This document shows, piece after piece, positions 1-64,000 of a DNA stretch of 64,000 nucleotides. A model generated the notes under the pieces. That model did not search any database and was not told the origin of the DNA. It saw only the letters and a list, made by a program, of their open reading frames with translations. Every line of letters begins with the position of its first letter. Within the stretch, counting starts at the first letter, position 1. The stretch comes from Vulcanimicrobiota bacterium (lineage in GTDB: Bacteria; Vulcanimicrobiota; SpSt-956; JAKJGF01): positions 3,948-67,947 of the forward strand of contig JBEHWO010000003.1 of NCBI GenBank assembly GCA_040217695.1, given 5' to 3'. The position numbers and the translations under genes were made by a program.

Positions 1-21
1 TTCTTTAATGCCATTATACAT
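1..21 (-). CDS. Partial CDS running off the window (MYNGIKE...), probable DUF2442 (DhiA-like) antitoxin
   Basis: ATG at 21 with GGGGGG RBS just after the DUF4160 stop; identity inferred only from the usual DUF4160-DUF2442 pairing. Confidence 0.45.
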
Positions 22-32
22 ACTATTCCCCC

Positions 33-299
33 CTATTTTAAAGGTTCGATCCTGAAAGGAAGCTCGCCGTTAGACGCAAGCTGCCAGTCTGCGAGGAGTT
101 CTTCTTTACGTAATTCAGCCCATGCAGTAACCAGTTTGGCCTGTTTTACAGGCAAATTCCCACCGGTAATTTCGCAACTGCCTATATCTACTATTGCTTT
201 ATATTCCTGATAATAAGCATGAAAATGCGGAGGATTATGTTCCGATGGTGTACAATACATTCTTATAATAATACCGTAAAACATACTGATAGTCGGCAT
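33..299 (-). CDS. DUF4160 family protein (DhiT-like toxin)
   Basis: MPTISMFYGIIIRMY...EHNPPHFHAYY...W...EL...W...IEPL signature; start moved to MPTIS. Confidence 0.85.
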   Translation of the reverse strand: MPTISMFYGIIIRMYCTPSEHNPPHFHAYYQEYKAIVDIGSCEITGGNLPVKQAKLVTAWAELRKEELLADWQLASNGELPFRIEPLK

Positions 300-467
300 A
301 AAAAGCATCCTCTTTTATCGCAGGTTCTTTATTTATTATATCATAATATGTTTTAATTTGTAATATGGATTTAATTTGCTGATGTGAGCGTGATGGTGTT
401 TTTTTACGACAGATAGATTTACTTTTACTGGAAATTATAATTGATTTCATAAATCTATTAATTGATG

Positions 468-525
468 AGGGTGTCGGGTGATGGGTTAAGAAGATCCAGG
501 CCCCGGAACCCGGAACCCAAAACCT
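468..525. repeat. Heptamer hairpin repeat (GGGTGTC/GGGTGAT arm, GGAACCC arm)
   Basis: 7-bp units in inverted arrangement; similar to the reverse complement of 29630-29690. Confidence 0.55.
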
Positions 526-594
526 TAGACATTTAATTAATTTTCATTTATATATAAAATTACCTGTTCACTCATTACTCATAACGCTCTAAAG

Positions 595-1392
595 TTATCC
601 TCCGTTAATATTTAACCTTTTTAATCCCATAGAATATATAAAATAACATATGAAACCTGTTATTATAGCCCATAGACACTGCATTTTTATTACATAGAGG
701 AAATTCATCCAGTCAAATCTGATAAAGAGCTTTGCCGGTTCATATACCATAAAACCGAAAGGAAGGCATGACGCTATAGTTCTGAACATGGGAGGAAAAA
801 AATCCAGAGGTATAAGCATGCCTCCGAAAACGAAGATTATTTTATGATATATGAAAGATGCCATATTGGTGTCTTCCAGCCAGAAAGCGGAAAAGCCTAT
901 AGACATTCTTATGAAGAATTCCATAATAGTTGCAAATATTACGGTAATAAGTACAGGTAAAAATGTGAAACCATTAAATTTTATGGGACCTACCCAGAAA
1001 TAAACCATTACAGAGCCTGCGAGAAGATTTATTATGAGCTGCGGCAAAAATTCTCCTGTCCACAGGGATAGTTGAAACATAAGGTAATTGTAAGGCTTAT
1101 TTAACATGTAGGCAATGTTTCCGGATTTTACTTCCTGATCTATTTTTTCTTCAGGTCTTCCTCTTGAAGTAACCAGGGATTCCGTAAACATGAGATACCA
1201 GAGCATGTCGGCAAGAGTAAAGCCTTCTATACTGCCTCCGCCATGTTCATAGACCGCTCTCCATAACTGGGTGAATATATAGAGGATCATGATAAGAAAT
1301 AATGTTTTCAATACCCGTTCCAGGAGATATGTAAAACTGTTTGATATAGTTACCGTAAAGATTTTTGTATATTTAGAAAGACTCTTCCACAT
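595..1392 (-). CDS. ABC-2 family transporter permease (DUF990-like)
   Basis: Multiple TM segments, GNIAYMLNKP and GGMLIPLDFFP motifs, C-terminal NGG; follows ABC ATPase. Confidence 0.85.
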   Translation of the reverse strand: MWKSLSKYTKIFTVTISNSFTYLLERVLKTLFLIMILYIFTQLWRAVYEHGGGSIEGFTLADMLWYLMFTESLVTSRGRPEEKIDQEVKSGNIAYMLNKPYNYLMFQLSLWTGEFLPQLIINLLAGSVMVYFWVGPIKFNGFTFLPVLITVIFATIMEFFIRMSIGFSAFWLEDTNMASFIYHKIIFVFGGMLIPLDFFPPMFRTIASCLPFGFMVYEPAKLFIRFDWMNFLYVIKMQCLWAIITGFICYFIYSMGLKRLNINGG

Positions 1393-1424
1393 ATGTTAAA
1401 ACCTCTGTATTCAGCCGGTTTATT

Positions 1425-1474
1425 CGTATCACACGCATTACGCGTCACACATTACGCGTCACGCCCGTTACGCC
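1425..1474 (-). repeat. GTGACGC/GTAACGC-type heptamer array overlapping ATPase 3' end
   Basis: Minus strand GCGTAACGGGCGTGACGCGTAATGTGTGACGCGTAATGCGTGTGA. Confidence 0.75.
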
Positions 1475-2452
1475 CTCGTTATAAATAGCTCCTATTATTT
1501 CCTCCAGAGGCGGATCTGCCACATTTATATCCTCAATCTCAAAATTGCCTATCAGATAATCCATTAATTTTCTTATAGGGCATATTTCGCTGTCTGTTTC
1601 CAGTTTCAGCCCGTATTTTCCTCTTTTAATTATTTTACACCCTTCCATTGGAAGTTCTTCGGGAGGAATGTCACCGAAACGTACTCCCACAATTTTTCTT
1701 TTCATGGAAGTTCTTTTAAGTTCCGAAACCTGACCTTCATAAACAATAGTTCCTTCATTTATTATGATTACCCTTTTACAGAGTTTTTCTATATCTCCCA
1801 CATCATGAGAGGTAAGCAGTATTGTTACCTGTTCCCTTTCACTCATTTCCCTGATGAGTTCGCGAAAGGTTTTTTTTGATACTACATCAAGACCTATCGT
1901 AGGTTCATCCAGGAATATTACTTCAGGGTTGTGAAGCAGCGAGGCAACCATTTCACATCTCATTCTCTGTCCCAGTGACAGCTGTCTTACAGGGGTATTT
2001 ATAAATGGGGTTATTTCAAATAGCTCTACAAGTTCGGCCACTCTTTTTTTATATACATGAAAATCCATCTCATAGATTTTCCCGAATAATTCAAAGGTAT
2101 CTCCCGGAGGAAGGTGATACCATAACTGCGGTTTCTGACCGAATACCGCTCCTGTTTTAAAGGAAAGTTTCTGTCTGTCTTTCCACGGGATATGGCCCAG
2201 AACATTTACTTCTCCTCCGTCAGGATGGAGAATGCCTGTGAGGATTTTTATGGTAGTCGATTTTCCTGCACCGTTGGGGCCGATAAAGGCAAGTCTTTCT
2301 CCCTTTTCTATCTGAAAGCTTATGTTTTTTACAGCCTCCGAAATATTAAATTCGGGCTTTATCAAAGATTTTAAAGTGCCTTTCAGACCGGGTTTCTGTA
2401 TCTTTACTTTAAAGGTTTTAGAGAGGTTTTTTACGTTTACTACAGTACTCAT
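1445..2452 (-). CDS. ABC transporter ATP-binding protein
   Basis: Walker A GPNGAGKST, signature LSLGQ, Walker B IFLDEPT. Confidence 0.95.
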   Translation of the reverse strand: MSTVVNVKNLSKTFKVKIQKPGLKGTLKSLIKPEFNISEAVKNISFQIEKGERLAFIGPNGAGKSTTIKILTGILHPDGGEVNVLGHIPWKDRQKLSFKTGAVFGQKPQLWYHLPPGDTFELFGKIYEMDFHVYKKRVAELVELFEITPFINTPVRQLSLGQRMRCEMVASLLHNPEVIFLDEPTIGLDVVSKKTFRELIREMSEREQVTILLTSHDVGDIEKLCKRVIIINEGTIVYEGQVSELKRTSMKRKIVGVRFGDIPPEELPMEGCKIIKRGKYGLKLETDSEICPIRKLMDYLIGNFEIEDINVADPPLEEIIGAIYNEGVTGVTRNV

Positions 2453-2454
2453 AT

Positions 2455-2515
2455 CAGTTACCAGTTACCGGTTACCAGTTACCAGAGTTATTTGGTAACT
2501 GGTAACTGGTAACTG
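2455..2515. repeat. Heptamer hairpin (CAGTTAC)x4 / (GTAACTG)x3
   Basis: Inverted heptamer arrays filling the manC-ATPase spacer. Confidence 0.85.
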
Positions 2516-3577
2516 TTACAGGTATTTATTCAGTCCTTTTTTCTTTAAAATTTCTATAATATCCTGAACCTTCTGGGAATCTTTCATATGTCCTGCAAGT
2601 ACGGCATCGTCCGTATTTACAAGGAATAAATCTTCCAGTCCTATAGTTGCTACAAGTTTATCTGTTTTATTACATATAAAGCAATGTTTTGTATCGATGG
2701 AGACACACGGGCCTTCTATTATATTGCCCTGTTCCTGTCCGTTCCCGTCCGATGTATTTAATTGAAGATCAAAGAGGGATTTCCAGCTTCCTACATCACT
2801 CCATTCGAAAGAGGCAGGTATTACAGCTACAGGTCTTTTTGTTTTTTCCATAATGCCGTAGTCTATGGAAACAGACGTTATTGTGCTGTAAACATCTCTT
2901 AATACATTGTTATGTTCTTTCTTACCGATAGATTCTTTTATAATCTGAAGTTTTTCGTAAAGATCCGGCAGCAGTATTGATATCTCCTCCAACATAACAT
3001 GAGGAGTGAATACAAATATGCCGGAATTCCAGAAATATTCTCCGCTGACCAGGTATTCAATTGCTTTATTTATATCAGGTTTTTCTACAAATCTTTTTAC
3101 CATATATGCCCGGTCTTCCAGAGAGTCACCTCTGAGGATGTAACCGTAACCTGTTTCGGGCCCTGTAGGCTTTACTCCTATAGTAACTATATATCCTTTT
3201 TTCGCTACATCCATAGCTTCTTTAAGGGTTTTTTGAAAAATTTCTCTGTCAGGTATAAAGTGGTCTGCCGGTACTACTGCTACAGGGGCTTCTGTGTCTT
3301 TAATATATACTGATGCAAGTCCTACGCATGGTGCGGTGTTTTTTCCGAAAGGCTCTTTTAATATCAGGGATTTATTTTCCGATGGTATCAGATCTTTATG
3401 CTCTTCATTTATTACTATTATTCTGTTTTCCGGTGCAATGAAACCGTCGAGTCTATTCAATGTCTGGGTCAGCATTGTTTCTTCTCCGATAATACTCAGG
3501 AATTGCTTCGGAAGAGAATTTCTGCTGTAAGGCCAGAAACGTTTCCCCACACCACCGGCCATAATTACGGCAAACAT
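2516..3577 (-). CDS. manC: Mannose-1-phosphate guanylyltransferase
   Basis: AVIMAGGVGKRFWPYSR...PKQFL, EPFGKNTAP, PADH, FVEKP, WNSGIF, WSDVGSW. Confidence 0.92.
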   Translation of the reverse strand: MFAVIMAGGVGKRFWPYSRNSLPKQFLSIIGEETMLTQTLNRLDGFIAPENRIIVINEEHKDLIPSENKSLILKEPFGKNTAPCVGLASVYIKDTEAPVAVVPADHFIPDREIFQKTLKEAMDVAKKGYIVTIGVKPTGPETGYGYILRGDSLEDRAYMVKRFVEKPDINKAIEYLVSGEYFWNSGIFVFTPHVMLEEISILLPDLYEKLQIIKESIGKKEHNNVLRDVYSTITSVSIDYGIMEKTKRPVAVIPASFEWSDVGSWKSLFDLQLNTSDGNGQEQGNIIEGPCVSIDTKHCFICNKTDKLVATIGLEDLFLVNTDDAVLAGHMKDSQKVQDIIEILKKKGLNKYL

Positions 3578-3659
3578 GTTTAAATCTCCTCGAGAAATAT
3601 GTTATGTTACTGTACTGAACAGGAGCATTAACAAACCTCCTGTCACGGGTCACGAATTA

Positions 3660-3884
3660 CTATTTATCCTGTTCAAGTTTTTCCATAAGATTGTTCAGAT
3701 TTTCTTTTGTATTCTTCAGAGTTTCTTTCAGTATTTTTACGAGTTCTTCTTCAGAACTTGCAATCTTTATGGCTTCCTCTATGTTGGATGTTATATCGGA
3801 AGCGGTCCTGGAAAAAATTTCTATGACATTTTTCAATTCATCACTGATTGTTCCATCAATAATTACAGGCTTCTTTTCTCCCAT
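3660..3884 (-). CDS. Small coiled-coil hypothetical protein
   Basis: 74-aa ORF co-oriented between HK-like gene and manC. Confidence 0.55.
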   Translation of the reverse strand: MGEKKPVIIDGTISDELKNVIEIFSRTASDITSNIEEAIKIASSEEELVKILKETLKNTKENLNNLMEKLEQDK

Positions 3885-3901
3885 AAAATAAGGTTCCTTT
3901 C

Positions 3902-4711
3902 TTAACTTTTTTCAGGCAGCCATATTATAAAATTACTTCCTTCTCCGGGACGGCTTTCCACTTCTATTCTGCCTTTATGTTCTTTTATTGTCGAATAGAC
4001 CCCTGAAATACTGTGGCCCATTCTGGATAATATCTTCCTGCTGAGGGCTCCTCTGATTATTTTATCAGGATTGAATATATTTTTTAATGACTCTCTGCAT
4101 ACACCCTCTCCTGTATCGGTGAATATCACTTTTATATGTTTTTCCTCCAATTTTGTAGTTATAGTTATTTCTCCTCTTTCATAGGCTGATTTTATTAAAT
4201 CTCTTGAATTAAGCAGTATTGTTACAAAAGCTTCACGAAGATACTGTTCTTTCCCGGAAATTGCAGGTATGGTGCCGTAATTTTTTACAATATCTATTTT
4301 ATCATCTTCAAATATGGAATTTGTAAGTATCAGTATGTCTTCTATAATTTCGTTTATATGAATAGTTCTCACTTCACATGACGAATTTCCTGCAATACCA
4401 ATAAGGGTTCTAAGCAATTTTTCCCCGCTGTTGCAGCACGTAATGAAATCTTTGAATTCCTGCTTTATTTCTTCAGGAAAATCTCTGTCCAGCATTTTCA
4501 TAACCAGTTTTTTCGGGCCTATTAATATATTATTAAATTCCCTGGCTATACCACCTGCAACACTGCCTGTAGCTATCATCCTGTCCGATGTTATAATATC
4601 TCCCACAAGTATTTTGCAATCTCTGCAGAGTTCTTCATTTTTCTGTATTATATAATCATATTCTTTTGCCAGATTTTCAAGTAATTCTCTCTCTTTCAGA
4701 TTAAAAAACAC
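3902..4711 (-). CDS. Degenerate histidine kinase-like protein (HisKA-like + HATPase_c), phospho-His replaced by Arg
   Basis: AGGIAREFNNIL H-box, N-box LLNSRD, DTGEG, VESRPGEGSNF; G2 box eroded. Confidence 0.75.
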   Translation of the reverse strand: MFFNLKERELLENLAKEYDYIIQKNEELCRDCKILVGDIITSDRMIATGSVAGGIAREFNNILIGPKKLVMKMLDRDFPEEIKQEFKDFITCCNSGEKLLRTLIGIAGNSSCEVRTIHINEIIEDILILTNSIFEDDKIDIVKNYGTIPAISGKEQYLREAFVTILLNSRDLIKSAYERGEITITTKLEEKHIKVIFTDTGEGVCRESLKNIFNPDKIIRGALSRKILSRMGHSISGVYSTIKEHKGRIEVESRPGEGSNFIIWLPEKS

Positions 4712-4724
4712 CGGCCTTTCTATC

Positions 4725-4764
4725 GGTTCAGGGTTAAAAGATCCTGTCTTTATAACCCTGAACC
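4725..4764 (-). terminator. Inverted repeat after P-loop gene, possible terminator
   Basis: GGTTCAGGGTTA...TAACCCTGAACC 12-bp stem; no clear U tract. Confidence 0.4.
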
Positions 4765-4773
4765 AATCCAGTT

Positions 4774-5505
4774 TTAATGATATTTACACTTGAGTTCCCA
4801 GAGTTTCGGCATAACTTCCTTCAGGCGCTGTGCCAGTAAATCCGGTTTATTTGTAGTTACATCATCTTCGTTTTCAAATATTATATAAGGAACTTTGATA
4901 CCTTTGATTTCAATATATTCAGGATGGTTCCCTTTGAATTCTTCCCAGTCAATCTCTTTATAAAGTTTTTCCACCTTTGAATCGGGAAGTCCATGCTCAA
5001 GAATACTGTCGGGTTTGTTGGGATTAAAACGTTTTCGATTTTTCCTGAGAGACTCTGAAAAAGATACATTTACATACAGAATAACTGCTTTTTTGAGCAT
5101 ATCTTCATTTATATGTGCATAGGCTTCTTTATATCCGCCATGTTCGGAACCTCTGGAAAATTCGATAATATTTGTATATGTATCATGATAATTCTCATGA
5201 TCCCTCAGTTTTTTACTGTATTCCAGACATATTCTCTCAACGAGTAAGTGCCACAGATAGGGATATTTGAAATATGCATCTTCCGTAGAATGTAATCTCG
5301 GTTTGCCGAGTACTTTTTCCAGTATATGATCCTCTTCAAACCATGTCCAGAGCATAGGGAAATCGTCAATCTCTTCAAACTCTCCTATGTGAAACAGTTT
5401 TTGTCTCTCTTCTACAGGTGTCTTTTTAAAGAAATCAATAACTTCACTTTTCCCTGCACCGGGTCTTGCATTTAAAAAGATAATATCAAAAGTATTTTTT
5501 CCCAT
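4774..5505 (-). CDS. Conserved hypothetical P-loop NTPase/kinase-like protein
   Basis: N-terminal ARPGAGKSE Walker A-like motif; start set at MGKNT. Confidence 0.7.
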   Translation of the reverse strand: MGKNTFDIIFLNARPGAGKSEVIDFFKKTPVEERQKLFHIGEFEEIDDFPMLWTWFEEDHILEKVLGKPRLHSTEDAYFKYPYLWHLLVERICLEYSKKLRDHENYHDTYTNIIEFSRGSEHGGYKEAYAHINEDMLKKAVILYVNVSFSESLRKNRKRFNPNKPDSILEHGLPDSKVEKLYKEIDWEEFKGNHPEYIEIKGIKVPYIIFENEDDVTTNKPDLLAQRLKEVMPKLWELKCKYH

Positions 5506-5545
5506 AAGTCTTAATCTCACCTTCCTGATTTAAATTTTTTATTTA

Positions 5546-5570
5546 TTTCGACAAAAGTTTTTTAAAGCCT
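5546..5570 (-). promoter_or_regulatory. Putative SigH-like promoter
   Basis: AGGC-N17-GAAA with GTC before the -10 element, ~40 nt upstream of start. Confidence 0.4.
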
Positions 5571-5730
5571 TTTATTGTTTGACTGAAAAGTTTTAAAATG
5601 ATAATATATATGAAGCAGAATATCAGTACGTTTTATCAGAATGTACAGGTAATCCTCGCGTCACGGGTCACGAATTTTTTTATTTCTAATAAACCGGCTA
5701 TATATAAAGAAAGGTGAGGTGTAATTTATT

Positions 5731-6558
5731 TTGGATGATGAAAAAGAACTGCAGGCAAGAAAAGGACAGAAAATCGAAATAAACAGAATGATGGCTCCTG
5801 TGTTTCAAACAGGCGGCAGGACTCAGACTTCGGCTATCATTGCAGGTATAAAACCTTTACCTCCCGGCTTAATTCCTGATACAAATATATCCCTGAATAA
5901 TAAGGCTGAAAATAAGCCAAAGGTGGATATGTATAACCTGGCTAAAATGCAAATGGCTCCTCCTATAAAAAGTAAAGAAAAGAAGAATGAGAACAATAAA
6001 AAAGAAACGACAGAACAGAAAGACAGGCTTATTCCTTTGCAGATGGCTACAACCATATCAGGTCAGACTCTTATGTATAAAAAACCTGAGAGTAAACCTC
6101 AGACACAGAGAAGCGAACCTGTTGCTCCCGTGACGAAATCTGCTGAACCTGCCATGTCTGCAATGAGCCTCCTTAAATATATAAGTGTATCTGTTAAATG
6201 CCGTAGGATTATATATGAAAAAGAATATATGCATGAACTCATACAGGAAGTGGAACAGGATCTTTCAGGTGCAGATTCCGGTAAAATAGAAGAAACAATA
6301 AGAATTCTTTCTGAAGAAAAGAGCAAATTAAAAGAAAAGGATTTCCCTCCCGGTGTGGATAATACATTTATAGAAGCCAGGAAACTTCTCCTTAACTCAA
6401 TAGATATGTTCACAGGCGGCCTTGACCATATAAAGGCATGTCTGGAAAAAGGAGAGCCTTCTGAAGTGGGACACGGTAAGAATACAATAGGCCAGGCTTT
6501 CCGGGAAATGGATAAATATTTCAATATAAGAGATGAAATTAAATCAAAAATGGTATGA
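5731..6558 (+). CDS. Hypothetical protein, disordered N-half and helical C-half
   Basis: 275-aa ORF, GAGGTG RBS before TTG. Confidence 0.7.
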   Translation: MDDEKELQARKGQKIEINRMMAPVFQTGGRTQTSAIIAGIKPLPPGLIPDTNISLNNKAENKPKVDMYNLAKMQMAPPIKSKEKKNENNKKETTEQKDRLIPLQMATTISGQTLMYKKPESKPQTQRSEPVAPVTKSAEPAMSAMSLLKYISVSVKCRRIIYEKEYMHELIQEVEQDLSGADSGKIEETIRILSEEKSKLKEKDFPPGVDNTFIEARKLLLNSIDMFTGGLDHIKACLEKGEPSEVGHGKNTIGQAFREMDKYFNIRDEIKSKMV

Positions 6559-6574
6559 TATTTATCGTCGCAGG

Positions 6575-7873
6575 TCATGATTTTAACAGATATGATTTAA
6601 ATATCCGGCCATCATCAGGCATAAATACAGATTTTTTTTCTTTATTTAATGCTGCTTTCAGCCTTCCAGGTATTTCTATGGCAGTCTTTATAACAGGTTC
6701 AATAATATCCATAAATTTTGCCGGATGGGCTGTTTCCAGGAAAATCCTGTTGAAATTACCTTTATATTCTTTTTCATATTCTTTAAGTCCGAGATAACCT
6801 GTTGCACCATGTGGATCCAGTATATAACCGGTTTTTTCATATAATTCACTTATAGCCTTACAGGTATCTTCATCGGTAAAGCTGTATCCTGTGACATCTT
6901 CTCTGATTTTATTTATATCAGAATTATATAGTGAGAGGATTCTTGTAAAATTACTCGGATTCCCTACATCCATGGCATTTGAAATGGTTTTTTTAGACGG
7001 TTTGCATATAAGCTGCCCTGTCTTTAAATAATGTGGCACAATATCATTGATATTTGTACTGGCGATAAATTTATGGACAGCAAGCCCCATCTTCTTTGCA
7101 ATAAGTCCTGCAGTAAGGTTCCCGAAATTGCCGCTCGGCACAGAAAATACTACAGGCCTGTCTTTTACCCGGGAACAGGCATAAAAATAATAGAAACTCT
7201 GAGGAATTAAACGGGCAATATTAATGGAATTGGCAGATGTTAATAACAGTTTCCCTGTCAGTTCTTTATCCATGAAAGCCTCTTTTACGAGTTTCTGACA
7301 GTCATCAAAGTTACCGTCTATTTCAATAGCTGTAATATTATTCCCGTGTGTGGTGAGCTGTTTTTCCTGTATTGAGCTTACTTTTCCCGACGGATATAAG
7401 ATTATTACTCTTATACCGGGTATATTGAGGAAACCGCTGGCAACGGCAGAACCTGTATCGCCGGATGTTGCAACGAGTATATAGATTTCTCTGTTCATAT
7501 TGCCTGCAAAATAAGACATTATCCTGGCCATAAATCTTGCTCCGAAATCTTTGAATGCCAGAGTCGGACCGTGGAAGAGTTCCATTACATAAAGATTTTC
7601 TTCCAGTTTTACAAGGGGAACGTCAAAATTTATGGCATCGTCTATAATGCCTCTGAGACTATCTTCAGGAATTTCTCCGGCAAGGAAATGTCTGGCTACT
7701 TCAAAAGCAATATCCTGAAAAGACATTTCGGCTGTTTTTGAAAAGAAATCAGATTCCATAAGAGGAATACGGGAAGGCATAAATAAACCGTTATCTTCAG
7801 GCATGCCTTTGAACAGTGCCTCCTGAAAGGTAACAGCTTTTATTTTTTTATTAGTGCTGTAAAAGGTTATCAT
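6575..7873 (-). CDS. thrC: Threonine synthase
   Basis: ELFHGPTLAFKDFGAR PLP lysine motif, ATSGDTG, SANSIN, PSGNFGN, TAHPAKF; start MITFYST. Confidence 0.96.
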   Translation of the reverse strand: MITFYSTNKKIKAVTFQEALFKGMPEDNGLFMPSRIPLMESDFFSKTAEMSFQDIAFEVARHFLAGEIPEDSLRGIIDDAINFDVPLVKLEENLYVMELFHGPTLAFKDFGARFMARIMSYFAGNMNREIYILVATSGDTGSAVASGFLNIPGIRVIILYPSGKVSSIQEKQLTTHGNNITAIEIDGNFDDCQKLVKEAFMDKELTGKLLLTSANSINIARLIPQSFYYFYACSRVKDRPVVFSVPSGNFGNLTAGLIAKKMGLAVHKFIASTNINDIVPHYLKTGQLICKPSKKTISNAMDVGNPSNFTRILSLYNSDINKIREDVTGYSFTDEDTCKAISELYEKTGYILDPHGATGYLGLKEYEKEYKGNFNRIFLETAHPAKFMDIIEPVIKTAIEIPGRLKAALNKEKKSVFMPDDGRIFKSYLLKS

Positions 7874-7893
7874 ATCTTTTCTCCCGTCACGCG

Positions 7894-8826
7894 TCACGAC
7901 TCTATTATTTTCGGACCTTCTTCATTGATTTCTGAAATATAAACATGGCTCTGAATATCTATTTTATTAAAAACTTCTTTCATTGCTTTACCTGCTTTTT
8001 CCGCTGTTTCTCCGGAACTGCACAGGGCAAATATAGATGGCCCTGAGCCTGAGATACTGCATCCCAGAGCTCCTGACATCAATGCTGCCTTTTTTACATC
8101 ATAAAATCCCGGTATTAATTTTGCGCGAAAAGGTTCTATAATAACATCTTCAAGTGAGCGGCCTGTCAGATTGTAATCACCGGTAAATAAACCTGTAACA
8201 AGGCCTGCTACGTTTCCAAGTTGCTTTACAGCATCCTTCAGGGAGATTTCAGATTTTAAAATACTTCTTGCATATTCGGTGTTTATTTCAATCGAAGGAT
8301 GGATAACAGTACAGTATAATTCCGGGAGTGTCGGGATTTTTATAATATCCAGCGGGTTGTAGCTTCTTATGATTACAAATCCTCCCAGCAATGCAGGAGC
8401 TACATTGTCGGCATGCCCCGTACCGCAGGCCACCCTTTCACTTTCAATGGCAAAAGGAAGAAGTTCTTTTACTTCCAGAGGTTTGCCCAGTAATATATTT
8501 GCTCCGAAAAGCGCCCCCGCAGCACTGGCAGCACTGGAACCAAGGCCGCTGCTAAGAGGCATTTTTTTATGTATTTCTATTTCAAAACCTTTATCTGATT
8601 TTATATAATCCAGCAGAGCCATTACAGATACGGCTGCAGTATTTTTCTCCGGTTCCTCAGGCAACATGCCTTTATCGCCTGTAATTTTACTAATAACTAT
8701 TCCCCGTTTTTCTTTTAATCTTAACAGTATTTCATCTCCCGGATTATTCAGGGCAAAACCGAATATGTCAAAACCGCATGCCACATTTGCAACAGTGGCG
8801 GGAGCAAATATTTTTATATGCTTCAT
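7894..8826 (-). CDS. thrB: Homoserine kinase
   Basis: APATVANV, PLSSGLGSSAAS GHMP motif, HADNVAP, ISGSGPS. Confidence 0.96.
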   Translation of the reverse strand: MKHIKIFAPATVANVACGFDIFGFALNNPGDEILLRLKEKRGIVISKITGDKGMLPEEPEKNTAAVSVMALLDYIKSDKGFEIEIHKKMPLSSGLGSSAASAAGALFGANILLGKPLEVKELLPFAIESERVACGTGHADNVAPALLGGFVIIRSYNPLDIIKIPTLPELYCTVIHPSIEINTEYARSILKSEISLKDAVKQLGNVAGLVTGLFTGDYNLTGRSLEDVIIEPFRAKLIPGFYDVKKAALMSGALGCSISGSGPSIFALCSSGETAEKAGKAMKEVFNKIDIQSHVYISEINEEGPKIIES

Positions 8827-8848
8827 AAGTTTCGTCCTTACTCACGAC

Positions 8849-11293
8849 TCACCCTTCACTGATCCTTATAATATCGGCAAAAACTCCCGAAGCAGTTACT
8901 TCTGCTCCTGCTCCCGGCCCTTTTACCACAAGAGGTCTTTCCTTATATCTTTCTGTGGTAAAGGCGATTATGTTATCACTGCCTGAGAGGGTGAAAAAAG
9001 GATGGTTACTGTCTATTTCTTTAAGAGAAATATTGCCTCTGTTATGTTCCAGAGAAGAAATATATCTGAGAGATTTTCCTTTTGTTTCCGCTTCTCTTTT
9101 TATAGTTTCAAAGTAATCATCCGATTTCTCTAATTCTATCATAAATTTATCCACCGTTTCTGCCTTCTGACAGTTTTCCGGCAGAAAACTTTCAATCTTG
9201 ATATCTTCCAGTTCCATGGCCAGCCCTGTTTCTCTTGCCAGTATCAGGAGTTTTCTCGCACCATCAATGGAATTCAGATCATCTCTCGGATCTGGTTCTG
9301 TAAATCCTTTATCTTTTGCTTCCTTTACAACCGTGCTGAACCTTCTGGTTCCTGTAAAATTATTGAAAATATAACTTAAAGTGCCTGATAAAATAGCTTC
9401 TATCTTTAAAATTTTATCTCCGCTTGAAATTAAATCTTTTAACGTGCTTATAACAGGCAGCGCTGCTCCTACATTTGTTTCATATAAATATTTTACTCCA
9501 TATTTTGCGGCAGTATCTTTCAATTCTTTGTAAGTTTTATAATCCCTTGCATTGGCTTTTTTATTCGGTGTTACAATAGAAATACTTGATTTTAATAAGT
9601 CTTTGTAAAAGGCAATGATTTTTTCACTGGCAGTGCAGTCTACAAAAACACTGTTTGACAGATTCAAATCTTTTATTGTTTTTATGAATGTTTCCGTACA
9701 GGAAGTCTTTCCTTCTTCCTGAAGGATTGTTTTCCATTCTGACAGGCATATGCCGTCTTCGTCAAAAAACATTTTTTTCGTATTTGCAAGACCGGTCAGT
9801 TTTATATCAAGTGCATGTTTCCTGAGAAGGTATTCTTTCTGTCGTTCTATTTGCTTTATCAATGTTTTTCCTATCTGACCTGTACCTGCTAAAAATACAT
9901 GCAATGATTTTGTGTCTGAAAGGAAAAATGCTTCATGTATTACATTCAGCGCTTTTGCTTCATCATATTTATTTATGACAACAGATATATTTAATTCCGA
10001 TGAACCCTGTGCAATGGCAACTACATTGATACCGTTTTTCCCGAGAGCCCGGAATAATCTTCCTGATATGCCGGGAGTTCTTTTCATGTTTTCCCCTACT
10101 ATGCCAATAACGGAAAAATTATCTTCTACAATGACCTCGTCTATTTCATTTAATTTTATTTCCCTGGAAAATTCTTCTTCAATGATTTTTTTTGCGAACA
10201 TTGTTTTTTCCGGGTTTATGGCGAAACAGATTGAATGTTCCGAAGAGGCCTGCGTTATAAGGATAATATTGATTTTCCCCTTTGCCAGTGCGCCGAATAA
10301 TCTCATTGCAATACCGGCAACACCGATCATACCGCTTCCTTCTACTCTGAGAAGTGAAATGTTTTCAATAGAGGAAATACCTTTTACAAGGTATCTGCCT
10401 GTTACAGGAGTATCTGAGATCAGTGTACCGGCAAAATCCTGATTGAAGGTATTTTTTATTCTCACAGGTATCTTTTTCTCGAAAGCAGGTATCAGTGTGG
10501 GCGGATATATAACTTTTGCACCGAAATGAGACATTTCCATCGCTTCTTTATAGGTTATATGTTTTACGGGAAAGGCCTTTTTTACTTTTTTCGGGTCTGT
10601 AGTCATTATGCCGTCTACATCTGTCCATATTTCTATTTCAGTTGCTCCCAGGGCTGAACCGAATATGGACGCACTGTAATCAGAACCTCCCCTTCCAAGG
10701 GTGGTAATTTCGTTTTGTTCTGTAGAAGCTATAAAGCCTGTGATAATCTGCAGCTTTCTGTGAGACTGAAAGTAGTCTTTTATAAGTTCACATGTTAATT
10801 CCTGATTTACTTTTCCATTGCCAAAATTATTATCTGTTTTTATAACAGTTCGCCCGTCCAGGTATTCATTTTCAATATGATGTACATTAAGAGTTTCACT
10901 TATTATGGAAGCAGAAAGCCTCTCTCCGAAACTCATAATAAAATCCAGTGTTCTTGGCGAAAGTTCTTTTATTAAATATACTCCGTGAAGAACATTTCCA
11001 AGTTCCTGAAACATGTCATCTATAATTGAGAAGATGGGCCCTGTATGTCCTGTTAAAATATCTGCCGTATTTACGTGCCTTTCTTTCAGGCTATTCAGCA
11101 AATTTATATATTTTATATCACCTGTTTCAGCCATTCTGCCTGTTTCTATTAATTTATCCGTTACACCGGAAAAAGCCGAAAAAACTGCACATATTTCTTC
11201 TTCTTTTTTTAGATATTTTTCCATAATATGAAGTACGTGGAGAATTTTTTCAGGTTTTTCCACCGAGGTTCCGCCAAATTTTAATATTTTCAT
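8849..11293 (-). CDS. thrA: Bifunctional aspartokinase/homoserine dehydrogenase
   Basis: MKILKFGGTSV, TTLGRGGSDYSA, two ACT domains, GTGQIG, ETNVGAALP, TEPDPRDDL; start MKILKFGG after GAGGT RBS. Confidence 0.96.
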   Translation of the reverse strand: MKILKFGGTSVEKPEKILHVLHIMEKYLKKEEEICAVFSAFSGVTDKLIETGRMAETGDIKYINLLNSLKERHVNTADILTGHTGPIFSIIDDMFQELGNVLHGVYLIKELSPRTLDFIMSFGERLSASIISETLNVHHIENEYLDGRTVIKTDNNFGNGKVNQELTCELIKDYFQSHRKLQIITGFIASTEQNEITTLGRGGSDYSASIFGSALGATEIEIWTDVDGIMTTDPKKVKKAFPVKHITYKEAMEMSHFGAKVIYPPTLIPAFEKKIPVRIKNTFNQDFAGTLISDTPVTGRYLVKGISSIENISLLRVEGSGMIGVAGIAMRLFGALAKGKINIILITQASSEHSICFAINPEKTMFAKKIIEEEFSREIKLNEIDEVIVEDNFSVIGIVGENMKRTPGISGRLFRALGKNGINVVAIAQGSSELNISVVINKYDEAKALNVIHEAFFLSDTKSLHVFLAGTGQIGKTLIKQIERQKEYLLRKHALDIKLTGLANTKKMFFDEDGICLSEWKTILQEEGKTSCTETFIKTIKDLNLSNSVFVDCTASEKIIAFYKDLLKSSISIVTPNKKANARDYKTYKELKDTAAKYGVKYLYETNVGAALPVISTLKDLISSGDKILKIEAILSGTLSYIFNNFTGTRRFSTVVKEAKDKGFTEPDPRDDLNSIDGARKLLILARETGLAMELEDIKIESFLPENCQKAETVDKFMIELEKSDDYFETIKREAETKGKSLRYISSLEHNRGNISLKEIDSNHPFFTLSGSDNIIAFTTERYKERPLVVKGPGAGAEVTASGVFADIIRISEG

Positions 11294-11313
11294 GATTTTT
11301 CTTACCTCTTGAA

Positions 11314-11346
11314 TCGCGTGATGCGTGATGCGTGATGCGTGATATG
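11314..11346. repeat. (GCGTGAT)x4 heptamer array just upstream of thrA RBS
   Basis: cgcgtgatgcgtgatgcgtgatgcgtgat. Confidence 0.85.
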
Positions 11347-11411
11347 CGGCCGGTTGTGCAGTAAGGAAAATACTCATCCTGTGACACATCAACGGATCTA
11401 CAGGGGGATAC

Positions 11412-11453
11412 AAAAATCTCAGGAGGGAAATTCGATACGGTTCCCTCCTGAGA
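11412..11453 (-). terminator. Rho-independent terminator
   Basis: 13-bp stem TCTCAGGAGGGAA/TTCCCTCCTGAGA followed by TTTTT on minus strand, just after the 11459 stop. Confidence 0.7.
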
Positions 11454-11458
11454 AGAAA

Positions 11459-11695
11459 TTAATCAAATCTGTTTATATCATTTGTTACTGCCACAATAAA
11501 GTCCCATCTTATGAGTGTTATATAGGCTTCATCTTTTACAGTCTTTTTTATATAAAGGCCAAGGTCATCATGGCCTGCATAAAGACCGCTTATAGATCTT
11601 GACTTTTCAAATAGTTCTGCATCTTCTGTGAGAAAAACCAGAATAGATCTGTTTCCTGCTTTTTCTATGAGCATTTTTCCGAATGCTATGTCCAT
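11459..11695 (-). CDS. Small hypothetical protein
   Basis: AAGGAGG RBS, ATG, downstream terminator. Confidence 0.65.
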   Translation of the reverse strand: MDIAFGKMLIEKAGNRSILVFLTEDAELFEKSRSISGLYAGHDDLGLYIKKTVKDEAYITLIRWDFIVAVTNDINRFD

Positions 11696-11742
11696 AATAT
11701 CCCTCCTTAATCTCTACCGGAGTATTGTTCTGATGTGTCGCA

Positions 11743-11795
11743 GTGTGCCAGGAAATAACCAGATAAATTTGCCGGAGTTATTTTCTTTCAGTCCC
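11743..11795 (-). repeat. Short core-less member of the GGGACTGTAAGAAAATAAC family
   Basis: Minus strand GGGACTGAAAGAAAATAACTCCGGCAAATTTATCTGGTTATTTCCTGGCACAC matches both ends of 40417-40525 and 45749-45858. Confidence 0.6.
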
Positions 11796-11959
11796 ACGGG
11801 ATTGCTTCTGTTAAAACTTTATTTCATGGTACGATTACACACACCATCGGCCACTATCAATTTATTCTTTAAACATTTAAAAAATTCGACTGTGTCATAA
11901 ATTTTGTGTAAATCTCTGTTAAATCTTTATTGTATGGTACACAAAGCTTCTTGCACTAT

Positions 11960-12556
11960 CTAAAATTCTCGTCTTCCCTCCATGGCTTTAAGAAGGGTTG
12001 TCTTATCGGCATATTCTATGTCCGACCCTACAGGCAGTCCGTATGCCAGTCTTGTAAGCCTGATGCCCATTGGTTTTATTTCATGGGCCAGGTAAAGAGC
12101 CGTCGCATCACCTTTTATATCATAATTGGTAGCGAGGATTACTTCTTTTGTAGAAAATTCTTTTATTCTCTTTATCAGTTCTTTGATTTTCAGTTCAGAA
12201 GGTCCTATACCGTCTATAGGTGATATAACACCGTGAAGCACATGGTATCTCCCTTTAAAGGAACCTGCTCTTTCCAGAGCTATTACGTCCTGACATTCTG
12301 CTACAACACAGAGGATATTATCACTTCTCTTTTCATCCCTGCATATATAGCAGATTTCTCCTTCTGCTATATTAAAACATCTGCTGCAATAGCTTATTTT
12401 TTCTTTTACTTCCATTATGGATTCTGCAAGTTTGCAGGCTTCTTCTTTAGGAAGTTTGAAGAGATAAAAAGCCAGTCTCTGAGCTGTTTTAGGGCCTATG
12501 GTAGGCAATTTTGTCAGCTCATTTATCAATTTTGTCATAGCAGGTATCTGTTGCAT
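11960..12556 (-). CDS. recR: Recombination mediator RecR
   Basis: LPTIGPKTAQRLA HhH, C4 zinc finger, YHVLHGVISP Toprim, LAYGLPVG. Confidence 0.97.
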   Translation of the reverse strand: MQQIPAMTKLINELTKLPTIGPKTAQRLAFYLFKLPKEEACKLAESIMEVKEKISYCSRCFNIAEGEICYICRDEKRSDNILCVVAECQDVIALERAGSFKGRYHVLHGVISPIDGIGPSELKIKELIKRIKEFSTKEVILATNYDIKGDATALYLAHEIKPMGIRLTRLAYGLPVGSDIEYADKTTLLKAMEGRREF

Positions 12557-12562
12557 AGAATA

Positions 12563-12874
12563 TTACATAAGACCAGGTATCTTAATACCTCCTGTTAACT
12601 GAGACATTCTTTGAGCAGAAAGTTCCTGTGCTTTTTCCAGGGCTTTGTTTACTGCAACTACAACCAGGTCTTCAAGCATACTCATATCTTCAGGATCTAC
12701 TACAGATGGATCTATCTTTACACTGTGAACTTTTAACTGTCCTGTTACAGTAGCTTTTACCATGCCGCCGCCTGCGCTTTCCTCTACCAGTTCTGCTGCA
12801 AGCTGATCCTGAATTTTCATCATATCATCCTGCATTTTTTTGATCTGATTCATCATTTTTTTGGGGTTCATCAT
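12563..12874 (-). CDS. ybaB: YbaB/EbfC nucleoid-associated protein
   Basis: SAGGGMVKATVTG, IDPSVVDPED..MLEDL; dnaX-ybaB-recR synteny; GAGGAGG RBS. Confidence 0.95.
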   Translation of the reverse strand: MMNPKKMMNQIKKMQDDMMKIQDQLAAELVEESAGGGMVKATVTGQLKVHSVKIDPSVVDPEDMSMLEDLVVVAVNKALEKAQELSAQRMSQLTGGIKIPGLM

Positions 12875-12894
12875 AATTTTTTTCCTCCTCATAA

Positions 12895-12932
12895 ATCACT
12901 GATCACTGATCACTGATCACCGATCACTGTTA
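12895..12932 (-). repeat. (GTGATCA)x5 heptamer array directly after dnaX stop
   Basis: Minus strand TAAcagTGAtcggTGAtcagTGAtcagTGAtcagTGA. Confidence 0.88.
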
Positions 12933-14759
12933 TATAATTATTTCTCCTTCAAATAGTTTTGTCACTTCGTCTATAGTAGGACCTTCAGCTTCTCTTTTTT
13001 TCGTTTTTTTTTCAGGAGAATTATTTTCTTCACCAAAAAGGCTTATTTCCTGAACTTTTTTTTCTACTAATTTAGTTTTTAATAAAAATTGTTTCCCGAA
13101 GAATCTCTCCAGGGAATTTTCTATTTTATTTTTATTGTCTTCTATGCGATCTTTGTAAAAAGAATGAGTGAAAGACAGGGTTAATATATTACCCTTTAAT
13201 TCGGATAATTCTCCCTGAATCATGGGCTGATAGAGAGGCACGTTCTCCCCTTTAAATCTGTAAAGGAAATCGTCCCATCGCTTTTTTATCATATGAAAAT
13301 CTATATATTTCTCTGTTTTTTCTTCTATCACAGGGGGCTGTATATCAGGACTTTCTTCTTCCATCGCCGCTGCAAATATCTGTTCATCCAGAATGGGCGG
13401 GGAAGGGATTATTTCTTCTTCTACAGGTTCCTGTGGTTCTTCCGGAGGAATAAATTCTCCATATTCCTCTGTAGCAGGCAGTTCTGCAGCAATGGGAAGG
13501 GGTACCGGTTTTTCTGTTATAATATTTTCTCTGTGTAACTCTTCTGCAGGGGATTCATCCGGTTCACAGGGAACTTTTTTTGTACCTATAATTTCAGGCA
13601 GTCTTTTGATTTTTTCTTCCAGTTCTGTCAGCCTTTCTTCCAGAACATCGGGAGATCTGTCGGCGCTCCTGTGGCACATACGGAGAAATGTTATCTCTGT
13701 CTGTATATGCCACTGGCTGTCCCAGGTTAACTGATATTTTAAATCTGTAAGTAGTTTTAACATATTCATTATTCTCGGAACAGTTATATTTTTTGCCTGA
13801 TTTTCCATTTCTTTTACAGAGGCAGGTATCCTGTCTACAAGTCTCTTCTGGGAAGGACATATTTTGATTACAAGGAGATCCCTGAAATATTTTATAAATT
13901 CTTTTATTACCTGATTTATATCCTTGCCTTCTTCTATTAATTTTCTGGTCAGTGTAAGAATGGTTCCTCCATCCTGTTTTATTACGCAGTCTGCAAGGTC
14001 CAGTAAAATCTTTTCACTTAAATTACCGAGAACTATTTCTGCATCGGATAGTTTTATATCTTTACCACAGAAAGATATGACCTGATCCAGCATACTCAGT
14101 GCATCACGAAGAGAACCTTCGGAACTTCCCGCTATTAAGTTCAAAACAGATTCTTCTATCTTTAACTGCTCTTTTTTTGAAATATCTTTCAGATGATTTA
14201 CAGTGTCATTTATGGAGATTCTCCTGAAATCAAAACGCTGACAGCGGGATAATATGGTTGGTAAAAGTTTATGAGGTTCTGTCGTGGCAAGGACAAATAT
14301 AACATGTTTCGGAGGTTCTTCAAGGGTTTTAAGAAGTGCATTGAAGGCTTCCTTTGTTAACATATGAACTTCATCTACTATATAGACTTTATATCTCCCT
14401 CTTGTAGGGGCATATTTAACCTTTTCCCTCAGTTCCCTTATTTCATTTATGCCTCTGTTTGAGGCTCCGTCTATTTCTATTACATCAAGGGCTGATCCGG
14501 CGGAAATTTGCATACATGTTTCACATCTGTTACATGGCTCAGGAGTAGGTCCTTTTTCGCAGTTAAGTGCTTTGGCGAGTATTCTGGCAGTACTGGTTTT
14601 CCCTGTACCTCTCGGACCGCAGAAAAGATAGGCATGAGTTATTCTCTCATGTTCAATGGCATTTTTGACTGTTTTTGTAACATGAATCTGACCTACTATT
14701 TCATCAAAGGTCTGAGAACGCCATTTACGATATAAAGAAAGAAAAGACACTTTTACCAC
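12930..14759 (-). CDS. dnaX: DNA polymerase III subunit gamma/tau
   Basis: LYRKWR..TF, GPRGTGKT, EIDGASN, DEVHML, SRCQRF; acidic Pro-rich linker. Confidence 0.97.
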   Translation of the reverse strand: MVKVSFLSLYRKWRSQTFDEIVGQIHVTKTVKNAIEHERITHAYLFCGPRGTGKTSTARILAKALNCEKGPTPEPCNRCETCMQISAGSALDVIEIDGASNRGINEIRELREKVKYAPTRGRYKVYIVDEVHMLTKEAFNALLKTLEEPPKHVIFVLATTEPHKLLPTILSRCQRFDFRRISINDTVNHLKDISKKEQLKIEESVLNLIAGSSEGSLRDALSMLDQVISFCGKDIKLSDAEIVLGNLSEKILLDLADCVIKQDGGTILTLTRKLIEEGKDINQVIKEFIKYFRDLLVIKICPSQKRLVDRIPASVKEMENQAKNITVPRIMNMLKLLTDLKYQLTWDSQWHIQTEITFLRMCHRSADRSPDVLEERLTELEEKIKRLPEIIGTKKVPCEPDESPAEELHRENIITEKPVPLPIAAELPATEEYGEFIPPEEPQEPVEEEIIPSPPILDEQIFAAAMEEESPDIQPPVIEEKTEKYIDFHMIKKRWDDFLYRFKGENVPLYQPMIQGELSELKGNILTLSFTHSFYKDRIEDNKNKIENSLERFFGKQFLLKTKLVEKKVQEISLFGEENNSPEKKTKKREAEGPTIDEVTKLFEGEIII

Positions 14760-14801
14760 CTGAATTTCTTTTTCTGAATTTCCCTGAATTAGAATTTATA
14801 G

Positions 14802-14826
14802 ATTCGACTTAAAGATATAAAGTCCT
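14802..14826 (-). promoter_or_regulatory. Putative SigH-like promoter of dnaX operon
   Basis: AGGA-N17-GAAT (AAAGGACTTTATATCTTTAAGTCGAAT). Confidence 0.5.
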
Positions 14827-14889
14827 TTATATTTTAACTATGAAGGATTTTCTCTTTATATAAAAGAATAAATTCTTATGGATAATTAT

Positions 14890-15029
14890 CTTGATAATGT
14901 CACATTTAATAAAATAGCAATTGGCAATTAGCAGTTAGCTGTTAGCTTTCGAGTAATAATTAAAGCTAATCGCTAACAGCTGATAGCTAATAACTATTTT
15001 ATCAAAGCAGGTAATATGACAATGTCAGG
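14890..15029. mobile_element. MITE-like element with CTTGACAATGTCA-type ends and TTAGC/GCTAA heptamer hairpin, copy 1
   Basis: Imperfect 17-bp terminal inverted repeats; close copy at 45863-46009. Confidence 0.7.
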
Positions 15030-15030
15030 T

Positions 15031-15124
15031 TATAATTTAAAGGTATAGGAATTTTCATTTTTAATGGTGTAAAATAAGGCTTTAGATGAAAATTAAGTAA
15101 AGGCAGTTTATCTGAATAATTTAA
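15031..15124 (+). repeat. Dispersed AT-rich repeat (TAATTTAAAGGTATAGG...TCTGAATAATTTAA)
   Basis: Similar to 37959-38050; 3' part also at 36222-36264 and split around the 55464-55594 element. Confidence 0.65.
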
Positions 15125-15136
15125 GAGGTGATAGTA

Positions 15137-16504
15137 TTGAACGTAAATCCGTATATTTTCAGAGAATATGATATCCGCGGAGTTGTCAGGGAAGATTTTA
15201 CGAAGGATCTTATTATAAATCTCGGTAAAGCACTGGGGACTTTTTACAGTAATCATGGTGTTACAGAAATAACCCTGGGGAGAGATTGCCGGTTGAGTTC
15301 TCCCTCTCTCCATGACTGGTTGCTTGCAGGACTTCTGACTTCAGGCATTAATGTTATAGATATAGGACTCTCTCATACCCCTCTCCTTTATTTTTCTCTT
15401 TTCCATCTTTCTGCAGGAGGAGGAGTGATGATCACCGGAAGTCACAACCCTCCCGATAATAACGGATTTAAAATATGCCTGGGAAAAAGTACCATTCATG
15501 GAAAAGAAATACAGCAATTGAGAAAGATAATGGAAGACGAATCTTTTGTTTCAGGAACAGGCTCTGTCAGAGAAATAGATCTTAAAGAAATTTATAAAAA
15601 AGAAGTTTTTTCCAGACTTAAAAGGGGTGGCAGAACTGTTAAGGTGGTTATAGATGCTGGGAACGGCACAGGCGGACTTTTCGCACCTGATATATACAGA
15701 AAAATGGGTATGGAAGTAATAGAACTTTACTGTAATCCTGACGGACATTTCCCAAATCATCATCCTGACCCTACTGTGGAGGATTATATGAAAGATCTGA
15801 CTGAAAGAGTCAGGGAAGAAGGGGCAGACCTTGGTATTGCCTTTGACGGAGACGCAGACAGGATTGGCGTAATAAATGATACGGGGAAAATCATCTGGGG
15901 TGATCAGTTAATGATTCTTTTTTCCAGAGAAATTTTAAAGGAACATCCGGGGGCATCTTTTATTTCCGAAGTCAAATGCTCTCAGACCCTCTTTGATGAC
16001 ATAGAAGCTCATGGAGGCCGTGCCATCATGTGGAAAGTAGGCCATTCCCTTATAAAAAAGAAACTTGCAGAAGAGAAAGCACTTCTGGCAGGGGAGATGA
16101 GCGGCCACATATTTTTTGCCCACAGATATTTCGGCTTTGACGATGCCGTATATTCAGGGGGAAGGGTTCTGGAAATTCTCTCTGAAACAGATAAACCTCT
16201 CTCTGAATTACTTTCAGATATTCCGGCAACCGTAAATACTCCTGAAATAAGATTTCCCTGTCCCGATGAGATAAAATTTGAAATTGTAAAAAAAGTGGTT
16301 ACATATTTCAAGGAAAAACATAAAGTGGTGGATATAGACGGTGCAAGGGTAATTTTCCCTGAAGGATGGGCCCTTGTGAGAGCTTCAAATACACAGCCTG
16401 TTATCGTTATGAGGTTTGAAGCTACTACTGGAGAAGAACTTACCCGAATAAGAAGATCTGTGGAAGAAATATTGGAAAAAATGATGAAAATTGTAAAATT
16501 ATAA
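15137..16504 (+). CDS. Phosphomannomutase/phosphoglucomutase
   Basis: IFREYDIRG, TGSHNP, FDGDADR, GEMSGH, RASNT; probable TTG start after GAGGTG. Confidence 0.95.
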   Translation: MNVNPYIFREYDIRGVVREDFTKDLIINLGKALGTFYSNHGVTEITLGRDCRLSSPSLHDWLLAGLLTSGINVIDIGLSHTPLLYFSLFHLSAGGGVMITGSHNPPDNNGFKICLGKSTIHGKEIQQLRKIMEDESFVSGTGSVREIDLKEIYKKEVFSRLKRGGRTVKVVIDAGNGTGGLFAPDIYRKMGMEVIELYCNPDGHFPNHHPDPTVEDYMKDLTERVREEGADLGIAFDGDADRIGVINDTGKIIWGDQLMILFSREILKEHPGASFISEVKCSQTLFDDIEAHGGRAIMWKVGHSLIKKKLAEEKALLAGEMSGHIFFAHRYFGFDDAVYSGGRVLEILSETDKPLSELLSDIPATVNTPEIRFPCPDEIKFEIVKKVVTYFKEKHKVVDIDGARVIFPEGWALVRASNTQPVIVMRFEATTGEELTRIRRSVEEILEKMMKIVKL

Positions 16505-16517
16505 TAAAATTCCTGAA

Positions 16518-16542
16518 GAGGGCAGGCAGAGGCCTGCCCCTC
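16518..16542. terminator. GC-rich hairpin between convergent genes
   Basis: GAGGGCAGGC-AGAG-GCCTGCCCCTC. Confidence 0.6.
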
Positions 16543-16546
16543 ATTA

Positions 16547-17602
16547 CTATTTCGTAGTAAGTTTTACGGCATTTGAATAGGGGCCATCAAACTCTTTACC
16601 CTTTTCATAGCCTCTCTCGAAAACAACATAATAATAGGTCTGGCCGGAAACAGCTGTGTTATCCGTAAAAGAATAATAGCCTTTCCCCGGCATACCGTAA
16701 CTGTTTTCATAATTGAAAAATTTAATGTCTTCTTTTTTAGAACCGGAAAACTCCTTCGTTGAACGTGCTACTACATAAATACGCATCATTTCTTCATTGT
16801 TTTCTTTCCTGTTCCAGTGAAGTACGTTATTGGGGGTAGCCATTTCTTTGCCTGTGAGTATATTTTGCAACGGTTTCATCTGTTCCATTTTCTCCATATT
16901 CCCGGAAGGGTCGAAATACATGGAATTTTTATCAGACTCTTTCATAATGATTATTACACCTGTTTTTGTCTCTCCTTCTCCCACTTCTGCCTTTACTCCC
17001 GATTCATTTTTCTGGGACATTTCATACTTTACCGCACTGGCAGTAAGGGTGAATGTGCCGGGAGTGGTACGTACACTGAAATAGCCTTTCCCGTCAGCTT
17101 TTACGGAGAAATGTCTCTGTGAACCCATCATCTGAGCCATTATATCCTCGGGAGACATGTTTTGCATTGCTTCATAGTTGATTTTTTGCTCCATAGATGC
17201 ATTAACACCTGCTTCCGCTACAGGTTTATTTCCTTCGTCCACTACCTGACCTTTTATATAACAGGTAGTTTTTTTCATTTCAATATTGATATTTTCCTTT
17301 ACTTCTTCGGCACCTGTTGTAACTGTAAGTGCTTTTTCCATATAATACCCGTCTTTTTCCGCAGTAACAGTCCATGTACCTTCTCCGACACCCAGGGCGT
17401 AGTTACCGTTCGTTGCATCTGTCGCAAAGACAAACCCTCCCTGGCCTATTGCATTTACCCTGACTTCAGTCAGAACAGAACCTTCGCAGGTGATGTTACC
17501 TGAAATGTAAGCCTTCTGAAATGTTCCGGGTAATTCCCTGGCTGAAACAGAACAAAAAAGTATTAGAGATAGTGTAATTACTAAACATGTTAATAATTTC
17601 AT
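16547..17602 (-). CDS. Secreted protein with carboxypeptidase-regulatory-like beta domains and Fn3-like C-terminus
   Basis: Signal peptide MKLLTCL...VSA; G.W.VTAEKDGY and IKGQVVDEGNKPV motifs; YYYVV...PYSN. Confidence 0.65.
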   Translation of the reverse strand: MKLLTCLVITLSLILFCSVSARELPGTFQKAYISGNITCEGSVLTEVRVNAIGQGGFVFATDATNGNYALGVGEGTWTVTAEKDGYYMEKALTVTTGAEEVKENINIEMKKTTCYIKGQVVDEGNKPVAEAGVNASMEQKINYEAMQNMSPEDIMAQMMGSQRHFSVKADGKGYFSVRTTPGTFTLTASAVKYEMSQKNESGVKAEVGEGETKTGVIIIMKESDKNSMYFDPSGNMEKMEQMKPLQNILTGKEMATPNNVLHWNRKENNEEMMRIYVVARSTKEFSGSKKEDIKFFNYENSYGMPGKGYYSFTDNTAVSGQTYYYVVFERGYEKGKEFDGPYSNAVKLTTK

Positions 17603-17643
17603 AATTTTACTTCCTTTCTTTAATAATATTACGGATAACATTA

Positions 17644-17826
17644 TATAGTGTATTTCATAACCTGTTAAAATTTACTTATGCTCTCGTGACGCGTAACGCG
17701 TGACGGGAAGAAAATCTAAAGTCAGCAGGTGTTCGTAATGCATGCTTCTTCACGCATCACGCATCACGCATTACGCATTACGCATCACGATGTTATTATT
17801 TATTGAGAGTTATGAAACTGACTATA
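17644..17826. mobile_element. MITE-like element with TATAGTGTATTTCATAAC ends and two opposed heptamer arrays
   Basis: 15/18 terminal inverted repeat; internal CGTGACGCGTAACGCGTGACG and (TCACGCA/TTACGCA)x6. Confidence 0.7.
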
Positions 17827-17892
17827 ATTACGGTATATATATAATATTTGCTTAACCGTATATTTTACCTTCTATCAGATGAAATATTAATT

Positions 17893-17993
17893 GACTGTAA
17901 TAAAATAATTCTGGCAAATTATGTTTACTGTCCTCCCGTCACGCGTCACGCGTCACGCGTCACGATTCTAAATATGATATGGTTATTTTTTTA
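17893..17993 (+). repeat. GACTGTAA..CTGGCAAATTATG-[CGTCACG]x4-..AAATATGATATGGTTATTT element
   Basis: Same family as 40417-40525 and 45749-45858. Confidence 0.75.
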
Positions 17994-18159
17994 GCGTAAT
18001 GTTTACGCATCACTTATCATTCATAACCTGTCCCGATTATTTAAATACTATGTTTTTTCTGTTTTCCTTGTATGAACCGAAATTATTTGCTCCGAGAAAA
18101 ACACTGTGATATAATATATTATATCTCCGGTAGCCCTGAAGTGATTGGAAGGGAAAAAT

Positions 18160-21100
18160 ATGGTATTACCTGTACCTATAAATTTTATAAATCTCCCCTT
18201 TGAAGAAATAGAGAGAGGGCTTGTCGATGCTCTCGGCCATATTGCCCTCATGGCCGGTGCCGTGAAGGCTTCTGTTTTTTTGTTCTCAGAAGATTTACAG
18301 ACTGTAACAGGCAGTTATGAATGGTTTTACGGGGAAAATCACCCCTCTGTTTCTCCGAACAGTTCTACAGATTTCTTTTCCGGTTATTTGGAGAGATGGA
18401 AAAATTTTGAAACATTTTTTATATCATCACCCTCTGGCAGGAATAAATGGCCGGGAACGGATTCTATTGTTTTCGTCCCTCTGGTTTTCAGAGGAAAACT
18501 TTACGGTGCTATGGGCCTTTATAAAAAGGCTCATACGGAATGGCCTGATGACGCAGTTGAGCTACTGGAATTTATGGCACCTCTTGTAATTAATGTAATA
18601 GAGAGAAAGAAAACAGAAGAACATCTCAGAAAAGCCCGGGAAAAATACAAAAATCTTTATCATTATGCCCATGTAGGACTATTTGAGACTTCTCTGGAAG
18701 AAGCAAAAATAATAGCCTGTAACAGGCTGTACTGTCAGATGGCAGGTTTTACTTCCGTAGAGGAAGCTATAAATCAGGATGTGCTTCAGTTTTATACAAA
18801 TCCCGCCCATAGAGAAGAAATAAAGAAAATATTAATGGAAAAGGGATTTATAGAAAATTATGTAACTCAATTCAGAAACAGGATGACAGACAAAAAGTTC
18901 TGGGCAGAATTTTCCGCCATGGTTAACCGTGACAGAAATGTTATAGAAGGAACCATTATTGATATAACAGCAAGAAAAGAAGCAGAAGATACTCTGGTAT
19001 TTACACAGTTCGCCATGGATAATGCAAGGGATGCCGTATATCTGGTTGACTCGGAAAGTAAATTTGTATATGTAAATCATGCTGCCTGTAAATATCTCGG
19101 TTATTCAAGAGAAGAATTGCTGACTATGGGTATCAGTGATATAAGACCGGAATATACGGAACAGTGGTGGAAGTCTCACATGCAGGAAATAAAAGAAAAA
19201 AAATCTTTTATGTATGAAAGTATTAATAGAAGAAAAGATGGAACAGTTTTTCCTGTAGAAGTATCTGTAAATTATCTGGAATTTTGCGGCAGAGAATATA
19301 ACTGCGCTTTTCTTCGTAATATTTCGGAAAGAAAAACAAGAGAAGGAGAAAGAAACAGACTTGTTTATATTCTTGAAGCTACCAGTGATCTTGTTTCAAC
19401 TGCAACTCCTGACGGTAAAATAATTTATATGAACAGGGCAGGGCGGGAACTTTTAAACTGGACAGAGGATAAAAATTCTGACTTTGTAAAATATGCTCAT
19501 CCTGACTGGGCTCTTGATATGGTTATGAATACCGGAGTCCATTCTGCAAGAAAAAATGGTGTCTGGCACGGGGAAACTGCTGTTTTAAACGGCGAAGGCA
19601 GGGAAATACCTGTGTCACAGGTTATTATAGCCCATAAAGCATCTGACGGCAGGGTGGAATATTTTTCTACTATTTTGAGAGATATCAGCAGAATAAAAAA
19701 GGGGGAAGAGAGTCTTGCCGCCGAAAAAGAACGTCTTTCTGTGACCCTTAAAAGTATAGGTGATGGTGTTATTGCCACTGATATTTCAGGAAGAATTACC
19801 ATTATGAACGGTGTTGCAGAAAAACTTACAGGGTGGACTCTGGAAGAAGGAGAAGGAAAAAAACTTTCCGATGTTTTTCATATTGTCAATGAGATGACAG
19901 GAGAAGTATGTGATAATCCTGTTCAAAAGGTACTCCTCAGCGGAGATATTGTGGAACTGGCAAATCATACTATGCTCATATCCAGGGATGGAAGAAAAAT
20001 GCTTATTGCCGATAGCGGTGCGCCGATAAAAGATAAAAACAATCAGGTTACAGGTGTTGTTCTTGTTTTTCGTGATATAACGGAAAGACAGAGAATAATG
20101 GAGAATCTTCAGAAGATTCAGAAGCTTGATTCTCTCGGACTTCTTGCAGGAGGTATAGCTCATGATTTTAATAATCTTCTCGGAGGCATTTTCGGTTATA
20201 TCGAACTTGCCAGGGAGGCATGTAAAGATAATGAAGCATCTTTATTTCTTTCCTGTGCGTTTAAATTATATGACAGAGCAAAATCTCTTACCAGGCAGCT
20301 TCTTACCTTTGCAAAAGGCGGTTCTCCTCTTAAGAAAACAGATGATCTTACATCAATTATAATGGATACTGTTAATTTTGCCCTTGCCGGTTCCAGTCTT
20401 AAATGTGTTTTTAATATAGATGAACATCTCTGGTTATGTGATTTTGATAGCAGTCAGATAAGGCAGGCTATTCATAATATAGTAATCAATGCAGTTCAGG
20501 CCATGCCGGACGGAGGAGACATATGTGTCAGTGCTGAAAATATTCAGTCTCTTCCTGCCATTCATATGTCTCACGGTAAAGGGAAATATGTGAAAATTTC
20601 CGTAATGGATAAAGGCACAGGCGTTCCCAGAGAATTACTCGGGAATATTTTTGATCCATTTTTTACTACAAAACAAAAATGCACAGGTATTGGCCTTTCT
20701 ATTGTATATTCCATAATCAGTAAACATGACGGATTTATTGACCTTGAGTCAGAAGAGGGGAAAGGCACTGTTGTTAATATTTATTTGCCTGTATCGAAAG
20801 ATGGTATTAAAGAGGTCATTTCTGCCAGGACTGTGGCGGGACATGTAACATGCACCGGTAAAGGTACTGTTCTTGTTATGGATGATGATGAAGATCTCAG
20901 GAAAATCCTGGAGAGAATATTAAAAAAAATAGGTTATTCAACTGTACTGACGGCAAATTCCAGGGAAGCCTTTTCTGCCTTTATTGAAGCAGAAAAAAGT
21001 GCCCCTTTCTCTACTGCTTTTCTTGATATGACCATACCCGGTGATATGGGCGGGAAAGAAGTGATAAAAAATTTTCTTATTGTAAGACCGGAACTTAAAG

Positions 21101-21231
21101 CAGTGGCTATAAGCGGTTATTCCGATGATCCGGTTATGGCGGAACCGAAAAAATTCGGATTTGCGGCAGCTCTGAAAAAACCTTTTTTAAAAGATGAAAT
21201 TTTAACCGTATTAAACGACCTTGATATTTGA
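18160..21231 (+). CDS. Hybrid sensor histidine kinase (GAF-like, four PAS, HisKA, HATPase, receiver)
   Basis: PAS/PAC motifs, AGGIAHDFNN, NAVQAM, FFTTK, GTGIGL-type G2 box, VLVMDDD...LDMTIPG receiver. Confidence 0.93.
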   Translation: MVLPVPINFINLPFEEIERGLVDALGHIALMAGAVKASVFLFSEDLQTVTGSYEWFYGENHPSVSPNSSTDFFSGYLERWKNFETFFISSPSGRNKWPGTDSIVFVPLVFRGKLYGAMGLYKKAHTEWPDDAVELLEFMAPLVINVIERKKTEEHLRKAREKYKNLYHYAHVGLFETSLEEAKIIACNRLYCQMAGFTSVEEAINQDVLQFYTNPAHREEIKKILMEKGFIENYVTQFRNRMTDKKFWAEFSAMVNRDRNVIEGTIIDITARKEAEDTLVFTQFAMDNARDAVYLVDSESKFVYVNHAACKYLGYSREELLTMGISDIRPEYTEQWWKSHMQEIKEKKSFMYESINRRKDGTVFPVEVSVNYLEFCGREYNCAFLRNISERKTREGERNRLVYILEATSDLVSTATPDGKIIYMNRAGRELLNWTEDKNSDFVKYAHPDWALDMVMNTGVHSARKNGVWHGETAVLNGEGREIPVSQVIIAHKASDGRVEYFSTILRDISRIKKGEESLAAEKERLSVTLKSIGDGVIATDISGRITIMNGVAEKLTGWTLEEGEGKKLSDVFHIVNEMTGEVCDNPVQKVLLSGDIVELANHTMLISRDGRKMLIADSGAPIKDKNNQVTGVVLVFRDITERQRIMENLQKIQKLDSLGLLAGGIAHDFNNLLGGIFGYIELAREACKDNEASLFLSCAFKLYDRAKSLTRQLLTFAKGGSPLKKTDDLTSIIMDTVNFALAGSSLKCVFNIDEHLWLCDFDSSQIRQAIHNIVINAVQAMPDGGDICVSAENIQSLPAIHMSHGKGKYVKISVMDKGTGVPRELLGNIFDPFFTTKQKCTGIGLSIVYSIISKHDGFIDLESEEGKGTVVNIYLPVSKDGIKEVISARTVAGHVTCTGKGTVLVMDDDEDLRKILERILKKIGYSTVLTANSREAFSAFIEAEKSAPFSTAFLDMTIPGDMGGKEVIKNFLIVRPELKAVAISGYSDDPVMAEPKKFGFAAALKKPFLKDEILTVLNDLDI

Positions 21232-21284
21232 GATTTTAATGAAAAGACTTCAGAATTCTTCATATGTATTGCCCCTGTTACCTG

Positions 21285-21452
21285 CAGTGTCTGCAGCGGT
21301 AAATACGATACCGGATAATCTGTGATTCTGTCTTTTCCTGTCACCCGTCACGATTATAGCCATTTATGAATTATTTTATATGAGAATCGTAACGCGTAAC
21401 GCGTCACGATATAGACGTAAATATGATTGGGTTATTTCTTGACAACCCCTAA
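21285..21452 (+). repeat. Two adjacent heptamer-core composite repeats
   Basis: GCGGTAAATACGATACCGGATAATCTGTG arm + GTCACCCGTCACG core; then TATATGAGAAT-CGTAACGCGTAACGCGTCACG-...GACAACCCC. Confidence 0.7.
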
Positions 21453-21497
21453 GCTTATAGATATGGCAGCAGTAACACATTATACCGCATAGGACTG

Positions 21498-22718
21498 TTA
21501 TTGCCTGTCGGCACTGCTGTAAGTCTCTATGAGAGAATCTTTCATTTTTATGAATAGATTGCACTCGGAATTAAGTCTGTTCCGTACCTCATCAGGGCTG
21601 ATTTCTCTGTCCTCTATTAAAGAAGAAATACGTAAGAAAAACATCGGTACCATAGATTTCATTACCTCTTCACCATGGATAGATACATAAGAAGCATATT
21701 CAAAAATAACCTCTGTCCATAAATCTGCCGAGAATGAAGACTCTTTCCCCTGAGAAGCCTCTTCAACCCTGTTAAACGTATCTTTCGAGAGAATTTTTTT
21801 TATGGAGCTTCTGTATTCGTGAAATAATTTTTCCCCTTCTGCCTTAATTTCAACTCTGTTCAGAGATACAGGTGACGGAGAAATTTTATAATGATATCCG
21901 AAATCAGTAAGATATTTCTCTTCTTCACTGTTAGCCCAGACTTCTCTGTATATCTTCATTAAATGAAATAGTGTCTCCGAGGTTTTTATAAATTTATGTC
22001 TCATATCCTGGATTGTATCAAATTTATCTATATATTTATTACCGAGAAAGACCTGGCCTGTTTCAAAACCTTCTCCTGCAGCAGCAGTTGCCACCCATGT
22101 ATCTATATCCATATTCCAAAGGTCTTTTTCCAGAAAACTCCTTACCAGATCTACAGACATGGCATAATCTCCTGCACCGGGGAAACGAATATCTGTACAG
22201 AAAAGAGATCTTATAAGAGGATAAACAAGATTATTGTTTATTACTCCGTCATTATGATGAATTACATAGACAGGGGAGATATAATCATATTCTCCTTTGA
22301 TTACAGGAGTGAGAAGGCCTTCTATCCATTCAGGATTAATGCTCCGGAGATCTCCTCTTAATATCATGCATGCAGAAGCATTTAACATGTCTGAAGCATA
22401 AAATAGCCCTTTCAGAAAATTACCTCTTTCCATATTCTGATCCATAATGAGTCTGTGAACAGGTATGAATGATGTATAAATAAAATTCAATTCCCTGTCT
22501 TCATATAAGTCAAGATTGCTGAATACTCCGTCATCTTTCCCTCCCGCTTTGATTATCAGAGCTTTCTGGTCAGGAAAATATTTAGCCAGACCGAAACTTA
22601 CTGCTTTAAGTACTCTGGCAACAGACGTATCTTCATGAAGATCCGTTATGCCGACTATAATATCAGCCTCTCTTATAATTTCCAGTTTAATCATAATATC
22701 TCTGGATAGAATATTCAT
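21498..22718 (-). CDS. GT-A glycosyltransferase-like protein (glucosylglycerate/mannosylglycerate synthase-like), catalytic motifs degenerate
   Basis: ADIIVGI, GLAKYFP, DLRSINPEWI, YDYISPVY, DGVINNNLVYPL; DxD replaced by RGD; AGGAGG RBS before MNILS. Confidence 0.7.
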   Translation of the reverse strand: MNILSRDIMIKLEIIREADIIVGITDLHEDTSVARVLKAVSFGLAKYFPDQKALIIKAGGKDDGVFSNLDLYEDRELNFIYTSFIPVHRLIMDQNMERGNFLKGLFYASDMLNASACMILRGDLRSINPEWIEGLLTPVIKGEYDYISPVYVIHHNDGVINNNLVYPLIRSLFCTDIRFPGAGDYAMSVDLVRSFLEKDLWNMDIDTWVATAAAGEGFETGQVFLGNKYIDKFDTIQDMRHKFIKTSETLFHLMKIYREVWANSEEEKYLTDFGYHYKISPSPVSLNRVEIKAEGEKLFHEYRSSIKKILSKDTFNRVEEASQGKESSFSADLWTEVIFEYASYVSIHGEEVMKSMVPMFFLRISSLIEDREISPDEVRNRLNSECNLFIKMKDSLIETYSSADRQ

Positions 22719-22776
22719 AATCAGCCTCCTTTGAATAAATCGTAATCGACACACATGCATTATGTGATGTGAATCT

Positions 22777-22869
22777 CAGTGCTGCCAGCGGTAAATACAA
22801 CACCGGATAATCTGTGAGCCTGTCTCCTCTCGTCACGACTATAACCAGTGGAATAATTACCGTTATAAG
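22777..22869 (+). repeat. AGTGCTGCC...GATAATCT-[CGTCACG]-ACTATAACCAGTGG...CGTTATAAG element
   Basis: Arms match reverse complement of parts of 35997-36222. Confidence 0.75.
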
Positions 22870-22948
22870 TATTTGGTGACCAAAATACCTCTGGTAAATT
22901 ACGGTTAGATTGTAAATATCATATGTTTTTTTACAACCCCCTATGACC

Positions 22949-23230
22949 TTATTTGAGTTTTATATGTTCAAGATATCCTTTTTTCTTGCAGTTTAATATG
23001 GCTTTACCAAAAAGTCTATATATTTTATTCCTTTCCTCTTCGGGAAGTGTTATGAGCAGTTCTCCTATAGTATCTCCAAGTGGTTCCTCTAAATCAGCTC
23101 TGGCTCTGTCATCAAATATTCTCATAAATACATTCCGTACTTTATCTATTTCCTGTCCGCCATGTTCATATATAATTTCCCAGTCTTCTCCGGAAAGAAA
23201 AGAGGTTTTGCCTGTATTACCATCATTCAT
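22949..23230 (-). CDS. Small hypothetical protein
   Basis: 93-aa ORF with plausible composition, flanked by repeats. Confidence 0.55.
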   Translation of the reverse strand: MNDGNTGKTSFLSGEDWEIIYEHGGQEIDKVRNVFMRIFDDRARADLEEPLGDTIGELLITLPEEERNKIYRLFGKAILNCKKKGYLEHIKLK

Positions 23231-23251
23231 AACAGTTCCAATCTTTCTTTA

Positions 23252-23345
23252 ATAGTGTATTTCATAACTTAGGAATAGAATTTTATTAATTGTCTCTTTC
23301 CTCGCGTAACGCGTCACGATTTAATATATTTGAGACAGTTATTTA
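23252..23345 (+). repeat. ATAGTGTATTTCATAAC-arm heptamer-core repeat
   Basis: Left end as at 17644; body TTATTAATTGTCTCTTTCCTCGCGTAACGCGTCACGATTTAATATATTTGAGACA matches reverse complement of 53181-53295. Confidence 0.72.
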
Positions 23346-23356
23346 ATTATCGTTCC

Positions 23357-23442
23357 TTACTGAGGTGAGTATAAAATATATGCTCTCGTGATACGTTACG
23401 GGAGGGGAAACTTTTATTACATGCTTATGCTCAGGTCAGTAA
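23357..23442 (+). mobile_element. MITE-like element TTACTGAGGTGAGTATAA...TTATGCTCAGGTCAGTAA with heptamer core
   Basis: Imperfect terminal inverted repeats; copies at 35126, 39306 (reverse), 43081, half copy at 30340. Confidence 0.72.
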
Positions 23443-23659
23443 TTAAACATAAAATTCGAGAAGATAAAATTTATTCCTTTATTATTAATTCGCTTTATGT
23501 TAAAATTATAATAGTATCTTATAAAAAATTACAGATTAATCCTCGCGTGACTCGTCACGACCCATTAATGTCTGATAGGTTATGACGGTAACATAGTTGC
23601 CGCCATTCCCGTAATAAGTCGCAGGTTTTATAAAAAATTAAAAAAAGGAGACCCTATCT

Positions 23660-25261
23660 ATGAGGTTTTCAAACAGGTATATTTCCAGTAAAAAAAATAA
23701 TATCGATGCTTCAATAATAGCACAACTGGCATTCGGTGAATTACAGAGTAAAGTCCCTGAAGTAACCGGTAAGCCGGTACTATGTCATTCCTGCGGTGCA
23801 GCAGTTACAGAACCATCTATTATTAAAGATACTCCCCCTGTAGGACTTCATTTTATATGTCAGTTCTGCAATAACATGAATAAAATAAATGAATTACAGT
23901 TTAACTCTATCAAAGCAATAGAAAAAGGTGTCATAGAATATCTTGATGAGATACAGAAAGATATGGCGGTAAAAGATAAAATAGTTGCATGTATAGACAT
24001 ATCGGGTTCCATGAATGGCGACAGTCTGGAATGTGTCAAAAAAAGTCTTATTGAAACACTGAAAGATATTTCCGTAAATGCCCCTGACAGCACTTTTGCC
24101 CTTATAACATTTACCGACTGGGTAAGCCTTTATAATGCTGATGGTCAGGAATGTATAAAAATCGCTGAAAGAGAGCTTTATGATGAAAATATGATTTGTC
24201 AGACCTTTCAAAACCTTCACTTTAACTTTGAACCGGTAAAAGAGAGTTACGAAAAATGGATAACTCTTGTTTCCGGTCTCAATGCAATATCCAGAACTGC
24301 CCTGGGACCGGCGGTGTTTTCCGCTTTCTGTCTTCTTCATGGAGGGGGCCGTATGATTTTACTTACAGATGGCCTTGCAAATGTGGGAATAGGTTCTCTT
24401 ATAAGCTATTCTCCCGGAGGAAGAAAAGGAGAATTTTACAGAGACTTCGCTTATAGATGCAGAGATGCCGGTGTAATGGTCGAAATTGTAGGTGTGGCAA
24501 CATCAGAACATTCCTCGATTGAACTGGGAACTATAGGTGATATGGCCCGTCTTACAGGAGGAGATATATATCTTGTAGACAGAAAGGAACTTTCAAAAAC
24601 TTTTAATACTCTTTCTCAGGCAGATTTTATAGGAAAAAATGTAAATGTAAGGATATTTGTTCCACCCAGTATGGCTCTCAGAGATGCAAGCGGTGATGTT
24701 CAGTTTCATAGAGAAGAAAAAGCTCTTAAAGCAAAAATCGGTTACGTAAACCCTGACAGGAAAATGTGTGTTGAACTGAATGTAACAGAAGATTTGAAAG
24801 AAAACGAGGATTTAACTGTTCAGACACAGGTAGAATATACAGGTATAGACGGAAAAAAGAGAATAAGAATATATAATGAGAAACTTCATGTGACAGAAAA
24901 AGAAAAAGATCTTGTAGAGAATTTCGAAAGTGACGTTTCGGATGAATTTTATATACAAAAAGCTGCCGAACTTGGCAGAACAGGCGAGGACGCAAAAGGT
25001 ATAAAGACTCTCCTGGAGTATACGGAAAAATTAAATGAATATCGTAATATGTCAACGAACCAGAAAAAAGCTCAATTGACCAGGAGTGAAGAACTCATAA
25101 ACAGGGAACTGGAAGATATAAATAAACTGAGACAGGAAAAAAGTAAAGATGCCAGATACAGTAAATATCAGGCAAGAGTTTCCTTTGGATCCACATCGGA
25201 ATTAAGGCAGGAATCCAGAAAAATGAGGCAGACGAAAATAGCTCTGGAACTGGAACCTTAA
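23660..25261 (+). CDS. Sec23/Sec24-like (cpRas1-like) Zn-finger + vWA domain protein
   Basis: TGKPVLCHSC...FICQFCNNMN Zn finger, IEY, CIDISGSM MIDAS, TALGPAV, LLTDGLANVGIGSL, FY, ARLTGG; AGGAG RBS. Confidence 0.8.
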   Translation: MRFSNRYISSKKNNIDASIIAQLAFGELQSKVPEVTGKPVLCHSCGAAVTEPSIIKDTPPVGLHFICQFCNNMNKINELQFNSIKAIEKGVIEYLDEIQKDMAVKDKIVACIDISGSMNGDSLECVKKSLIETLKDISVNAPDSTFALITFTDWVSLYNADGQECIKIAERELYDENMICQTFQNLHFNFEPVKESYEKWITLVSGLNAISRTALGPAVFSAFCLLHGGGRMILLTDGLANVGIGSLISYSPGGRKGEFYRDFAYRCRDAGVMVEIVGVATSEHSSIELGTIGDMARLTGGDIYLVDRKELSKTFNTLSQADFIGKNVNVRIFVPPSMALRDASGDVQFHREEKALKAKIGYVNPDRKMCVELNVTEDLKENEDLTVQTQVEYTGIDGKKRIRIYNEKLHVTEKEKDLVENFESDVSDEFYIQKAAELGRTGEDAKGIKTLLEYTEKLNEYRNMSTNQKKAQLTRSEELINRELEDINKLRQEKSKDARYSKYQARVSFGSTSELRQESRKMRQTKIALELEP

Positions 25262-25267
25262 TCATAA

Positions 25268-25732
25268 TCATAGCAGGGGCCGAATATTATTCTGTCCCTG
25301 CAGACTTATAACAGATGTATCCGGTTCAGGCAATTTTGATTTTTCTTCAAGTTCCGCTCCATATTCTTTTAAAAATTTAAGGAGTAAGAATTCCAGTCTT
25401 TCTCTGGCACTCTCTGGTGCTCTGCAGACCAGTAATCTGCATTCCATAGGTCGCTCTTGGTAAATTTTACATAATTTCTTTTCTTTATCAAACATAATGC
25501 AGTAGCCGTCTTTACCTTTCGGCAGATAATAAGCTTTATCATCTATTATTTTCACCAGCGGAGGATTTTGACAGCAAAACCCGCATTGTTTGCATGGATA
25601 AAAATATGACCATGAACTGGCAAAATTTATCATTTTATGAGTCCATGGAAGTTGAGGTATTTCTTCCCATTTAACAGGTTTCCAGGGAAGAACAGGTTTG
25701 GGAGGTAATTTTATCTGTTTATCGTGTTTCAT
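25268..25732 (-). CDS. YkgJ family cysteine-cluster (CxxCxxCC) protein
   Basis: CKQCGFCC...C...CKIYQERPMECR; overlaps kinase stop (ATGA). Confidence 0.85.
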   Translation of the reverse strand: MKHDKQIKLPPKPVLPWKPVKWEEIPQLPWTHKMINFASSWSYFYPCKQCGFCCQNPPLVKIIDDKAYYLPKGKDGYCIMFDKEKKLCKIYQERPMECRLLVCRAPESARERLEFLLLKFLKEYGAELEEKSKLPEPDTSVISLQGQNNIRPLL

Positions 25733-27699
25733 AAGATTGATCTTAACCTGTCCAGAGATTTTTTTGCAGCCAGAGCGACAGTAGTTACAGGATCTCTTGT
25801 TGCTTTTTCAAGATGAGGTATGGCTCTGTGATCTTTAAAACTCCCCAGTACCTCGACTGCAGCTTTTCTGACACCTGTGCCGTTATCTTTTAAAGCCATT
25901 ATCAGGTCCGGTATGACTATGTCATTGCCTATCTCTCCCATAGATAGAACAGCCTGTTTTCTAACCCCTTCATCCAGATCTTCTTTTAATACACCTATCA
26001 GTTCATGAATAACTTTCATATCTCCGAGTTTCCCGAGAGATTCTATTGCGCTCACCCTTACAGGCGGCTGTTCGTCTTTAAGCTTTCTGATAAGAGGGGT
26101 AACGGCTTTTTTATTCCTCTGGTTGCCGAGAGCCAGAGCAGCTTCGCGTCTTACATTCCAGTCCCAGTCATTAAGTGCCTCTATAAGAGGTTCTACGAGC
26201 CTTCCGTCCTGCAGATTCATCTGAACTATCTGATTTGAAGCCTCAGTTCTTTCACAGTCATCATTACTCTGTAACATATAAATAAGTTTTTCTATTTCAT
26301 CCTTTGGTTCTTTCATAACTCTTGAAGTGGCTTTTTCTTTCACCTGTGGTGTCTGACTGTAAATTGCCTGCTGTTCTGATTCCGGTGTAACCTGATTAAA
26401 TATAGTTCTCTGCCCGAGGCTGGCCTGGGCAAAAGCTGACGAAATCTGTGCAGGATTCATGGGCCGTTCAATATTCTGACCTGTTACCTGATTATAAGCA
26501 GGAGGGCGGCCATAGGTGGCCTGGCCGTAAGGAGGGTAGCCATATGGATAGGCAGGGTATTGGCCGGGAACCTGTCCGTAGATCCCCTGAACCTGGCCGT
26601 ATGGGTTTGGAACCTGTCCGTATGGCCCCTGAACCTGGCCGTATGGATTTGGAACCTGACCGTATGGCCCCTGACCGTATGGCCCCTGAACCTGTCTGTA
26701 TGGCCCCTGAACCTGTCCGTAGGCAGGCTGACCGGCATTTTGAACGGGCCTGGCAGCTACACCGGAAGGCTTTACGGGAGCAGCAGTCACTTTTTCCTGC
26801 TGTACTGGAGTTATGACAGGTTCAGGAGATTTTTCCAGAGTTACAGTTTCGGTTTTTTCTCCTGTCATAGGTTGAAGCAATAATTTATATGCATCAAAAT
26901 AATTTTCTTTACAGAAGTTAAGTAATTGCTCTTTCATATCTTTAGCACTTGTATAACGGTTATCTATTTCATTTTCAAGGGCTTTCATAACTATTTTTTC
27001 CAGGTCGGAAGAAAGCCAGTCTCTGACCTGCCTTATAGGCTGGAAAGAAAAGGGAATCGGCACTATACCTGTAAGAAGGTGGTGCATTGTTGCTCCGAGA
27101 GCGTAAACATCACTTCTTGGTTCAGGATTGCCTTTGTATTGCTCCAGAGGAGCATAACCTTCTGTACCTACAGCTGTTTTCTGGGTATCTTTCACAGGAT
27201 TTATTACCCTTGCAATACCAAAATCTATCAGGAAAATCCTGCTTTCTTCCGATTTTAATATTACATTGGCAGGTTTCAGATCTCTGTAAAGAATAGGATG
27301 AGGTTTGTGATTATGCAGGTAAGATAAAACGTCACAGAGCTGTACTGCCCATATTACTACAAATTTTTCAGGTACCTGAAGATTACATTTTCGAAGAAAA
27401 CTTTCAAGATCTTCTCCTTTTATATAATCCATTACAAGATAATAATTACCTTTATCCGTAAAATAATCTGTTATACTCGGTATATTGGGGTGATCAAGTC
27501 TTGCCAGTATTTCAGCTTCTTCTCTGAATCTCTTTATGGCATATAGTTGCTGTTCCGATGCTTCACCCTGGTTAAACATTACTTTTATGGCACGAAGCTT
27601 TTTCTCGGGTATGTCTTCTGCAAGATAAACCATACCCATACCTCCGGCTTTTATAGTTTTTATTATTCTGTAACGTTCTTTTAAAACAGCATTTTCCAT
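25729..27699 (-). CDS. Hanks-type Ser/Thr kinase with P/Q/G/Y repeat linker and C-terminal HEAT repeats
   Basis: GGMGMVY, AIK, YRDLKPAN, DFG, GTEGYAP; VR..AA.ALG HEAT repeats. Confidence 0.93.
   Translation of the reverse strand: MENAVLKERYRIIKTIKAGGMGMVYLAEDIPEKKLRAIKVMFNQGEASEQQLYAIKRFREEAEILARLDHPNIPSITDYFTDKGNYYLVMDYIKGEDLESFLRKCNLQVPEKFVVIWAVQLCDVLSYLHNHKPHPILYRDLKPANVILKSEESRIFLIDFGIARVINPVKDTQKTAVGTEGYAPLEQYKGNPEPRSDVYALGATMHHLLTGIVPIPFSFQPIRQVRDWLSSDLEKIVMKALENEIDNRYTSAKDMKEQLLNFCKENYFDAYKLLLQPMTGEKTETVTLEKSPEPVITPVQQEKVTAAPVKPSGVAARPVQNAGQPAYGQVQGPYRQVQGPYGQGPYGQVPNPYGQVQGPYGQVPNPYGQVQGIYGQVPGQYPAYPYGYPPYGQATYGRPPAYNQVTGQNIERPMNPAQISSAFAQASLGQRTIFNQVTPESEQQAIYSQTPQVKEKATSRVMKEPKDEIEKLIYMLQSNDDCERTEASNQIVQMNLQDGRLVEPLIEALNDWDWNVRREAALALGNQRNKKAVTPLIRKLKDEQPPVRVSAIESLGKLGDMKVIHELIGVLKEDLDEGVRKQAVLSMGEIGNDIVIPDLIMALKDNGTGVRKAAVEVLGSFKDHRAIPHLEKATRDPVTTVALAAKKSLDRLRSIL
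26560..26721 (-). repeat. 21-bp coding tandem repeat, about 8 units of YGQVQGP/YGQVPNP
   Basis: Read directly in DNA and translation. Confidence 0.9.
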
Positions 27700-27740
27700 A
27701 ATGATTTCCTCATAATTATTATACCCTATAATCGTTAAAG

Positions 27741-27763
27741 AGTGAATAGTGAATAGTGAATAG
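27741..27763 (+). repeat. (AGTGAAT)x3 heptamer array
   Basis: agtgaatagtgaatagtgaatag. Confidence 0.8.
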
Positions 27764-27905
27764 AAAAATTAATTTATTCGCTTTATAGTTCTTTCATTGA
27801 AGATGAATTCCTTCAATTTATTAATCCTTCTGCCGTCATGGCACAAAGTGCTATACGGCACATAAGAAAAATATAAATTGATGTAATATTATACGGAGAG
27901 GAGAG

Positions 27906-28484
27906 ATGAATATGAATTATGCAGTGGATTTAAAACAGGATATGGTATATAAAAAAAGAAGAGACTGTGAGCAGGAGGAAGCAAAAGAAAGGATGGAGTT
28001 TGCGCTGTCTGCGATCAGTTTCAATCAGGGACTTATAGAGTTTGCCGAAACAAAAGCGAATACATTACTTGTAATAAACAGTATTTTTCTTGCCACTCTG
28101 ACTGCTATGATGGACATACATATAACAGAAAATCTCTTCAGCGTAATCTTCAGTACAGTAAGAATACTGTTCCTGGTAACGACTGCATGTTCTGTTATAA
28201 CCTGCCTTATAGTGGTAATGCCTAAAAGTGATAATAATGCCATGGAGGGAAAAAAAGATTTAATATTTTTTATGGATATTTTAAGCCACAGTAACCGGGA
28301 GAATTATATATTTGAGTTCCACAGAACAAAGACAATCACTCTTATAGACGATCTGCTCAGAAGAGGTTATATGACAGCATCTATAGCAAAAGAAAAATTC
28401 AGCCGTTTTAAAGTGGCCCAGATTATGACATTTATCTCAACTTTTTTCTGGCTTTCAGGTACATGCATGTATTATTTTAAGTGA
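27906..28484 (+). CDS. Pycsar effector-like membrane protein (DUF5706/PycTM-like)
   Basis: FAETKANTLLVIN, TM helices, P...LIFF..I, IAKEKF before last TM helix. Confidence 0.7.
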   Translation: MNMNYAVDLKQDMVYKKRRDCEQEEAKERMEFALSAISFNQGLIEFAETKANTLLVINSIFLATLTAMMDIHITENLFSVIFSTVRILFLVTTACSVITCLIVVMPKSDNNAMEGKKDLIFFMDILSHSNRENYIFEFHRTKTITLIDDLLRRGYMTASIAKEKFSRFKVAQIMTFISTFFWLSGTCMYYFK

Positions 28485-28513
28485 TTTTGATTGTGTTATA
28501 TGCTGCTGAACCA

Positions 28514-29584
28514 TCAGGATTTTTTTTCAGGTTTTATTATATCAGGAACGGTAAATTGCTTTTTCATAATAGCTTCTTTTTTCTCAGCCAGAAGCTTTCT
28601 GACATCTGCCGGTATTTTATTTTCCAGACCATGATATGGAGCCATGTCGACTCCGCCTTCTATCATATCATAGATGTATTTATTTTTGAATTTACCTGTT
28701 TCAAGATCCTTTATCATTCCGGCAATTGACGTATCTACTTTCAATACTGTGCTTGTAAGAACAGTATCGGGTGCAAGTTCGTTCTGATCTGCAATGCCGC
28801 CTATGGCATAGATTTTCTTTTCCTTACATGCCTGAATACAGCCGAAACTTATACCGTCTCCGTTACAGTAAACCACATCTGCTCCCTGTTCTATCTGGGC
28901 AAGAACTGCTTCTTTCCCTTTTGCAACATCATCCCATTCATTCAGGTAAGTAATAAAAATTTTCATATCAGGTTTAACCGATTTTGCACCGAGTTTATAT
29001 GCTTCCAGCGCTCTGACTACATCAGGCACATCAAATCCGCCTGTAGCACCGATTTTATTGGTTTTTGACATGGATGCGGCAAGCATGCCTGCAAGGTACC
29101 CTGCCTGATGGGCAGGCCAGTCGTAAATAGTAACATTTTCCTTACTATCAATACCTGTGGCCCAGCCAAATTTTATTGAAGGGTAATCTTTTGCCACTTT
29201 TTTCACTGCATCACCGTAATTAAAACTGTGGGCAAGTATTAAATCATATCCCTGTGAAGCATAATCTCTTATAGCCGTTTCTGCATCTGCGACAGAGATA
29301 TTTTCCGAATAACTGAATTTTATGCCAAGATTTTTTTCGGCTTTTACAAGTCCGTCATATCCGGCAGCATTCCAGGAAACATCATTGATTTTTCCCGGCA
29401 TTATCATAGCCACCTTCCATTGTTTTACGGAACTTGCCGGTGAATTCGGTTCTGCTGCAGGAGTTGCTTCTGATATAACAGTCGGCTCTGCGGAAGGAAC
29501 AGGTGTTTCTCCTGTAGTGGTTTTCTGACATGAAGAAAAAATGACTGAAAGAAATAATAATAAAATACAGGTATATCTTTTCAT
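28514..29584 (-). CDS. BMP family ABC substrate-binding lipoprotein
   Basis: Lipobox FSSC, GKINDVSWNAAGYDG, GYLAGMLAA, QGADVV. Confidence 0.9.
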   Translation of the reverse strand: MKRYTCILLLFLSVIFSSCQKTTTGETPVPSAEPTVISEATPAAEPNSPASSVKQWKVAMIMPGKINDVSWNAAGYDGLVKAEKNLGIKFSYSENISVADAETAIRDYASQGYDLILAHSFNYGDAVKKVAKDYPSIKFGWATGIDSKENVTIYDWPAHQAGYLAGMLAASMSKTNKIGATGGFDVPDVVRALEAYKLGAKSVKPDMKIFITYLNEWDDVAKGKEAVLAQIEQGADVVYCNGDGISFGCIQACKEKKIYAIGGIADQNELAPDTVLTSTVLKVDTSIAGMIKDLETGKFKNKYIYDMIEGGVDMAPYHGLENKIPADVRKLLAEKKEAIMKKQFTVPDIIKPEKKS

Positions 29585-29599
29585 AAACTCACCTTTCTA

Positions 29600-29800
29600 C
29601 TTGACTCTGGCTATTTGATCAACTTAAATCGGGTTTCAGGTGTTGGGTTTCACGTTTTTTTGACCCATCACCCGGTACCCTTAACCTCACAAAAATAGAA
29701 CAATTCTACTTAAAAATTAAAATTCACTTATTTATTCCTGTGTAATAATAAGGCTTTTCAGAGTAAGCTTGTTTCGAGCCTCTAATTGGCCAAAGTCGAG
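29600..29800. mobile_element. MITE-like element with CTYGACTYTGGC ends and GGGT/ACCC heptamer hairpin
   Basis: CTTGACTCTGGCTATT...AATTGGCCAAAGTCGAG imperfect inverted ends; core resembles 468-525. Confidence 0.45.
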
Positions 29801-29837
29801 CTTTCTATAAACTTTAAATTTTAAAACTCTAAATTTT

Positions 29838-30254
29838 TTACTTACTCTTTGTTGCTACTGTCTTCCAGGAAATACCGCCTCTGGATTTAAAACTGCCTGT
29901 TACTTCAATCCATTCCGGTTTACATACTGCCCAGAGATCTTCCATAATATTATTGGTTATAAATTCACCGAAATCCTTTTTATTTCTGTAAGACATAAGA
30001 TAAATTTTAAGAGATTTTGCTTCTATCAGATGTTCATCAGGTATATATTTGATAATTATATCGGCAAAATCCGGCTGTCCTGTTACAGGACAGATAGATG
30101 TAAATTCTCCTTCCTGATAGAATTCTACAATAAAATCATTGTCAGGATATTTATTGGGGAAAGTCTCAAGAATGTCCATGGAAGGTTCCTGAGGATATTG
30201 TTCTATTACCGAGCCTAAAAGAGTTAATTCCTTATATTCACCTGTTTTTTTCAT
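29838..30254 (-). CDS. queF: 7-cyano-7-deazaguanine reductase (preQ1 synthase)
   Basis: LETFPN, EFTSICPVTGQPDF, EAKSLKIYL, RGGI. Confidence 0.92.
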   Translation of the reverse strand: MKKTGEYKELTLLGSVIEQYPQEPSMDILETFPNKYPDNDFIVEFYQEGEFTSICPVTGQPDFADIIIKYIPDEHLIEAKSLKIYLMSYRNKKDFGEFITNNIMEDLWAVCKPEWIEVTGSFKSRGGISWKTVATKSK

Positions 30255-30262
30255 AGTAATTT

Positions 30263-30291
30263 ATAGTATTACATTTATTTAACAGTGTCAA
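30263..30291 (-). promoter_or_regulatory. Sigma70-type promoter of queF, probably leaderless
   Basis: TTGACA-N17-TACTAT, 8 nt before ATG, no SD. Confidence 0.65.
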
Positions 30292-30584
30292 TAGAAAATT
30301 TTTTGAGTGTAAGATTTTGTGTGAATTTATATGAGAAGCATAACGGCAGGAATGATTTTATTACATGCTTATGTTCAGGTCAGTAAATGGTATTACACAA
30401 CATTTATTATACAGTCGAAATTTTGTGTATGAAAGTTAACAAAATATTAACAATTTATATAACACATGTTGCAATTTTTGTTATATACTGTAAATGAAAA
30501 ATTACAGATAACATTACGTGACAATAATCTTCCGGAAATAAAAAGGGATTTCCAGGAAAGAATTTCCTTGTGGAGGTTTTAAAA

Positions 30585-31118
30585 ATGAAAGTTGGTTTTA
30601 ACGATTTCAATTCTAACTGGGCTCAGATTTCTGAGAAAAAAGGTGCTCCCAGAAAAAAGGAAATGTCAGAAGGAATTAGAGAGACATTTATACCTTCGTC
30701 AGGGGAAGAAGTGGTATTCCCAAAACAGATATCTATAAATCCGGGAAAGATATATACTGAAGGTGCAGTCTGTCCGGGACTGGGAAAAATTGATGAGATT
30801 TGCCTGACATTCCCGGAAGAGATTAAACAAAACCATAAGACAGCTATGTCCGAAGGTATGATGGGAACGGGAACGTTAGGATGGGTCATTGCAAACGGTA
30901 ATGATATCAAAGATGGAACTGAAGGGGTAAGGCCGGCTAATATTCAGACCATGTTTGATAAATACTGGGACGGAACGAGCAGAAATCATATGGTATCTTT
31001 AGTTCAGACAGGTGCGGGCCTCCCGGGGGCGATTGCAATTAACGATCTGCCGTGGGACATACCTGCTATGCCGGTAAAGGATATACCGCCATTCCCTGTA
31101 ATGCCCCTTGAGTTATAA
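30585..31118 (+). CDS. Hypothetical protein
   Basis: GGAGG RBS before MKVGF; Pro-rich C-terminus. Confidence 0.65.
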   Translation: MKVGFNDFNSNWAQISEKKGAPRKKEMSEGIRETFIPSSGEEVVFPKQISINPGKIYTEGAVCPGLGKIDEICLTFPEEIKQNHKTAMSEGMMGTGTLGWVIANGNDIKDGTEGVRPANIQTMFDKYWDGTSRNHMVSLVQTGAGLPGAIAINDLPWDIPAMPVKDIPPFPVMPLEL

Positions 31119-31129
31119 TTTATTATAAA

Positions 31130-31747
31130 ATGGTAGAAAAATTTAATACTGTCAATAGAGATTTTGGCCCCTTTGAATTGAAAGAAAAGGGGTCAAAATT
31201 TATTTCTTATTTATACCCTGTTTCCACTGAAGAAGAGGCCGAGCAGATATTAAGCAGATTGAAAAAAGAATTTTATGATGCCACTCATATATGTTATTCC
31301 TATAGAATTGGCCCTGGTGTGGAAGAGCATGTCAGGATAAATGATGCAGGCGAACCATCGGGTACTGCAGGGAGACCTGTTTATCAGGAGATTATCAGGC
31401 GGGAACTGTTCAATGTTCTCGTTGCCGTTATCAGATATTTCGGCGGTGTTAAACTTGGTAAAGGCGGATTACAGAGAGCCTATTCCTCTGCTTCGAGAAA
31501 TGTAATAGATATATCTGATATATTTGTTTATGAGATAAAAAAAGAAATTGCTCTGTCTGTACCCTTTAATTTTATCGGGGAAATAATAAATATGGCCGGC
31601 AGGTTCGGGATAAAAATATTGTCCCAGGAATATACACAGGAAGGGGTATCTATGGTTCTTTCTGTTCCTGCAGGAAAATTAGAGGCCTTTCAGGCAAGGT
31701 TAATAGAAAAAACTGCAGGAAAGATTCGGTTCATGAGCAATCAATAA
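31130..31747 (+). CDS. yigZ: YigZ/IMPACT family protein
   Basis: KGSKFI, ATHICYSY, DAGEPSGTAGRP, RYFGGVKLGKGGL. Confidence 0.93.
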   Translation: MVEKFNTVNRDFGPFELKEKGSKFISYLYPVSTEEEAEQILSRLKKEFYDATHICYSYRIGPGVEEHVRINDAGEPSGTAGRPVYQEIIRRELFNVLVAVIRYFGGVKLGKGGLQRAYSSASRNVIDISDIFVYEIKKEIALSVPFNFIGEIINMAGRFGIKILSQEYTQEGVSMVLSVPAGKLEAFQARLIEKTAGKIRFMSNQ

Positions 31748-31853
31748 CCCGTGGCCTGTGGGTCACACTGCAATCCTGATTGACCGGCCATGAGTCTCCG
31801 GTGAGACTATGTGAAAATTAATATCTTATTTTATTCAGTTTACTCACTTTTCG

Positions 31854-33236
31854 CTAAATATTCACTTTTTGCAATGACGGCATTTCACTTTCGGAATAAT
31901 AAACAACCTTGACTATTGTGCCATAATTTGAAGTCCAGTAGAATAACTCAACAGATTGACCGGGTTTAACATCTTTTATGGCTTCCCAGAAATCTTTTAG
32001 TGATTTTACCGGGTAATAGGTCAAGTTTATGAGTATTCCCCTTATTGTTCCTTTATGTGCTCCCCATGCTTCTCCTGAACTGCCTTCCAGCACATCACTT
32101 ACATAAACACAATCCGGAGATGCCCATGAGTATGACGTTTCGTAAACAGTAGGACTGTTAGGCTGTATGACCATACCGGCAAAAGTAATATATTCTTTCG
32201 GTCTCAGAGAACCTCTTTCCAGAACATCCATATCAAGTTTGATTTCCTGTCCCATACGGCACAGGAGGAATGAGCATTTCTTACCGCCGAGATATCTCAT
32301 GGTAGATAAAAAATCTGCATTATCCATAGGTAATTTATTGTCAACGGACATTATTATGTCACCCGGCATAAACCCACTTTTCTCGGCAGGGCTTTCTTTT
32401 AGAATAGATGTTACCAGAATAGATTTTCTTGGAACAGAAGAAGAAAATTTTGCTCCGAAATCTTCTATTGCCCTGTCCGGATTGATCTCTTCTATTGTTG
32501 CACCAATCCATCCCATACGACCTGCATATGGAAGTTCTCCTTTTATGACCTGCTCTATGATTGATTTTAACTGATTTATTGCAAGGCTCCAGCCAATTCC
32601 CTGGGTAGCAGTCGTTACTGCCGTATTAACTCCTATAACAAGACCGTCTTCAAGGGATATGAGAGGGCCTCCGCTGTTACCGGGATTTATGGCTGCATCT
32701 GTTTGAAGAAAAGAACCTGCAAAATCACCGGGAGTATTGGTTGTACTTGAAATAATGCCTTTTGTTGCACAATATTCGAGTCCCATGGGATTGCCAAACG
32801 TACCTACTGAAATACCTACCGATACCTTTTCGGAATCTCCCATTACTGCACTGATTACATTGGGAGGCACACCTTTTTCACTCAATTTGAATTTTAATAT
32901 TCCGAAATCATATATAGGATCTATATATACGGGAAGAGCCTGAAATCTTTCTCCGTCTTTAAAGCTTATCTGAAGTGAACTGATTCCGTCTCCTATAACA
33001 TGTTTGTTTGTCCCGACAAAAGCATACCCTGTATTTTTATCTATATGAAGAACAAATCCGGAGCCGGTCCATGAACCACGGATAGATGTTTCAAGGGCAG
33101 TAACGGTACTTCCGTATATACGGACAGTATATTTTTCGGCTTCTTTAAAATAGTCCTGTTGACTGGTCTGTGCCGTTACAGAAGAAGAAATTAACACCAC
33201 TGCTAACATAATCAGAACATAATATTTTATCTGCAT
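31854..33236 (-). CDS. Exported trypsin-like (HtrA/S1C) serine protease with PDZ domains
   Basis: Signal peptide, GSGF, TNKHV, DFGILK, QTDAAINPGNSGGP, SPAEKSGF.PGDII. Confidence 0.9.
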   Translation of the reverse strand: MQIKYYVLIMLAVVLISSSVTAQTSQQDYFKEAEKYTVRIYGSTVTALETSIRGSWTGSGFVLHIDKNTGYAFVGTNKHVIGDGISSLQISFKDGERFQALPVYIDPIYDFGILKFKLSEKGVPPNVISAVMGDSEKVSVGISVGTFGNPMGLEYCATKGIISSTTNTPGDFAGSFLQTDAAINPGNSGGPLISLEDGLVIGVNTAVTTATQGIGWSLAINQLKSIIEQVIKGELPYAGRMGWIGATIEEINPDRAIEDFGAKFSSSVPRKSILVTSILKESPAEKSGFMPGDIIMSVDNKLPMDNADFLSTMRYLGGKKCSFLLCRMGQEIKLDMDVLERGSLRPKEYITFAGMVIQPNSPTVYETSYSWASPDCVYVSDVLEGSSGEAWGAHKGTIRGILINLTYYPVKSLKDFWEAIKDVKPGQSVELFYWTSNYGTIVKVVYYSESEMPSLQKVNI

Positions 33237-33269
33237 TAGAATCGCTCCTTTCACTATTTACCGGACCGG

Positions 33270-34355
33270 TTACGCACATGGCAGAGACACTTGCACTGTT
33301 GTTCCTTTCCCTGCTTCACTTTCTATAATGAAGTTTCCCCCTGCAAATTCTACCAGTCTTCTGGTAATAATCAGCCCGAGTCCTACACCCTGCTGTTCAT
33401 ATATTTTTCTTTCGAATTGTATATAGGCACCAATATCTGCAATCTGAAGGGGAGTCATACCTCTGCCTCTGTCAGTAATATAAAGATGAAACATATTGTC
33501 AAATCTGGCAATTATATGAACAGAATGGCCTGAAGAGGAGAACTTAAAAGCATTATCAAGTAATTCTTCAAGGATTTTTTCCAGATTTGTTTCTGAAATA
33601 TTGATAGCCCCGTCTTCTATTTCCAGTATTAAATCATTTTCTCTGTTTTCCAGTCTGGCTTTTTTTTCAGCCACATGGGATATGACATGTTTTACAGAGT
33701 TCATATTACCCTGTAAAAGTTTAATTCTGTCCAAATTTGCTTCGGCCAGTTCAAGTTCTGCATAAAGCAGTGTATTCTGTATGAGCCTGTGAAGCCTCTG
33801 GCCGGAATTGTAGATTTCCTGTACCAGTTCAAGTAATTCGTCTCTTTCAATTGTTTCATATTCGTTTATCAGTATTTCAGAGAGGCCCAGTATACCATTT
33901 AGAGGTGATCTGAACTCATGAGGCAAAGCCCTGGCGATAGAAGTCCGTAATTCATCCAGTTTTTCCCGGGATTTATTGTGTATGATTTCCTGTTTTTTTA
34001 ATCTTGTATTAATTGCGGAAAGAAGTTCTTTCCTGGTAAAAGGCTTGGTTATATAATCATCTGCTCCCAGTTCCATGCCCTGTCTCTGTTCAAGCCTGTC
34101 AGCTTTTGCCGTAAGAAAGATAAAAGGTATGGTTGCTGTTAAAGGATCTTTTCGTAATTCGCTGAGAACACTGTAGCCGTCCATTTCCGGCATCATTACA
34201 TCACAGATAATCAAATCGGGGAAAAGTTCTTTTGCCCTGGCCAGACCTGACAGTCCGTTCTCTGCCCCGGAGGCCTGATAATTTTCAAATTCCAGAGTTT
34301 TCAGTATATTTGCAAGTACAGATGGTTCATCTTCTATTACAAGAATTTTTTTCAT
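33270..34355 (-). CDS. Receiver-histidine kinase hybrid
   Basis: KILVIEDE, CDVMMPEMDG, PHEFRSPLN, DNAFKF, GVGLGL. Confidence 0.92.
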   Translation of the reverse strand: MKKILVIEDEPSVLANILKTLEFENYQASGAENGLSGLARAKELFPDLIICDVMMPEMDGYSVLSELRKDPLTATIPFIFLTAKADRLEQRQGMELGADDYITKPFTRKELLSAINTRLKKQEIIHNKSREKLDELRTSIARALPHEFRSPLNGILGLSEILINEYETIERDELLELVQEIYNSGQRLHRLIQNTLLYAELELAEANLDRIKLLQGNMNSVKHVISHVAEKKARLENRENDLILEIEDGAINISETNLEKILEELLDNAFKFSSSGHSVHIIARFDNMFHLYITDRGRGMTPLQIADIGAYIQFERKIYEQQGVGLGLIITRRLVEFAGGNFIIESEAGKGTTVQVSLPCA

Positions 34356-34378
34356 TTTTCATCACCTTTATAGTTATT

Positions 34379-35140
34379 TTAAACAAGAGGAATATTAATG
34401 GTCACAACAGTACCTTTTCCCACAGCGGATGATATATTTATATTACCTTTATGGAGTTCCAGACATCGTCTTACAATTGTAAAACCGAGACCTGCACCGG
34501 GTATGTTGCCCACATTTTTTGCCCTGTGAAATGCTTCGAACACTCTGTCTTTTTCTTCCCCGGGTATACCAATACCACTGTCTTTAACAATAAAAATAAC
34601 TTCTTTATCCATGAAACTTAAACTGCAGGTTACAGGTGTTCCTTCAGGTGAATATTTAAGGGCATTTAAGAGAATATTTAAAAGAATATTTCTGAGCAGG
34701 CTTTTATCAACAGATACATTATTACATATACCTTCATATGAGAAGTTTATCCTGGTACTGTCAACTTTTAATTCATCCAGTAGAGACTGACAGAATTTTT
34801 CAAGATCTACAGGTTCGGGTCTGAATGTCATTCTGCCTGAATCAACTTTACCAAGAATAGAAACATTATCAAGTAACACAGTCATTCTGTCTATAGCATG
34901 TTTAATACTGCAGTAAATCTGGTTCTTTTCCTCTTTTACAAGTTTTTCACTGTAATTCTCAAGTAACTCGATAGAAGATAAGATAGTAGTAAGAGGTGTA
35001 CGAAATTCATGAGATACAAGGGAAATAAAGCGGGACTTTAAAAGTTCCAGTTCTTTTATCTTTTCATTGGAAATACCTGTCTCTTTTTCTTCCAAATCTT
35101 CAGAAACCTCCGTTTGTATTATATCTACTGGGTTGAGCAT
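34379..35140 (-). CDS. Histidine kinase lacking sensor domain
   Basis: SHEFRTPL, NALKYS, DSGIGI, GAGLG; ATG lies inside a repeat element end. Confidence 0.85.
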   Translation of the reverse strand: MLNPVDIIQTEVSEDLEEKETGISNEKIKELELLKSRFISLVSHEFRTPLTTILSSIELLENYSEKLVKEEKNQIYCSIKHAIDRMTVLLDNVSILGKVDSGRMTFRPEPVDLEKFCQSLLDELKVDSTRINFSYEGICNNVSVDKSLLRNILLNILLNALKYSPEGTPVTCSLSFMDKEVIFIVKDSGIGIPGEEKDRVFEAFHRAKNVGNIPGAGLGFTIVRRCLELHKGNINISSAVGKGTVVTINIPLV

Positions 35141-35228
35141 AAATAATACATATAAATGCTCGTGACGCGTAACGCGTTACCCGTTACGGAAGGAATGATT
35201 TTATTATATGCTTATGCTCAGGTCAATA
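35126..35228 (+). mobile_element. MITE-like element (23357 family)
   Basis: TACTGGGTTGAGCATAAA...CGTGACGCGTAACGCGTTACCCGTTACG...TTATGCTCAGGTCAATA. Confidence 0.72.
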
Positions 35229-35435
35229 ATATATAGGAATTTTTACGCCCGTTAAAATATTATATGTTCGATAGTTTCAATTTAATTCTCATCCCTGTCT
35301 AACTCGTCGGAAGACACGGAATACAGTCATGAAGATTTATTTCGACATAATAACGGCAAAACCTTTCCACAGGTATAATCTTCATGGATGGAAAATTTTA
35401 TCATAATTTCGGTGCCTGTATTCATGGCTCTATAT

Positions 35436-35608
35436 TTAAAGGAAGAGATATTGAAAAGGTTGTACCTTCTTCCTCTGTTGAGGAAAAGGTAACTTTCTAC
35501 AGACTCTAAAACAACCAGTATAACTAGGATTGTTTATGGTAAAATCTGCCTGTCTTTTAAGTTCTTCTTCAGGTGCCCTTTCAGGAGAAGCAAAAAAAGT
35601 TTCCACTG
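35436..35608 (-). pseudogene. Possible remnant of a sensor-kinase N-terminus
   Basis: ETFFASPERAPEEELKRQ resembles the N-terminus of some histidine kinases, then the frame degenerates. Confidence 0.3.
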
Positions 35609-35842
35609 CTATCCTCCGCTGACCATTACTGTCAGACATATTTTATCTTTATCTTTTATTTCAGTATTCATATCGACAGGCCTATCATTTAAAAAACACA
35701 TTATAAATTCAAGCTCTTCTTCTTTATATCCTTGTGCAAGAAGTAAGTCTTTTATCTTTTTTTTACTCTCTGTGTATATTTCAATCTCAGAGTTTCCTCC
35801 CGGTTTTTTCAGGGGTCCTGTAATAGAAATATGTACCTTCAT
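35609..35842 (-). CDS. MoaD/ThiS family ubiquitin-like protein
   Basis: About 77 aa beta-grasp pattern, ending VSGG. Confidence 0.85.
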   Translation of the reverse strand: MKVHISITGPLKKPGGNSEIEIYTESKKKIKDLLLAQGYKEEELEFIMCFLNDRPVDMNTEIKDKDKICLTVMVSGG

Positions 35843-35996
35843 AAGCAATCCCTTCCTTTTACTCCGGATATGAATATACGCTAAACTATATATGATAATT
35901 TGTCAATCCCTGATATAGAAAAACCTTGCTAATCAATAGTAAAAATGTTAAAATATTTTACGAATCCGTTTTAATGGCGTAAAATAAAGCTTAGTG

Positions 35997-36222
35997 CTTA
36001 TAACGGTAAATATTCCACCGGTTATAGTCGTGACGGGTAACGCGTAACGCGTGACGGGAGGTGACAAAATCAAAGATTATCCGGTGTTGTATTTATCGGT
36101 GGCATTACTCGGGGGGGTGGGAAAAATAACCGTATCATATTTACAATCGTGACGCGTAACGCGTGACGGGAGGGGACAAAATCAAAGATTATCCGGTGTC
36201 GTATTTATCGCCGGCAGCACTT
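35997..36222 (-). repeat. Tandem dimer of heptamer-core composite repeat
   Basis: Two CGTGACG..GGGAGG.GACAAAATCAAAGATTATCCGGTGT units; reverse complement resembles 40197-40376. Confidence 0.8.
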
Positions 36223-36280
36223 GGATGAAAATTACGCAGAAAGCAATTTATCTAAATAATTTAACAGTGAGGTGGTTACG

Positions 36281-37951
36281 TTGAAACTTGTAGAATGTGT
36301 TCCGAACTTCAGTGAAGGAAGAGATAAAGCTGTAATAGGAGCCATAGCAGATGAAATTGCTGCTGTGCCGGATGTAATGCTTTTAGATGTTGATCCCGGG
36401 ATAGATACGAATAGAACGGTAATTACATTTATAGGCCCTCCGGAGCAGGTTAAAATTGCTGCCTTTAATGGTATAAAAAAGGCAGCAGAATTGATAGATA
36501 TGTCAAAACATAAAGGCGCTCATTCCAGAATAGGGGCTACCGATGTATGTCCCTTTATACCTGTAAGCGATGTAACTATGGAGGAATGTGTAAAACTTGC
36601 GGAAGAACTGGGAGAGAAGGTGTGGGAAGAGTTAAATATACCTGTTTATTTATATGAAGAAGCAGCAAAGTTACCGGAAAGAAAAAACCTTGCTTATATA
36701 AGAAAAGGGGAATATGAAGGACTTGAGGAAAGGTTTAAAGAAACTGTCTGGGCACCTGATTACGGTAAACCGGTCTTTAATGCCGGAGCCGGGGCAACTG
36801 TAATAGGAGCAAGGGAATTTCTCATAGCTTATAATGTAAATCTGAATACAAAAAATAAAAAACTTGCAAATGAAATCGCTATGAACATAAGAGAAGCAGG
36901 GAGGGCTAAAAGGGATGAACATGGTAACATATTGAAGGATGATGCCGGTAATACCATAAAAATACCCGGTAAATTAAAATATTTAAAAGCAGTCGGCTGG
37001 TATATAGAAGAATACGGGCAGTGCCAGGTCTCAATTAATCTTACTTCTTACAGAAGAACACCGCCTCATATAGCATTTGAAGAAGTAAGAAAAGAAGCTG
37101 AAAAACTTGGAGTACTTGTAACAGGGAGCGAACTTATAGGACTCATACCTGAAGAAGCAATGATTATGGCAGGCAGGTATTTCCTTGAAAAACAGGGTGC
37201 CTGTCCGGGAATACCGGCAGAAGAAGTGATTAAGATAGCTGTAAAATCTATGGGACTTGATCAACTATCTCCATTTTCTCCTGAAAAGAAAATTATAGAA
37301 TACAGAGTTTTAAAAGGAAAAACTATAACAGACCTGACAGTAAATAAATTCATAGACGAATTATCCAGTTCTTCTCCCGCACCGGGCGGAGGCAGCGCAG
37401 CATCATTATGCGGTGCCGTAAGCGCCGCTCTGTCTTCTATGGTAGCAAACCTGACATTTGGTAAAAAGGGTTATGAAGATAAATGGCCGGAAATGAAGCA
37501 GTTATCCCTGGATTCACAGGAATTAAAGAATTACTTTCTGGAAGGTGTACATAAAGACACTGAAGTCTTCAATCAGGTTATGTCAGCCGGTAATCTTCCG
37601 AAGAAAACAGATGAGGAAAAGAATATCAGAGAGATTGCACTGGAAGAAGCTACAAAAGAAGCTACGTTAATACCGGTGAGCATTTTAAAATACAGCCTCA
37701 GAGCTCTTGAATTGGCCAAAAAAGCTGCAGTGGAAGGCAATATAAATTCCATAAGTGATGCCGGTGTTGCAGCACTGACAGCTTATGCGGCATCGGAAGG
37801 AGCCTATTATAATATAAAGATAAATTTAAAATCCATAAAAGATTCCGATTTTATAGAGAAAATAGAAAAAGAGGCGAATCAAATTCTGAATAAAATTAAA
37901 GATATGACAAGAGAAGTAAGGAAACTGGTGCTGGAAAAATTGAGTAAATAG
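36281..37951 (+). CDS. ftcD: Bifunctional glutamate formimidoyltransferase/cyclodeaminase
   Basis: LVECVPNFSEGR, HKGAHSRIGATDVCPF, GAREFLIAYN, SPAPGGGS, GNINSISDAG. Confidence 0.95.
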   Translation: MKLVECVPNFSEGRDKAVIGAIADEIAAVPDVMLLDVDPGIDTNRTVITFIGPPEQVKIAAFNGIKKAAELIDMSKHKGAHSRIGATDVCPFIPVSDVTMEECVKLAEELGEKVWEELNIPVYLYEEAAKLPERKNLAYIRKGEYEGLEERFKETVWAPDYGKPVFNAGAGATVIGAREFLIAYNVNLNTKNKKLANEIAMNIREAGRAKRDEHGNILKDDAGNTIKIPGKLKYLKAVGWYIEEYGQCQVSINLTSYRRTPPHIAFEEVRKEAEKLGVLVTGSELIGLIPEEAMIMAGRYFLEKQGACPGIPAEEVIKIAVKSMGLDQLSPFSPEKKIIEYRVLKGKTITDLTVNKFIDELSSSSPAPGGGSAASLCGAVSAALSSMVANLTFGKKGYEDKWPEMKQLSLDSQELKNYFLEGVHKDTEVFNQVMSAGNLPKKTDEEKNIREIALEEATKEATLIPVSILKYSLRALELAKKAAVEGNINSISDAGVAALTAYAASEGAYYNIKINLKSIKDSDFIEKIEKEANQILNKIKDMTREVRKLVLEKLSK

Positions 37952-37958
37952 ATAATAA

Positions 37959-38050
37959 TAATTTAAGGGTATAGGAAAATTCGTTTTTTATGGCTTAAAA
38001 TAAAGATTCAGATGAAAATTAAGGAGAGGCAAGTTGTCTAAATAATTTAA
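37959..38050 (+). repeat. Dispersed AT-rich repeat (15031 family)
   Basis: TAATTTAAGGGTATAGG...GATGAAAATTAAG...TCTAAATAATTTAA. Confidence 0.65.
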
Positions 38051-38071
38051 TAAAGAAATGGAGAGTTTCCC

Positions 38072-39112
38072 ATGGCAAAAAAAATAAAAAAGAAGGACAG
38101 TACAAAAGAGAAAGAAAGAGAAGAGAATAAGGAGAGAGACAAGAAAACAGAGGAGAGCAAGAAGGAAAAGAAAACAGAGGAGATCAGGAAGGAAAAAAAA
38201 ACAGACGAGGATAAGAAAGAAAAGAAAATAGACGAGGATAAGAAAGAAAAGAAAATATACGAGGATAAGAAAGAAAAAGGAAAGAAAAAAGAGGAAGAGA
38301 AGAAAGAGAGTGGGAAAGATAAGACTGGCCGGGAAGAAAAAAAGAAAGAGAAAAAAGAAAAAATAAAAGGGGGAAAAGTAAAAAAAGACGAAGATGAATT
38401 TGAATTTGATGATATAGGTGTGGAAGATGAATTTGAATTTGATGATACAGGTATTGAAGATGGCGAAGGTGAAGAAGATGAATATTTAGATGACGAAGAC
38501 GAAAATATATATGATGAAGATATGGAAGTAGAAGAAGAGGAAGAAGAGGAAGAAGAGGAAGAAGAGGAAGAAGAGGAAGAAGAGGAAGAAGAGGAAGAAG
38601 AGGAAGAAGAGGAAGAAGAGGAATATGAAGGCGACGACGAATATGAAGGCGACGACGAATATGAAGGCGACGACGAATATGAAGACGACGATGAATATGA
38701 AGACGACGACGAATATGAAGATGACGACGAATATGAAGATGACTACGATGAACTAACTTCTGCACAAAAAGCTTTTGTACCGGGAAGATTTTCCATGTCG
38801 GATGATGATATAGAAAAAATTGTAGCTAAAATTGGCTCTGTAAAACAGGATGGGAAACAGGGGCTGAAAACCAGAGAGAGTATAAATGAAATGGCCTATT
38901 CTCATAGCCTTGAATTAATAAAAGTACTCATACCGGCAGCAAATCTGGATAAGAAAAAGCCTTTCCCTGATTATCTTATATGGCTTTATGAAAATCTGGC
39001 AGCCAGACTGGCTGAAGTATTTGAAAAAGCAAAGCCGGAAAAACGTGATCCTCCTGAAGTTGTTAAAGGTTTTGAAGCTCTGGTAAGTGATTTTAAAGGT
39101 AAAAAAGAATAG
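38072..39112 (+). CDS. Highly charged low-complexity protein (K/E-rich N-terminus, poly-Glu/Asp middle, folded C-terminus)
   Basis: GGAG RBS; open 346-aa frame through purine-rich repeats. Confidence 0.75.
   Translation: MAKKIKKKDSTKEKEREENKERDKKTEESKKEKKTEEIRKEKKTDEDKKEKKIDEDKKEKKIYEDKKEKGKKKEEEKKESGKDKTGREEKKKEKKEKIKGGKVKKDEDEFEFDDIGVEDEFEFDDTGIEDGEGEEDEYLDDEDENIYDEDMEVEEEEEEEEEEEEEEEEEEEEEEEEEEEEEEEYEGDDEYEGDDEYEGDDEYEDDDEYEDDDEYEDDDEYEDDYDELTSAQKAFVPGRFSMSDDDIEKIVAKIGSVKQDGKQGLKTRESINEMAYSHSLELIKVLIPAANLDKKKPFPDYLIWLYENLAARLAEVFEKAKPEKRDPPEVVKGFEALVSDFKGKKE
38531..38746 (+). repeat. (GAAGAAGAG)x10 followed by about 7 copies of an 18-bp unit (EYEGDD/EYEDDD)
   Basis: Read directly; encodes 31 consecutive Glu. 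Confidence 0.92.
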
Positions 39113-39252
39113 TGAGCCATGATTGTGTTTAAAAATAACAGGTGATTTTACATATACCATGGAAGAGGAAATTTATTATAGAAGATTTTTTGAAGAGAGT
39201 GTCATAGATTTTATTTAAATTTCTCTTTACATTCTCTTTTTGAAATTATCAG

Positions 39253-39305
39253 AGTGAACAGTGAATGGTGAATAGAATATGATATTACTTACCATTCACT
39301 GTTCA
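39253..39305. repeat. GTGAACA/GTGAATG heptamer hairpin
   Basis: agtgaacagtgaatggtgaata...accattcactgttca. Confidence 0.7.
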
Positions 39306-39410
39306 TTATTGACCTGAGCATAAGCATGTAATAAAGGTCTTGCTCCCGTCACACGTTACGCGTTACGCTTCACGAGAGCAGTTATGTATTATTTATACTC
39401 ATCTCAGTAA
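39306..39410 (-). mobile_element. MITE-like element (23357 family), reverse orientation
   Basis: TTATTGACCTGAGCATAAGCATGTAATAAA...core...TTTATACTCATCTCAGTAA. Confidence 0.72.
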
Positions 39411-39698
39411 TTAGAGACTTATATGAAATTAATTGTAATTTCCAGCATAAATGGAGCTATGTGTCGCAAAAAAACACAATCAAATATATTGAAATTATAT
39501 AGTTTTCTGATATAATAATTTTATAATAATTTTTGTTAAAATTATAAGCCAGGTTGATAGGATTATAAAAATAAAATCGACTGCAACTTATGTGGTTTTA
39601 CACATAGTCGCAATGTCGGATAAGAACCGTGAGGTTAACGTTGTATTTTATGCGGATTTTAATGGTCTGTGTAAATATAAATCAACTTATATGCAATT

Positions 39699-40103
39699 AT
39701 GAGGTTTCTCATTGTAGATGACGAGATTACGAGCAGAAAAATTTTACAGAAAAGTCTTAAACCCTATGGTTCCTGTGACTTTGCTGTCAATGGTGCTGAA
39801 GCAATTACCTTTTTTAAGAAAGCTCTTGAAGAGGAATGTCCCTATGACTTGATCTGTATGGATATTATGATGCCCAATATAGATGGACAGCAGGCAGTAA
39901 AAGAAATCAGGAAGTTAGAAAAAGAGAAAGGTATAAAACCGAAAAAAGAAGTGAAAATCATTATGGTAACAGCCCTGGGAGACCCGAAGAATGCTGTAGA
40001 AGCTTTTTATCATGGCAAAGCCACTTCTTATCTGGTAAAACCTATAAGTGTAGAAAAACTTCTTGGAGAAGTAAAAAAATTCGGATTAATACCTGAAGCA
40101 TAA
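39699..40103 (+). CDS. Single-domain CheY-like response regulator
   Basis: LIVDDE, MDIMMP, VTA, YLVKP. Confidence 0.9.
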   Translation: MRFLIVDDEITSRKILQKSLKPYGSCDFAVNGAEAITFFKKALEEECPYDLICMDIMMPNIDGQQAVKEIRKLEKEKGIKPKKEVKIIMVTALGDPKNAVEAFYHGKATSYLVKPISVEKLLGEVKKFGLIPEA

Positions 40104-40196
40104 TTTGGTTAACAGGTATTTTATAGTGTTTATGTGCGGGGATGTTTTGAAGAAAACGTCTCTTGATTATGTACACAGTAATTTTTCAGATGCTGA

Positions 40197-40376
40197 CAGT
40201 GCTGAATACGACACCTGATAATCTGTGAACCTGTCTCCTCCCGTCACGCGTCACGATTGTAAATATGATATGGTTATTTTTTACAAACACCGAGTAATGC
40301 CAACGATAAATACGACACCTGATAATCTTTGATTTTGTCTCCTCCCGTCACGCGTTACGCGTTACGCTTCACGATA
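40197..40376 (+). repeat. Tandem dimer of heptamer-core composite repeat
   Basis: Inverted counterpart of 35997-36222 including the GAGTAATGCCA junction. Confidence 0.8.
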
Positions 40377-40416
40377 TATAAGATTCTGGTTACTAATTTA
40401 TCTGTTACGGTACTAA

Positions 40417-40525
40417 GGGACTGTAAGAAAATAACTCTGGCAAATTATGGTTTTTTTCCTCCCGTCACGCGTTACGCGTTACGCGTCACGATTGTAAATA
40501 TGATAAGGTTATTTTTTACAACCCC
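40417..40525 (+). mobile_element. MITE-like element GGGACTGTAAGAAAATAAC...GTTATTTTTTACAACCCC with heptamer core
   Basis: Imperfect terminal inverted repeats; core CGTCACGCGTTACGCGTTACGCGTCACG. Confidence 0.75.
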
Positions 40526-40534
40526 TAAGTGTGA

Positions 40535-42112
<1,578 letters not shown>

Positions 42113-42116
<4 letters not shown>

Positions 42117-43000
42117 TCTAATTTCCTGTAGATTGTCGGTGCCACCTGAACCAGCGGTATGCTGAGCCCATGAAGTGTTTCAGAATGGCCCATAAAGAGA
42201 TATCCTCCGAAGGTAAGTTGTTTGTAAAATTTATTTAACAGTCTTTCCTGAGTTGCTCTGTCAAAATAAATTATTACATTACGACAGAATATTATTTCCA
42301 TAGGTTCCTGTATGCCAAAATTACTGTCCATAAGATTGAGTCTTCGAAAGTTAATGAGAGTTCTTAATTCAGGAACAATTCTTACAAATTTTTTATTTTT
42401 ATCTTTATTTTTCATCATATATTTATGTTTTAATAGAACAGGTATTCCTTCTATTTTTTCCATATCATAAATACCTTTTGCAGCCTTTTGAAGCACTTCC
42501 GTAGATATGTCGGTTGCAAGAATCGTAAAATTAAATCCGCTGTATTTTTCTCCGAATTCACTCAAAACGATTGCCATGGTATAAGGTTCTTCTCCCGTAG
42601 AACATCCTGCGCTCCAGACCCTGATTCTTCTGTGTATACCATGTACTGAAGAATTAAGTAATTCAGGCACTGCAGTCTGGGTTAAATAATCAAAATGGGC
42701 AGGTTCACGGAAAAAATCTGTTTTATTGGTAGTAATAACGTCGATCATATGAATAAGTTCAGTCTCGATTCCATGAGGGCTGAATATGTAGTCACAGTAT
42801 TCACTGAATGAAGCTATAGAAAGTACTTTCAGTCTTTTCCTTATACGGGCTTCAAGCATGATCTTTTTGTTTGGCGGAAGTTTGATACCTACTTCATTGT
42901 AGATAAAATCACTCAGAATTCTGTAATTCCTCGTAGACATAGATGTTGAATATAAATCGCCTGATTGTCTTTTTGTATCTTTATCCATAAATATATTCAC
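42113..43000 (-). CDS. cheR: Chemotaxis methyltransferase CheR
   Basis: TTNKTDFFRE, WSAGCSTGEEPY, IFCRNVIIYFD, GHSE. Confidence 0.97.
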
Positions 43001-43080
43001 CTGCTAAAGAATGATATTATTATTCTACCTTATCTGATAATATTCTTCAATATCTATATGGAATTTAGTACGAGTGAAAG

Positions 43081-43168
43081 TTACCGGGGTGAGCATAAAT
43101 AATACATATAAGCTCTCGTAACGCATGACGGGAGGAATGATTTTATGACTTGTTTCTCAGGTCAGTAA
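43081..43168 (+). mobile_element. MITE-like element (23357 family), decayed
   Basis: TTACCGGGGTGAGCATAAATAATACATAT...CTCAGGTCAGTAA. Confidence 0.68.
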
Positions 43169-43350
43169 ATAAAAATTTTCATGAAGGATAAATTTGTCCG
43201 ATGATGAAATAATAATAAGGTCAGTATTTTTTTGTAATTTATTCTTCCCATGCTTTATGAGGGGATGAGTATTTACGGATTTATTATGAATTTTTTTAAA
43301 GGAGGGGAATAGTCAGGGATTTTTTTTAGAAAATTTCCTGATACCTGTTT

Positions 43351-44274
43351 ATGAAAGTAATTATATGTGATCCTATCGACAAAGAATCTTTAGGTAAATT
43401 ACAGGCCCATAAGGGATTGGAAGTAGATGAGAAGACCGGCCTTGCACCTGATGAACTGTTGAAAATCACAGGTGATTATCATGCTATGGTTGTAAGAAGT
43501 GCTACAAAGGTTACTGCAGATGTAATTAAAGCAGCGAAAAATCTCAAACTGGTAGTAAGAGGCGGTGTGGGTGTTGATAATATAGATGTAAAATGTGCGG
43601 AAGCAGCAGGCATCAAAGTGGCAAATACCCCCAATGCCAGTTCCATATCAGTAGCGGAAATGGCAATAGCCATGATGTTTGGACTGGCGAAAAAATTGAC
43701 CTATCTTGATTCTTCAATGAAAAATGGCAAATGGGTTAAAAAGGGTTATAAAGCAATGGAACTCTGCGGGAAAACTGTCGGTATTATCGGTATGGGAAGA
43801 ATAGGTCAGGAAGTGGCAAGAAGGGCTCTCGGTCTCGGCATGCATGTACATTTTCAGGATGTCAGATCTATTCTTACTTTTGATCCTACAGGTATGGGGA
43901 CAGAACAGCATCCAATGAAGGTTATACTTGAAGAATCAGATTTTATAACACTTCATACTCCTTTTATAAAAGAACATGGTCCAATACTCAAAGCAGAACA
44001 TTTTGAGAAAATGAAAGACGGAGTTTTTATTATAAATTGTGCCAGAGGCGGAGTCGTTGATGAAAAAGCCCTCCTGGATGCACTGAAATCAGGAAAAGTA
44101 GCAGGAGCAGGTATTGATGTGTTCGAAACAGAACCTGCCTTCAGGGAAGAATTTAAAGAACTTGAAAATGTAATTCTCACCCCCCATGTAGCTGCTTCCA
44201 CAAAAGAAGGTCAGGCAAGAGTCGGCAGTGAAGTTGCAAAGATAATTATAGATTTTTATGAAGCAACCAAATAA
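43351..44274 (+). CDS. serA: D-3-phosphoglycerate dehydrogenase (short form)
   Basis: VRSATKV, GVGVDNID, GMGRIG, NCARGG, DVFETEP, LTPHVAAST; DUF1015 synteny. Confidence 0.88.
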   Translation: MKVIICDPIDKESLGKLQAHKGLEVDEKTGLAPDELLKITGDYHAMVVRSATKVTADVIKAAKNLKLVVRGGVGVDNIDVKCAEAAGIKVANTPNASSISVAEMAIAMMFGLAKKLTYLDSSMKNGKWVKKGYKAMELCGKTVGIIGMGRIGQEVARRALGLGMHVHFQDVRSILTFDPTGMGTEQHPMKVILEESDFITLHTPFIKEHGPILKAEHFEKMKDGVFIINCARGGVVDEKALLDALKSGKVAGAGIDVFETEPAFREEFKELENVILTPHVAASTKEGQARVGSEVAKIIIDFYEATK

Positions 44275-44323
44275 GTGAGTAGTGAATAGTGAGTAGTGAG
44301 TAGAAGTAATCACTACTCACTTT
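44272..44323. repeat. GTGAGTA/GTGAATA heptamer hairpin directly after serA stop
   Basis: taagtgagtagtgaatagtgagtagtgagtag...tcactactcactt. Confidence 0.8.
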
Positions 44324-44355
44324 CATTATAAATAGTTGCTTTCGAGCATTATACC

Positions 44356-44379
44356 CGCGTCACGCGTCACGCGTCACGA
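44356..44379 (+). repeat. (GCGTCAC)x3 array before RBS
   Basis: cgcgtcacgcgtcacgcgtcacga then AAGGAGG. Confidence 0.8.
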
Positions 44380-44397
44380 TTTAAAGGAGGCTTATAT

Positions 44398-45657
44398 ATG
44401 TCCGTAGTAAAACCTTTCAGAGGTGTCAGACCTGCAAAAGGTCTGGAAGAAAAAGTGGCAGCAGTGCCATATGATGTAGTAAATTTTGAAGAAGCCAGGG
44501 AAATAGCTTCACCCAATCCCTGCAGTTTCCTTCATATAGAGAAATCCGAGATAGACCTTGATCCGGGACTTCATATGCATGACAGGAAGATCTTTGAAAA
44601 GGCAAAAGAAAATCTCAAGAAGTTTATTGCAGAAGGCACTATGATAAGAGATGAAAAGAAATGTTATTATATATACCGTCAGATTATGCCCGTAGGCGAT
44701 AAACTTCATTCTCAGACAGGTCTTCTGGCAGGAGCATCTGTGAAAGAATATGAAGAAGATCTCATAAAAAAGCATGAACATACCAGGAAAGATAAAGAAG
44801 AAGAAAGAACCCTTCATGTAGATACGGCAAATGCAAATACAGGCCCTGTTTTTCTTGCCTATAAACAGAGGAAATCCATAGATGATATAGTTGAGAATAT
44901 AACCGGCCAGAATCCTGATTATGATTTTACCGCTACAGACGGTATAAGACATACTCTCTGGGTCGTATCAGATGAGGTAACAATCAATAACATTGCAGAA
45001 GAATTTAAGAAGATAGATTGCCTCTACGTGGCAGACGGGCATCACCGTTCCGCTGCCGCTACAAGGGTGGCCCGGAGAAGAAAGGGAGAAAACCCGCACC
45101 ATACAGGGGAAGAGGAATATAATTTCTTCCTTTCCGTTATATTCCCTGCAAATCAGCTTTATATAATGGACTATAACCGTGCCGTGAAAAACCTTGCAGG
45201 TAATACGCCTGACGGGTTTATGGAGAAAATTGCCGAAAAATTTGATATAGAAAAAATTGGAAAAGACCCTTATAAACCGGAGTCATTACATACATTCGGC
45301 ATGTATCTGGAAGGTTCATGGTTTAAACTTTCTGCAAAGAAAGGCACCTATCCGGAAGAAGATCCTGTTGCCTCTCTGGATGTTGCCATATTGCAGGAAA
45401 ATCTCCTGGAACCGATTTTAGGCATTAAAAACCCCAGAGAAGATAAGAATATAGATTTCATAGGTGGCATGAGGGGACTTAAAGAACTGGTGAAACTTGT
45501 AGACAGCGGTAAGTTTAAAGTAGCTTTCGCCATGTACCCCACTTCTATGGAACAGCTTATGAATGTAGCTGATCAGGGTAAAGTTATGCCACCTAAATCT
45601 ACATGGTTCGAACCGAAACTCAGAAGTGGCATGGTTGTCCATCTGTTAGAAGATTAA
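44398..45657 (+). CDS. DUF1015 family protein
   Basis: PYDV, KKHEHT, YVADGHHR, MPPKSTWFEPK. Confidence 0.93.
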   Translation: MSVVKPFRGVRPAKGLEEKVAAVPYDVVNFEEAREIASPNPCSFLHIEKSEIDLDPGLHMHDRKIFEKAKENLKKFIAEGTMIRDEKKCYYIYRQIMPVGDKLHSQTGLLAGASVKEYEEDLIKKHEHTRKDKEEERTLHVDTANANTGPVFLAYKQRKSIDDIVENITGQNPDYDFTATDGIRHTLWVVSDEVTINNIAEEFKKIDCLYVADGHHRSAAATRVARRRKGENPHHTGEEEYNFFLSVIFPANQLYIMDYNRAVKNLAGNTPDGFMEKIAEKFDIEKIGKDPYKPESLHTFGMYLEGSWFKLSAKKGTYPEEDPVASLDVAILQENLLEPILGIKNPREDKNIDFIGGMRGLKELVKLVDSGKFKVAFAMYPTSMEQLMNVADQGKVMPPKSTWFEPKLRSGMVVHLLED

Positions 45658-45721
45658 TAGTGAAAAGTGAAAAGTGAAAAAATTAGATTTTACTTACTTT
45701 TCACTTTTCACCACTCACTAT
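45658..45721. repeat. (GTGAAAA)x3 / TTTTCAC heptamer hairpin after DUF1015 stop, possible terminator
   Basis: tagtgaaaagtgaaaagtgaaaa...cttttcacttttcaccactcacta. Confidence 0.78.
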
Positions 45722-45748
45722 TTACTAATTAATAGATTTACAAAATTA

Positions 45749-45858
45749 AGGACTGTAAGAAAAATAACTCTGGCAAATTATTAGAACGATTAGTATCCTC
45801 GCGTCACGCGTTGCGCGTCACGATATAAACTGTAAATATCATGTAGTTATTTCCTGAA
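45749..45858 (+). repeat. GGACTGTAAGAAAAATAAC family element with heptamer core
   Basis: Matches 40417-40525 arms. Confidence 0.72.
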
Positions 45859-45862
45859 AATT

Positions 45863-46009
45863 CTTGACAATGTCACATTTAATAAAATAGCAATTAGCAA
45901 ATAGCTGTTAGTTTTCAGTTAATAATTAAAGCTAATCGCTAACAGCTAATAGCTAAAAACTAAAAACTAATAATTATTTTATCAAAGCAGGTAATATGAC
46001 AATGTCAAG
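45863..46009. mobile_element. MITE-like element with CTTGACAATGTCA ends, copy 2
   Basis: 15/17 terminal inverted repeat; close copy of 14890-15029 with different heptamer count. Confidence 0.72.
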
Positions 46010-46178
46010 CTAATTACAATTTCCAGTAAAAGTGAAATTACCTGTCGTAAAAAACACTATCATTTTCTGCTGGTATTTTTGTAGTTTTTATTATGAAAAA
46101 ATAATGATAATGCCGACAAATATATTACAGCAGTTGCTGTAAAGGACTGAAATTTTAATATAAAAAGGAGGAAATGTG

Positions 46179-47219
46179 ATGATTGCTCTTGCTGATACTA
46201 TGAAGAGTGTAGAACTGGAAGTAGTCCTTCCGGATCTCAGAAAAAAAACTAAAGGTCCCGTATCAGATTTTATTACCCACCATTACAGACACTTTAATGC
46301 AGCCTCACTTGTAGATGCTGCCAGAGGGTATGAAAAACACCTGACGGAAGGAGGTAAAATGATGATTACCCTTGCCGGAGCCATGAGCACGGCAGAACTG
46401 GGCGTATCTCTGGCAGAGATGATAAGGCAGGATAAGGTCCATATTATATCCTGCACAGGGGCAAACCTGGAAGAGGATATAATGAACCTCGTAGCTCACA
46501 GCCATTACAAAAGAGTTCCGAATTACCGGGATCTCACACCATGGGAAGAAATGGAGCTTCTCGAACAGGGATTGAACAGGGTTACCGACACATGTATACC
46601 GGAAGAAGAAGCTTTCAGGAAAATACAGAAACATATCTTCAGATTATGGAAAAACGCAGATACAAATGGTATGAGGTTTTTCCCTCATGAATATATGTAC
46701 CGGATGCTTAATAGCGGCGTTTTAAAGGAATATTATGAAATAGACCCGAAAGACAGCTGGATGATTGCTGCTGCAGAAAGGAATATCCCTATTATAGTCG
46801 GAGGATGGGAAGATTCGACTATGGGAAATATCTTTGCATCCTATGTAATCAAGGGTGAATTAAAAGCAGGTACTGTAAAAAGCGGAATAGAGTATATGGT
46901 CTATCTGGCCGATTGGTACAGAAACAATTCTGCCGAAGGCGGAATCGGCTTTTTTCAGCTTGGAGGAGGTATTGCCGGAGATTTCCCGATCTGTGTCGTT
47001 CCTATGATGTATCAGGATCTTGAATGGCATGACGTGCCTTTCTGGTCCTATTTCTGCCAGATCAGTGACAGCACTACATCTTATGGCTCTTACTCGGGTG
47101 CTGTCCCGAATGAAAAAATTACCTGGGGAAAGCTTCATGCAAATACACCTAAATATATCATAGAATCTGATGCAACAATAGTTGCGCCCTTAATTTTTGC
47201 ATATATATTAGGATGGTAA
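46179..47219 (+). CDS. Deoxyhypusine synthase-like protein (possible homospermidine biosynthesis)
   Basis: AGAMST, TGANLEED, NRVTD, GGG, YGSYSGA.PNEKITWGK, SDATI. Confidence 0.9.
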   Translation: MIALADTMKSVELEVVLPDLRKKTKGPVSDFITHHYRHFNAASLVDAARGYEKHLTEGGKMMITLAGAMSTAELGVSLAEMIRQDKVHIISCTGANLEEDIMNLVAHSHYKRVPNYRDLTPWEEMELLEQGLNRVTDTCIPEEEAFRKIQKHIFRLWKNADTNGMRFFPHEYMYRMLNSGVLKEYYEIDPKDSWMIAAAERNIPIIVGGWEDSTMGNIFASYVIKGELKAGTVKSGIEYMVYLADWYRNNSAEGGIGFFQLGGGIAGDFPICVVPMMYQDLEWHDVPFWSYFCQISDSTTSYGSYSGAVPNEKITWGKLHANTPKYIIESDATIVAPLIFAYILGW

Positions 47220-47407
47220 AGAAAATTGAAAACTTTTTTGAAAACCCTTAACCATGTGATTAAAATGAAAAATTATCAACAATTCCTCATATGTCAGAGG
47301 CCTGCTCATATTATTCGACAGGCACTACTTTTCCTCTTGCTCTAAACATTACCACTTTCTGCAAATTTTGAGAATATAATATTTCCAACCAATAAGATTT
47401 AATTAAA

Positions 47408-47547
47408 CAGGAGTTACGCATTAGCTGCCTGTCATCCCCACGAAAGCAGGAATCCATAAGTTTTTTATGATATTTTCAGTGGATTCCCGCGTATGCGGGA
47501 ATGACAAAGGTTTATTGATGTTTTTATCAAAAAATGCGTAACTCCTG
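47408..47547. mobile_element. 140-bp MITE with CAGGAGTTACGCA TIRs, ATTAAA target duplication, REP-like cargo
   Basis: Perfect TIR; 6-bp direct repeats 47402-47407 and 47548-47553; inner GTCATCCCCACG...CGGGAATGAC palindrome. Confidence 0.85.
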
Positions 47548-47719
47548 ATTAAAGGTTTATGCAAAAACACACTCATAATGCCTTTATAGAACAACATAAA
47601 TTTTCTCTATTACATTCGAAAGGACTTACATGTTTTTTATTTTATTTTGTAAAAAATATGTAAGTTTTTTTATATAATCGCGCCGGAAACCCTCGTTCCA
47701 TTGTGGTCGGGGGGATTGA

Positions 47720-48964
47720 CTATTTATGACTTTTCTTCCATTCTTCATATTTTTTATATGTCCCCGGAGCATTCTGTTTCCAGTCACTGAAGGTAGAGGG
47801 ATCATTTTTTTCCATTGCTTCCCACTGCCCCATAGTTCTTTCAAAATTCTGTGCTTTTGTTATATCTTCGCCGGTCATATTATTACCCAATATATCCTCT
47901 GTGCTTTTTCCTTTATATGTCTCCTGATCAAAAGTTACAGTTAGAGGTTTGTTTAAACCGGGATCCATATATTCTATACTGGTATTGGAATTTCCTGATA
48001 TATTTACGTCTCCTACCCATCCGTCATTCCCTTTGCCAATACCCTGGAGGGCACCTGTAACTACAGCATAATTCGGCCCTTTATTCGGTTTGTCTGAACT
48101 ATAGTTTGTAGGCCATGTATCCACATGGAGTCCGTCTACGGTGGTAGTCCAGTGTTTGCCTCCTGTTCGTGACGTTCCGCCTTCATTGAGGTGAAATTTA
48201 ATATCAGAACCGCCGGCAAATCCTCCTTTTGCGCGAAGCATATTTACTGCTTCTGCCATACCGTCTATGTTTACTCCTCCGTCACCCTGGCCGTGAACCT
48301 TTTGAGTAATCTCATACATTACTTTTTGAAGCTGCTCCGTATCTTTTACACTTATTTTCCCTGATGCTAAATGTTTGAGAGCTTCATCCTGTTCCGGTGT
48401 AAGTTTTTTACCTTTATTCAGATCTCCATAGACACTTCTTATGGCTGCGGCATTTTTCTGTGCCGCCTCGGGAGTTTTACCGCTGTCGATTACCATGGCA
48501 CCTGCAAGGGAAGCACCTCCGCACATACCTTCTCCGTCTTTCCCGTTTGTTTTATTTACCTGAGGAGTATTTCTTAAAAGTTCTGTCCGTCTTGCCTTTG
48601 CTTCAGGAGAATTTCCCTGTATATCGACAGGTTTATTTCTGTCCATCGGTGCACTTTCTCTTTCGGCAGTAACTCCTTCTGTTTTCAGTTGAAGGGAATA
48701 TTCCCGATCTGTACCGGAAGTTTGAGACCCTGTTATTTCCTGCGACAGGCTGGACTGAAGTCCTACGAACTCCTTTGACCCTGCAGGATCACTGGACGGT
48801 TTTGCAATTTTATTATCTGCGGAAAAAGAATCATTTACCGGCGTTTGAGGGCTTTCAACCGGTTTCTGCTGTACAGGAGCCTGGTCAGTCTTTTTTTCTC
48901 CTGCTTCTTTATTCTGGCCGGGGCTTACGTACTGGTTTATTTTAGAAGTTATTGTACCTATCAT
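47720..48964 (-). CDS. Hypothetical protein with disordered N-terminus and possible papain-like Cys-His-Asp triad
   Basis: PQ...MCGGASL, KHWTT, VDTWP; GGGAG RBS. Confidence 0.6.
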   Translation of the reverse strand: MIGTITSKINQYVSPGQNKEAGEKKTDQAPVQQKPVESPQTPVNDSFSADNKIAKPSSDPAGSKEFVGLQSSLSQEITGSQTSGTDREYSLQLKTEGVTAERESAPMDRNKPVDIQGNSPEAKARRTELLRNTPQVNKTNGKDGEGMCGGASLAGAMVIDSGKTPEAAQKNAAAIRSVYGDLNKGKKLTPEQDEALKHLASGKISVKDTEQLQKVMYEITQKVHGQGDGGVNIDGMAEAVNMLRAKGGFAGGSDIKFHLNEGGTSRTGGKHWTTTVDGLHVDTWPTNYSSDKPNKGPNYAVVTGALQGIGKGNDGWVGDVNISGNSNTSIEYMDPGLNKPLTVTFDQETYKGKSTEDILGNNMTGEDITKAQNFERTMGQWEAMEKNDPSTFSDWKQNAPGTYKKYEEWKKSHK

Positions 48965-49161
48965 GTTAACCTGTCTCCCTTATTATAAATTTAACGCATA
49001 CCGATATATATATCACGAAAAATAAAAAAAAGTAAAGAGATAATGTAAAATATTACAGATATTAAAAGGCTGATCAATAATTTCAGCCTTTTAATTTTTA
49101 AAATACTTGTAATTCTCATCAGGGTATTATATAATTTTTTGTATTTTTACATAACAGAGGG

Positions 49162-50475
49162 ATGTTTATGAAAAATTTTTTATATTTTATATCTTTTACC
49201 GGTATTTTGTTTTTCTTTACCATTGTTTATACTTATGCAGGCACAGGAGAGGGCGCCGCAGAAATTCTTAAGGAAATAAACCTGTTAAAAGGTAAACTTT
49301 CCTCTATGGATATATATACGGAAACATCGGAAAAAGGTTACCTGCAGATAGAAAAAAAATATAAAGACGGAAAAAATATTATAGTAAAAACCCTGTTTGA
49401 TAAAAATGGAAATGTGTTGTGCTGCGATGAATATATAACTTTTCAGGATAAATTAATATGGGAACATAAAGAAACAGGTTCTGTTCATTTCATTATAACT
49501 GCAGGGAAAAATGGAATGGTAAAGAGGGAAGATGTTGCTTTCGCTCCTGTTTCGACCTGTACACCCCCGCCTTATGTTCCCCGGACTGTAACTCCGACAC
49601 AGCATGTGAAACCTTCTGTGACACCGGCTCTCTCTATTTCTCCTGCTCCATCTCCAACGCCATGTGTCAAGCTTAAATTGAAGGAAAAAATAATATTTGT
49701 ATCCGATTTTGACGGTATTATGAATATATATACCATTAACCCCGATGGCTCAAATCTTTATAAAATAACAAAAGAAAGATATGAGAAAGCTTTCCCGTCG
49801 ATTTCTCCCGATGGATTGAAAATAATATATTCAGGCAATAAGGATGGGACTTGGAATATTTATACAGTAAATACTGACGGTACCGGTGAAAAAAGACTGA
49901 CGAACAGTGGTAGCAACGATATTATGCCATGTTTTATAGATAAGAATAATATTATATTTCAATCATTCAGAGAAGGAAAGCCTGCTATATACAGAATGGC
50001 TCTTGATACGAAAGAAGTTTCTCTTCTTACGAATGATTTTATTCTATCTATTCACCCTGTTCTCTACCCCGATAGAAAGAAAATTCTCTTTGCAGGAGAA
50101 AAGAATGGTAAAACCGAGTTATATAGTATGGACATAGATGGAAAAAATCTTAAAGAATTAACTCATAGCAGGTTTGAAAAATCTTTTCCTTCTATATCTT
50201 CTGACGGTAAAAAGATTGCTTTCAGCGGGAACAGTGAAGGCAGATGGAGTATATATATCATTGACGGAGGGAAGCAGAGAAAAATTAACACAGGTTTTAA
50301 AGATAGCATCTATCCGTCCTGGACCTGTGACGGTAAACATATAGTTTTTCAGGCTCTCGAAAAAGGAAATACAGGTTTATTCAAAATAAATCTGTCAGGA
50401 GAGAAGTCTGTAAAATTAACGGATAATAAGAGTAATAATATTCAGGCAAGATGTCAATTTATAATGGTGAAATGA
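49162..50475 (+). CDS. Exported TolB-like PD40 beta-propeller protein
   Basis: Signal peptide, Pro/Thr linker, repeated FPSISPDG.KI...IY...DG...LT. Confidence 0.85.
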   Translation: MFMKNFLYFISFTGILFFFTIVYTYAGTGEGAAEILKEINLLKGKLSSMDIYTETSEKGYLQIEKKYKDGKNIIVKTLFDKNGNVLCCDEYITFQDKLIWEHKETGSVHFIITAGKNGMVKREDVAFAPVSTCTPPPYVPRTVTPTQHVKPSVTPALSISPAPSPTPCVKLKLKEKIIFVSDFDGIMNIYTINPDGSNLYKITKERYEKAFPSISPDGLKIIYSGNKDGTWNIYTVNTDGTGEKRLTNSGSNDIMPCFIDKNNIIFQSFREGKPAIYRMALDTKEVSLLTNDFILSIHPVLYPDRKKILFAGEKNGKTELYSMDIDGKNLKELTHSRFEKSFPSISSDGKKIAFSGNSEGRWSIYIIDGGKQRKINTGFKDSIYPSWTCDGKHIVFQALEKGNTGLFKINLSGEKSVKLTDNKSNNIQARCQFIMVK

Positions 50476-50652
50476 CGCGTAATTGTTTACACGTCACTTC
50501 ACGGCTGTTTACCACTCAAGATATTCTGATTTGCCTGTCAGTTTATCGAGTCCATCTTTTATAATAATGTTTTTATTCTTTTCTCTCTCTGAAATAAGCT
50601 CTGTTTATGATATTATATACACGAAGAAGGTAATAAAATATTGCAGTAATTT

Positions 50653-52317
50653 TTAATATTTCTTAAAGAAGATGGCTTTTAACTTTGTAAAAGCTGTTTT
50701 CTTGTAGCCCAGTTTTGCCAGGGTCTCATCGGCACTTCTGCAGATTTCCTGATCTTTCTCTGTTAAGAAGTCACACAAGTGTTTTATAGCTTTTGTATCT
50801 CCCATGTCTCCAAGGGCTTTTATGGCGCTTATTTTTATTCTGGTATTACTATCTCTTAAAGTTCCGATAAGTAAATCGACTGTTGAAGATTCTTTATATG
50901 CTTCTTCTGTTAAAATAGAAATTATATTTATCTTGAGATCAATATCTGAAGTTTTATCAAATATTTTATAAAGAATTTTTACTATTTTCTTATCACCCCT
51001 GGGTGAAAGGATCTGAATTATGGCAGGCCACAGAGATGGGTCGCAAGAATCGGTATATTCTATTAATGGATCTATTATTCTGGGATCGTTAAACTTTCCG
51101 AGTGATGTAAGAGCAGCACTGCAGACAAACTTATCCTTGTCTTTGAGGGCCTTTATCAACAGATCTATAGCTCTCTCATCCATAAGTTCTCCCAGAATTG
51201 ATGCACAGCTTTCTCTTATGGCAGGGTCTTCATCTTTTTCCAGGGCTTCCATAAGTATATATAAGGCTCTTTTATCTCCGGCTTTCCCCAGGGTAAGAGC
51301 AGCCTGAGTCCTTACTGTTCTGTTCTGGTCTTTAAGAGCATCTACCAGTAATTCCACTACTTTATCTCCGTCTGAAGGTTTCAGATTGGATATGGCAAGA
51401 TAACGTTTATTATAATCTTCATGTTCTCTGGCTATATGAATATACATATCTGTTTTATCTGTAATCTGATCCTCATAAGGTTCTTTTTTCTCTTTCTCTT
51501 CCGGCGGTTTCTGAGGTGAAGTTCTGGCAGGAGCAGGACTGGAAAGAGAAGGTGCAAAAGGATCTTCTTCATCTTCACTGAATGAAAGTTCTATAGCAGG
51601 TAAATGAAGACCTATAACCTCCTGGTCTTCAGGAGGAGGGTTATCGTCATCACTTTCTACAGGTTCTTCCTTTACCGGCATAATTTTAGCAGTACTCTTT
51701 TTACCAGAGAGTTCAGATGAAAGCTCCTCATACGTACGGACTTTCTCCTGATTGGCTCTTTTTCTATATATTTCTACAAGTTTATCATAAAAGCTTATAG
51801 CTTCTTTCTTATTTTCCTTTACAGAGTCCATTTCCACAAGAAACTCGTATGGTTCGGGCGCATTGGGATCTATTTTAATTACCTTCCTGTAGGCTATAAT
51901 AGCAGAAGCCTGATCGCCTTTTCTGGAAAGTGTCTCTCCCAGTTTAATAAGAGCTGTTACATTTGAAATTTCACGTTTTAAAACGTCTCTATAATATTTT
52001 TCTGCATGATCAAAGGAACCCTGTTTGAAATGCATATCTCCCATTATACGATAGGCATCAACATCATTCGGGGCTATACGTACAAGATTTTTGATTATAT
52101 TTTTAACTTCTTCATATTTTTCAACAGATATATATTCTTCTGCCAGGTCTTTGAATTGCTGAATTGCTTCTTTAATTTTACCTAGTTTCACATCCATTTC
52201 GGCCAGTTCCTGGCGAAGACCGAGATTCCCCAGCCGATTACCACATTCATTACAGAAGGGTTGAAGGATAGAATTCTGGTGTTTACATTTAAGACAAGTT
52301 ATCATTGTACTTAACAT
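50653..52317 (-). CDS. Zinc-ribbon + TPR + HEAT repeat protein
   Basis: CLKC...FCNECG, TPR-like helices, acidic Pro linker, VR..AA.LG HEAT repeats. Confidence 0.85.
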   Translation of the reverse strand: MLSTMITCLKCKHQNSILQPFCNECGNRLGNLGLRQELAEMDVKLGKIKEAIQQFKDLAEEYISVEKYEEVKNIIKNLVRIAPNDVDAYRIMGDMHFKQGSFDHAEKYYRDVLKREISNVTALIKLGETLSRKGDQASAIIAYRKVIKIDPNAPEPYEFLVEMDSVKENKKEAISFYDKLVEIYRKRANQEKVRTYEELSSELSGKKSTAKIMPVKEEPVESDDDNPPPEDQEVIGLHLPAIELSFSEDEEDPFAPSLSSPAPARTSPQKPPEEKEKKEPYEDQITDKTDMYIHIAREHEDYNKRYLAISNLKPSDGDKVVELLVDALKDQNRTVRTQAALTLGKAGDKRALYILMEALEKDEDPAIRESCASILGELMDERAIDLLIKALKDKDKFVCSAALTSLGKFNDPRIIDPLIEYTDSCDPSLWPAIIQILSPRGDKKIVKILYKIFDKTSDIDLKINIISILTEEAYKESSTVDLLIGTLRDSNTRIKISAIKALGDMGDTKAIKHLCDFLTEKDQEICRSADETLAKLGYKKTAFTKLKAIFFKKY

Positions 52318-52424
52318 CACCTCTTAACCAGTAAGTTATTCTACATTATACTATATTTCTATACTGGAATCAAATCTTTTCAAGAAAAGGTGAAGAAAAT
52401 TTATCCATTAAGATTTATCAAATT

Positions 52425-52901
52425 TTATAAAACGTTGCCGGGAACCCCGGTACCCTTGCAGACGGGTTCATTGACTCTTCTGCCTTCCAGAAATTTTTTT
52501 CCGCCGTGATAGTCAGAAAGAGATTGCTTTTCTACAGGGCCGTCAATGGTAGACCTGTGTATGAAATCTCCGTTACCGCAGTAAATTCCTACATGGGTTA
52601 TAGTCCCGTCCGGCCACTCACCATAAGTATTCTTAAAGAAAACTAAATCCCCGGGCATAAGATCCGGGACTCTGTTGATTTTTATACCAATATCATCTCC
52701 TGCAAGGGAGTTTGCATAGCTTTCATCGGTAGGAAAATAATTATCGGAAGGTTTTTCTGTAACCCCCGGTTCTATACCGGAAAGAGAAAAAACCTTTCTT
52801 ACAAACCAGGCACACTGCTCATTTTGACCCGGATTAAATTCCCTTCCCACCCACTCGAGAGCAACAGACAGAATCTTTGAAGAAAGAGATTTTTCAGACA
52901 T
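52425..52901 (-). CDS. NlpC/P60 family hydrolase
   Basis: QCAWFV, PGDLVFF, ITHVGIY, FIH. Confidence 0.88.
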   Translation of the reverse strand: MSEKSLSSKILSVALEWVGREFNPGQNEQCAWFVRKVFSLSGIEPGVTEKPSDNYFPTDESYANSLAGDDIGIKINRVPDLMPGDLVFFKNTYGEWPDGTITHVGIYCGNGDFIHRSTIDGPVEKQSLSDYHGGKKFLEGRRVNEPVCKGTGVPGNVL

Positions 52902-53180
52902 AATTACTCCTTTAAAGGTTTATATGAGAATCGTGACGCGTTACGGGAGGAACAAATTCTCAGATTTCGTTGTGACCGACCCGGTCATGTTTGTTACAGG
53001 TTATTTATTATGTAAAATTACAGAGTGCCGGTCACCCTTTACCGCTTATTGCTCACCGATTATTATATGCTTTTTATAATAGTAATACAATAAGCAGGAT
53101 TTAATTTTTTCAAAGTTGAATATTTATATATTCAATCCATAAATATTCCTGCCGTGACGGGTCAGTTAGGAATGGCAGTT

Positions 53181-53295
53181 AAATAAATGTCTCAAATATA
53201 TTAATCGTGACGCGTAACGCGTAACGCGTGACGCGAGGAAAGAGACAATTAATAAATTTTCATTCCTTATTATTATGGAAATTTAAGTGACTATA
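53181..53295 (-). repeat. Heptamer-core repeat, reverse copy of 23252-23345
   Basis: TGTCTCAAATATATTAATCGTGACGCGTAACGCGTAACGCGTGACGCGAGGAAAGAGACAATTAATAA. Confidence 0.75.
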
Positions 53296-53311
53296 ATTAT
53301 GGTATAAACTT

Positions 53312-53641
53312 ATGAACCAGTCATTTTCAACATTGCCTCTCATCATAACTGTTATTTTATGTCTGGTTATTTCGACAGTAATAGTATATTACTTTGATGC
53401 AACAGGTAATCCCATATGGGATAAACCGGCATTAATACCTGCCGTCATAGTTATACCCCTGATTTTAGTCGGATGGCTTCCTCTGGGATTTTATTCCCTT
53501 TATCTCTATAAAAAAGAACGACCTGTTATTGCTACTGTTTTATCTGCAGTCACTGTTTTATGGATAATAGCCATCATTGTAGCTATCGGAGGAATAATAA
53601 GGTTTTTGATAGGAGTGTCAAATAAATTTCTGGGATTTTAA
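53312..53641 (+). CDS. Small membrane protein (3 TM)
   Basis: Three hydrophobic segments. Confidence 0.65.
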   Translation: MNQSFSTLPLIITVILCLVISTVIVYYFDATGNPIWDKPALIPAVIVIPLILVGWLPLGFYSLYLYKKERPVIATVLSAVTVLWIIAIIVAIGGIIRFLIGVSNKFLGF

Positions 53642-53766
53642 ATATTTTTTGTGTCATAAAACAGGGTTCCTGTGTTTTGTTTACCGTAGAATAAAGCTTT
53701 GACGTAGATTTACACACCGTTTACTACGCATGTGATTACAAAATTCTTAATGAAGGTGAATCTCAT

Positions 53767-55431
53767 ATGTTTTTATTTTCAGAAGAACGTGACCAGAATA
53801 ACAGAGCTGTATATAAACTAACAGGATATGAAGGGCCTTTAAAGGGTAGCAATTTTTTGCTCTCCTCATCGTCTAACGGTATAGGGAGAAATAAAAGCAA
53901 CGATATAATCGTAAATGATGCAAAAGTATCACGTCATCATGCCACTTTAGATTTAATTGAAGGATTATTATATATTACTGATTTGAACAGTACTGCAGGT
54001 ACATATGTTAACGGTAAACGTATAACCAGAGCGATCCTGAACCATGGAGACAGAATTCAGTTTTATCTCACAGGTGAAGATGATAAAAAAATATGTGAGA
54101 AAAAAACTGAAATCAGTGAAACTCATATTGTTGACAGAAAAGTATCTGTCAGTATGTCGGCAAATATAAGAGATTTTCTGAGCCAGGATAAAACCAGATG
54201 GCTGTCAACACTTAAACTTTCAGACAGAGAAGAACATCTGAGAGATAAGAAAAAACTGGAGATTCTACTTTCAGTCGGTACTGCTCTGAGCAAACCGGAA
54301 AGGATAGAAGTGAAGATTGAAAAAATACTTTCTGTTTTATTTGAAATAATGGATCTTGACAGGGCAGCCATATGGATACTGGACAGGGATATTACAGGTA
54401 ATGCCATAAGAACAGCACATCTGGATCCGGTTTTTAAATATAAAATTTTCAGAAAGCGTTATGATCTTCAGGGAGAAGAAGAACCGGTATTTAGTATGAG
54501 TATAATAAACAAGGTATTACTTGAAGAAGAGGGATTGCTGGTTAAAGATGCTCTTAAAGACGAACAGTTTAAAAGTGCCATGAGCGTAAAGGTTCATGGT
54601 ATAAGAACATGTGTCTGTGTTCCTCTTAAAACACAGGATAATCTTTTAGGTGTTTTATATGCAGATGCTCAGAGACCTGTTGACAGATTTACAGATGAAG
54701 ATTTGAAATTCGTTACTGCCTTCAGTGCACAGGCTGCAGTAGCAGTGGAAAATTCCCTTCTCCATCAAAAAATAGAAGATGATGCAAAGGTAAGAAGCCG
54801 TTTTGAAAGATTTTTCTCTCCCAATACCATTGATACGCTTATTAAAGAACCGGAATATGTGGGAAAGGGAGGAGAAGAAATGTGTGTAACAATTCTTTTC
54901 AGTGACATAAGAAATTACACGGAACTTTCAGGGAAAAAAAATCCTGTAGATGTAGCCAATATGCTCAACGAATATTTTCCGCCTATGGTGAAAATAGTAT
55001 TTAATAAAGACGGAACCCTTGAAAAATATATAGGAGATGCCCTTATGGCCATATGGGGCGCACCGGTGCCGCGAGAAGATCATGCCCTTATGTCTGTCCT
55101 TGCGGCAATAGACATGCAAAAAGCAGTAAGGGAACTTAATGACAGGTGGAGAAAAACCGGTAAAATCACAATAGATATAGGAATTGGAATAAATACAGGC
55201 ATGTCTTTTGTGGGAAATATAGGTGATGATGAATATCTTCAATATGCTGCCATAGGAGATTCTACAAATCTGTCTGCCAGGCTGTGCTCCTGTGCTGCTC
55301 CCGGAGAAATTCTGGTCTCGGAATATACGTACAATATATTGAAGAATTCACAGATAAGATTTCAGGAGCTGGAAAGCATACCACTCAAGGGCTATGCCGG
55401 AAGGATCAGGAGATTTAAAGTTATTTTTTAG
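53767..55431 (+). CDS. FHA-GAF-class III adenylate/guanylate cyclase
   Basis: IGR...VSRHHA...DLNSTAGT FHA; CVPL..GVLYAD GAF; FSDIRNYT, EKYIGDA, GDSTNLSAR. Confidence 0.93.
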   Translation: MFLFSEERDQNNRAVYKLTGYEGPLKGSNFLLSSSSNGIGRNKSNDIIVNDAKVSRHHATLDLIEGLLYITDLNSTAGTYVNGKRITRAILNHGDRIQFYLTGEDDKKICEKKTEISETHIVDRKVSVSMSANIRDFLSQDKTRWLSTLKLSDREEHLRDKKKLEILLSVGTALSKPERIEVKIEKILSVLFEIMDLDRAAIWILDRDITGNAIRTAHLDPVFKYKIFRKRYDLQGEEEPVFSMSIINKVLLEEEGLLVKDALKDEQFKSAMSVKVHGIRTCVCVPLKTQDNLLGVLYADAQRPVDRFTDEDLKFVTAFSAQAAVAVENSLLHQKIEDDAKVRSRFERFFSPNTIDTLIKEPEYVGKGGEEMCVTILFSDIRNYTELSGKKNPVDVANMLNEYFPPMVKIVFNKDGTLEKYIGDALMAIWGAPVPREDHALMSVLAAIDMQKAVRELNDRWRKTGKITIDIGIGINTGMSFVGNIGDDEYLQYAAIGDSTNLSARLCSCAAPGEILVSEYTYNILKNSQIRFQELESIPLKGYAGRIRRFKVIF

Positions 55432-55463
55432 AGTTTAATTTAAAGGTTTAGATAAAATTTAAA

Positions 55464-55594
55464 CAGGAGTTACGCATTTTGTCATTGCGAGGAGCGGAGC
55501 GACGAAGCAATCCCAACAATTTCTGTTGTAATAATGGGATTGCTTCGCTTCGCTCGCAATGACTGATTCTTCTGTATTTTTTGCGTAAGTCCTG
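55464..55594. mobile_element. 131-bp MITE with CAGGAGTTACGCA TIRs, TTTAAA flanks, different REP-like cargo
   Basis: 12/13 TIR; TTTAAA at 55458-55463 and 55595-55600; inner GTCATTGCGAGGAGC...CGCTCGCAATGAC palindrome. Confidence 0.85.
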
Positions 55595-55710
55595 TTTAAA
55601 TAGATGCAGTTTATCTAAATAATTTATCAATTCCCTGGCTTTGCCTGCCCGGCGCTCTTTCGAAAAAATCTAAACTGGAATATCTGTTAGAGCTTATACT
55701 ATTTAGCTTT

Positions 55711-55762
55711 AACCATAGTGCTTTGCCTGTGGCTCAGGAGCACCGGGCAAAGCACTATGGTT
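55711..55762. terminator. Long hairpin after pilin operon
   Basis: AACCATAGTGCTTTGCC...GGCAAAGCACTATGGTT 17-bp stem. Confidence 0.6.
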
Positions 55763-55777
55763 GATAGCCATATGGTA

Positions 55778-57886
55778 TCAGTGTAATTCTTCCCATGTAT
55801 TGACTACTATTTTTGTCTTTATTTCAGACGAAGCAAGAAGTTTTTCATAATTCCTGGAATGAATTATAGTAAAATCTCCTTTGTCCTTTGGACTGACCAG
55901 TTTTACTTTTATATTTCCGGAATCAGGATTAACCGGTCCCGTTCCGTCCAGATTATTCGGATCTGTAACGACAAGAGCTCCTGTTATGAGTATATCGGGG
56001 GAATATATGTCGCCGGAAACCTGCTGAACAGGAACAGGTGTTGCTGAAGCATTGCCTCCGAGAGATTGTTCGTATTTTACCAGTGTATTATACATATAAT
56101 TATTCAAAGCACTTCCGTTTGGAAAATAACCGTTGTCAATTATCCAACTGCCTGTACTCCAGTGGTTTTCATGTAAATTTACCTGTATTCCGTTACCTAT
56201 AGTAGTACCGTTCACAGGGTCAACATCAAACCAGTCGTTCATAGTATCCCATGAACATAATTTGTTATCAACATAAACATGAATATGTTTTGCTCCTGAA
56301 AAAGTGTAAGTTCCGTCTCCGTTAACAGTAAGGGTCGCAGATGTTTTTGTCGGTATTCCGGATTTATCATATCCGCCACCGCTGGATGGTATAGTTGTAT
56401 CTCCGTCAGGGACAAACATTACAGGCCAGCTCCCGAAACCGGGCATGGACAGTCCTGTCTGCGGTATGGTAATAGTAGTCGGGGTTGCAGAAGGTGCAGG
56501 AGGGGCTACATTGTTATAGGCCTGTTCCACCCAGTCACCAGGCCATTGAGAGCCTGCAGGCAGAGCTGTGGAAGGATTGGATGCCAGAGAATATGAATCG
56601 GAAGCATTGGGATCAAGGACTGTGGCATTTAAATTACCGTGAGTTAATACTGCACCGGTAAGATTTAAGTTTATATTACTTAACCTGCTTGCAGGAAGGC
56701 TTATATTTATATCTCCCTCGCTTAATAATTCTGTACCTGTTTCTTCACTTGCCACCAGATCTGTTTGCATTATAAATTTTGTGCTCCCTGTATTATATAT
56801 GGAACCATTTCCCTGCAGTCTCCCGAAAACCATGAAACTGTCGGCGTTTTTGCTGCTTCCGTTTATATAGAGTGTGGGATAACCACTGGCAGTTTTCTCA
56901 AGCCTTAATCCTGCAGTGCCATAATGGTTATCTTTCATGGGGAATTCGAATCTTACATCATTACTGAAATAGACATCCTGTGTGAAAACAAGTTCTCCTG
57001 TAGCCTGATCTATTGAAGTTCCCGGAATGGTTACAGTATTACCGTTTACGTCCAATAATTCAAACTGTCCACCTGTCTGCTTCTGAGTAATCCTGTAAGT
57101 ACCGCCCGGAGTCGTGTTAACACCTGCGTGGTCTTGGACAAGTTTTTTTATATCAATATCAGGTATTGGTTTGGGTTCAACATGGTCTCTTAACTGCGTC
57201 CCGCTGTTTACATCATAATAAGCCGGGTCTATCTCTATACCGCTGCAGCCGCTTATTACACCGCCGAAAGCCTTTACGAATGTAGTGCCACCTGCTTTTA
57301 TTGACGGTATACCGGGATTAACAGGATCTTTGAAATTTGAATGAAAAGAACCTCCTTCATTGGTATCTTTCGATGACGGAGCACGCTTTATTATAAAATT
57401 CGCTGCATCTATATCTGTTTGTCCGCTGCATCTGCCACCTTCGTTTATATTGGCACGTCCCAGTGTTACTCTTATTCTTCTTACCGTAGAGCCTGCCTGG
57501 CCTGTAACTATTAAGTCTACGGAATCCGGAGGCACTGTGGCACCTCTGTATCCATTCGGGTCAGCTCCGTCCAGTTCCAGATTATTTATGGAATAATAAT
57601 CTGTTACGGTTGTGCCTGGCTTGAAGTATATGGTAAATTTACCGTTACATGTGTCGCCTGTCACACCTGCCGGCTTCCAGCTGGAAGCGTGCTGTAATTC
57701 ATATATGGCATAAGCCACTCCTGATTCTGCCGCCATAAGGGCCGATACCCTGTTGTTGTAATTCAATGTATAGAGGAGATTGTTTGAATTTACTGTTATG
57801 AGAGCTACAGTTAACATTACCAGTATAACCATCATCAATAATATGGTAATAAGAGCCATACCACTGTGATATTTTTTCTGTTTCAT
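55778..57886 (-). CDS. PilX-like N-terminal pilus-associated protein, paralogue 2
   Basis: G|MALITILL prepilin-like segment, ALMAAESGVAYA, VTGQAG...RRI. Confidence 0.8.
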   Translation of the reverse strand: MKQKKYHSGMALITILLMMVILVMLTVALITVNSNNLLYTLNYNNRVSALMAAESGVAYAIYELQHASSWKPAGVTGDTCNGKFTIYFKPGTTVTDYYSINNLELDGADPNGYRGATVPPDSVDLIVTGQAGSTVRRIRVTLGRANINEGGRCSGQTDIDAANFIIKRAPSSKDTNEGGSFHSNFKDPVNPGIPSIKAGGTTFVKAFGGVISGCSGIEIDPAYYDVNSGTQLRDHVEPKPIPDIDIKKLVQDHAGVNTTPGGTYRITQKQTGGQFELLDVNGNTVTIPGTSIDQATGELVFTQDVYFSNDVRFEFPMKDNHYGTAGLRLEKTASGYPTLYINGSSKNADSFMVFGRLQGNGSIYNTGSTKFIMQTDLVASEETGTELLSEGDINISLPASRLSNINLNLTGAVLTHGNLNATVLDPNASDSYSLASNPSTALPAGSQWPGDWVEQAYNNVAPPAPSATPTTITIPQTGLSMPGFGSWPVMFVPDGDTTIPSSGGGYDKSGIPTKTSATLTVNGDGTYTFSGAKHIHVYVDNKLCSWDTMNDWFDVDPVNGTTIGNGIQVNLHENHWSTGSWIIDNGYFPNGSALNNYMYNTLVKYEQSLGGNASATPVPVQQVSGDIYSPDILITGALVVTDPNNLDGTGPVNPDSGNIKVKLVSPKDKGDFTIIHSRNYEKLLASSEIKTKIVVNTWEELH

Positions 57887-57961
57887 ATTACTTCCTCCTT
57901 TATTTGACCGGGGGATGAGAGATTTTTTTATTTAGCTGTCGTATTTCAGGTAAAACCTCCT

Positions 57962-60025
57962 TTAATGCAATTCTTCCCATGTATTAACTACCAGTTTTGT
58001 TCTTATTTCTGGTGAAGCAAGGAGTTTCTCGTAATTTCTGGAATGAACGATTGTAAAATCTCCTTTGTTCTGCGGCCCTTTAAGATCTACATTTATATTT
58101 CCTGCATTAATATTGTGCAGACCTGTACCATCCAGGTTATTCGGATCTGTAACAATAAGAGCGCCTGTTATTTTCACATCGGGAGCATATAATTCTTTAC
58201 CTGTGAGATCGATATTTGAAGAAGAACCTCCGAACATCTCATTGATGGCATCACACATATACGGATAGAGTACATTTCTTGCAGACGTAGAACTGTAATT
58301 AACACCATCTATATAAACATCGGAATTGGATGGATACCAGGATGCAGGATAGGAACCGTACTGAAAATTACATGGTGTATAGAAATCAAGGTCATTATTA
58401 CCCGTTGTAACAAGAGAGCCATTCTTGTAAAAATTTATTTCTACGCCTGCTGCATCGCCTGCCATAGAAAAAGAACCGTCTCCGTTGGCTTTCAATGTTA
58501 CATTGCTGTTTCCCATAGTTTTTGCATTCGCATAAATACTGGTTCCCGGGAAAATTTTCATACACCAGCTGGCAGTATCAGAAGGATTTAACGGAGGAGG
58601 TCCTGATAGAGGTATTTCAATGGCTCCTGTAATCTCCTCTGTCCCTGAACCGTAAACATTGGTGTTATAAGACTTTTCCACCCAGTCATTGGGCCATTTA
58701 TCGCCGGTCATTGCTACGGAAGGATTGTCTGTAGCATTGGGATCAAGCACTGTGGCATTCAGATTGCCATGAGTGAGAACGGCACCTGTCAGGCTCAGGT
58801 TTATAGGGCTTATTCTGCTTGCAGGAAGACTTATATTTATATCTCCTTCGCTCAATAATTCTGTACCTGTTTCTTCACTTGCCACAAGATCTGTTTCCAT
58901 AATAAATTTTGTACTGCCTGTATTATATATGGAGCCGTTCCCTTCTACCTTCCCCATTACCCAGAAACTGTTCGTATCCGTATTGCTCCCGTTTACATAC
59001 AGTGACGGATAGACACCGCCTGTTTTCTCAAGTCTCACTCCTGCAGTGGCATATCTGGCATCCTTCATGGGAAATTCAAATTTTACATCACTGTTGAAAT
59101 AGACATCTTTTGTGAATACAAGCTGTCCTGTATCCTGATCTATATAGGTATATGGTATGGTTACAGGGACGCCGCTTTCGTTCATCAGTTGAAATTGACC
59201 TCCTTTGGTGGTCTGTGTAAGTCTGTATGTGCCGCCTGAAACAGGATTTTTCCCTGATTTGGATAATACCAGTTCCTTTATATCCACATCAGGTATCGGT
59301 TTGGGCTCAACCTTCGGCCTTAACTGTGTGCCCATCGTGTTAACATCACTGTCCCTTATGTCTATCCCTCCGCAGGCACTTACAACTCCTCCATAGGCAT
59401 TTACCTGTGTACTTCCTTTTAACATATCATAGGCTGATATGGATGTTTCATTCGGATCTGAAGGGTTTCTGTAATTGGAATGAAAGGAACCTCCCTGACT
59501 GGTATCTTTTGCTGTTGTGGCACGCTGTATAACAAATTTATCTGCATATACATTGGCTGTACCGCTGCATCTGCCTCCTTCGCTTATATTGGCACGGCCA
59601 AGTAATACTCTTATTCTTCTTACTGTAGAACCGGTCTGACCTGTAACTATTAAATTTACTGTATGGGGAGGAACACCGTTCGGTTCGTTATAGCCGCTGA
59701 CAAGACCTTCACCGTTTAGATTGTTTACGGAATAATAATCTGTTACTGTTGTACCTGGCTTGAAGTATATTCTGAAATTGCCGTTACTGCATTTTTTACT
59801 GATTTCCGCAGGACACCAGTTTGGATCGCTCTGTAATTCATATATGGCATAGGCCACTCCTGACTCGGCTGCCATAAGAGCTGATACCCTGCTGTTATAA
59901 TTCAATGTGTATAAGAGATTATTTGAATTTATCGTTATAAGAGTCACTGTTAACATAACCAGTATGACCATCATCAGCAATATGGTAATGAGAGCCATAC
60001 CATTATGGTCTTTATTATGTTTCAT
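57962..60025 (-). CDS. PilX-like N-terminal pilus-associated protein, paralogue 1
   Basis: Same motifs; colinear with 55778-57886. Confidence 0.8.
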   Translation of the reverse strand: MKHNKDHNGMALITILLMMVILVMLTVTLITINSNNLLYTLNYNSRVSALMAAESGVAYAIYELQSDPNWCPAEISKKCSNGNFRIYFKPGTTVTDYYSVNNLNGEGLVSGYNEPNGVPPHTVNLIVTGQTGSTVRRIRVLLGRANISEGGRCSGTANVYADKFVIQRATTAKDTSQGGSFHSNYRNPSDPNETSISAYDMLKGSTQVNAYGGVVSACGGIDIRDSDVNTMGTQLRPKVEPKPIPDVDIKELVLSKSGKNPVSGGTYRLTQTTKGGQFQLMNESGVPVTIPYTYIDQDTGQLVFTKDVYFNSDVKFEFPMKDARYATAGVRLEKTGGVYPSLYVNGSNTDTNSFWVMGKVEGNGSIYNTGSTKFIMETDLVASEETGTELLSEGDINISLPASRISPINLSLTGAVLTHGNLNATVLDPNATDNPSVAMTGDKWPNDWVEKSYNTNVYGSGTEEITGAIEIPLSGPPPLNPSDTASWCMKIFPGTSIYANAKTMGNSNVTLKANGDGSFSMAGDAAGVEINFYKNGSLVTTGNNDLDFYTPCNFQYGSYPASWYPSNSDVYIDGVNYSSTSARNVLYPYMCDAINEMFGGSSSNIDLTGKELYAPDVKITGALIVTDPNNLDGTGLHNINAGNINVDLKGPQNKGDFTIVHSRNYEKLLASPEIRTKLVVNTWEELH

Positions 60026-60041
60026 AGTGATACCTCCTTTA

Positions 60042-60719
60042 TTAATCCTGACTGTTTCTTGGCATAACAGAGGCTTTTAATGTTACACTTTCCTGTCCTG
60101 CATTATCGGAAAAATCTTTATCGTAGGCCAGTCTTGTTTCGGAAAATTTTTTCCATGTAACAATGGAGAGATCTACTATATATTTGTTGGGATTGACGGC
60201 TATATCCAGATTATAAATATTTCTGGCAACAGTCCTCAGCTCTTCGCCTGAAGAGGGGGAAGGAGGTGTGTCTGTAAGGTATAAAGACATTTTTGTAATA
60301 TCAATCTGTTTCGGTGTCGTTCTGTCTTCATGAGGTATATATCTTCTCAAAAGTCTTTTTGCAGGTTTACTGGCATCAGAAGGAGATGTATAATACAATA
60401 CGTATCCCTTCCATACAATTGCAGCATTTTCTTTTTCCACATCGCCTGTAGAAGAGTTCACTGCAGTTTCAAAAACTACATAACTTACAGGAGGAGTATT
60501 ATTATGTGTAAGAGTTGTAATATCCGTAGCGGTGAGTTCACTCAATATCCTGCCCATAGCTACTTCTGCCTGATTTTGAACATCACCCTTTGTCTCAACG
60601 AGTTTCCAGTTTTTTAATCCGTAGCTGAATACGGCAAAAGCACAGGCAAGAAATATGCTGAAAATCAAAATAGCCATAACAAGTTCTAATACGGTATGAC
60701 CCCGGTGTTGCTTATTCAT
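60042..60719 (-). CDS. Prepilin-type minor pilin (PilW/GspJ-like)
   Basis: RG|HTVLELVMAIL N-terminus. Confidence 0.8.
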   Translation of the reverse strand: MNKQHRGHTVLELVMAILIFSIFLACAFAVFSYGLKNWKLVETKGDVQNQAEVAMGRILSELTATDITTLTHNNTPPVSYVVFETAVNSSTGDVEKENAAIVWKGYVLYYTSPSDASKPAKRLLRRYIPHEDRTTPKQIDITKMSLYLTDTPPSPSSGEELRTVARNIYNLDIAVNPNKYIVDLSIVTWKKFSETRLAYDKDFSDNAGQESVTLKASVMPRNSQD

Positions 60720-60752
60720 AATAACATTCCTCTCGAGCCTTATTAATTGCTC

Positions 60753-61220
60753 TTATTTTGCTTTATATAATTCGAGAGTAACAAAATTTTTGCCGCTATT
60801 TTCACCTGCAATTTGATCCCATGAGACTGTAACTGTTATACTTACTAAATTACCTGTACCGCTTACGTCTTTTGCCTGTATCCTGTAATAATAAATAACT
60901 CCGTCTACATCCTCTTTCAGAGGAGCAGGAGGTACAGGGAAGGCAGGAAAATAATGCCCCGGTGTTCCTGTTGCTGTATTACCTTTAGAACCGTCTAAAT
61001 CTACCGGGAGAGAAGTGGGAATATCAGAAAAACCCATAAGTTTTATATATTCCAGTTGTTTCTGGGCAAGGTTTGTAGCAACAACAAGTTTTTCACTTTT
61101 TTTCGTTGAAACCAGTATGCCTGTGAAAATACCTGTTACACTGACTATAATAATTGACAGTATGAGGACTCCCCAGATAACTTCTATTAAACTGAATGCT
61201 TTTTTTATGTTATTTTTCAT
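60753..61220 (-). CDS. Prepilin-type minor pilin (PilV/GspI-like)
   Basis: KA|FSLIEVI, ATNLAQKQLE, ITVTVSW. Confidence 0.85.
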   Translation of the reverse strand: MKNNIKKAFSLIEVIWGVLILSIIIVSVTGIFTGILVSTKKSEKLVVATNLAQKQLEYIKLMGFSDIPTSLPVDLDGSKGNTATGTPGHYFPAFPVPPAPLKEDVDGVIYYYRIQAKDVSGTGNLVSITVTVSWDQIAGENSGKNFVTLELYKAK

Positions 61221-61263
61221 AGTAATTCACAAATAATGTATTTTATTCTGCTGTTCTGCTACA

Positions 61264-61292
61264 ATTGTAACATAAAAAGGTGATCCAGTCAA
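61264..61292 (-). promoter_or_regulatory. Sigma70-type promoter of pilin operon
   Basis: TTGACT-N17-TACAAT with extended TG. Confidence 0.6.
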
Positions 61293-61365
61293 TGTTTTTG
61301 GTAAACTAATGGTGTAAGATAGTTAACAAATTTTATTTATATTTAACTTTAAAAATATGTAATGT

Positions 61366-63090
61366 TCAGTCTCTTCCCATGCCTCTGCCAGGGCCGCCGG
61401 GACCTCCGCCTGGAGGGCCTCCGGTGCCCGGTGTTTGATTTGCTCCTTTAATTTCCGGAAGTTTGACTTCATCATTTTCTTTCAGTCCTGTTACTATCTC
61501 TATCATGACATTATTTTTAAGGCCTGTAGTAACTTCAGAATCAGTAAAAGTATTTTTACCCGTAACGAGGGTTACATATTTTTTCCCCTTTTTTTCCCAT
61601 ACTGCTTCAAGAGGAACTTGAAGGACAGAGTCTTTTTTTGCTACATAGATATCCGCATCGACAGACATGCCGGGGTAGAGTATTTCGTAACGCTTCTTTC
61701 CCTGTGGTAAATCCTGGTTTTTAATCCTGTCCAGTAATATTTTAATTCTTATTTTAAAAGTCGGTATCTGTTCAACCTGTGAAGCCTGAGGTGTTATATG
61801 TGTTATAATCCCTGGGATTTTCAGATCCTGATAGGCTGCAGCCATTATGGTCACTGGAAGATGGAGTTTGATTTTTCCTATGTCTGATTCGTCAATAGTT
61901 GTTTCTGCATAAATCTCACCGAGATCTGCAATAGTCATTAACGTTGTTCCTGCGGCACTGGACATAGTCTGAGATGCAACTACATCTCCTACTTCAACTG
62001 CTCTGCTGATGATCAGAGCATTAACCGGCGAGAGTATTTTTGTTTTGGACAGTTGATCTTTGGACTGCTCTTTGGAAGCTTTTGATTTATCCAGGAGGGC
62101 TCCTGTAGAGGCAAGATCGTTTTCCTTCATGCTTACCTGAAGCCCCTCTGCTCTGGCCTGTTCCAGATTTATCCTTGCTGTATTCAGATCTGTTTCTGCT
62201 ATATGGAGGGCTCTCTCTTTAACGGCAATATCCTGTTTCCCTTTTGTTATCTGATATTTTAGATTTTTCTCAGCCTGTTCAACCTGTGCCTGACTTATTT
62301 CTATATCTTCAGGTCTGTTTCCTTCAACAGCCATATCATAGGCTACCTGTGCAGCTTCATATTGAGATTTTGCAACAATGTATGTTTTCTCGGCATCATC
62401 AACAGTTTTCTGTGCAACAAACTCATTTTTATAAAGCTCTTTCTGTCGTTCATAATCTTTTCCGGCATTTTCCATAGTAACTTCTGCCTGTTCTACCTGT
62501 TCAAGTTTTGCCGCTATTTCCTGTTTTCTCGAACCTGCCCGGGTTTTCTCAAGCTGTTTTTTTGCCACTTCAAGGGAAGAAGTAGCCTGTTCTATTGCTG
62601 ATTTTGTGATTTCTTTTTGTTCCGTCAATTCTTCCATGGCATTTTTATAAACGAGTTCTGCTCTGGTAAGCTGTTCTTTCTTTCCTGCTATCGTAAGCTC
62701 ATTGTTTTTTTTCTGAAATTCTACGGATGTTTCTGCCTGTTTAAGCTTCGAAAGATTGTTTCTGTAATCTGCATCTGTCTGAAGGTCTGATTGCTTTAAC
62801 TGAGTATCATCAATAATTGCCAGTAAATCCCCCTGTTCAACAGTTTCTCCTTCTTCGTGAGGTAGTTTTATGACCTTCCCTCCTATTTCTGATTTTATAT
62901 CTATCTGTACTATTGCTTTAACCACTCCTGTAGCAGTTATAATAACTTCCATATTATCTTTCATAACCTTAACAGAGCTGTAATCTTTCTTTTTTTCTGC
63001 TTTTTTCTGTTTTGTTTTATAGATATAAAAACCGGCTGAGCATATTATAACCAGTATAATAAATATAATAAATATTTTAGATTTTTTCAT
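61366..63090 (-). CDS. Efflux periplasmic adaptor (HlyD/MacA-like) with long coiled coil
   Basis: N-terminal TM, ATGVV, GETVEQGDLL, I.SP, DESDIGKI, PGMS, TGL. Confidence 0.9.
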   Translation of the reverse strand: MKKSKIFIIFIILVIICSAGFYIYKTKQKKAEKKKDYSSVKVMKDNMEVIITATGVVKAIVQIDIKSEIGGKVIKLPHEEGETVEQGDLLAIIDDTQLKQSDLQTDADYRNNLSKLKQAETSVEFQKKNNELTIAGKKEQLTRAELVYKNAMEELTEQKEITKSAIEQATSSLEVAKKQLEKTRAGSRKQEIAAKLEQVEQAEVTMENAGKDYERQKELYKNEFVAQKTVDDAEKTYIVAKSQYEAAQVAYDMAVEGNRPEDIEISQAQVEQAEKNLKYQITKGKQDIAVKERALHIAETDLNTARINLEQARAEGLQVSMKENDLASTGALLDKSKASKEQSKDQLSKTKILSPVNALIISRAVEVGDVVASQTMSSAAGTTLMTIADLGEIYAETTIDESDIGKIKLHLPVTIMAAAYQDLKIPGIITHITPQASQVEQIPTFKIRIKILLDRIKNQDLPQGKKRYEILYPGMSVDADIYVAKKDSVLQVPLEAVWEKKGKKYVTLVTGKNTFTDSEVTTGLKNNVMIEIVTGLKENDEVKLPEIKGANQTPGTGGPPGGGPGGPGRGMGRD

Positions 63091-63291
63091 AAAAAACTTT
63101 CTCCTGTAGCTTTTTCAAAGGAATATGCTATATTTTTTACCGTCCAGAATATCATTTGATAGCTGGAATTTATGAATAATTATGACTGAAAAAGGCAAAA
63201 AAAGCAAGTGGGAATTTTGAAAAAATGAAAATCAGTAAAAACAGACAACCCTGTGTATTCGCCCGGTACACGGCGAAAATACGCATCACGC

Positions 63292-64000
63292 TTATAATAA
63301 ACTTTCTCCTATAGCTTTTTTAAATGTGAAAAGTGCTATCTGATAATTATATCTGGCAACAATTAAGTCAGTCATGGATCTGTTGAATGTTACCTGTGCG
63401 TCCAGGAGTTCCTGAAATGGAGAAACTCCTGCTTTATATCTTCCTTCTGCTACCTGAAGATTTTTATTTGCTTCTTCTACCTGCTGTGTTGTCAATTCTA
63501 TCTTTGCAAAAGCTGTTTCAAGATTATAATAGGATGTTTCCACTTCAAGACTTATAGATTTTTCCGTATCCAGTTTGCCTGCTTCCAGACTGGTTTTATT
63601 TGCTTTCGCCGCATCTATTTTTGACGAACTGCTGAACCCATCAAAGAGGGGAAGGGTAAAATTTGCCTGCACTGTATAATAATTATTAGGACGGGCAGGG
63701 TCTCTGGCTGCATCCAGGTTTAATCCCACGTCTACAGTAAGCTGTGGCATTACACTGATAGTAAGAAGGTCAATCTGTACTGCCTGTGCCTTAATCTGTG
63801 CCAGCATTTCTTTTAGCTCGGGTCTTTTCTCCATGGCATTACTTATTGCCTCCTGCAGTTCAGGTTTACAGGTCAATTCAAAACTTTCTTCCACTACCTC
63901 TGCTTCTATATCTCTTTTTAAGCCTATTAAACTTTTCAGATTGGCCATTTTGATCCTGAGATTATTCCGGGCATCCAGAAGATTAACCTTTGCCTCTGTG
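63292..64000 (-). CDS. TolC family outer membrane protein, 5' end outside window
   Basis: AMEKRPEL, LPLFDG, EVETSYY, RYKAG...LLDAQ. Confidence 0.88.
   Translation of the reverse strand, partial: TEAKVNLLDARNNLRIKMANLKSLIGLKRDIEAEVVEESFELTCKPELQEAISNAMEKRPELKEMLAQIKAQAVQIDLLTISVMPQLTVDVGLNLDAARDPARPNNYYTVQANFTLPLFDGFSSSSKIDAAKANKTSLEAGKLDTEKSISLEVETSYYNLETAFAKIELTTQQVEEANKNLQVAEGRYKAGVSPFQELLDAQVTFNRSMTDLIVARYNYQIALFTFKKAIGESLL

Follow-up and report, generated by a model that had tools for sequence, protein, structure and literature searches.

Abundant extragenic stem-loops are known from enterobacteria and pseudomonads, in which REP and BIME elements lie after stop codons or between cistrons as mosaics of alternating orientation and for which mRNA-stabilizing and insulating roles have been proposed. 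Each REP is a single imperfect palindrome that has a GTAG head and is mobilized by a RAYT transposase. A 7-bp phase is found in the heptads WATCACW (TCAC core) that are bound by the ribbon-helix-helix protein omega of pSM19035 at a few plasmid promoters and centromere sites. Heterocystous cyanobacteria contain short tandemly repeated repetitive (STRR) heptamers, reportedly described by Mazel and co-workers in 1990; several unit families occur per genome, and these repeats are intergenic, lineage-specific, and have been unexplained for decades.

Rehm et al. (2015, PLoS One, PMC4692102) describe G-rich heptamer simple sequence repeats (SSRs), GGGAATC in Xanthomonas campestris and axonopodis and GGGGA(C/T)T in Nostoc PCC 7120, which follow a rule whereby the repeat has its nearest ORF on its own 5' side, whatever the orientation of that ORF. 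The repeats are antisense within 50 bp before an ORF and sense within 50 bp after a stop, stop overlaps included, and 70 and 75 cases of two nearby convergent sites are given; the GGGAATC unit has no stop in any frame. Three heptanucleotides in Calothrix are mentioned in the same paper. A second set, TAACTGA direct repeats found in cyanobacteria, marine Beggiatoaceae, and some Bacteroidetes, is mostly intergenic and in sense orientation points toward the downstream start codon, and because the forward heptamer stops all three frames the repeats can overlap ORF ends by no more than 18 nt (MacGregor 2015, PMC4679880).

The placement rule already published for the G-rich SSRs is the one followed by heptamer arrays in an uncultivated Eremiobacterota (Vulcanimicrobiota) bacterium, whose genome (7.79 Mb, 903 contigs) contains the window, the whole 64-kb stretch of DNA analyzed here. 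We called 6293 genes ourselves from ORFs and codon usage, with starts that are uncertain and stop positions that are firm. Exact tandem arrays of at least three copies number 951 at period 7, as against 26, 33, 12, and 19 at periods 5, 6, 8, and 9, and the genome has 43 canonical units, nearly all of them GTRANNN. A search for at least three consecutive GTRANNN units yielded 3212 degenerate arrays comprising 13,691 units, and arrays are present in 1809 of 5390 intergenic regions (34%). The original prediction that arrays of differing units share a G-TGA/G-TAA core is borne out by a search on periodicity alone, with no core required, in which GTRA was the consensus of 2601 of 2791 period-7 regions (93%), another consensus was found in 148, and 42 could not be registered. 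The unit consists of the four-base core GT(G/A)A and three variable bases and is often mosaic within one array. Within-array deviation is 0.14 at G1, 0.16 at T2, and 0.15 at A4, compared with 0.25–0.32 at the R and NNN positions; G1, a base that the stop codon does not include, is conserved to the same degree as T2 and A4. A stop is kept in 23 of 174 interior variant cores, the most frequent of which is the stop-destroying GTGG (63 cases), with GTAG found once. Within the window, Tandem Repeats Finder reports period 7 in 30 of 90 rows, and the sites of interest are as follows.

1432..1475, minus strand: mosaic GTGACGC/GTAATGT/GTAATGC array, one unit of which provides the ABC ATPase gene with its TGA stop (1445-1447).
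2455..2515, no strand assigned: manC hairpin, (CAGTTAC)x4.4 + (TGGTAAC)x3.3, in the spacer from the manC stop to the ABC ATPase start.
3640..3653, minus strand: GTGACCC GTGACAG, 6 nt past the TAG of a 74-aa ORF (3660-3884); a weak instance.
7884..7897, minus strand: GTGACGC GTGACGG; the first unit is the thrB stop (7894-7896), and the thrC Shine-Dalgarno sequence and start come next.
8839..8859, minus strand: GTGAAGG GTGAGTC GTGAGTA; the second unit is the thrA stop (8849-8851), and the thrB ribosome-binding site comes next.
11316..11343, plus strand: (GCGTGAT)x4, ATCACGC on the thrA mRNA strand, with its end about 12 nt upstream of the Shine-Dalgarno sequence of thrA.
12895..12929, minus strand: (GTGATCA)x5, which begins 2 nt past the dnaX stop and reaches as far as the ribosome-binding site of ybaB.
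17685..17789, no strand assigned: convergent pair in a divergent intergenic region, with one arm of CGTGACG/CGTAACG (17685-17705, GTRA on plus) and then one of TCACGCA (17750-17789, GTRA on minus).
17893..17993, minus strand: dispersed MITE-like element of about 100 nt carrying (CGTCACG)x4 at 17937-17964.
27741..27763, plus strand: (AGTGAAT)x3.3, TATTCAC on the mRNA strand of a Ser/Thr kinase gene (25729-27699, minus), 41 nt upstream of its start and about 29 nt upstream of its Shine-Dalgarno sequence.
40463..40490, minus strand: (CGTCACG)x4 on the plus strand, GTGACGC on the cheB mRNA strand, 45 nt past the cheB stop (40535); other period-7 rows lie at 40346-40367 and 39354-39368.
44274..44378, no strand assigned: full intercistronic layout from a serA-like gene to DUF1015, with the TAA stop, four GTGAGTA/GTGAATA units directly past it (44275-44303), a short TYAC arm, and (GCGTCAC)x3 (44356-44378) 7 nt upstream of the DUF1015 AGGAGG.
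45659..45711, no strand assigned: convergent pair past the DUF1015 stop, (GTGAAAA)x3, a 10-nt loop, and TACTTAC/TTTTCAC x3.
50472..50500, plus strand: stop TGA of a TolB-like gene within GTGAAAT-GACGC-GTAAT, with a short TYAC arm next; a weak instance.
63250..63291, minus strand: one or two GTGATGC units past the tolC stop, then a degenerate REP-like hairpin (CCGGGCGAA...); a weak instance.

The nine stops named in the original prediction were all checked. At least three units are present at the ABC ATPase, thrA, dnaX, serA-like, and DUF1015 sites, but only one or two at ORF 3660, thrB, the TolB-like gene, and tolC. In four genes (ABC ATPase, thrB, thrA, and TolB-like) a unit's TGA serves as the stop codon. 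At the three sites named as having the reverse orientation before a start (11316-11343, 27741-27763, and 44356-44378), TYAC is indeed on the mRNA strand. The manC hairpin, which had been set aside as an exception, is a true one; its TYAC arm comes first, and its unit, GTAACTG, is reverse-polar genome-wide, pointing toward starts in 21 of 22 classifiable arrays. The genome also holds true TAACTGA arrays (11 with at least two units, alongside 25 of the near-identical GTAACTG), and 6 of 6 classifiable TAACTGA arrays point toward starts. Because this polarity is the reverse of that of the GTRA majority, TAACTGA/GTAACTG make up a separate polarity class.

To define random placement genome-wide, 2880 arrays were permuted 200 times, uniformly within their own intergenic regions and with the strand drawn at random. 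No more than 10 nt from a stop there are 705 sense arrays, compared with 226 ± 13 in the null (maximum 270), and 48 antisense arrays, compared with 228 ± 13, so that, as predicted, arrays abut or overlap stops on the sense strand and their distances to stops differ strongly from random. In the 40 nt before starts, TYAC is on the mRNA strand in 510 arrays (null 379 ± 17) and GTRA in 110 (null 375 ± 17), which agrees with the orientation proposed ahead of ribosome-binding sites. The 5' end of GTRA is nearest the gene boundary in 2151 of 2880 arrays, with the opposite arrangement in 729 (p = 2e-161), and the stop-free orientation before starts (1117 arrays) and the sense orientation after stops (1034) are both common. 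Read 5' to 3', the GTRA strand leads away from the flanking gene and toward the middle of the spacer, and owing to this polarity the mRNA reads GURA directly after the stop and UYAC just upstream of the ribosome-binding site. The orientation bias relative to the upstream gene that had been proposed is seen near stops, but in tandem regions overall the orientation is close to 50:50 (244 same, 296 opposite); the placement signal is a coupling of position with orientation and not a global strand bias. Because the GTRA strand has a TGA or TAA every 7 bases, an array can abut the 3' end of a gene or extend into its last few codons. The stop codon is supplied by an array in 344 genes (~6% of genes), by unit 1, 2, or 3 in 151, 119, and 74 cases, respectively, and the claim that three units close all frames holds, with gene ends inside arrays in all three registers.

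Convergent pairing, GTRA then TYAC, is the basic regularity of the arrays. Among adjacent arrays in the genome this order occurs 671 times and its reverse 31 times, and it prevails in tandem (436:5), divergent (113:3), and convergent (83:0) regions as well as at least 120 nt from any gene (30:3). In divergent-gene regions, the median distances of pairs to the two starts are 44 and 65 nt, the gap being 27 nt. As loops of at least 12 nt are mostly distinct (444 of 467), the pairing is not an artifact of one amplified element. About half of the array-bearing regions contain arrays of a single orientation only.

The pattern (GTRANNN)x4+GTRA has 238–1988 matches in each of the five sampled genomes of this Eremiobacterota/Vulcanimicrobiota family and 0–8 in each of 296 other sampled genomes of the phylum. 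Pair order and polarity were 35:4 and 111:45 in G003 (400 kb sampled) and 7:0 and 16:3 in G004 (sister genus, 156 kb sampled). Of 124 arrays in G003 for which G000 has a syntenic region, 99 are matched there by an array of the same orientation, but only 10 are identical. At orthologous junctions, the array upstream of thrA has the same place and orientation in G001 and G002 with differing unit variants, and the dnaX-ybaB array is identical in G003, with additional arrays inserted in G002. At the manC-ABC ATPase junction, the hairpin of G003 (GTGAGTA...TACTCAC) has its arms in the normal order and G001 lacks a hairpin, and junction alignments reveal that whole spacers are replaced between species. 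Place and orientation are kept between species, and copy number and unit variants change fast.

An RNA hairpin had been offered as an alternative function, and this stands in part. Paired arms fold well (median z = -4.0, z < -2 in 77%, and median dG -29 kcal/mol for 150 of 538 pairs sampled), but partner arms match each other no better than they match random arms, the real pair being better in 132 of 299, and the predominant NNN is common to partner arms in 49 of 538 pairs versus 63.8 expected, i.e. less often. Together with the many regions of single orientation, this speaks against co-adapted hairpins. No U-tract follows the 3' arm (at least five T in 8 nt in 14% versus a baseline of 11%), which speaks against canonical intrinsic terminators.

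Taken together, these data make it probable that the arrays are members of the class of polar intergenic heptamer SSRs that includes the cyanobacterial STRRs and the Xanthomonas GGGAATC repeats, with stops that are a by-product of polarity and stem-loops that may have a role. The arms, being generically complementary, would form stable intercistronic RNA stem-loops that could act like REP/BIME elements, as a 3'-end stabilizing or processing barrier and as a cistron insulator, and the conserved core points to a putative sequence-specific trans factor or a generating activity. The original prediction had instead allowed for selection of three-frame stop cassettes, kept to catch read-through or frameshifted ribosomes. 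Such cassettes would account for the TGA or TAA in each GTRA unit, for a period at which 7 mod 3 = 1, for the 705 sense arrays near stops where 226 are expected, and for the 344 genes that end in an array. We nevertheless find this cause very improbable, given that the convergent order is equally strict where no stop adjoins, between divergent genes (113:3) and at least 120 nt from genes (30:3), that stop-free arrays before starts (1117) are about as numerous as sense arrays after stops (1034), that G1 is conserved like T2 and A4, and that only 23 of 174 variant cores retain a stop, GTGG accounting for 63 and GTAG for 1. Moreover, the Xanthomonas GGGAATC arrays follow the same placement rule with a unit that contains no stop codon (PMC4692102). 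The capacity of the arrays to stop all three frames looks like a side product of their polarity that is tolerated and put to use, and not like the reason for it.

The arrays might also be a non-functional mutational by-product, their orientation fixed at birth by a lineage-encoded activity that deposits heptamers at a DNA 3' end or lengthens them there; candidates would be a repair of intergenic breaks by repeat addition or slip-synthesis, or a nickase specific for GTRA that works with a strand-displacing polymerase. Two ends healed in this way would come together head to head, and purifying selection would set only their closeness to genes. An arm order independent of gene context and distance, mutually independent unit types in the two arms, mostly unique loops, entry into gene ends in three frames, a core conserved over 43 unit types, as expected of a mechanistic requirement, and the replacement of whole spacers all fit this account. 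Arrays borne by a MITE-like element of about 100 nt with internal (CGTCACG)n, which has 137 near-full-length copies in the genome, are moreover tolerated in both orientations (69:49), which weakens arguments from selection on orientation. We still judge it unlikely, as a candidate enzyme could not be found, arrays do not flank the Y1 transposase (Y1_Tnp) genes, both ends of the arrays are sharp and show no old-to-young gradient, and many different units are hard to square with a single fixed template. The same MITE-like family, together with other dispersed elements that have array arms (e.g. 14884-15038), dispersed elements inserted beside arrays in junction comparisons, and a GTAG-headed REP-like hairpin in some loops, might suggest small MITE- or REP-like mobile elements whose arm order reflects terminal inverted repeats spread by transposition. 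However, most loops are unique, partner arms are not complementary beyond chance as terminal inverted repeats would be, and G003, with a Y1_Tnp match of just 22.5 bits, carries 1267 array-pattern matches; the MITE family, the one for which polarity was quantified, is almost non-polar and so dilutes the polarity signal and does not create it, and mobility is hardly a probable origin. DNA operator arrays, in which heptads are read by a cooperative DNA-binding protein, comparable to ribbon-helix-helix proteins such as omega, that spreads mirror-image from the spacer middle, would explain the conserved 4-bp core with its variable 3-bp spacer in strict 7-bp phase, the mirror-image arm order regardless of transcription direction, and the position of divergent pairs, many of which would lie upstream of both likely promoters. 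We consider this highly doubtful too: Omega_Repress (PF07764) matches were obtained only in G000 (34.1 bits) and G004 (26 bits, under the cut-off) and are absent from G001, G002, and G003, roughly half of the regions contain a single arm, and arrays overlap coding ends.

The polar SSR class that we favor can be set beside each of the described systems. The extragenic location after stops and between cistrons, the capacity to form stem-loops, and the mosaic composition are shared with REP/BIME elements, from which the arrays differ in having tandem heptamers as arms, no RAYT association that we could find, and partner arms that are not specifically complementary. With the omega heptads they share the 7-bp phase, a TCAC-containing core, and direct and inverted heptads; here, however, thousands of chromosomal spacers are involved, and an omega homologue is not conserved across the family (Omega_Repress, five genomes). 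The suggested resemblance to cyanobacterial STRRs holds for tandem heptamer arrays of multiple unit families that are intergenic and lineage-specific, although the units differ; for STRRs themselves, published work on arm order or on conservation of a core is not known to us. Like the TAACTGA repeats, the arrays are mostly intergenic heptamers with three-frame stops (PMC4679880). They are also like the G-rich SSRs in period, almost wholly intergenic location, lineage restriction, polarity, convergent pairs, and a position that is kept among close relatives while length and sequence vary (PMC4692102). G-quadruplex formation, the focus of Rehm et al. (PMC4692102), is inapplicable here because the GTRANNN unit has no G-run. 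Compared with the SSRs described there, the arrays belong to a different phylum, have a GTRA core with a stop codon per unit and many three-base variants (43 units, often mosaics within an array), and are far denser (3212 arrays, 34% of intergenic regions). The version of the class seen in this uncultivated Eremiobacterota (Vulcanimicrobiota) lineage is very dense and extends across the family.

Thirty of the 90 Tandem Repeats Finder rows in the window have a period of 7, and the Pfam matches agree with the gene names assigned earlier (ABC ATPase, ManC, ThrC/ThrB/ThrA, RecR, YbaB and DnaX, together with a 2-hydroxyacid dehydrogenase ("serA"), DUF1015, a PD40/TolB-like protein, HlyD and an outer-membrane efflux protein). 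Among named sequences, the one most similar to the DnaX of the window (79% identity) comes from a metagenome-assembled Vulcanimicrobiota (Eremiobacterota) bacterium. The original prediction placed arrays of tandem GTRANNN heptamers at nine stop codons, and inspection of these sites in mRNA orientation revealed in-phase sense-strand units at all nine, with the array starting at most 11 nt ahead of, or 6 nt past, the end of the stop codon. Five of the sites (ABC ATPase, thrA, dnaX, the serA-like gene and DUF1015) carry at least three units; the remaining four (ORF3660, thrB, the TolB-like gene and tolC) are weak, with one or two. In the ABC ATPase, thrB, thrA and TolB-like genes the stop codon is itself the TGA of a unit. 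The reverse orientation expected before ribosome-binding sites was found at all three named pre-start arrays, which read TYAC on the mRNA strand and lie 7–12 nt (thrA and DUF1015) or ~29 nt (the kinase gene) from the Shine-Dalgarno sequence. The manC hairpin (window 2455-2515, unit GTAACTG), singled out beforehand as an exception, does have the opposite arm order. Four other features of the window were recorded.

23660-25261, plus strand: 533-aa protein with a eukaryote-type Sec23/Sec24 trunk (E = 3.8e-11) and beta-sandwich (E = 5.2e-9), unusual in a bacterium
26567-26721: 21-nt (7-codon) tandem repeat, 7.6 copies, in frame inside a Ser/Thr kinase-HEAT gene (25729-27699, minus strand) and unrelated to the heptamers
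27906-28484, plus strand: 192-aa protein with a PycTM (Pycsar effector) domain (E = 1.6e-7), possibly a remnant or part of an anti-phage system
38072-39112, plus strand: 346-aa ORF, largely low-complexity Lys/Glu-rich and acidic (GAA/GAG/GAC) repeats with periods of 9/18/27 nt, without a Pfam match

The anatomy of the arrays was established over the whole source assembly (7.79 Mb in 903 contigs, 36.8% G+C, completeness 96%, contamination 6.5%). Our own ORF and codon-usage calls gave 6293 genes (86.6% coding), for which the stops are exact and the start positions uncertain because they were called as longest-ORF starts. Exact arrays of at least three copies number 951 at period 7, against 26, 33, 12 and 19 at periods 5, 6, 8 and 9, and they comprise 43 canonical units, nearly all GTRANNN, led by GTGACGC (297), GTGAAAA (206), GTAACGC (120) and GTGATGC (84). 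Allowing any NNN, at least three consecutive GTRANNN units occur in 3212 arrays (13,691 units). A 7-nt self-similarity search with no core imposed returned 2791 regions (129 kb), the consensus of which was GTRA in 2601 and something else in 148, 42 not being placed in register. At least one array is present in 1809 of 5390 intergenic regions. Twenty-two exact arrays could not be oriented; 725 of the other 929 are fully intergenic, 185 overlap or adjoin ORF ends and 19 lie deep within a called ORF. The units (GTGACGC, GTGAAAA, GTAACGC and others) contain no GGG run as a G-quadruplex would require. Three exact tandem copies of GTGACGC were also found in each of six viral contigs, four of them with 63–72% G+C, which is uninformative about phage carriage in this lineage. 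Sampled genome words were shared by 5 RNA sequencing runs (6–14% of words) and 15 DNA runs. The best DNA runs (word shares 0.92 and 0.53) carry the label "anaerobic digester metagenome", and the source sample may be among them.

The relation of the arrays to genes was compared with 200 permutations in which each array was re-placed uniformly inside its own spacer on a random strand.

Array position and orientation at gene boundaries, observed count and permuted null
Sense, within 10 nt of a stop: observed 705, null 226±13
Antisense, within 10 nt of a stop: observed 48, null 228±13
TYAC on the mRNA strand, 0–40 nt before a start: observed 510, null 379±17
GTRA on the mRNA strand, 0–40 nt before a start: observed 110, null 375±17

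The predicted strand polarity is therefore upheld: orientation at stops does not split 50:50, and distances to stops are not those of random placement. Of the 2880 degenerate arrays that could be classified, 2151 turn the 5' end of their GTRA strand to the nearest gene boundary and 729 the 3' end (p = 2e-161). Between tandem genes the overall orientation is near even (244 same versus 296 opposite), and despite this position and orientation are tightly coupled; the median distance is 12 nt from a sense array to the upstream stop and 25 nt from an antisense array to the downstream start. Of 117 arrays between convergent genes, 100 are closer to the stop of the co-oriented gene; of 169 between divergent genes, 124 are closer to the start of the gene with the opposite orientation. 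Polarity to the nearest gene fades with distance, from 0.86–0.89 below 25 nt to 0.55 at 100–200 nt. Strand G-richness was rejected as the sole determinant of direction, since GTGACCA has no GC skew yet is polar at 22:1, and GTAACTG is reversed. A clamp between anti-Shine-Dalgarno and Shine-Dalgarno sequences around pre-start arrays was likewise rejected (TCCT/CCTC within 10 nt upstream in 133 of 597, versus 200 of 1034 in a control class), and the TCCTC noticed by eye near such arrays is part of MITE copies. TATAAT with up to one mismatch gave no positional peak upstream of pre-start arrays, that is, no fixed-distance promoter signal, although at 37% G+C this is uninformative.

The arrays are also ordered relative to one another. 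Adjacent arrays of opposite orientation at most 150 nt apart are arranged as a GTRA array followed by a TYAC array in 671 cases and in the opposite order in 31, with a median gap of 21 nt. Counted per spacer, this ordered pattern holds at 436:5 between tandem, 83:0 between convergent and 113:3 between divergent genes, and it does not fade away from genes (56:12 for pairs 60–120 nt from any gene and 30:3 for those at least 120 nt away). These pairing and distance data therefore reduce to a single rule, by which, on either side of a spacer, the GTRA strand runs away from the flanking gene and into the centre; the sense arrays after stops and the antisense arrays before starts are two aspects of it. 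The pairs are not copies of one element, because 444 of 467 loops of at least 12 nt are distinct; single-linkage clustering of the 344 loops of at least 20 nt did give a cluster of 162, which probably chains loops that themselves hold degenerate heptamers.

Convergent pairs are predicted to fold stably as RNA, with a median z of −4.0 against mononucleotide shuffles (77% below −2) and a median of −29 kcal/mol for 73 nt in a sample of 150 of the 538 pairs. The complementarity of the arms is generic and not partner-specific: the true partner outperforms random arms in only 132 of 299 comparisons, and the two arms have their predominant NNN in common in 49 of 538 pairs, fewer than the 63.8 expected, which fits a tendency to avoid long perfect palindromes. 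Co-adapted hairpin arms and an origin by inverted duplication were rejected because partners match no better than random arms, also in an in-register test. Nor are the pairs canonical intrinsic terminators: they have the hairpin (z = −4), but the U-tract 3' of the second arm is missing, at least five T in 8 nt being found in 14% against a baseline of 11%.

We considered whether the stop codons themselves account for the arrangement, as in the original reading of the arrays as three-frame stop cassettes seeded or kept at gene ends. The stops of 344 genes lie within a sense array, in unit 1, 2 or 3 in 151, 119 and 74 cases, so the arrays do meet coding ends in all three frames and encode the last few residues of ~190 proteins; altogether they supply the stop codon of ~6% of genes along with a few C-terminal residues. 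As the cause of the polarity, selection for stops is not supported. The rule loses none of its strictness in divergent spacers and far from genes, where arrays have no neighbouring stop codon. Within arrays, G1, T2 and A4 deviate from the consensus at 0.14, 0.16 and 0.15, compared with 0.25–0.32 for R3 and NNN, and G1 lies outside the stop codon yet deviates as rarely as T2 and A4. Variant cores were found in 174 of 2159 interior units, each with two good units per side; the commonest is GTGG (63, against a single GTAG), and only 23 of the 174 keep a stop. The published unit GGGAATC, moreover, has no stop codon in any frame. Because the rule holds without stops, G1 is conserved, variants lose their stops and a stop-less precedent exists, we conclude that the arrays very probably represent a polar class of heptamer simple sequence repeats in which the stop cassette is a by-product.

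Some arrays are carried within small dispersed elements, and other period-7 and REP-like repeats occur beside them.

Window 17893-17993: ~100-nt element with an internal (CGTCACG)n array; 137 near-full copies, polarity 69:49
Window 15032-15124: ~93-nt element; 85 copies of at least 60% length in the source genome, many in G001–G003 (same genus)
Window 14884-15038: element with 12 copies of at least 60% length, its arms AGCTAAT-type heptamers in inverted order
Window 392-567: element with 9 long copies and ~60 partial matches
Window 14915-14996 and 45885-45972: non-GTRA period-7 arrays (AGCTAAT / TAGCAAT / TTAGCTG) as inverted arms
Window ~63258-63290: degenerate copy of a GTAG-headed palindrome

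The ~100-nt element is almost non-polar and therefore dilutes the placement rule and does not create it. A MITE identity fits this subset only, as most pair loops are unique (444 of 467) and arms are not partner-specific. The AGCTAAT-type arrays (12 genome-wide with a relaxed pattern) have no clear polarity to genes. The REP-like palindrome GTAG-GGGCGAAC-loop-GTTCGCCC-GGTACC has 74 strict-pattern matches over both strands, 42 of them GTAG-headed, and a second hairpin, GGGCGTTTAA(A/T)TAAACGCCC, has 48; both families often lie in the loops between heptamer arms. The GTAG-headed family is separate from the heptamer arrays, and no RAYT gene was linked to either family. The three full Y1_Tnp genes of the source genome are ordinary IS200/IS605-type genes (one followed by a TnpB-like ORF) with no arrays or REP-like hairpins in their 260-nt flanks, and the Y1_Tnp match in G003 reaches only 22.5 bits, below threshold; a RAYT/REP origin was rejected on these grounds. 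Among ribbon-helix-helix proteins, candidates for a heptad binder conserved with the arrays, the profile of the omega-type repressor (PF07764) scored 34.1 bits in the source genome and 26 bits in G004, from the sister genus, without a match in G001–G003; on this one profile an omega-like heptad binder is not supported, PF07764 not being conserved in the family.

Within the phylum as sampled, the arrays are confined largely to this family. Exact (GTGACGC)x3 occurs in all four genomes of the genus (114–399 matches), 37 other genomes have none, and the control count was 0. The pattern (GTRANNN)x4+GTRA has 1988, 1267, 1075 and 784 matches in the genus genomes, 238 in the family's only other genus and 0–8 per genome in 296 other sampled genomes of the phylum. 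The same order was found in sampled sequence of G003 (400 kb; arm order 35:4, polarity 111:45) and G004 (156 kb; arm order 7:0, polarity 16:3). Turnover was assessed by syntenic anchors, as a comparison of alignment gaps sees only unalignable DNA and is biased towards differences. From 166 arrays of G003, 6 near sampled ends and 36 without a syntenic anchor pair were excluded; for the other 124, the corresponding spacer of the source genome holds an array of the same orientation in 99, only the opposite orientation in 9 and none in 16, and the arrays are identical in only 10. Loci thus persist with rapid internal turnover, and in alignments some junctions are conserved and others replaced outright: three species retain the thrA leader array, with differing unit variants, and the manC junction has different hairpins in the source genome and G003 and none in G001. 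Spacers beside arrays are also insertion hot spots, occupied by differing MITE-like elements in different species of the genus, with the flanking ribosome-binding sites and gene ends conserved.

Insertion hot-spot spacers, compared with loci L085–L094
Window 5521-5730
Window 8827-8848
Window 11300-11458
Window 14760-15127

On transcripts, the arrays would form a cistron trailer (GURA) and leader (UYAC), and where both arms are present they would fold into a generic stem-loop. By analogy with REP/BIME, this could stabilise RNA or form a barrier at the RNA level and insulate neighbouring cistrons, and with its stop-rich 5' arm the element could abut the gene end or reach slightly into it. We regard such an RNA function as possible rather than probable, and hold with moderate confidence the overall explanation that joins it to the identity of the repeats. 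The main rival is a non-functional mutational process, oriented at birth, such as repeat addition to 3' ends at breaks. It accounts for the context-independent arm order, the independence of the arms and the unique junctions, but it has neither an enzyme nor a gradient in its support, array ends being sharp on both sides where polar growth would leave a slope; we consider it unlikely. The same three properties, together with the conserved 4-base core, underlie a bolder proposal, in our estimate very unlikely, that the arrays are the footprint of an active repeat-writing process or, alternatively, that the core is read at a 7-nt phase by a dedicated protein. If repeat writing were true, an activity encoded by the lineage would add GTRA-phased heptamers to DNA 3' ends at nicks or breaks between genes, a chromosome-internal bacterial analogue of telomere healing with head-to-head fusion, and the same principle would underlie the identical placement rule in Xanthomonas and Nostoc.

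The lineage offers an unusually dense natural data set (~3200 arrays with 43 unit types on one core, and five related genomes for comparison) that separates properties confounded elsewhere. The placement rule reduces to convergent pairing, independent of stop codons, hairpin co-adaptation and U-tract termination, and the conserved part is a short core and not the whole unit, which restricts the search to a sequence-specific factor that either generates the arrays or binds them. In practice, the arrays break short-read assemblies (903 contigs here) and can mislead gene-start calls because no stop codon interrupts their antisense strand in any frame.

For heptamer repeats, known from cyanobacteria since 1990 and from Xanthomonas (PMC4692102) and Beggiatoaceae (PMC4679880) since 2015, we know of no accepted function or origin. 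Our literature search found no paper combining Eremiobacterota and tandem repeats. The placement rule itself is already published: Rehm et al. 2015 describe it for GGGAATC in two Xanthomonas species and for GGGGA(C/T)T in Nostoc (PMC4692102). With that class and STRR our arrays share the period-7 excess (951 versus 12–33 for other periods), the largely intergenic location (725 of 929 oriented exact arrays fully so), the nearest ORF on the 5' side of the repeat whatever its orientation (2151 versus 729), convergent opposite-strand neighbours (671 versus 31) and loci that are kept while length and sequence vary (99 of 124 kept, 10 identical). They lack the G-runs able to form G-quadruplexes that characterise the units published there, though such runs need not define the class. 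The forward TAACTGA repeats of MacGregor 2015 are described as giving stops in all three frames and for that reason overlapping ORF ends by at most 18 nt (PMC4679880); there they run forward towards a nearby downstream start, whereas the GTRA majority here does the opposite. A minority class in our genome has this reverse polarity: TAACTGA is sense just upstream of starts in all six classifiable arrays, and 21 of 22 classifiable GTAACTG arrays are reversed (14 sense just upstream of starts, 7 antisense after stops). Membership of GTAACTG in this class, which matches MacGregor's description, explains the manC exception. From REP/BIME with RAYT the heptamer arrays differ in having neither a GTAG-headed palindrome nor an array-flanked Y1 (RAYT) transposase. 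New in this work are the conserved 4-base core beneath 43 units, the density of the arrays, an arm order independent of stops, partner complementarity and gene distance, and the co-residence of an array class of opposite polarity.

Follow-up and report, generated by a model that had tools for sequence, protein, structure and literature searches.

Leader heptamer repeats of cyanobacteria have been known for decades, and cyanobacterial STRR sequences are tandem heptamers. E. coli BIMEs are mosaics of a few modules, Neisseria Correia elements carry a central host-factor site and outward promoters, and to our knowledge none of the three, BIMEs, Correia elements or STRR, joins one tandem-heptamer core to many unrelated transposon arms. 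The 3-bp TWA/TNA duplication and terminal inverted repeats of MITEs mobilised by IS5-family / PIF-Harbinger DDE transposases recur in the elements described here. Canonical Harbinger elements, as described in the available part of one source (PMC12730594), make 3-bp duplications and are kin to the IS5 family. According to the accessible sections of MacGregor 2015 (PMC4679880), in which the term MITE has no occurrence, TAACTGA heptamer repeats are found in marine Beggiatoaceae, cyanobacteria and some Bacteroidetes. Like the arrays reported below, they are direct 7-nt repeats of 2-6 units, almost all intergenic, start-codon-oriented and patchy over phyla (PMC4679880), and neither array type has a known function or spreading mechanism. 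BrickBuilt of P. gingivalis, as presented in the accessible portion of Klein 2015 (PMC4596501), resembles the present elements in being an intergenic MITE with small inverted-repeat ends and an internal spacer-free tandem repeat of variable unit number. Here we describe elements for which we consider it probable that several non-autonomous transposon families carry a genus-wide cis module.

In the window, the whole 64,000-nucleotide stretch analysed here, the repeated core named in the original prediction is real: a two-unit pattern with at most one mismatch matches 42 times, against 0.01 matches expected from shuffles. The 42 matches represent approximately 22 loci, of which approximately 19 lie within 17644-53295, and nearly all are intergenic (Table 1). 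The core is the tandem heptamer CGTRACG, a near-palindromic unit, and the usual array has four units and 28 nt, in which three ACGCGT hexamers are separated by one free base. The whole 7.8-Mb genome holds 2,038 exact arrays of at least two units; after 1-mismatch extension, 1,187 of 2,031 arrays have four units. As many as 1,855 of the 2,038 arrays (91%) lie outside ORFs covering 81% of the DNA, where gene calls throughout come from a crude longest-ORF caller and every assembly used is a short-read MAG. Additionally, 5,470 of the 5,589 ACGCGT sites in the genome fall within arrays. Over the whole window, Rfam 15 gives no match at the gathering score; at E up to 1, the segment 35000-46000 gives two chance-level miRNA matches only.

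Table 1. Array-bearing elements of the window (window coordinates)
Feature	Coordinates	Strand	Arms	Core or array	Remarks
D-type composite	17644..17830	+	left arm	3 units, 17685-17705; decayed inverse array 17751-17789	3-unit array 43 nt upstream of minus-strand gene 16547-17641
Family C MITE	17893..17997	-	canonical, U2-D4	4 units, 17937-17964	
Partial element	21294..21365	-	F-type right arm (D13)	two degenerate units, 21340-21353	
Head-to-head mosaic (U14-D14)	21376..21452	+	H-type left arm, inverted B-type left arm	3 units, 21388-21408	
Family F MITE (D13)	22779..22869	-		single heptamer, 22831-22837	in leader of gene 21498-22760; site differs in the three sister species
Family E MITE	23272..23356	-		2 units, 23305-23318	inserted into D left-arm fragment; TTA duplicated, 23269-23271 and 23357-23359
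Family A MITE	23357..23440	+		degenerate, 2 units, 23387-23400	
Family A MITE	35126..35229	+		4 units, 35161-35188	
Family F MITE	35994..36108	+	canonical, U7-D6	4 units, 36029-36056	folded
Chimera (U2-D6)	36112..36220	+	C left arm, F right arm	3 units, 36148-36168	adjoins preceding F element
Family A MITE (U0-D0)	39306..39410	-		4 units, 39347-39374	
Chimera	40199..40291	-	C left arm, F right arm	2 units, 40242-40255	
Chimera (U6-D6)	40294..40413	-	G left arm, F right arm	4 units, 40346-40373	
Family C MITE	40417..40525	-		4 units, 40463-40490	fold z -2.7; TAA duplicated, 40414-40416 and 40526-40528
Family A MITE	43081..43168	+		degenerate, 2 units, 43117-43130	
Solo leader array	44358..44378	+		CGTCACG x3 on gene strand	19 nt upstream of ATG 44398 (DUF1015 gene)
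Family B MITE	45750..45860	-		3 units, 45802-45822	
Leader array	52920..52960	-	H-type short inverted repeat around array	2 units, 52932-52945	array 30 nt upstream of ATG 52901, NlpC/P60 gene
Family E MITE (U4-D5)	53169..53266	+		4 units, 53206-53233, equal to consensus	fold z -4.05; TTA duplicated, 53166-53168 and 53267-53269

Sorted by their arms, the elements in the window fall into at least seven MITE families of approximately 90-125 bp, which are non-coding and multi-copy. Pairing of copies through arm HMMs yields 234 elements of family A, 99 of B, 62 of C, 54 of E, 32 of F and 24 of D, with sharp ends on the family consensus arms and, in each family, an element length that peaks inside a 40-nt range. 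Comparison of each left arm with the reverse complement of its right arm reveals inverted-repeat ends in A, B, C, E, F, G and H (z 3.5-6.0), and no terminal inverted repeat in D (z -0.3). Between families the arms are dissimilar, the one exception being B with C (z 10.6 and 17.8; z below 3.3 for the remaining pairs), and since only these two are related, decay of all elements from one ancestor is contradicted. The TTACTGA..TCAGTAA family recognised earlier is family A and has its four copies at 23357, 35126, 39306 and 43081. The proposed TATAGTGTATTTCATAAC family (17644, 23252, 53181) does have a core at each site but is not a single family: the element at 17644 is of D type, at 23252 a 19-nt fragment of a D left arm is broken at TTA by an E element, to which the core belongs, and 53181 sits within another E element (53169-53266).

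In these families, the arm-to-arm gap is quantised at 7, 14, 21, 28 or 35 nt, with a mode of 28 in six of six families tested. Five of six families have an identical 28-nt core consensus, and F is off by one middle base. Specifically, palindromic core positions are 96.5-99.3% conserved in the MITEs, compared with 78-95% for the arms and 74-85% for the core middle base, so the core is conserved around a free centre. GAAG is the predominant middle-base variant of MITE cores (186), whereas GGGG is commonest in 4-unit leader arrays (82 of 210), which argues that MITE cores are not simply recopied repeatedly from leaders.

The arm combinations listed in the original prediction are all present in the window sequence. 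At 22779-22869 and 35994-36108 the F right arm has an F left arm as its partner; at 36112-36220 and 40199-40291 the partner is a C left arm, which at 17893-17997 and 40417-40525 is paired instead with its own C right arm. The variant-form joining at 21376 is the head-to-head mosaic. In the first possibility raised in the original prediction, taken here as the main role of the core, it is a recombination or capture point, with new families and continual arm reshuffling arising by exchange within the core. Core-like sequence does separate the arms of the chimeras, which number 33 of 538 elements (5-6%) and three in the window, and 26 of the 33 have an arm gap of 7-42 nt that exactly fits whole heptamers. 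Head-to-head mosaics such as 21376-21452 occur as well, the GAAG core common to five of six families, unlike the leader GGGG, fits core transfer between families, and R and Y middle bases occur together in 451 of 2,038 arrays, as would follow from exchange of quasi-palindromic cores either way round; with such mixed middle bases, the core at 35161-35188 becomes an almost perfect palindrome. However, free shuffling of the arms is contradicted by the canonical make-up of 505 of 538 pairs (94%), a count far above the mean of 149 and maximum of 190 obtained by random pairing in 5,000 shuffles. The families are thus discrete and their arm pairing is fixed. Moreover, the chimeras at 36112 and 40199, two of the window's three, have the same composite junction and therefore trace to a single event that was later copied. 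The first of these does not fold end to end (z -0.55; 45 of 200 shuffles fold as well) and, without an end-to-end inverted repeat, is unlikely to transpose. Family-specific length peaks and target duplications also speak against continual reshuffling, and we regard this reading as unlikely. Assembly artefacts as the source of the chimeras are answered in part, in that independent RNA-library contigs from two runs (X2 and X3) span position 40254 in the chimera 40199-40291. An identical core gives otherwise unrelated elements 28 nt of homology, and the chimeras look like by-products of this homology; occasional exchange inside the core may have generated them.

The families are mobile, and their identity as MITEs is borne out by family-specific inverted repeats at the ends, duplicated 3-bp TWA targets and empty sites with paralogous copies. 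Target duplications are found in families B, C and E, where in-register copies have identical left and right triplets in 31 of 31 (shuffled mean 16), 17 of 24 (8.4) and 21 of 28 (10.9) cases, respectively; family F has 4 of 8, and family A shows no duplication in the same flanking-triplet test. The duplicated triplets are TTA or TAA, less often TCA or TGA, frequently in a C-TNA-G context. Additionally, 9 of 69 rebuilt empty sites are present uninterrupted elsewhere in the genome, an example being a C element within a D left arm that has 33 intact paralogues, and sister species carry different elements at the same intergenic spots.

From the 3-bp TWA duplication we infer a mobilising enzyme of IS5 / PIF-Harbinger type. 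Unlike MITEs known to be mobilised by such enzymes, these elements have no matching autonomous partner that we could find, either in the 903-contig MAG or at nine DDE loci of three sister MAGs; repeats frequently remain unassembled in MAGs. As stated in the original prediction, no transposase lies in the window (49 ORFs compared with Pfam, no transposase-family match). Family ends that pair over more than 300 nt are rare, and those inspected have no transposase inside. The genome has eight DDE_Tnp_1 matches and no DDE_Tnp_4; the one complete IS examined belongs to the IS5 family, sits on a separate contig, lacks an array, and its ends differ from those of the families. At 21 transposase loci (DDE or Y1) in four genomes, the transposase leader never has an array. 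REP / REPIN sequences with their RAYT, as far as the available part of the source describes them (PMC3116915), are similarly short, abundant, intergenic, hairpin-forming repeats. We reject this identity because the present elements have target duplications and a tandem core and because none of the genome's four Y1_Tnp genes is flanked by arrays, their loci having one lone heptamer.

The core also has a second habitat, alone in gene leaders. Arrays at most 35 nt upstream of a start codon number 343 in one sense, compared with 45 in the opposite sense (p 7e-58). For 174 of the former the distance is 19-28 nt, and in 143 of 331 an SD-like tetramer begins 6-13 nt after the array. The orthologous DUF1015 leaders of three species keep an array of 2-3 units, the unit number varying among these leaders and in a related strain. 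Orthologous NlpC/P60 leaders have other heptamers instead, and T[AC]ACTGN arrays, which are expanded in the genus, occupy in sister species the leader position that CGTYACG arrays take here. Pairing of an upstream CCUC with the ribosome-binding site is unsupported (native 30 of 184, shuffled 37 of 184). Core matches number hundreds to thousands in four of four genomes of the genus, two in the sister genus and none in 26 other genomes of the phylum; the array expansion is genus-specific. Low-copy 4-unit arrays do occur in MAGs labelled Aminicenantes, Acidobacteria, Bacteroidales, Clostridia and others, with flanks of 45-55% GC.

Taken together, each family has its own arm pair, ending (D excepted) in terminal inverted repeats, and carries as common central cargo an array of typically four CGTRACG heptamers; we propose that the elements are mobilised in trans by a cut-or-copy-and-paste DDE transposase. 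This array is not confined to the MITEs but is, on our reading, a genus-wide cis module, also standing solo in more than 340 5' leaders, a few bases upstream of what is probably the ribosome-binding site. Invariant paired positions, the free centre, leader orientation and unit slippage suggest that the core may form a hairpin or cruciform signal read at the leader by a sequence-specific factor; unit number would change by slippage, and MITEs carrying the signal would spread it around the genome. Counting against this explanation, compensatory changes within the arm pairs are scarce (65, against 575 other mismatches), and a strand-specific wobble bias is not consistent (216 vs 187, p 0.16), with families disagreeing. 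Since the core also stands solo ahead of hundreds of genes, it seems to be a host signal carried along by transposons rather than a shuffling point. The second possibility raised in the original prediction, a protein-binding signal spread by several transposon families, agrees with the several unrelated families and the oriented core in leaders.

A different role is conceivable, in which the core is required in cis for transposition, as a site for transposase or a bending factor or as a cruciform hinge, and solo arrays are relics of decayed MITEs. None of the 538 elements detected by arms alone is coreless, and canonical-pair gaps are never below 7 nt, one unit. In C and E elements the core lies at the dyad of whole-element hairpins (z -2.7 and -4.05; 0 of 200 shuffles fold as well), and paired core positions vary less than the arms by a factor of approximately 2 to 30, according to family and arm. 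Yet elements of one to three units are common by gap length, and solo-array flanks are unique and non-complementary (duplex -6.6 kcal/mol vs -6.5 for mismatched partners). Solo arrays are oriented and at a fixed distance to start codons, both of which relics would lose, the array is retained in orthologous leaders, and in the MAGs labelled other phyla it occurs where these MITE arms do not. A cis requirement with solo relics is therefore improbable.

Least credible, and in our view very unlikely, is a portable promoter or initial-transcribed cassette, with a -10-like hexamer abutting the array and the GC-rich repeats starting the transcript: TAnnnT ends exactly at the array border (anti-leader sense) in 15-22% of arrays and at other offsets in only 1-5% in solo classes, in three species a -10-like hexamer precedes the DUF1015 leader array by 5 nt while the sister-genus counterpart of this leader has TATAAT directly before the ribosome-binding site and no array, and BrickBuilt is reported, in the accessible text, with bidirectional promoter elements (PMC4596501), but the strict hexamer is missing at both borders of most arrays, no fixed -35 is seen, and the RNA data are contigs, which cannot show transcript starts.

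Returning to the transposon families and their cis module, a bolder and doubtful extension is that the array is the real unit of selection, a portable cis signal of 7-nt register and TAACTGA class, recognised by a conserved nucleic-acid-binding factor, shared across phyla, exchanged in this genus between unrelated transposon families via the core and installed by them before genes. The families would then be vectors of a transposon-distributed regulon. In any case, a genome that has the same 28-nt core at thousands of places should show its influence on rearrangements.

TAACTGA repeats are described as predicted to be unstructured and as mostly ending 1 nt before the start codon without a ribosome-binding site (PMC4679880). 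By contrast, the CGTYACG unit is self-complementary, its leader arrays end 19-28 nt short of the start codon and keep a ribosome-binding site between the two, and copy numbers are about ten-fold higher. The genus is thus a far denser case of leader heptamers, with approximately 2,000 arrays per genome, and CGTRACG adds a second type of unit whose structural signature is clear, with paired positions invariant and the centre free. That two heptamer types swap at the same leader position between sister species gives a new handle on leader heptamers, and the unrelated array-carrying MITE families are their first visible vehicle, so that the leader-heptamer question becomes testable in this genus. 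BrickBuilt is a single family of 19 copies whose repeat unit is 23 nt (PMC4596501), whereas here at least seven families of unrelated arms share one 7-nt unit, and the array occurs outside MITEs as well. For transposon biology, conserved internal cargo between divergent ends is unusual, the reverse of the normal kinship among MITE families.

The core heptamer, CGTRACG (CGTYACG on the opposite strand), is a palindrome save for its central base. In the window, whose GC content ranges from 35 to 42% in 2-kb bins, a two-unit core with at most one mismatch occurs 42 times, where shuffled sequences predict 0.01. Across the genome (7.79 Mb, 903 contigs), exact arrays with at least two units number 2,038, with a single kind of central base in 1,587 and mixed central bases in 451; 1,855 of the 2,038 lie outside ORFs, as drawn by a crude longest-ORF caller that covers 81% of the DNA. 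Extension by one-mismatch units gives a total of 2,031 arrays, among which four units (1,187) are followed by three (399), two (297) and five (116). These arrays hold 5,470 of the 5,589 ACGCGT hexamers of the genome. Restriction avoidance is rejected, since ACGCGT outside the arrays is not depleted (119 observed versus 66 expected). The window sequence has no match in Rfam at gathering score.

Orienting every array and clustering its flanks defined the arms of the MITE families, whose consensus arms have sharp edges. Besides families A to G, minor families such as H are present. Between families, arm similarity stays below z 3.3 for all pairs except B and C (z 10.6 and 17.8). Within families, the left arm resembles the reverse complement of its own right arm (z 3.5–6.0), with the exception of D.

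MITE families defined by their arms, arrays in gene leaders, and other features of the window
Feature	Position in window	Copies with both arms clustered	Remark
Family A		199	
Family B		62	
Family C		49	47 copies with flank sufficient for consensus
Family D		35	
Family E		42	
Family F		17	
Family G		20	two subtypes
Leader array	44358-44378		19 nt upstream of DUF1015 gene
Leader array	52932-52945		window example
Leader array	17685-17705		window example
ORF	23660-25261		Sec23/Sec24 trunk and beta-sandwich domains (E 4e-11 and 5e-9), usually eukaryotic
Coding repeat	26563-26739		21-nt period, within Ser/Thr kinase-HEAT gene 25729-27699
Small ORF	27906-28484		PycTM (Pycsar effector) domain, E 1.6e-7
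Paralogous neighbouring genes	55778-57886 and 57962-60025		about 700 aa, DNA 75-83% identical; no Pfam family

To avoid selection on the core, elements were detected by profile HMMs of the arms alone, which found 538 left–right pairs. The gaps between canonical arms, that is, both arms of the same family, cluster at 7, 14, 21, 28 and 35 nt, and the mode is 28 nt in each family (A 113/234, B 63/99, C 41/62, E 29/54, F 12/32 and D 12/24). No canonical pair has a gap shorter than 7 nt, and thus no copy lacks the core. The 28-nt consensus is identical in families A to E and corresponds to window positions 53206–53233, with the central bases G, A, A and G in successive units (GAAG), and the consensus of family F differs in one central base. 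Identity to the consensus reaches 96.5–99.3% at the paired core positions, compared with 78–95% in the arms and 74–85% at the central base. Whole elements are predicted to form long hairpins topped by the core, with z values as single-stranded DNA of −2.7 for C, −4.05 for E, −1.7 for A and −2.0 for F. Strand-specific RNA selection on the arms was not evident, as wobble counts of 216 versus 187 show no consistent asymmetry and the families disagree.

The original prediction had the arms shuffled around one core. Free shuffling does not hold at the genome scale, where 505 of the 538 pairs are canonical; 5,000 random shuffles average 149 canonical pairs and peak at 190. The remaining 33 pairs are chimeras, joining arms of two families around core-like sequence, a number that falls to 28 when B and C count as one family; three of them lie within the window. 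In 26 of the 33 the gap is a whole number of heptamers, from 7 to 42 nt, which fits exchange within the shared core. In the two chimeras with a C left arm and an F right arm, at 36112–36220 and 40199–40291, the composite junction with the F right arm that precedes them is the same; they therefore stem from one event that was copied later. The chimera at 36112 has no end-to-end fold (z −0.55; 45 of 200 shuffled sequences fold equally well). RNA data came from four activated-sludge metatranscriptome runs, as contigs, which cannot tell where, on which strand or how strongly transcription occurs and in which uncovered stretches are uninformative; the runs contain a relative 95–99% identical. Contigs of this related strain from two RNA libraries span position 40254 and rejoin the window at 40527, so the F-arm/core junction also exists beyond the present assembly. 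In this region, the related strain carries one element where the window carries three.

These elements are mobile and non-autonomous, with 3-bp TWA duplications, as follows from duplicated triplets, empty-site matches and differences in occupied sites between species. After out-of-register copies were removed (31/62 in B, 23/47 in C and 13/41 in E), the flanking triplets are identical in 31/31 in-register copies of B, 17/24 of C, 21/28 of E and 4/8 of F, whereas shuffling gives means of 16, 8.4 and 10.9 and maxima of 27, 15 and 18 for B, C and E, respectively. Family A shows no flanking triplet duplication among the copies counted. Empty sites rebuilt for 69 copies as 25 nt, triplet and 25 nt have an uninterrupted genomic match elsewhere in nine cases. 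One of the nine is a C element at a TTA within a D left arm, and that arm has 33 intact paralogues. The three sister species, with gene identities of about 85%, carry other elements at the corresponding intergenic positions. MITEs also land beside or inside one another at C-TNA-G sites formed by their own ends, which accounts for the clusters at 35994–36220 and 40199–40525. In all three of these species, about 200 nt stand in place of the gene at 16547–17641 (CarboxypepD_reg domain) and its adjoining repeat cluster (16491–18034).

A 3-bp TWA duplication is the signature of IS5-family (bacterial subgroups included) and PIF-Harbinger-type DDE transposases. For Harbinger elements, the link is given in PMC12730594. 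As had been supposed, the window holds no transposase: no transposase family matched among its 49 scanned ORFs. A search by paired family ends and DDE loci found no autonomous partner with matching ends, in MAG assemblies, which often drop such repeats. An IS5-family insertion sequence of two ORFs, bounded by inverted ends of its own, occupies positions 1–1110 of an extracted locus (L023, G000:C445) and reaches the contig end; it has no heptamer array, and a family A MITE adjoins it.

Three further readings were considered and rejected. Capture of the core from a transposase leader would place an array in such leaders; 3 of 21 transposase loci do carry an array elsewhere in the locus, but none (0/21) in the transposase leader, and the GAAG core of the MITEs is unlike the commonest leader variant, GGGG, which also counts against capture. 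A REP/RAYT reading has four Y1 transposase genes to draw on, none of which (0/4) has adjacent arrays. A phage vector is dismissed by the absence of any match to the four-unit pattern in a viral contig collection.

The core also occurs alone. Both flanks are unclustered in 648 of 1,817 oriented arrays, and their flank complementarity (−6.6 kcal/mol) does not exceed that of mismatched controls (−6.5 kcal/mol). Arrays that read CGTYACG and lie at most 35 nt ahead of a start codon number 343, versus 45 in the opposite sense (p 7e-58), and 174 of the 343 lie 19–28 nt upstream. The start codons that follow are ATG (269), GTG (39) and TTG (35), and an SD-like tetramer starts 6–13 nt past the array in 143/331. 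The leader arrays are preceded by a TCCTCG-like flank and followed by ATT. Four units are present in 210 of the 343, among which the four-G variant is commonest (82/210), unlike in MITE cores. Base pairing between the upstream CCUC and the ribosome-binding site was rejected (30/184 versus 37/184 shuffled), as was a fixed −10/−35 promoter upstream, for which enrichment is weak. A −10-like hexamer does abut the array in 15–22% of cases, against 1–5% at other offsets in the solo classes, so the arrays may still have a promoter role. One arm family (U9-type, on contigs of this genome, and at about 915–935 of locus L154, G004:C1) ends, just before the array, in 13 nt identical to the T7 promoter core. 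This match probably just reflects the TCAC heptamer register; a search for a phage-type RNA polymerase gave no match, and the control genomes likewise gave none.

Orthologous leaders differ in unit number and in heptamer type. The DUF1015 leader has an array of 3, 2 and 3 units in three species, two units fewer in the related strain, a T[AC]ACTGN-type array instead in the fourth species, and no array in the sister genus. The NlpC/P60 leader carries CGTYACG units in this genome, T[AC]ACTGN units in the other three species and no array in the sister genus. T[AC]ACTGN thus replaces CGTYACG at the same leader position (window genes 44398–45657 and 52425–52901, against the sister species), and the dominant heptamer type varies among species of the genus. 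The genus, with four genomes, has 466, 117, 1,156 and 84 three-unit T[AC]ACTGN matches (reversed-pattern control: 42, 3, 173 and 8), the sister genus has 11, and 8 other genomes of the phylum have none; these arrays are a second heptamer family expanded in the genus. Directly after two stop codons, at 44275–44340 and 45657–45725, lie inverted pairs of another heptamer, AGTGAGT/AGTGAAA facing ACTCACT/TTTCACT, which form terminator-like hairpins from 7-nt units.

Three-unit matches to CGTRACG amount to 1,918, 390, 437 and 1,574 in the genomes of the four species of the genus; the sister genus has 2, and another 26 genomes of the phylum have 0. A few A-like elements persist in the sister genus, one with a CGTRACG core and one with CGTGAAG-like heptamers. 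With one genome per prokaryote species, the four-unit pattern occurs in at least 106 stretches. Among the matches listed, many are in MAGs labelled Vulcanimicrobiota or uncultured Synergistia, and two are in actinobacterial isolates; others are in MAGs labelled Aminicenantes, Acidobacteria, Bacteroidales, Clostridia, Chloroflexia, Verrucomicrobia and Nitrospiraceae, where binning errors are possible. Records labelled as other phyla have flanks of 45–55% GC, often with a purine-rich CGGAAGAA-like flank.

Taken together, the invariant paired positions with a free central base, the strict orientation in leaders, the slippage in unit number and the replacement of the array, at one and the same site, by a different heptamer type point to a signal in a 7-nt register that may form a hairpin or cruciform, and that probably has a specific bound factor. 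A literature search on the heptamer strings found nothing relevant, and we found no published account that combines one identical tandem-heptamer core, many transposon families with unrelated arms and a strictly oriented leader role of that core, although supplements of the cited papers may add repeat tables. Each ingredient has a precedent, in the TAACTGA leader heptamers, in BrickBuilt (PMC4596501), a MITE that holds a tandem repeat, and in MITEs with TWA duplications. MITEs are not mentioned in the MacGregor paper (PMC4679880). T[AC]ACTGN belongs to the TAACTGA type known from Beggiatoaceae and cyanobacteria, the repeat type which that paper describes, and this makes the connection with that system a direct one, more than an analogy.
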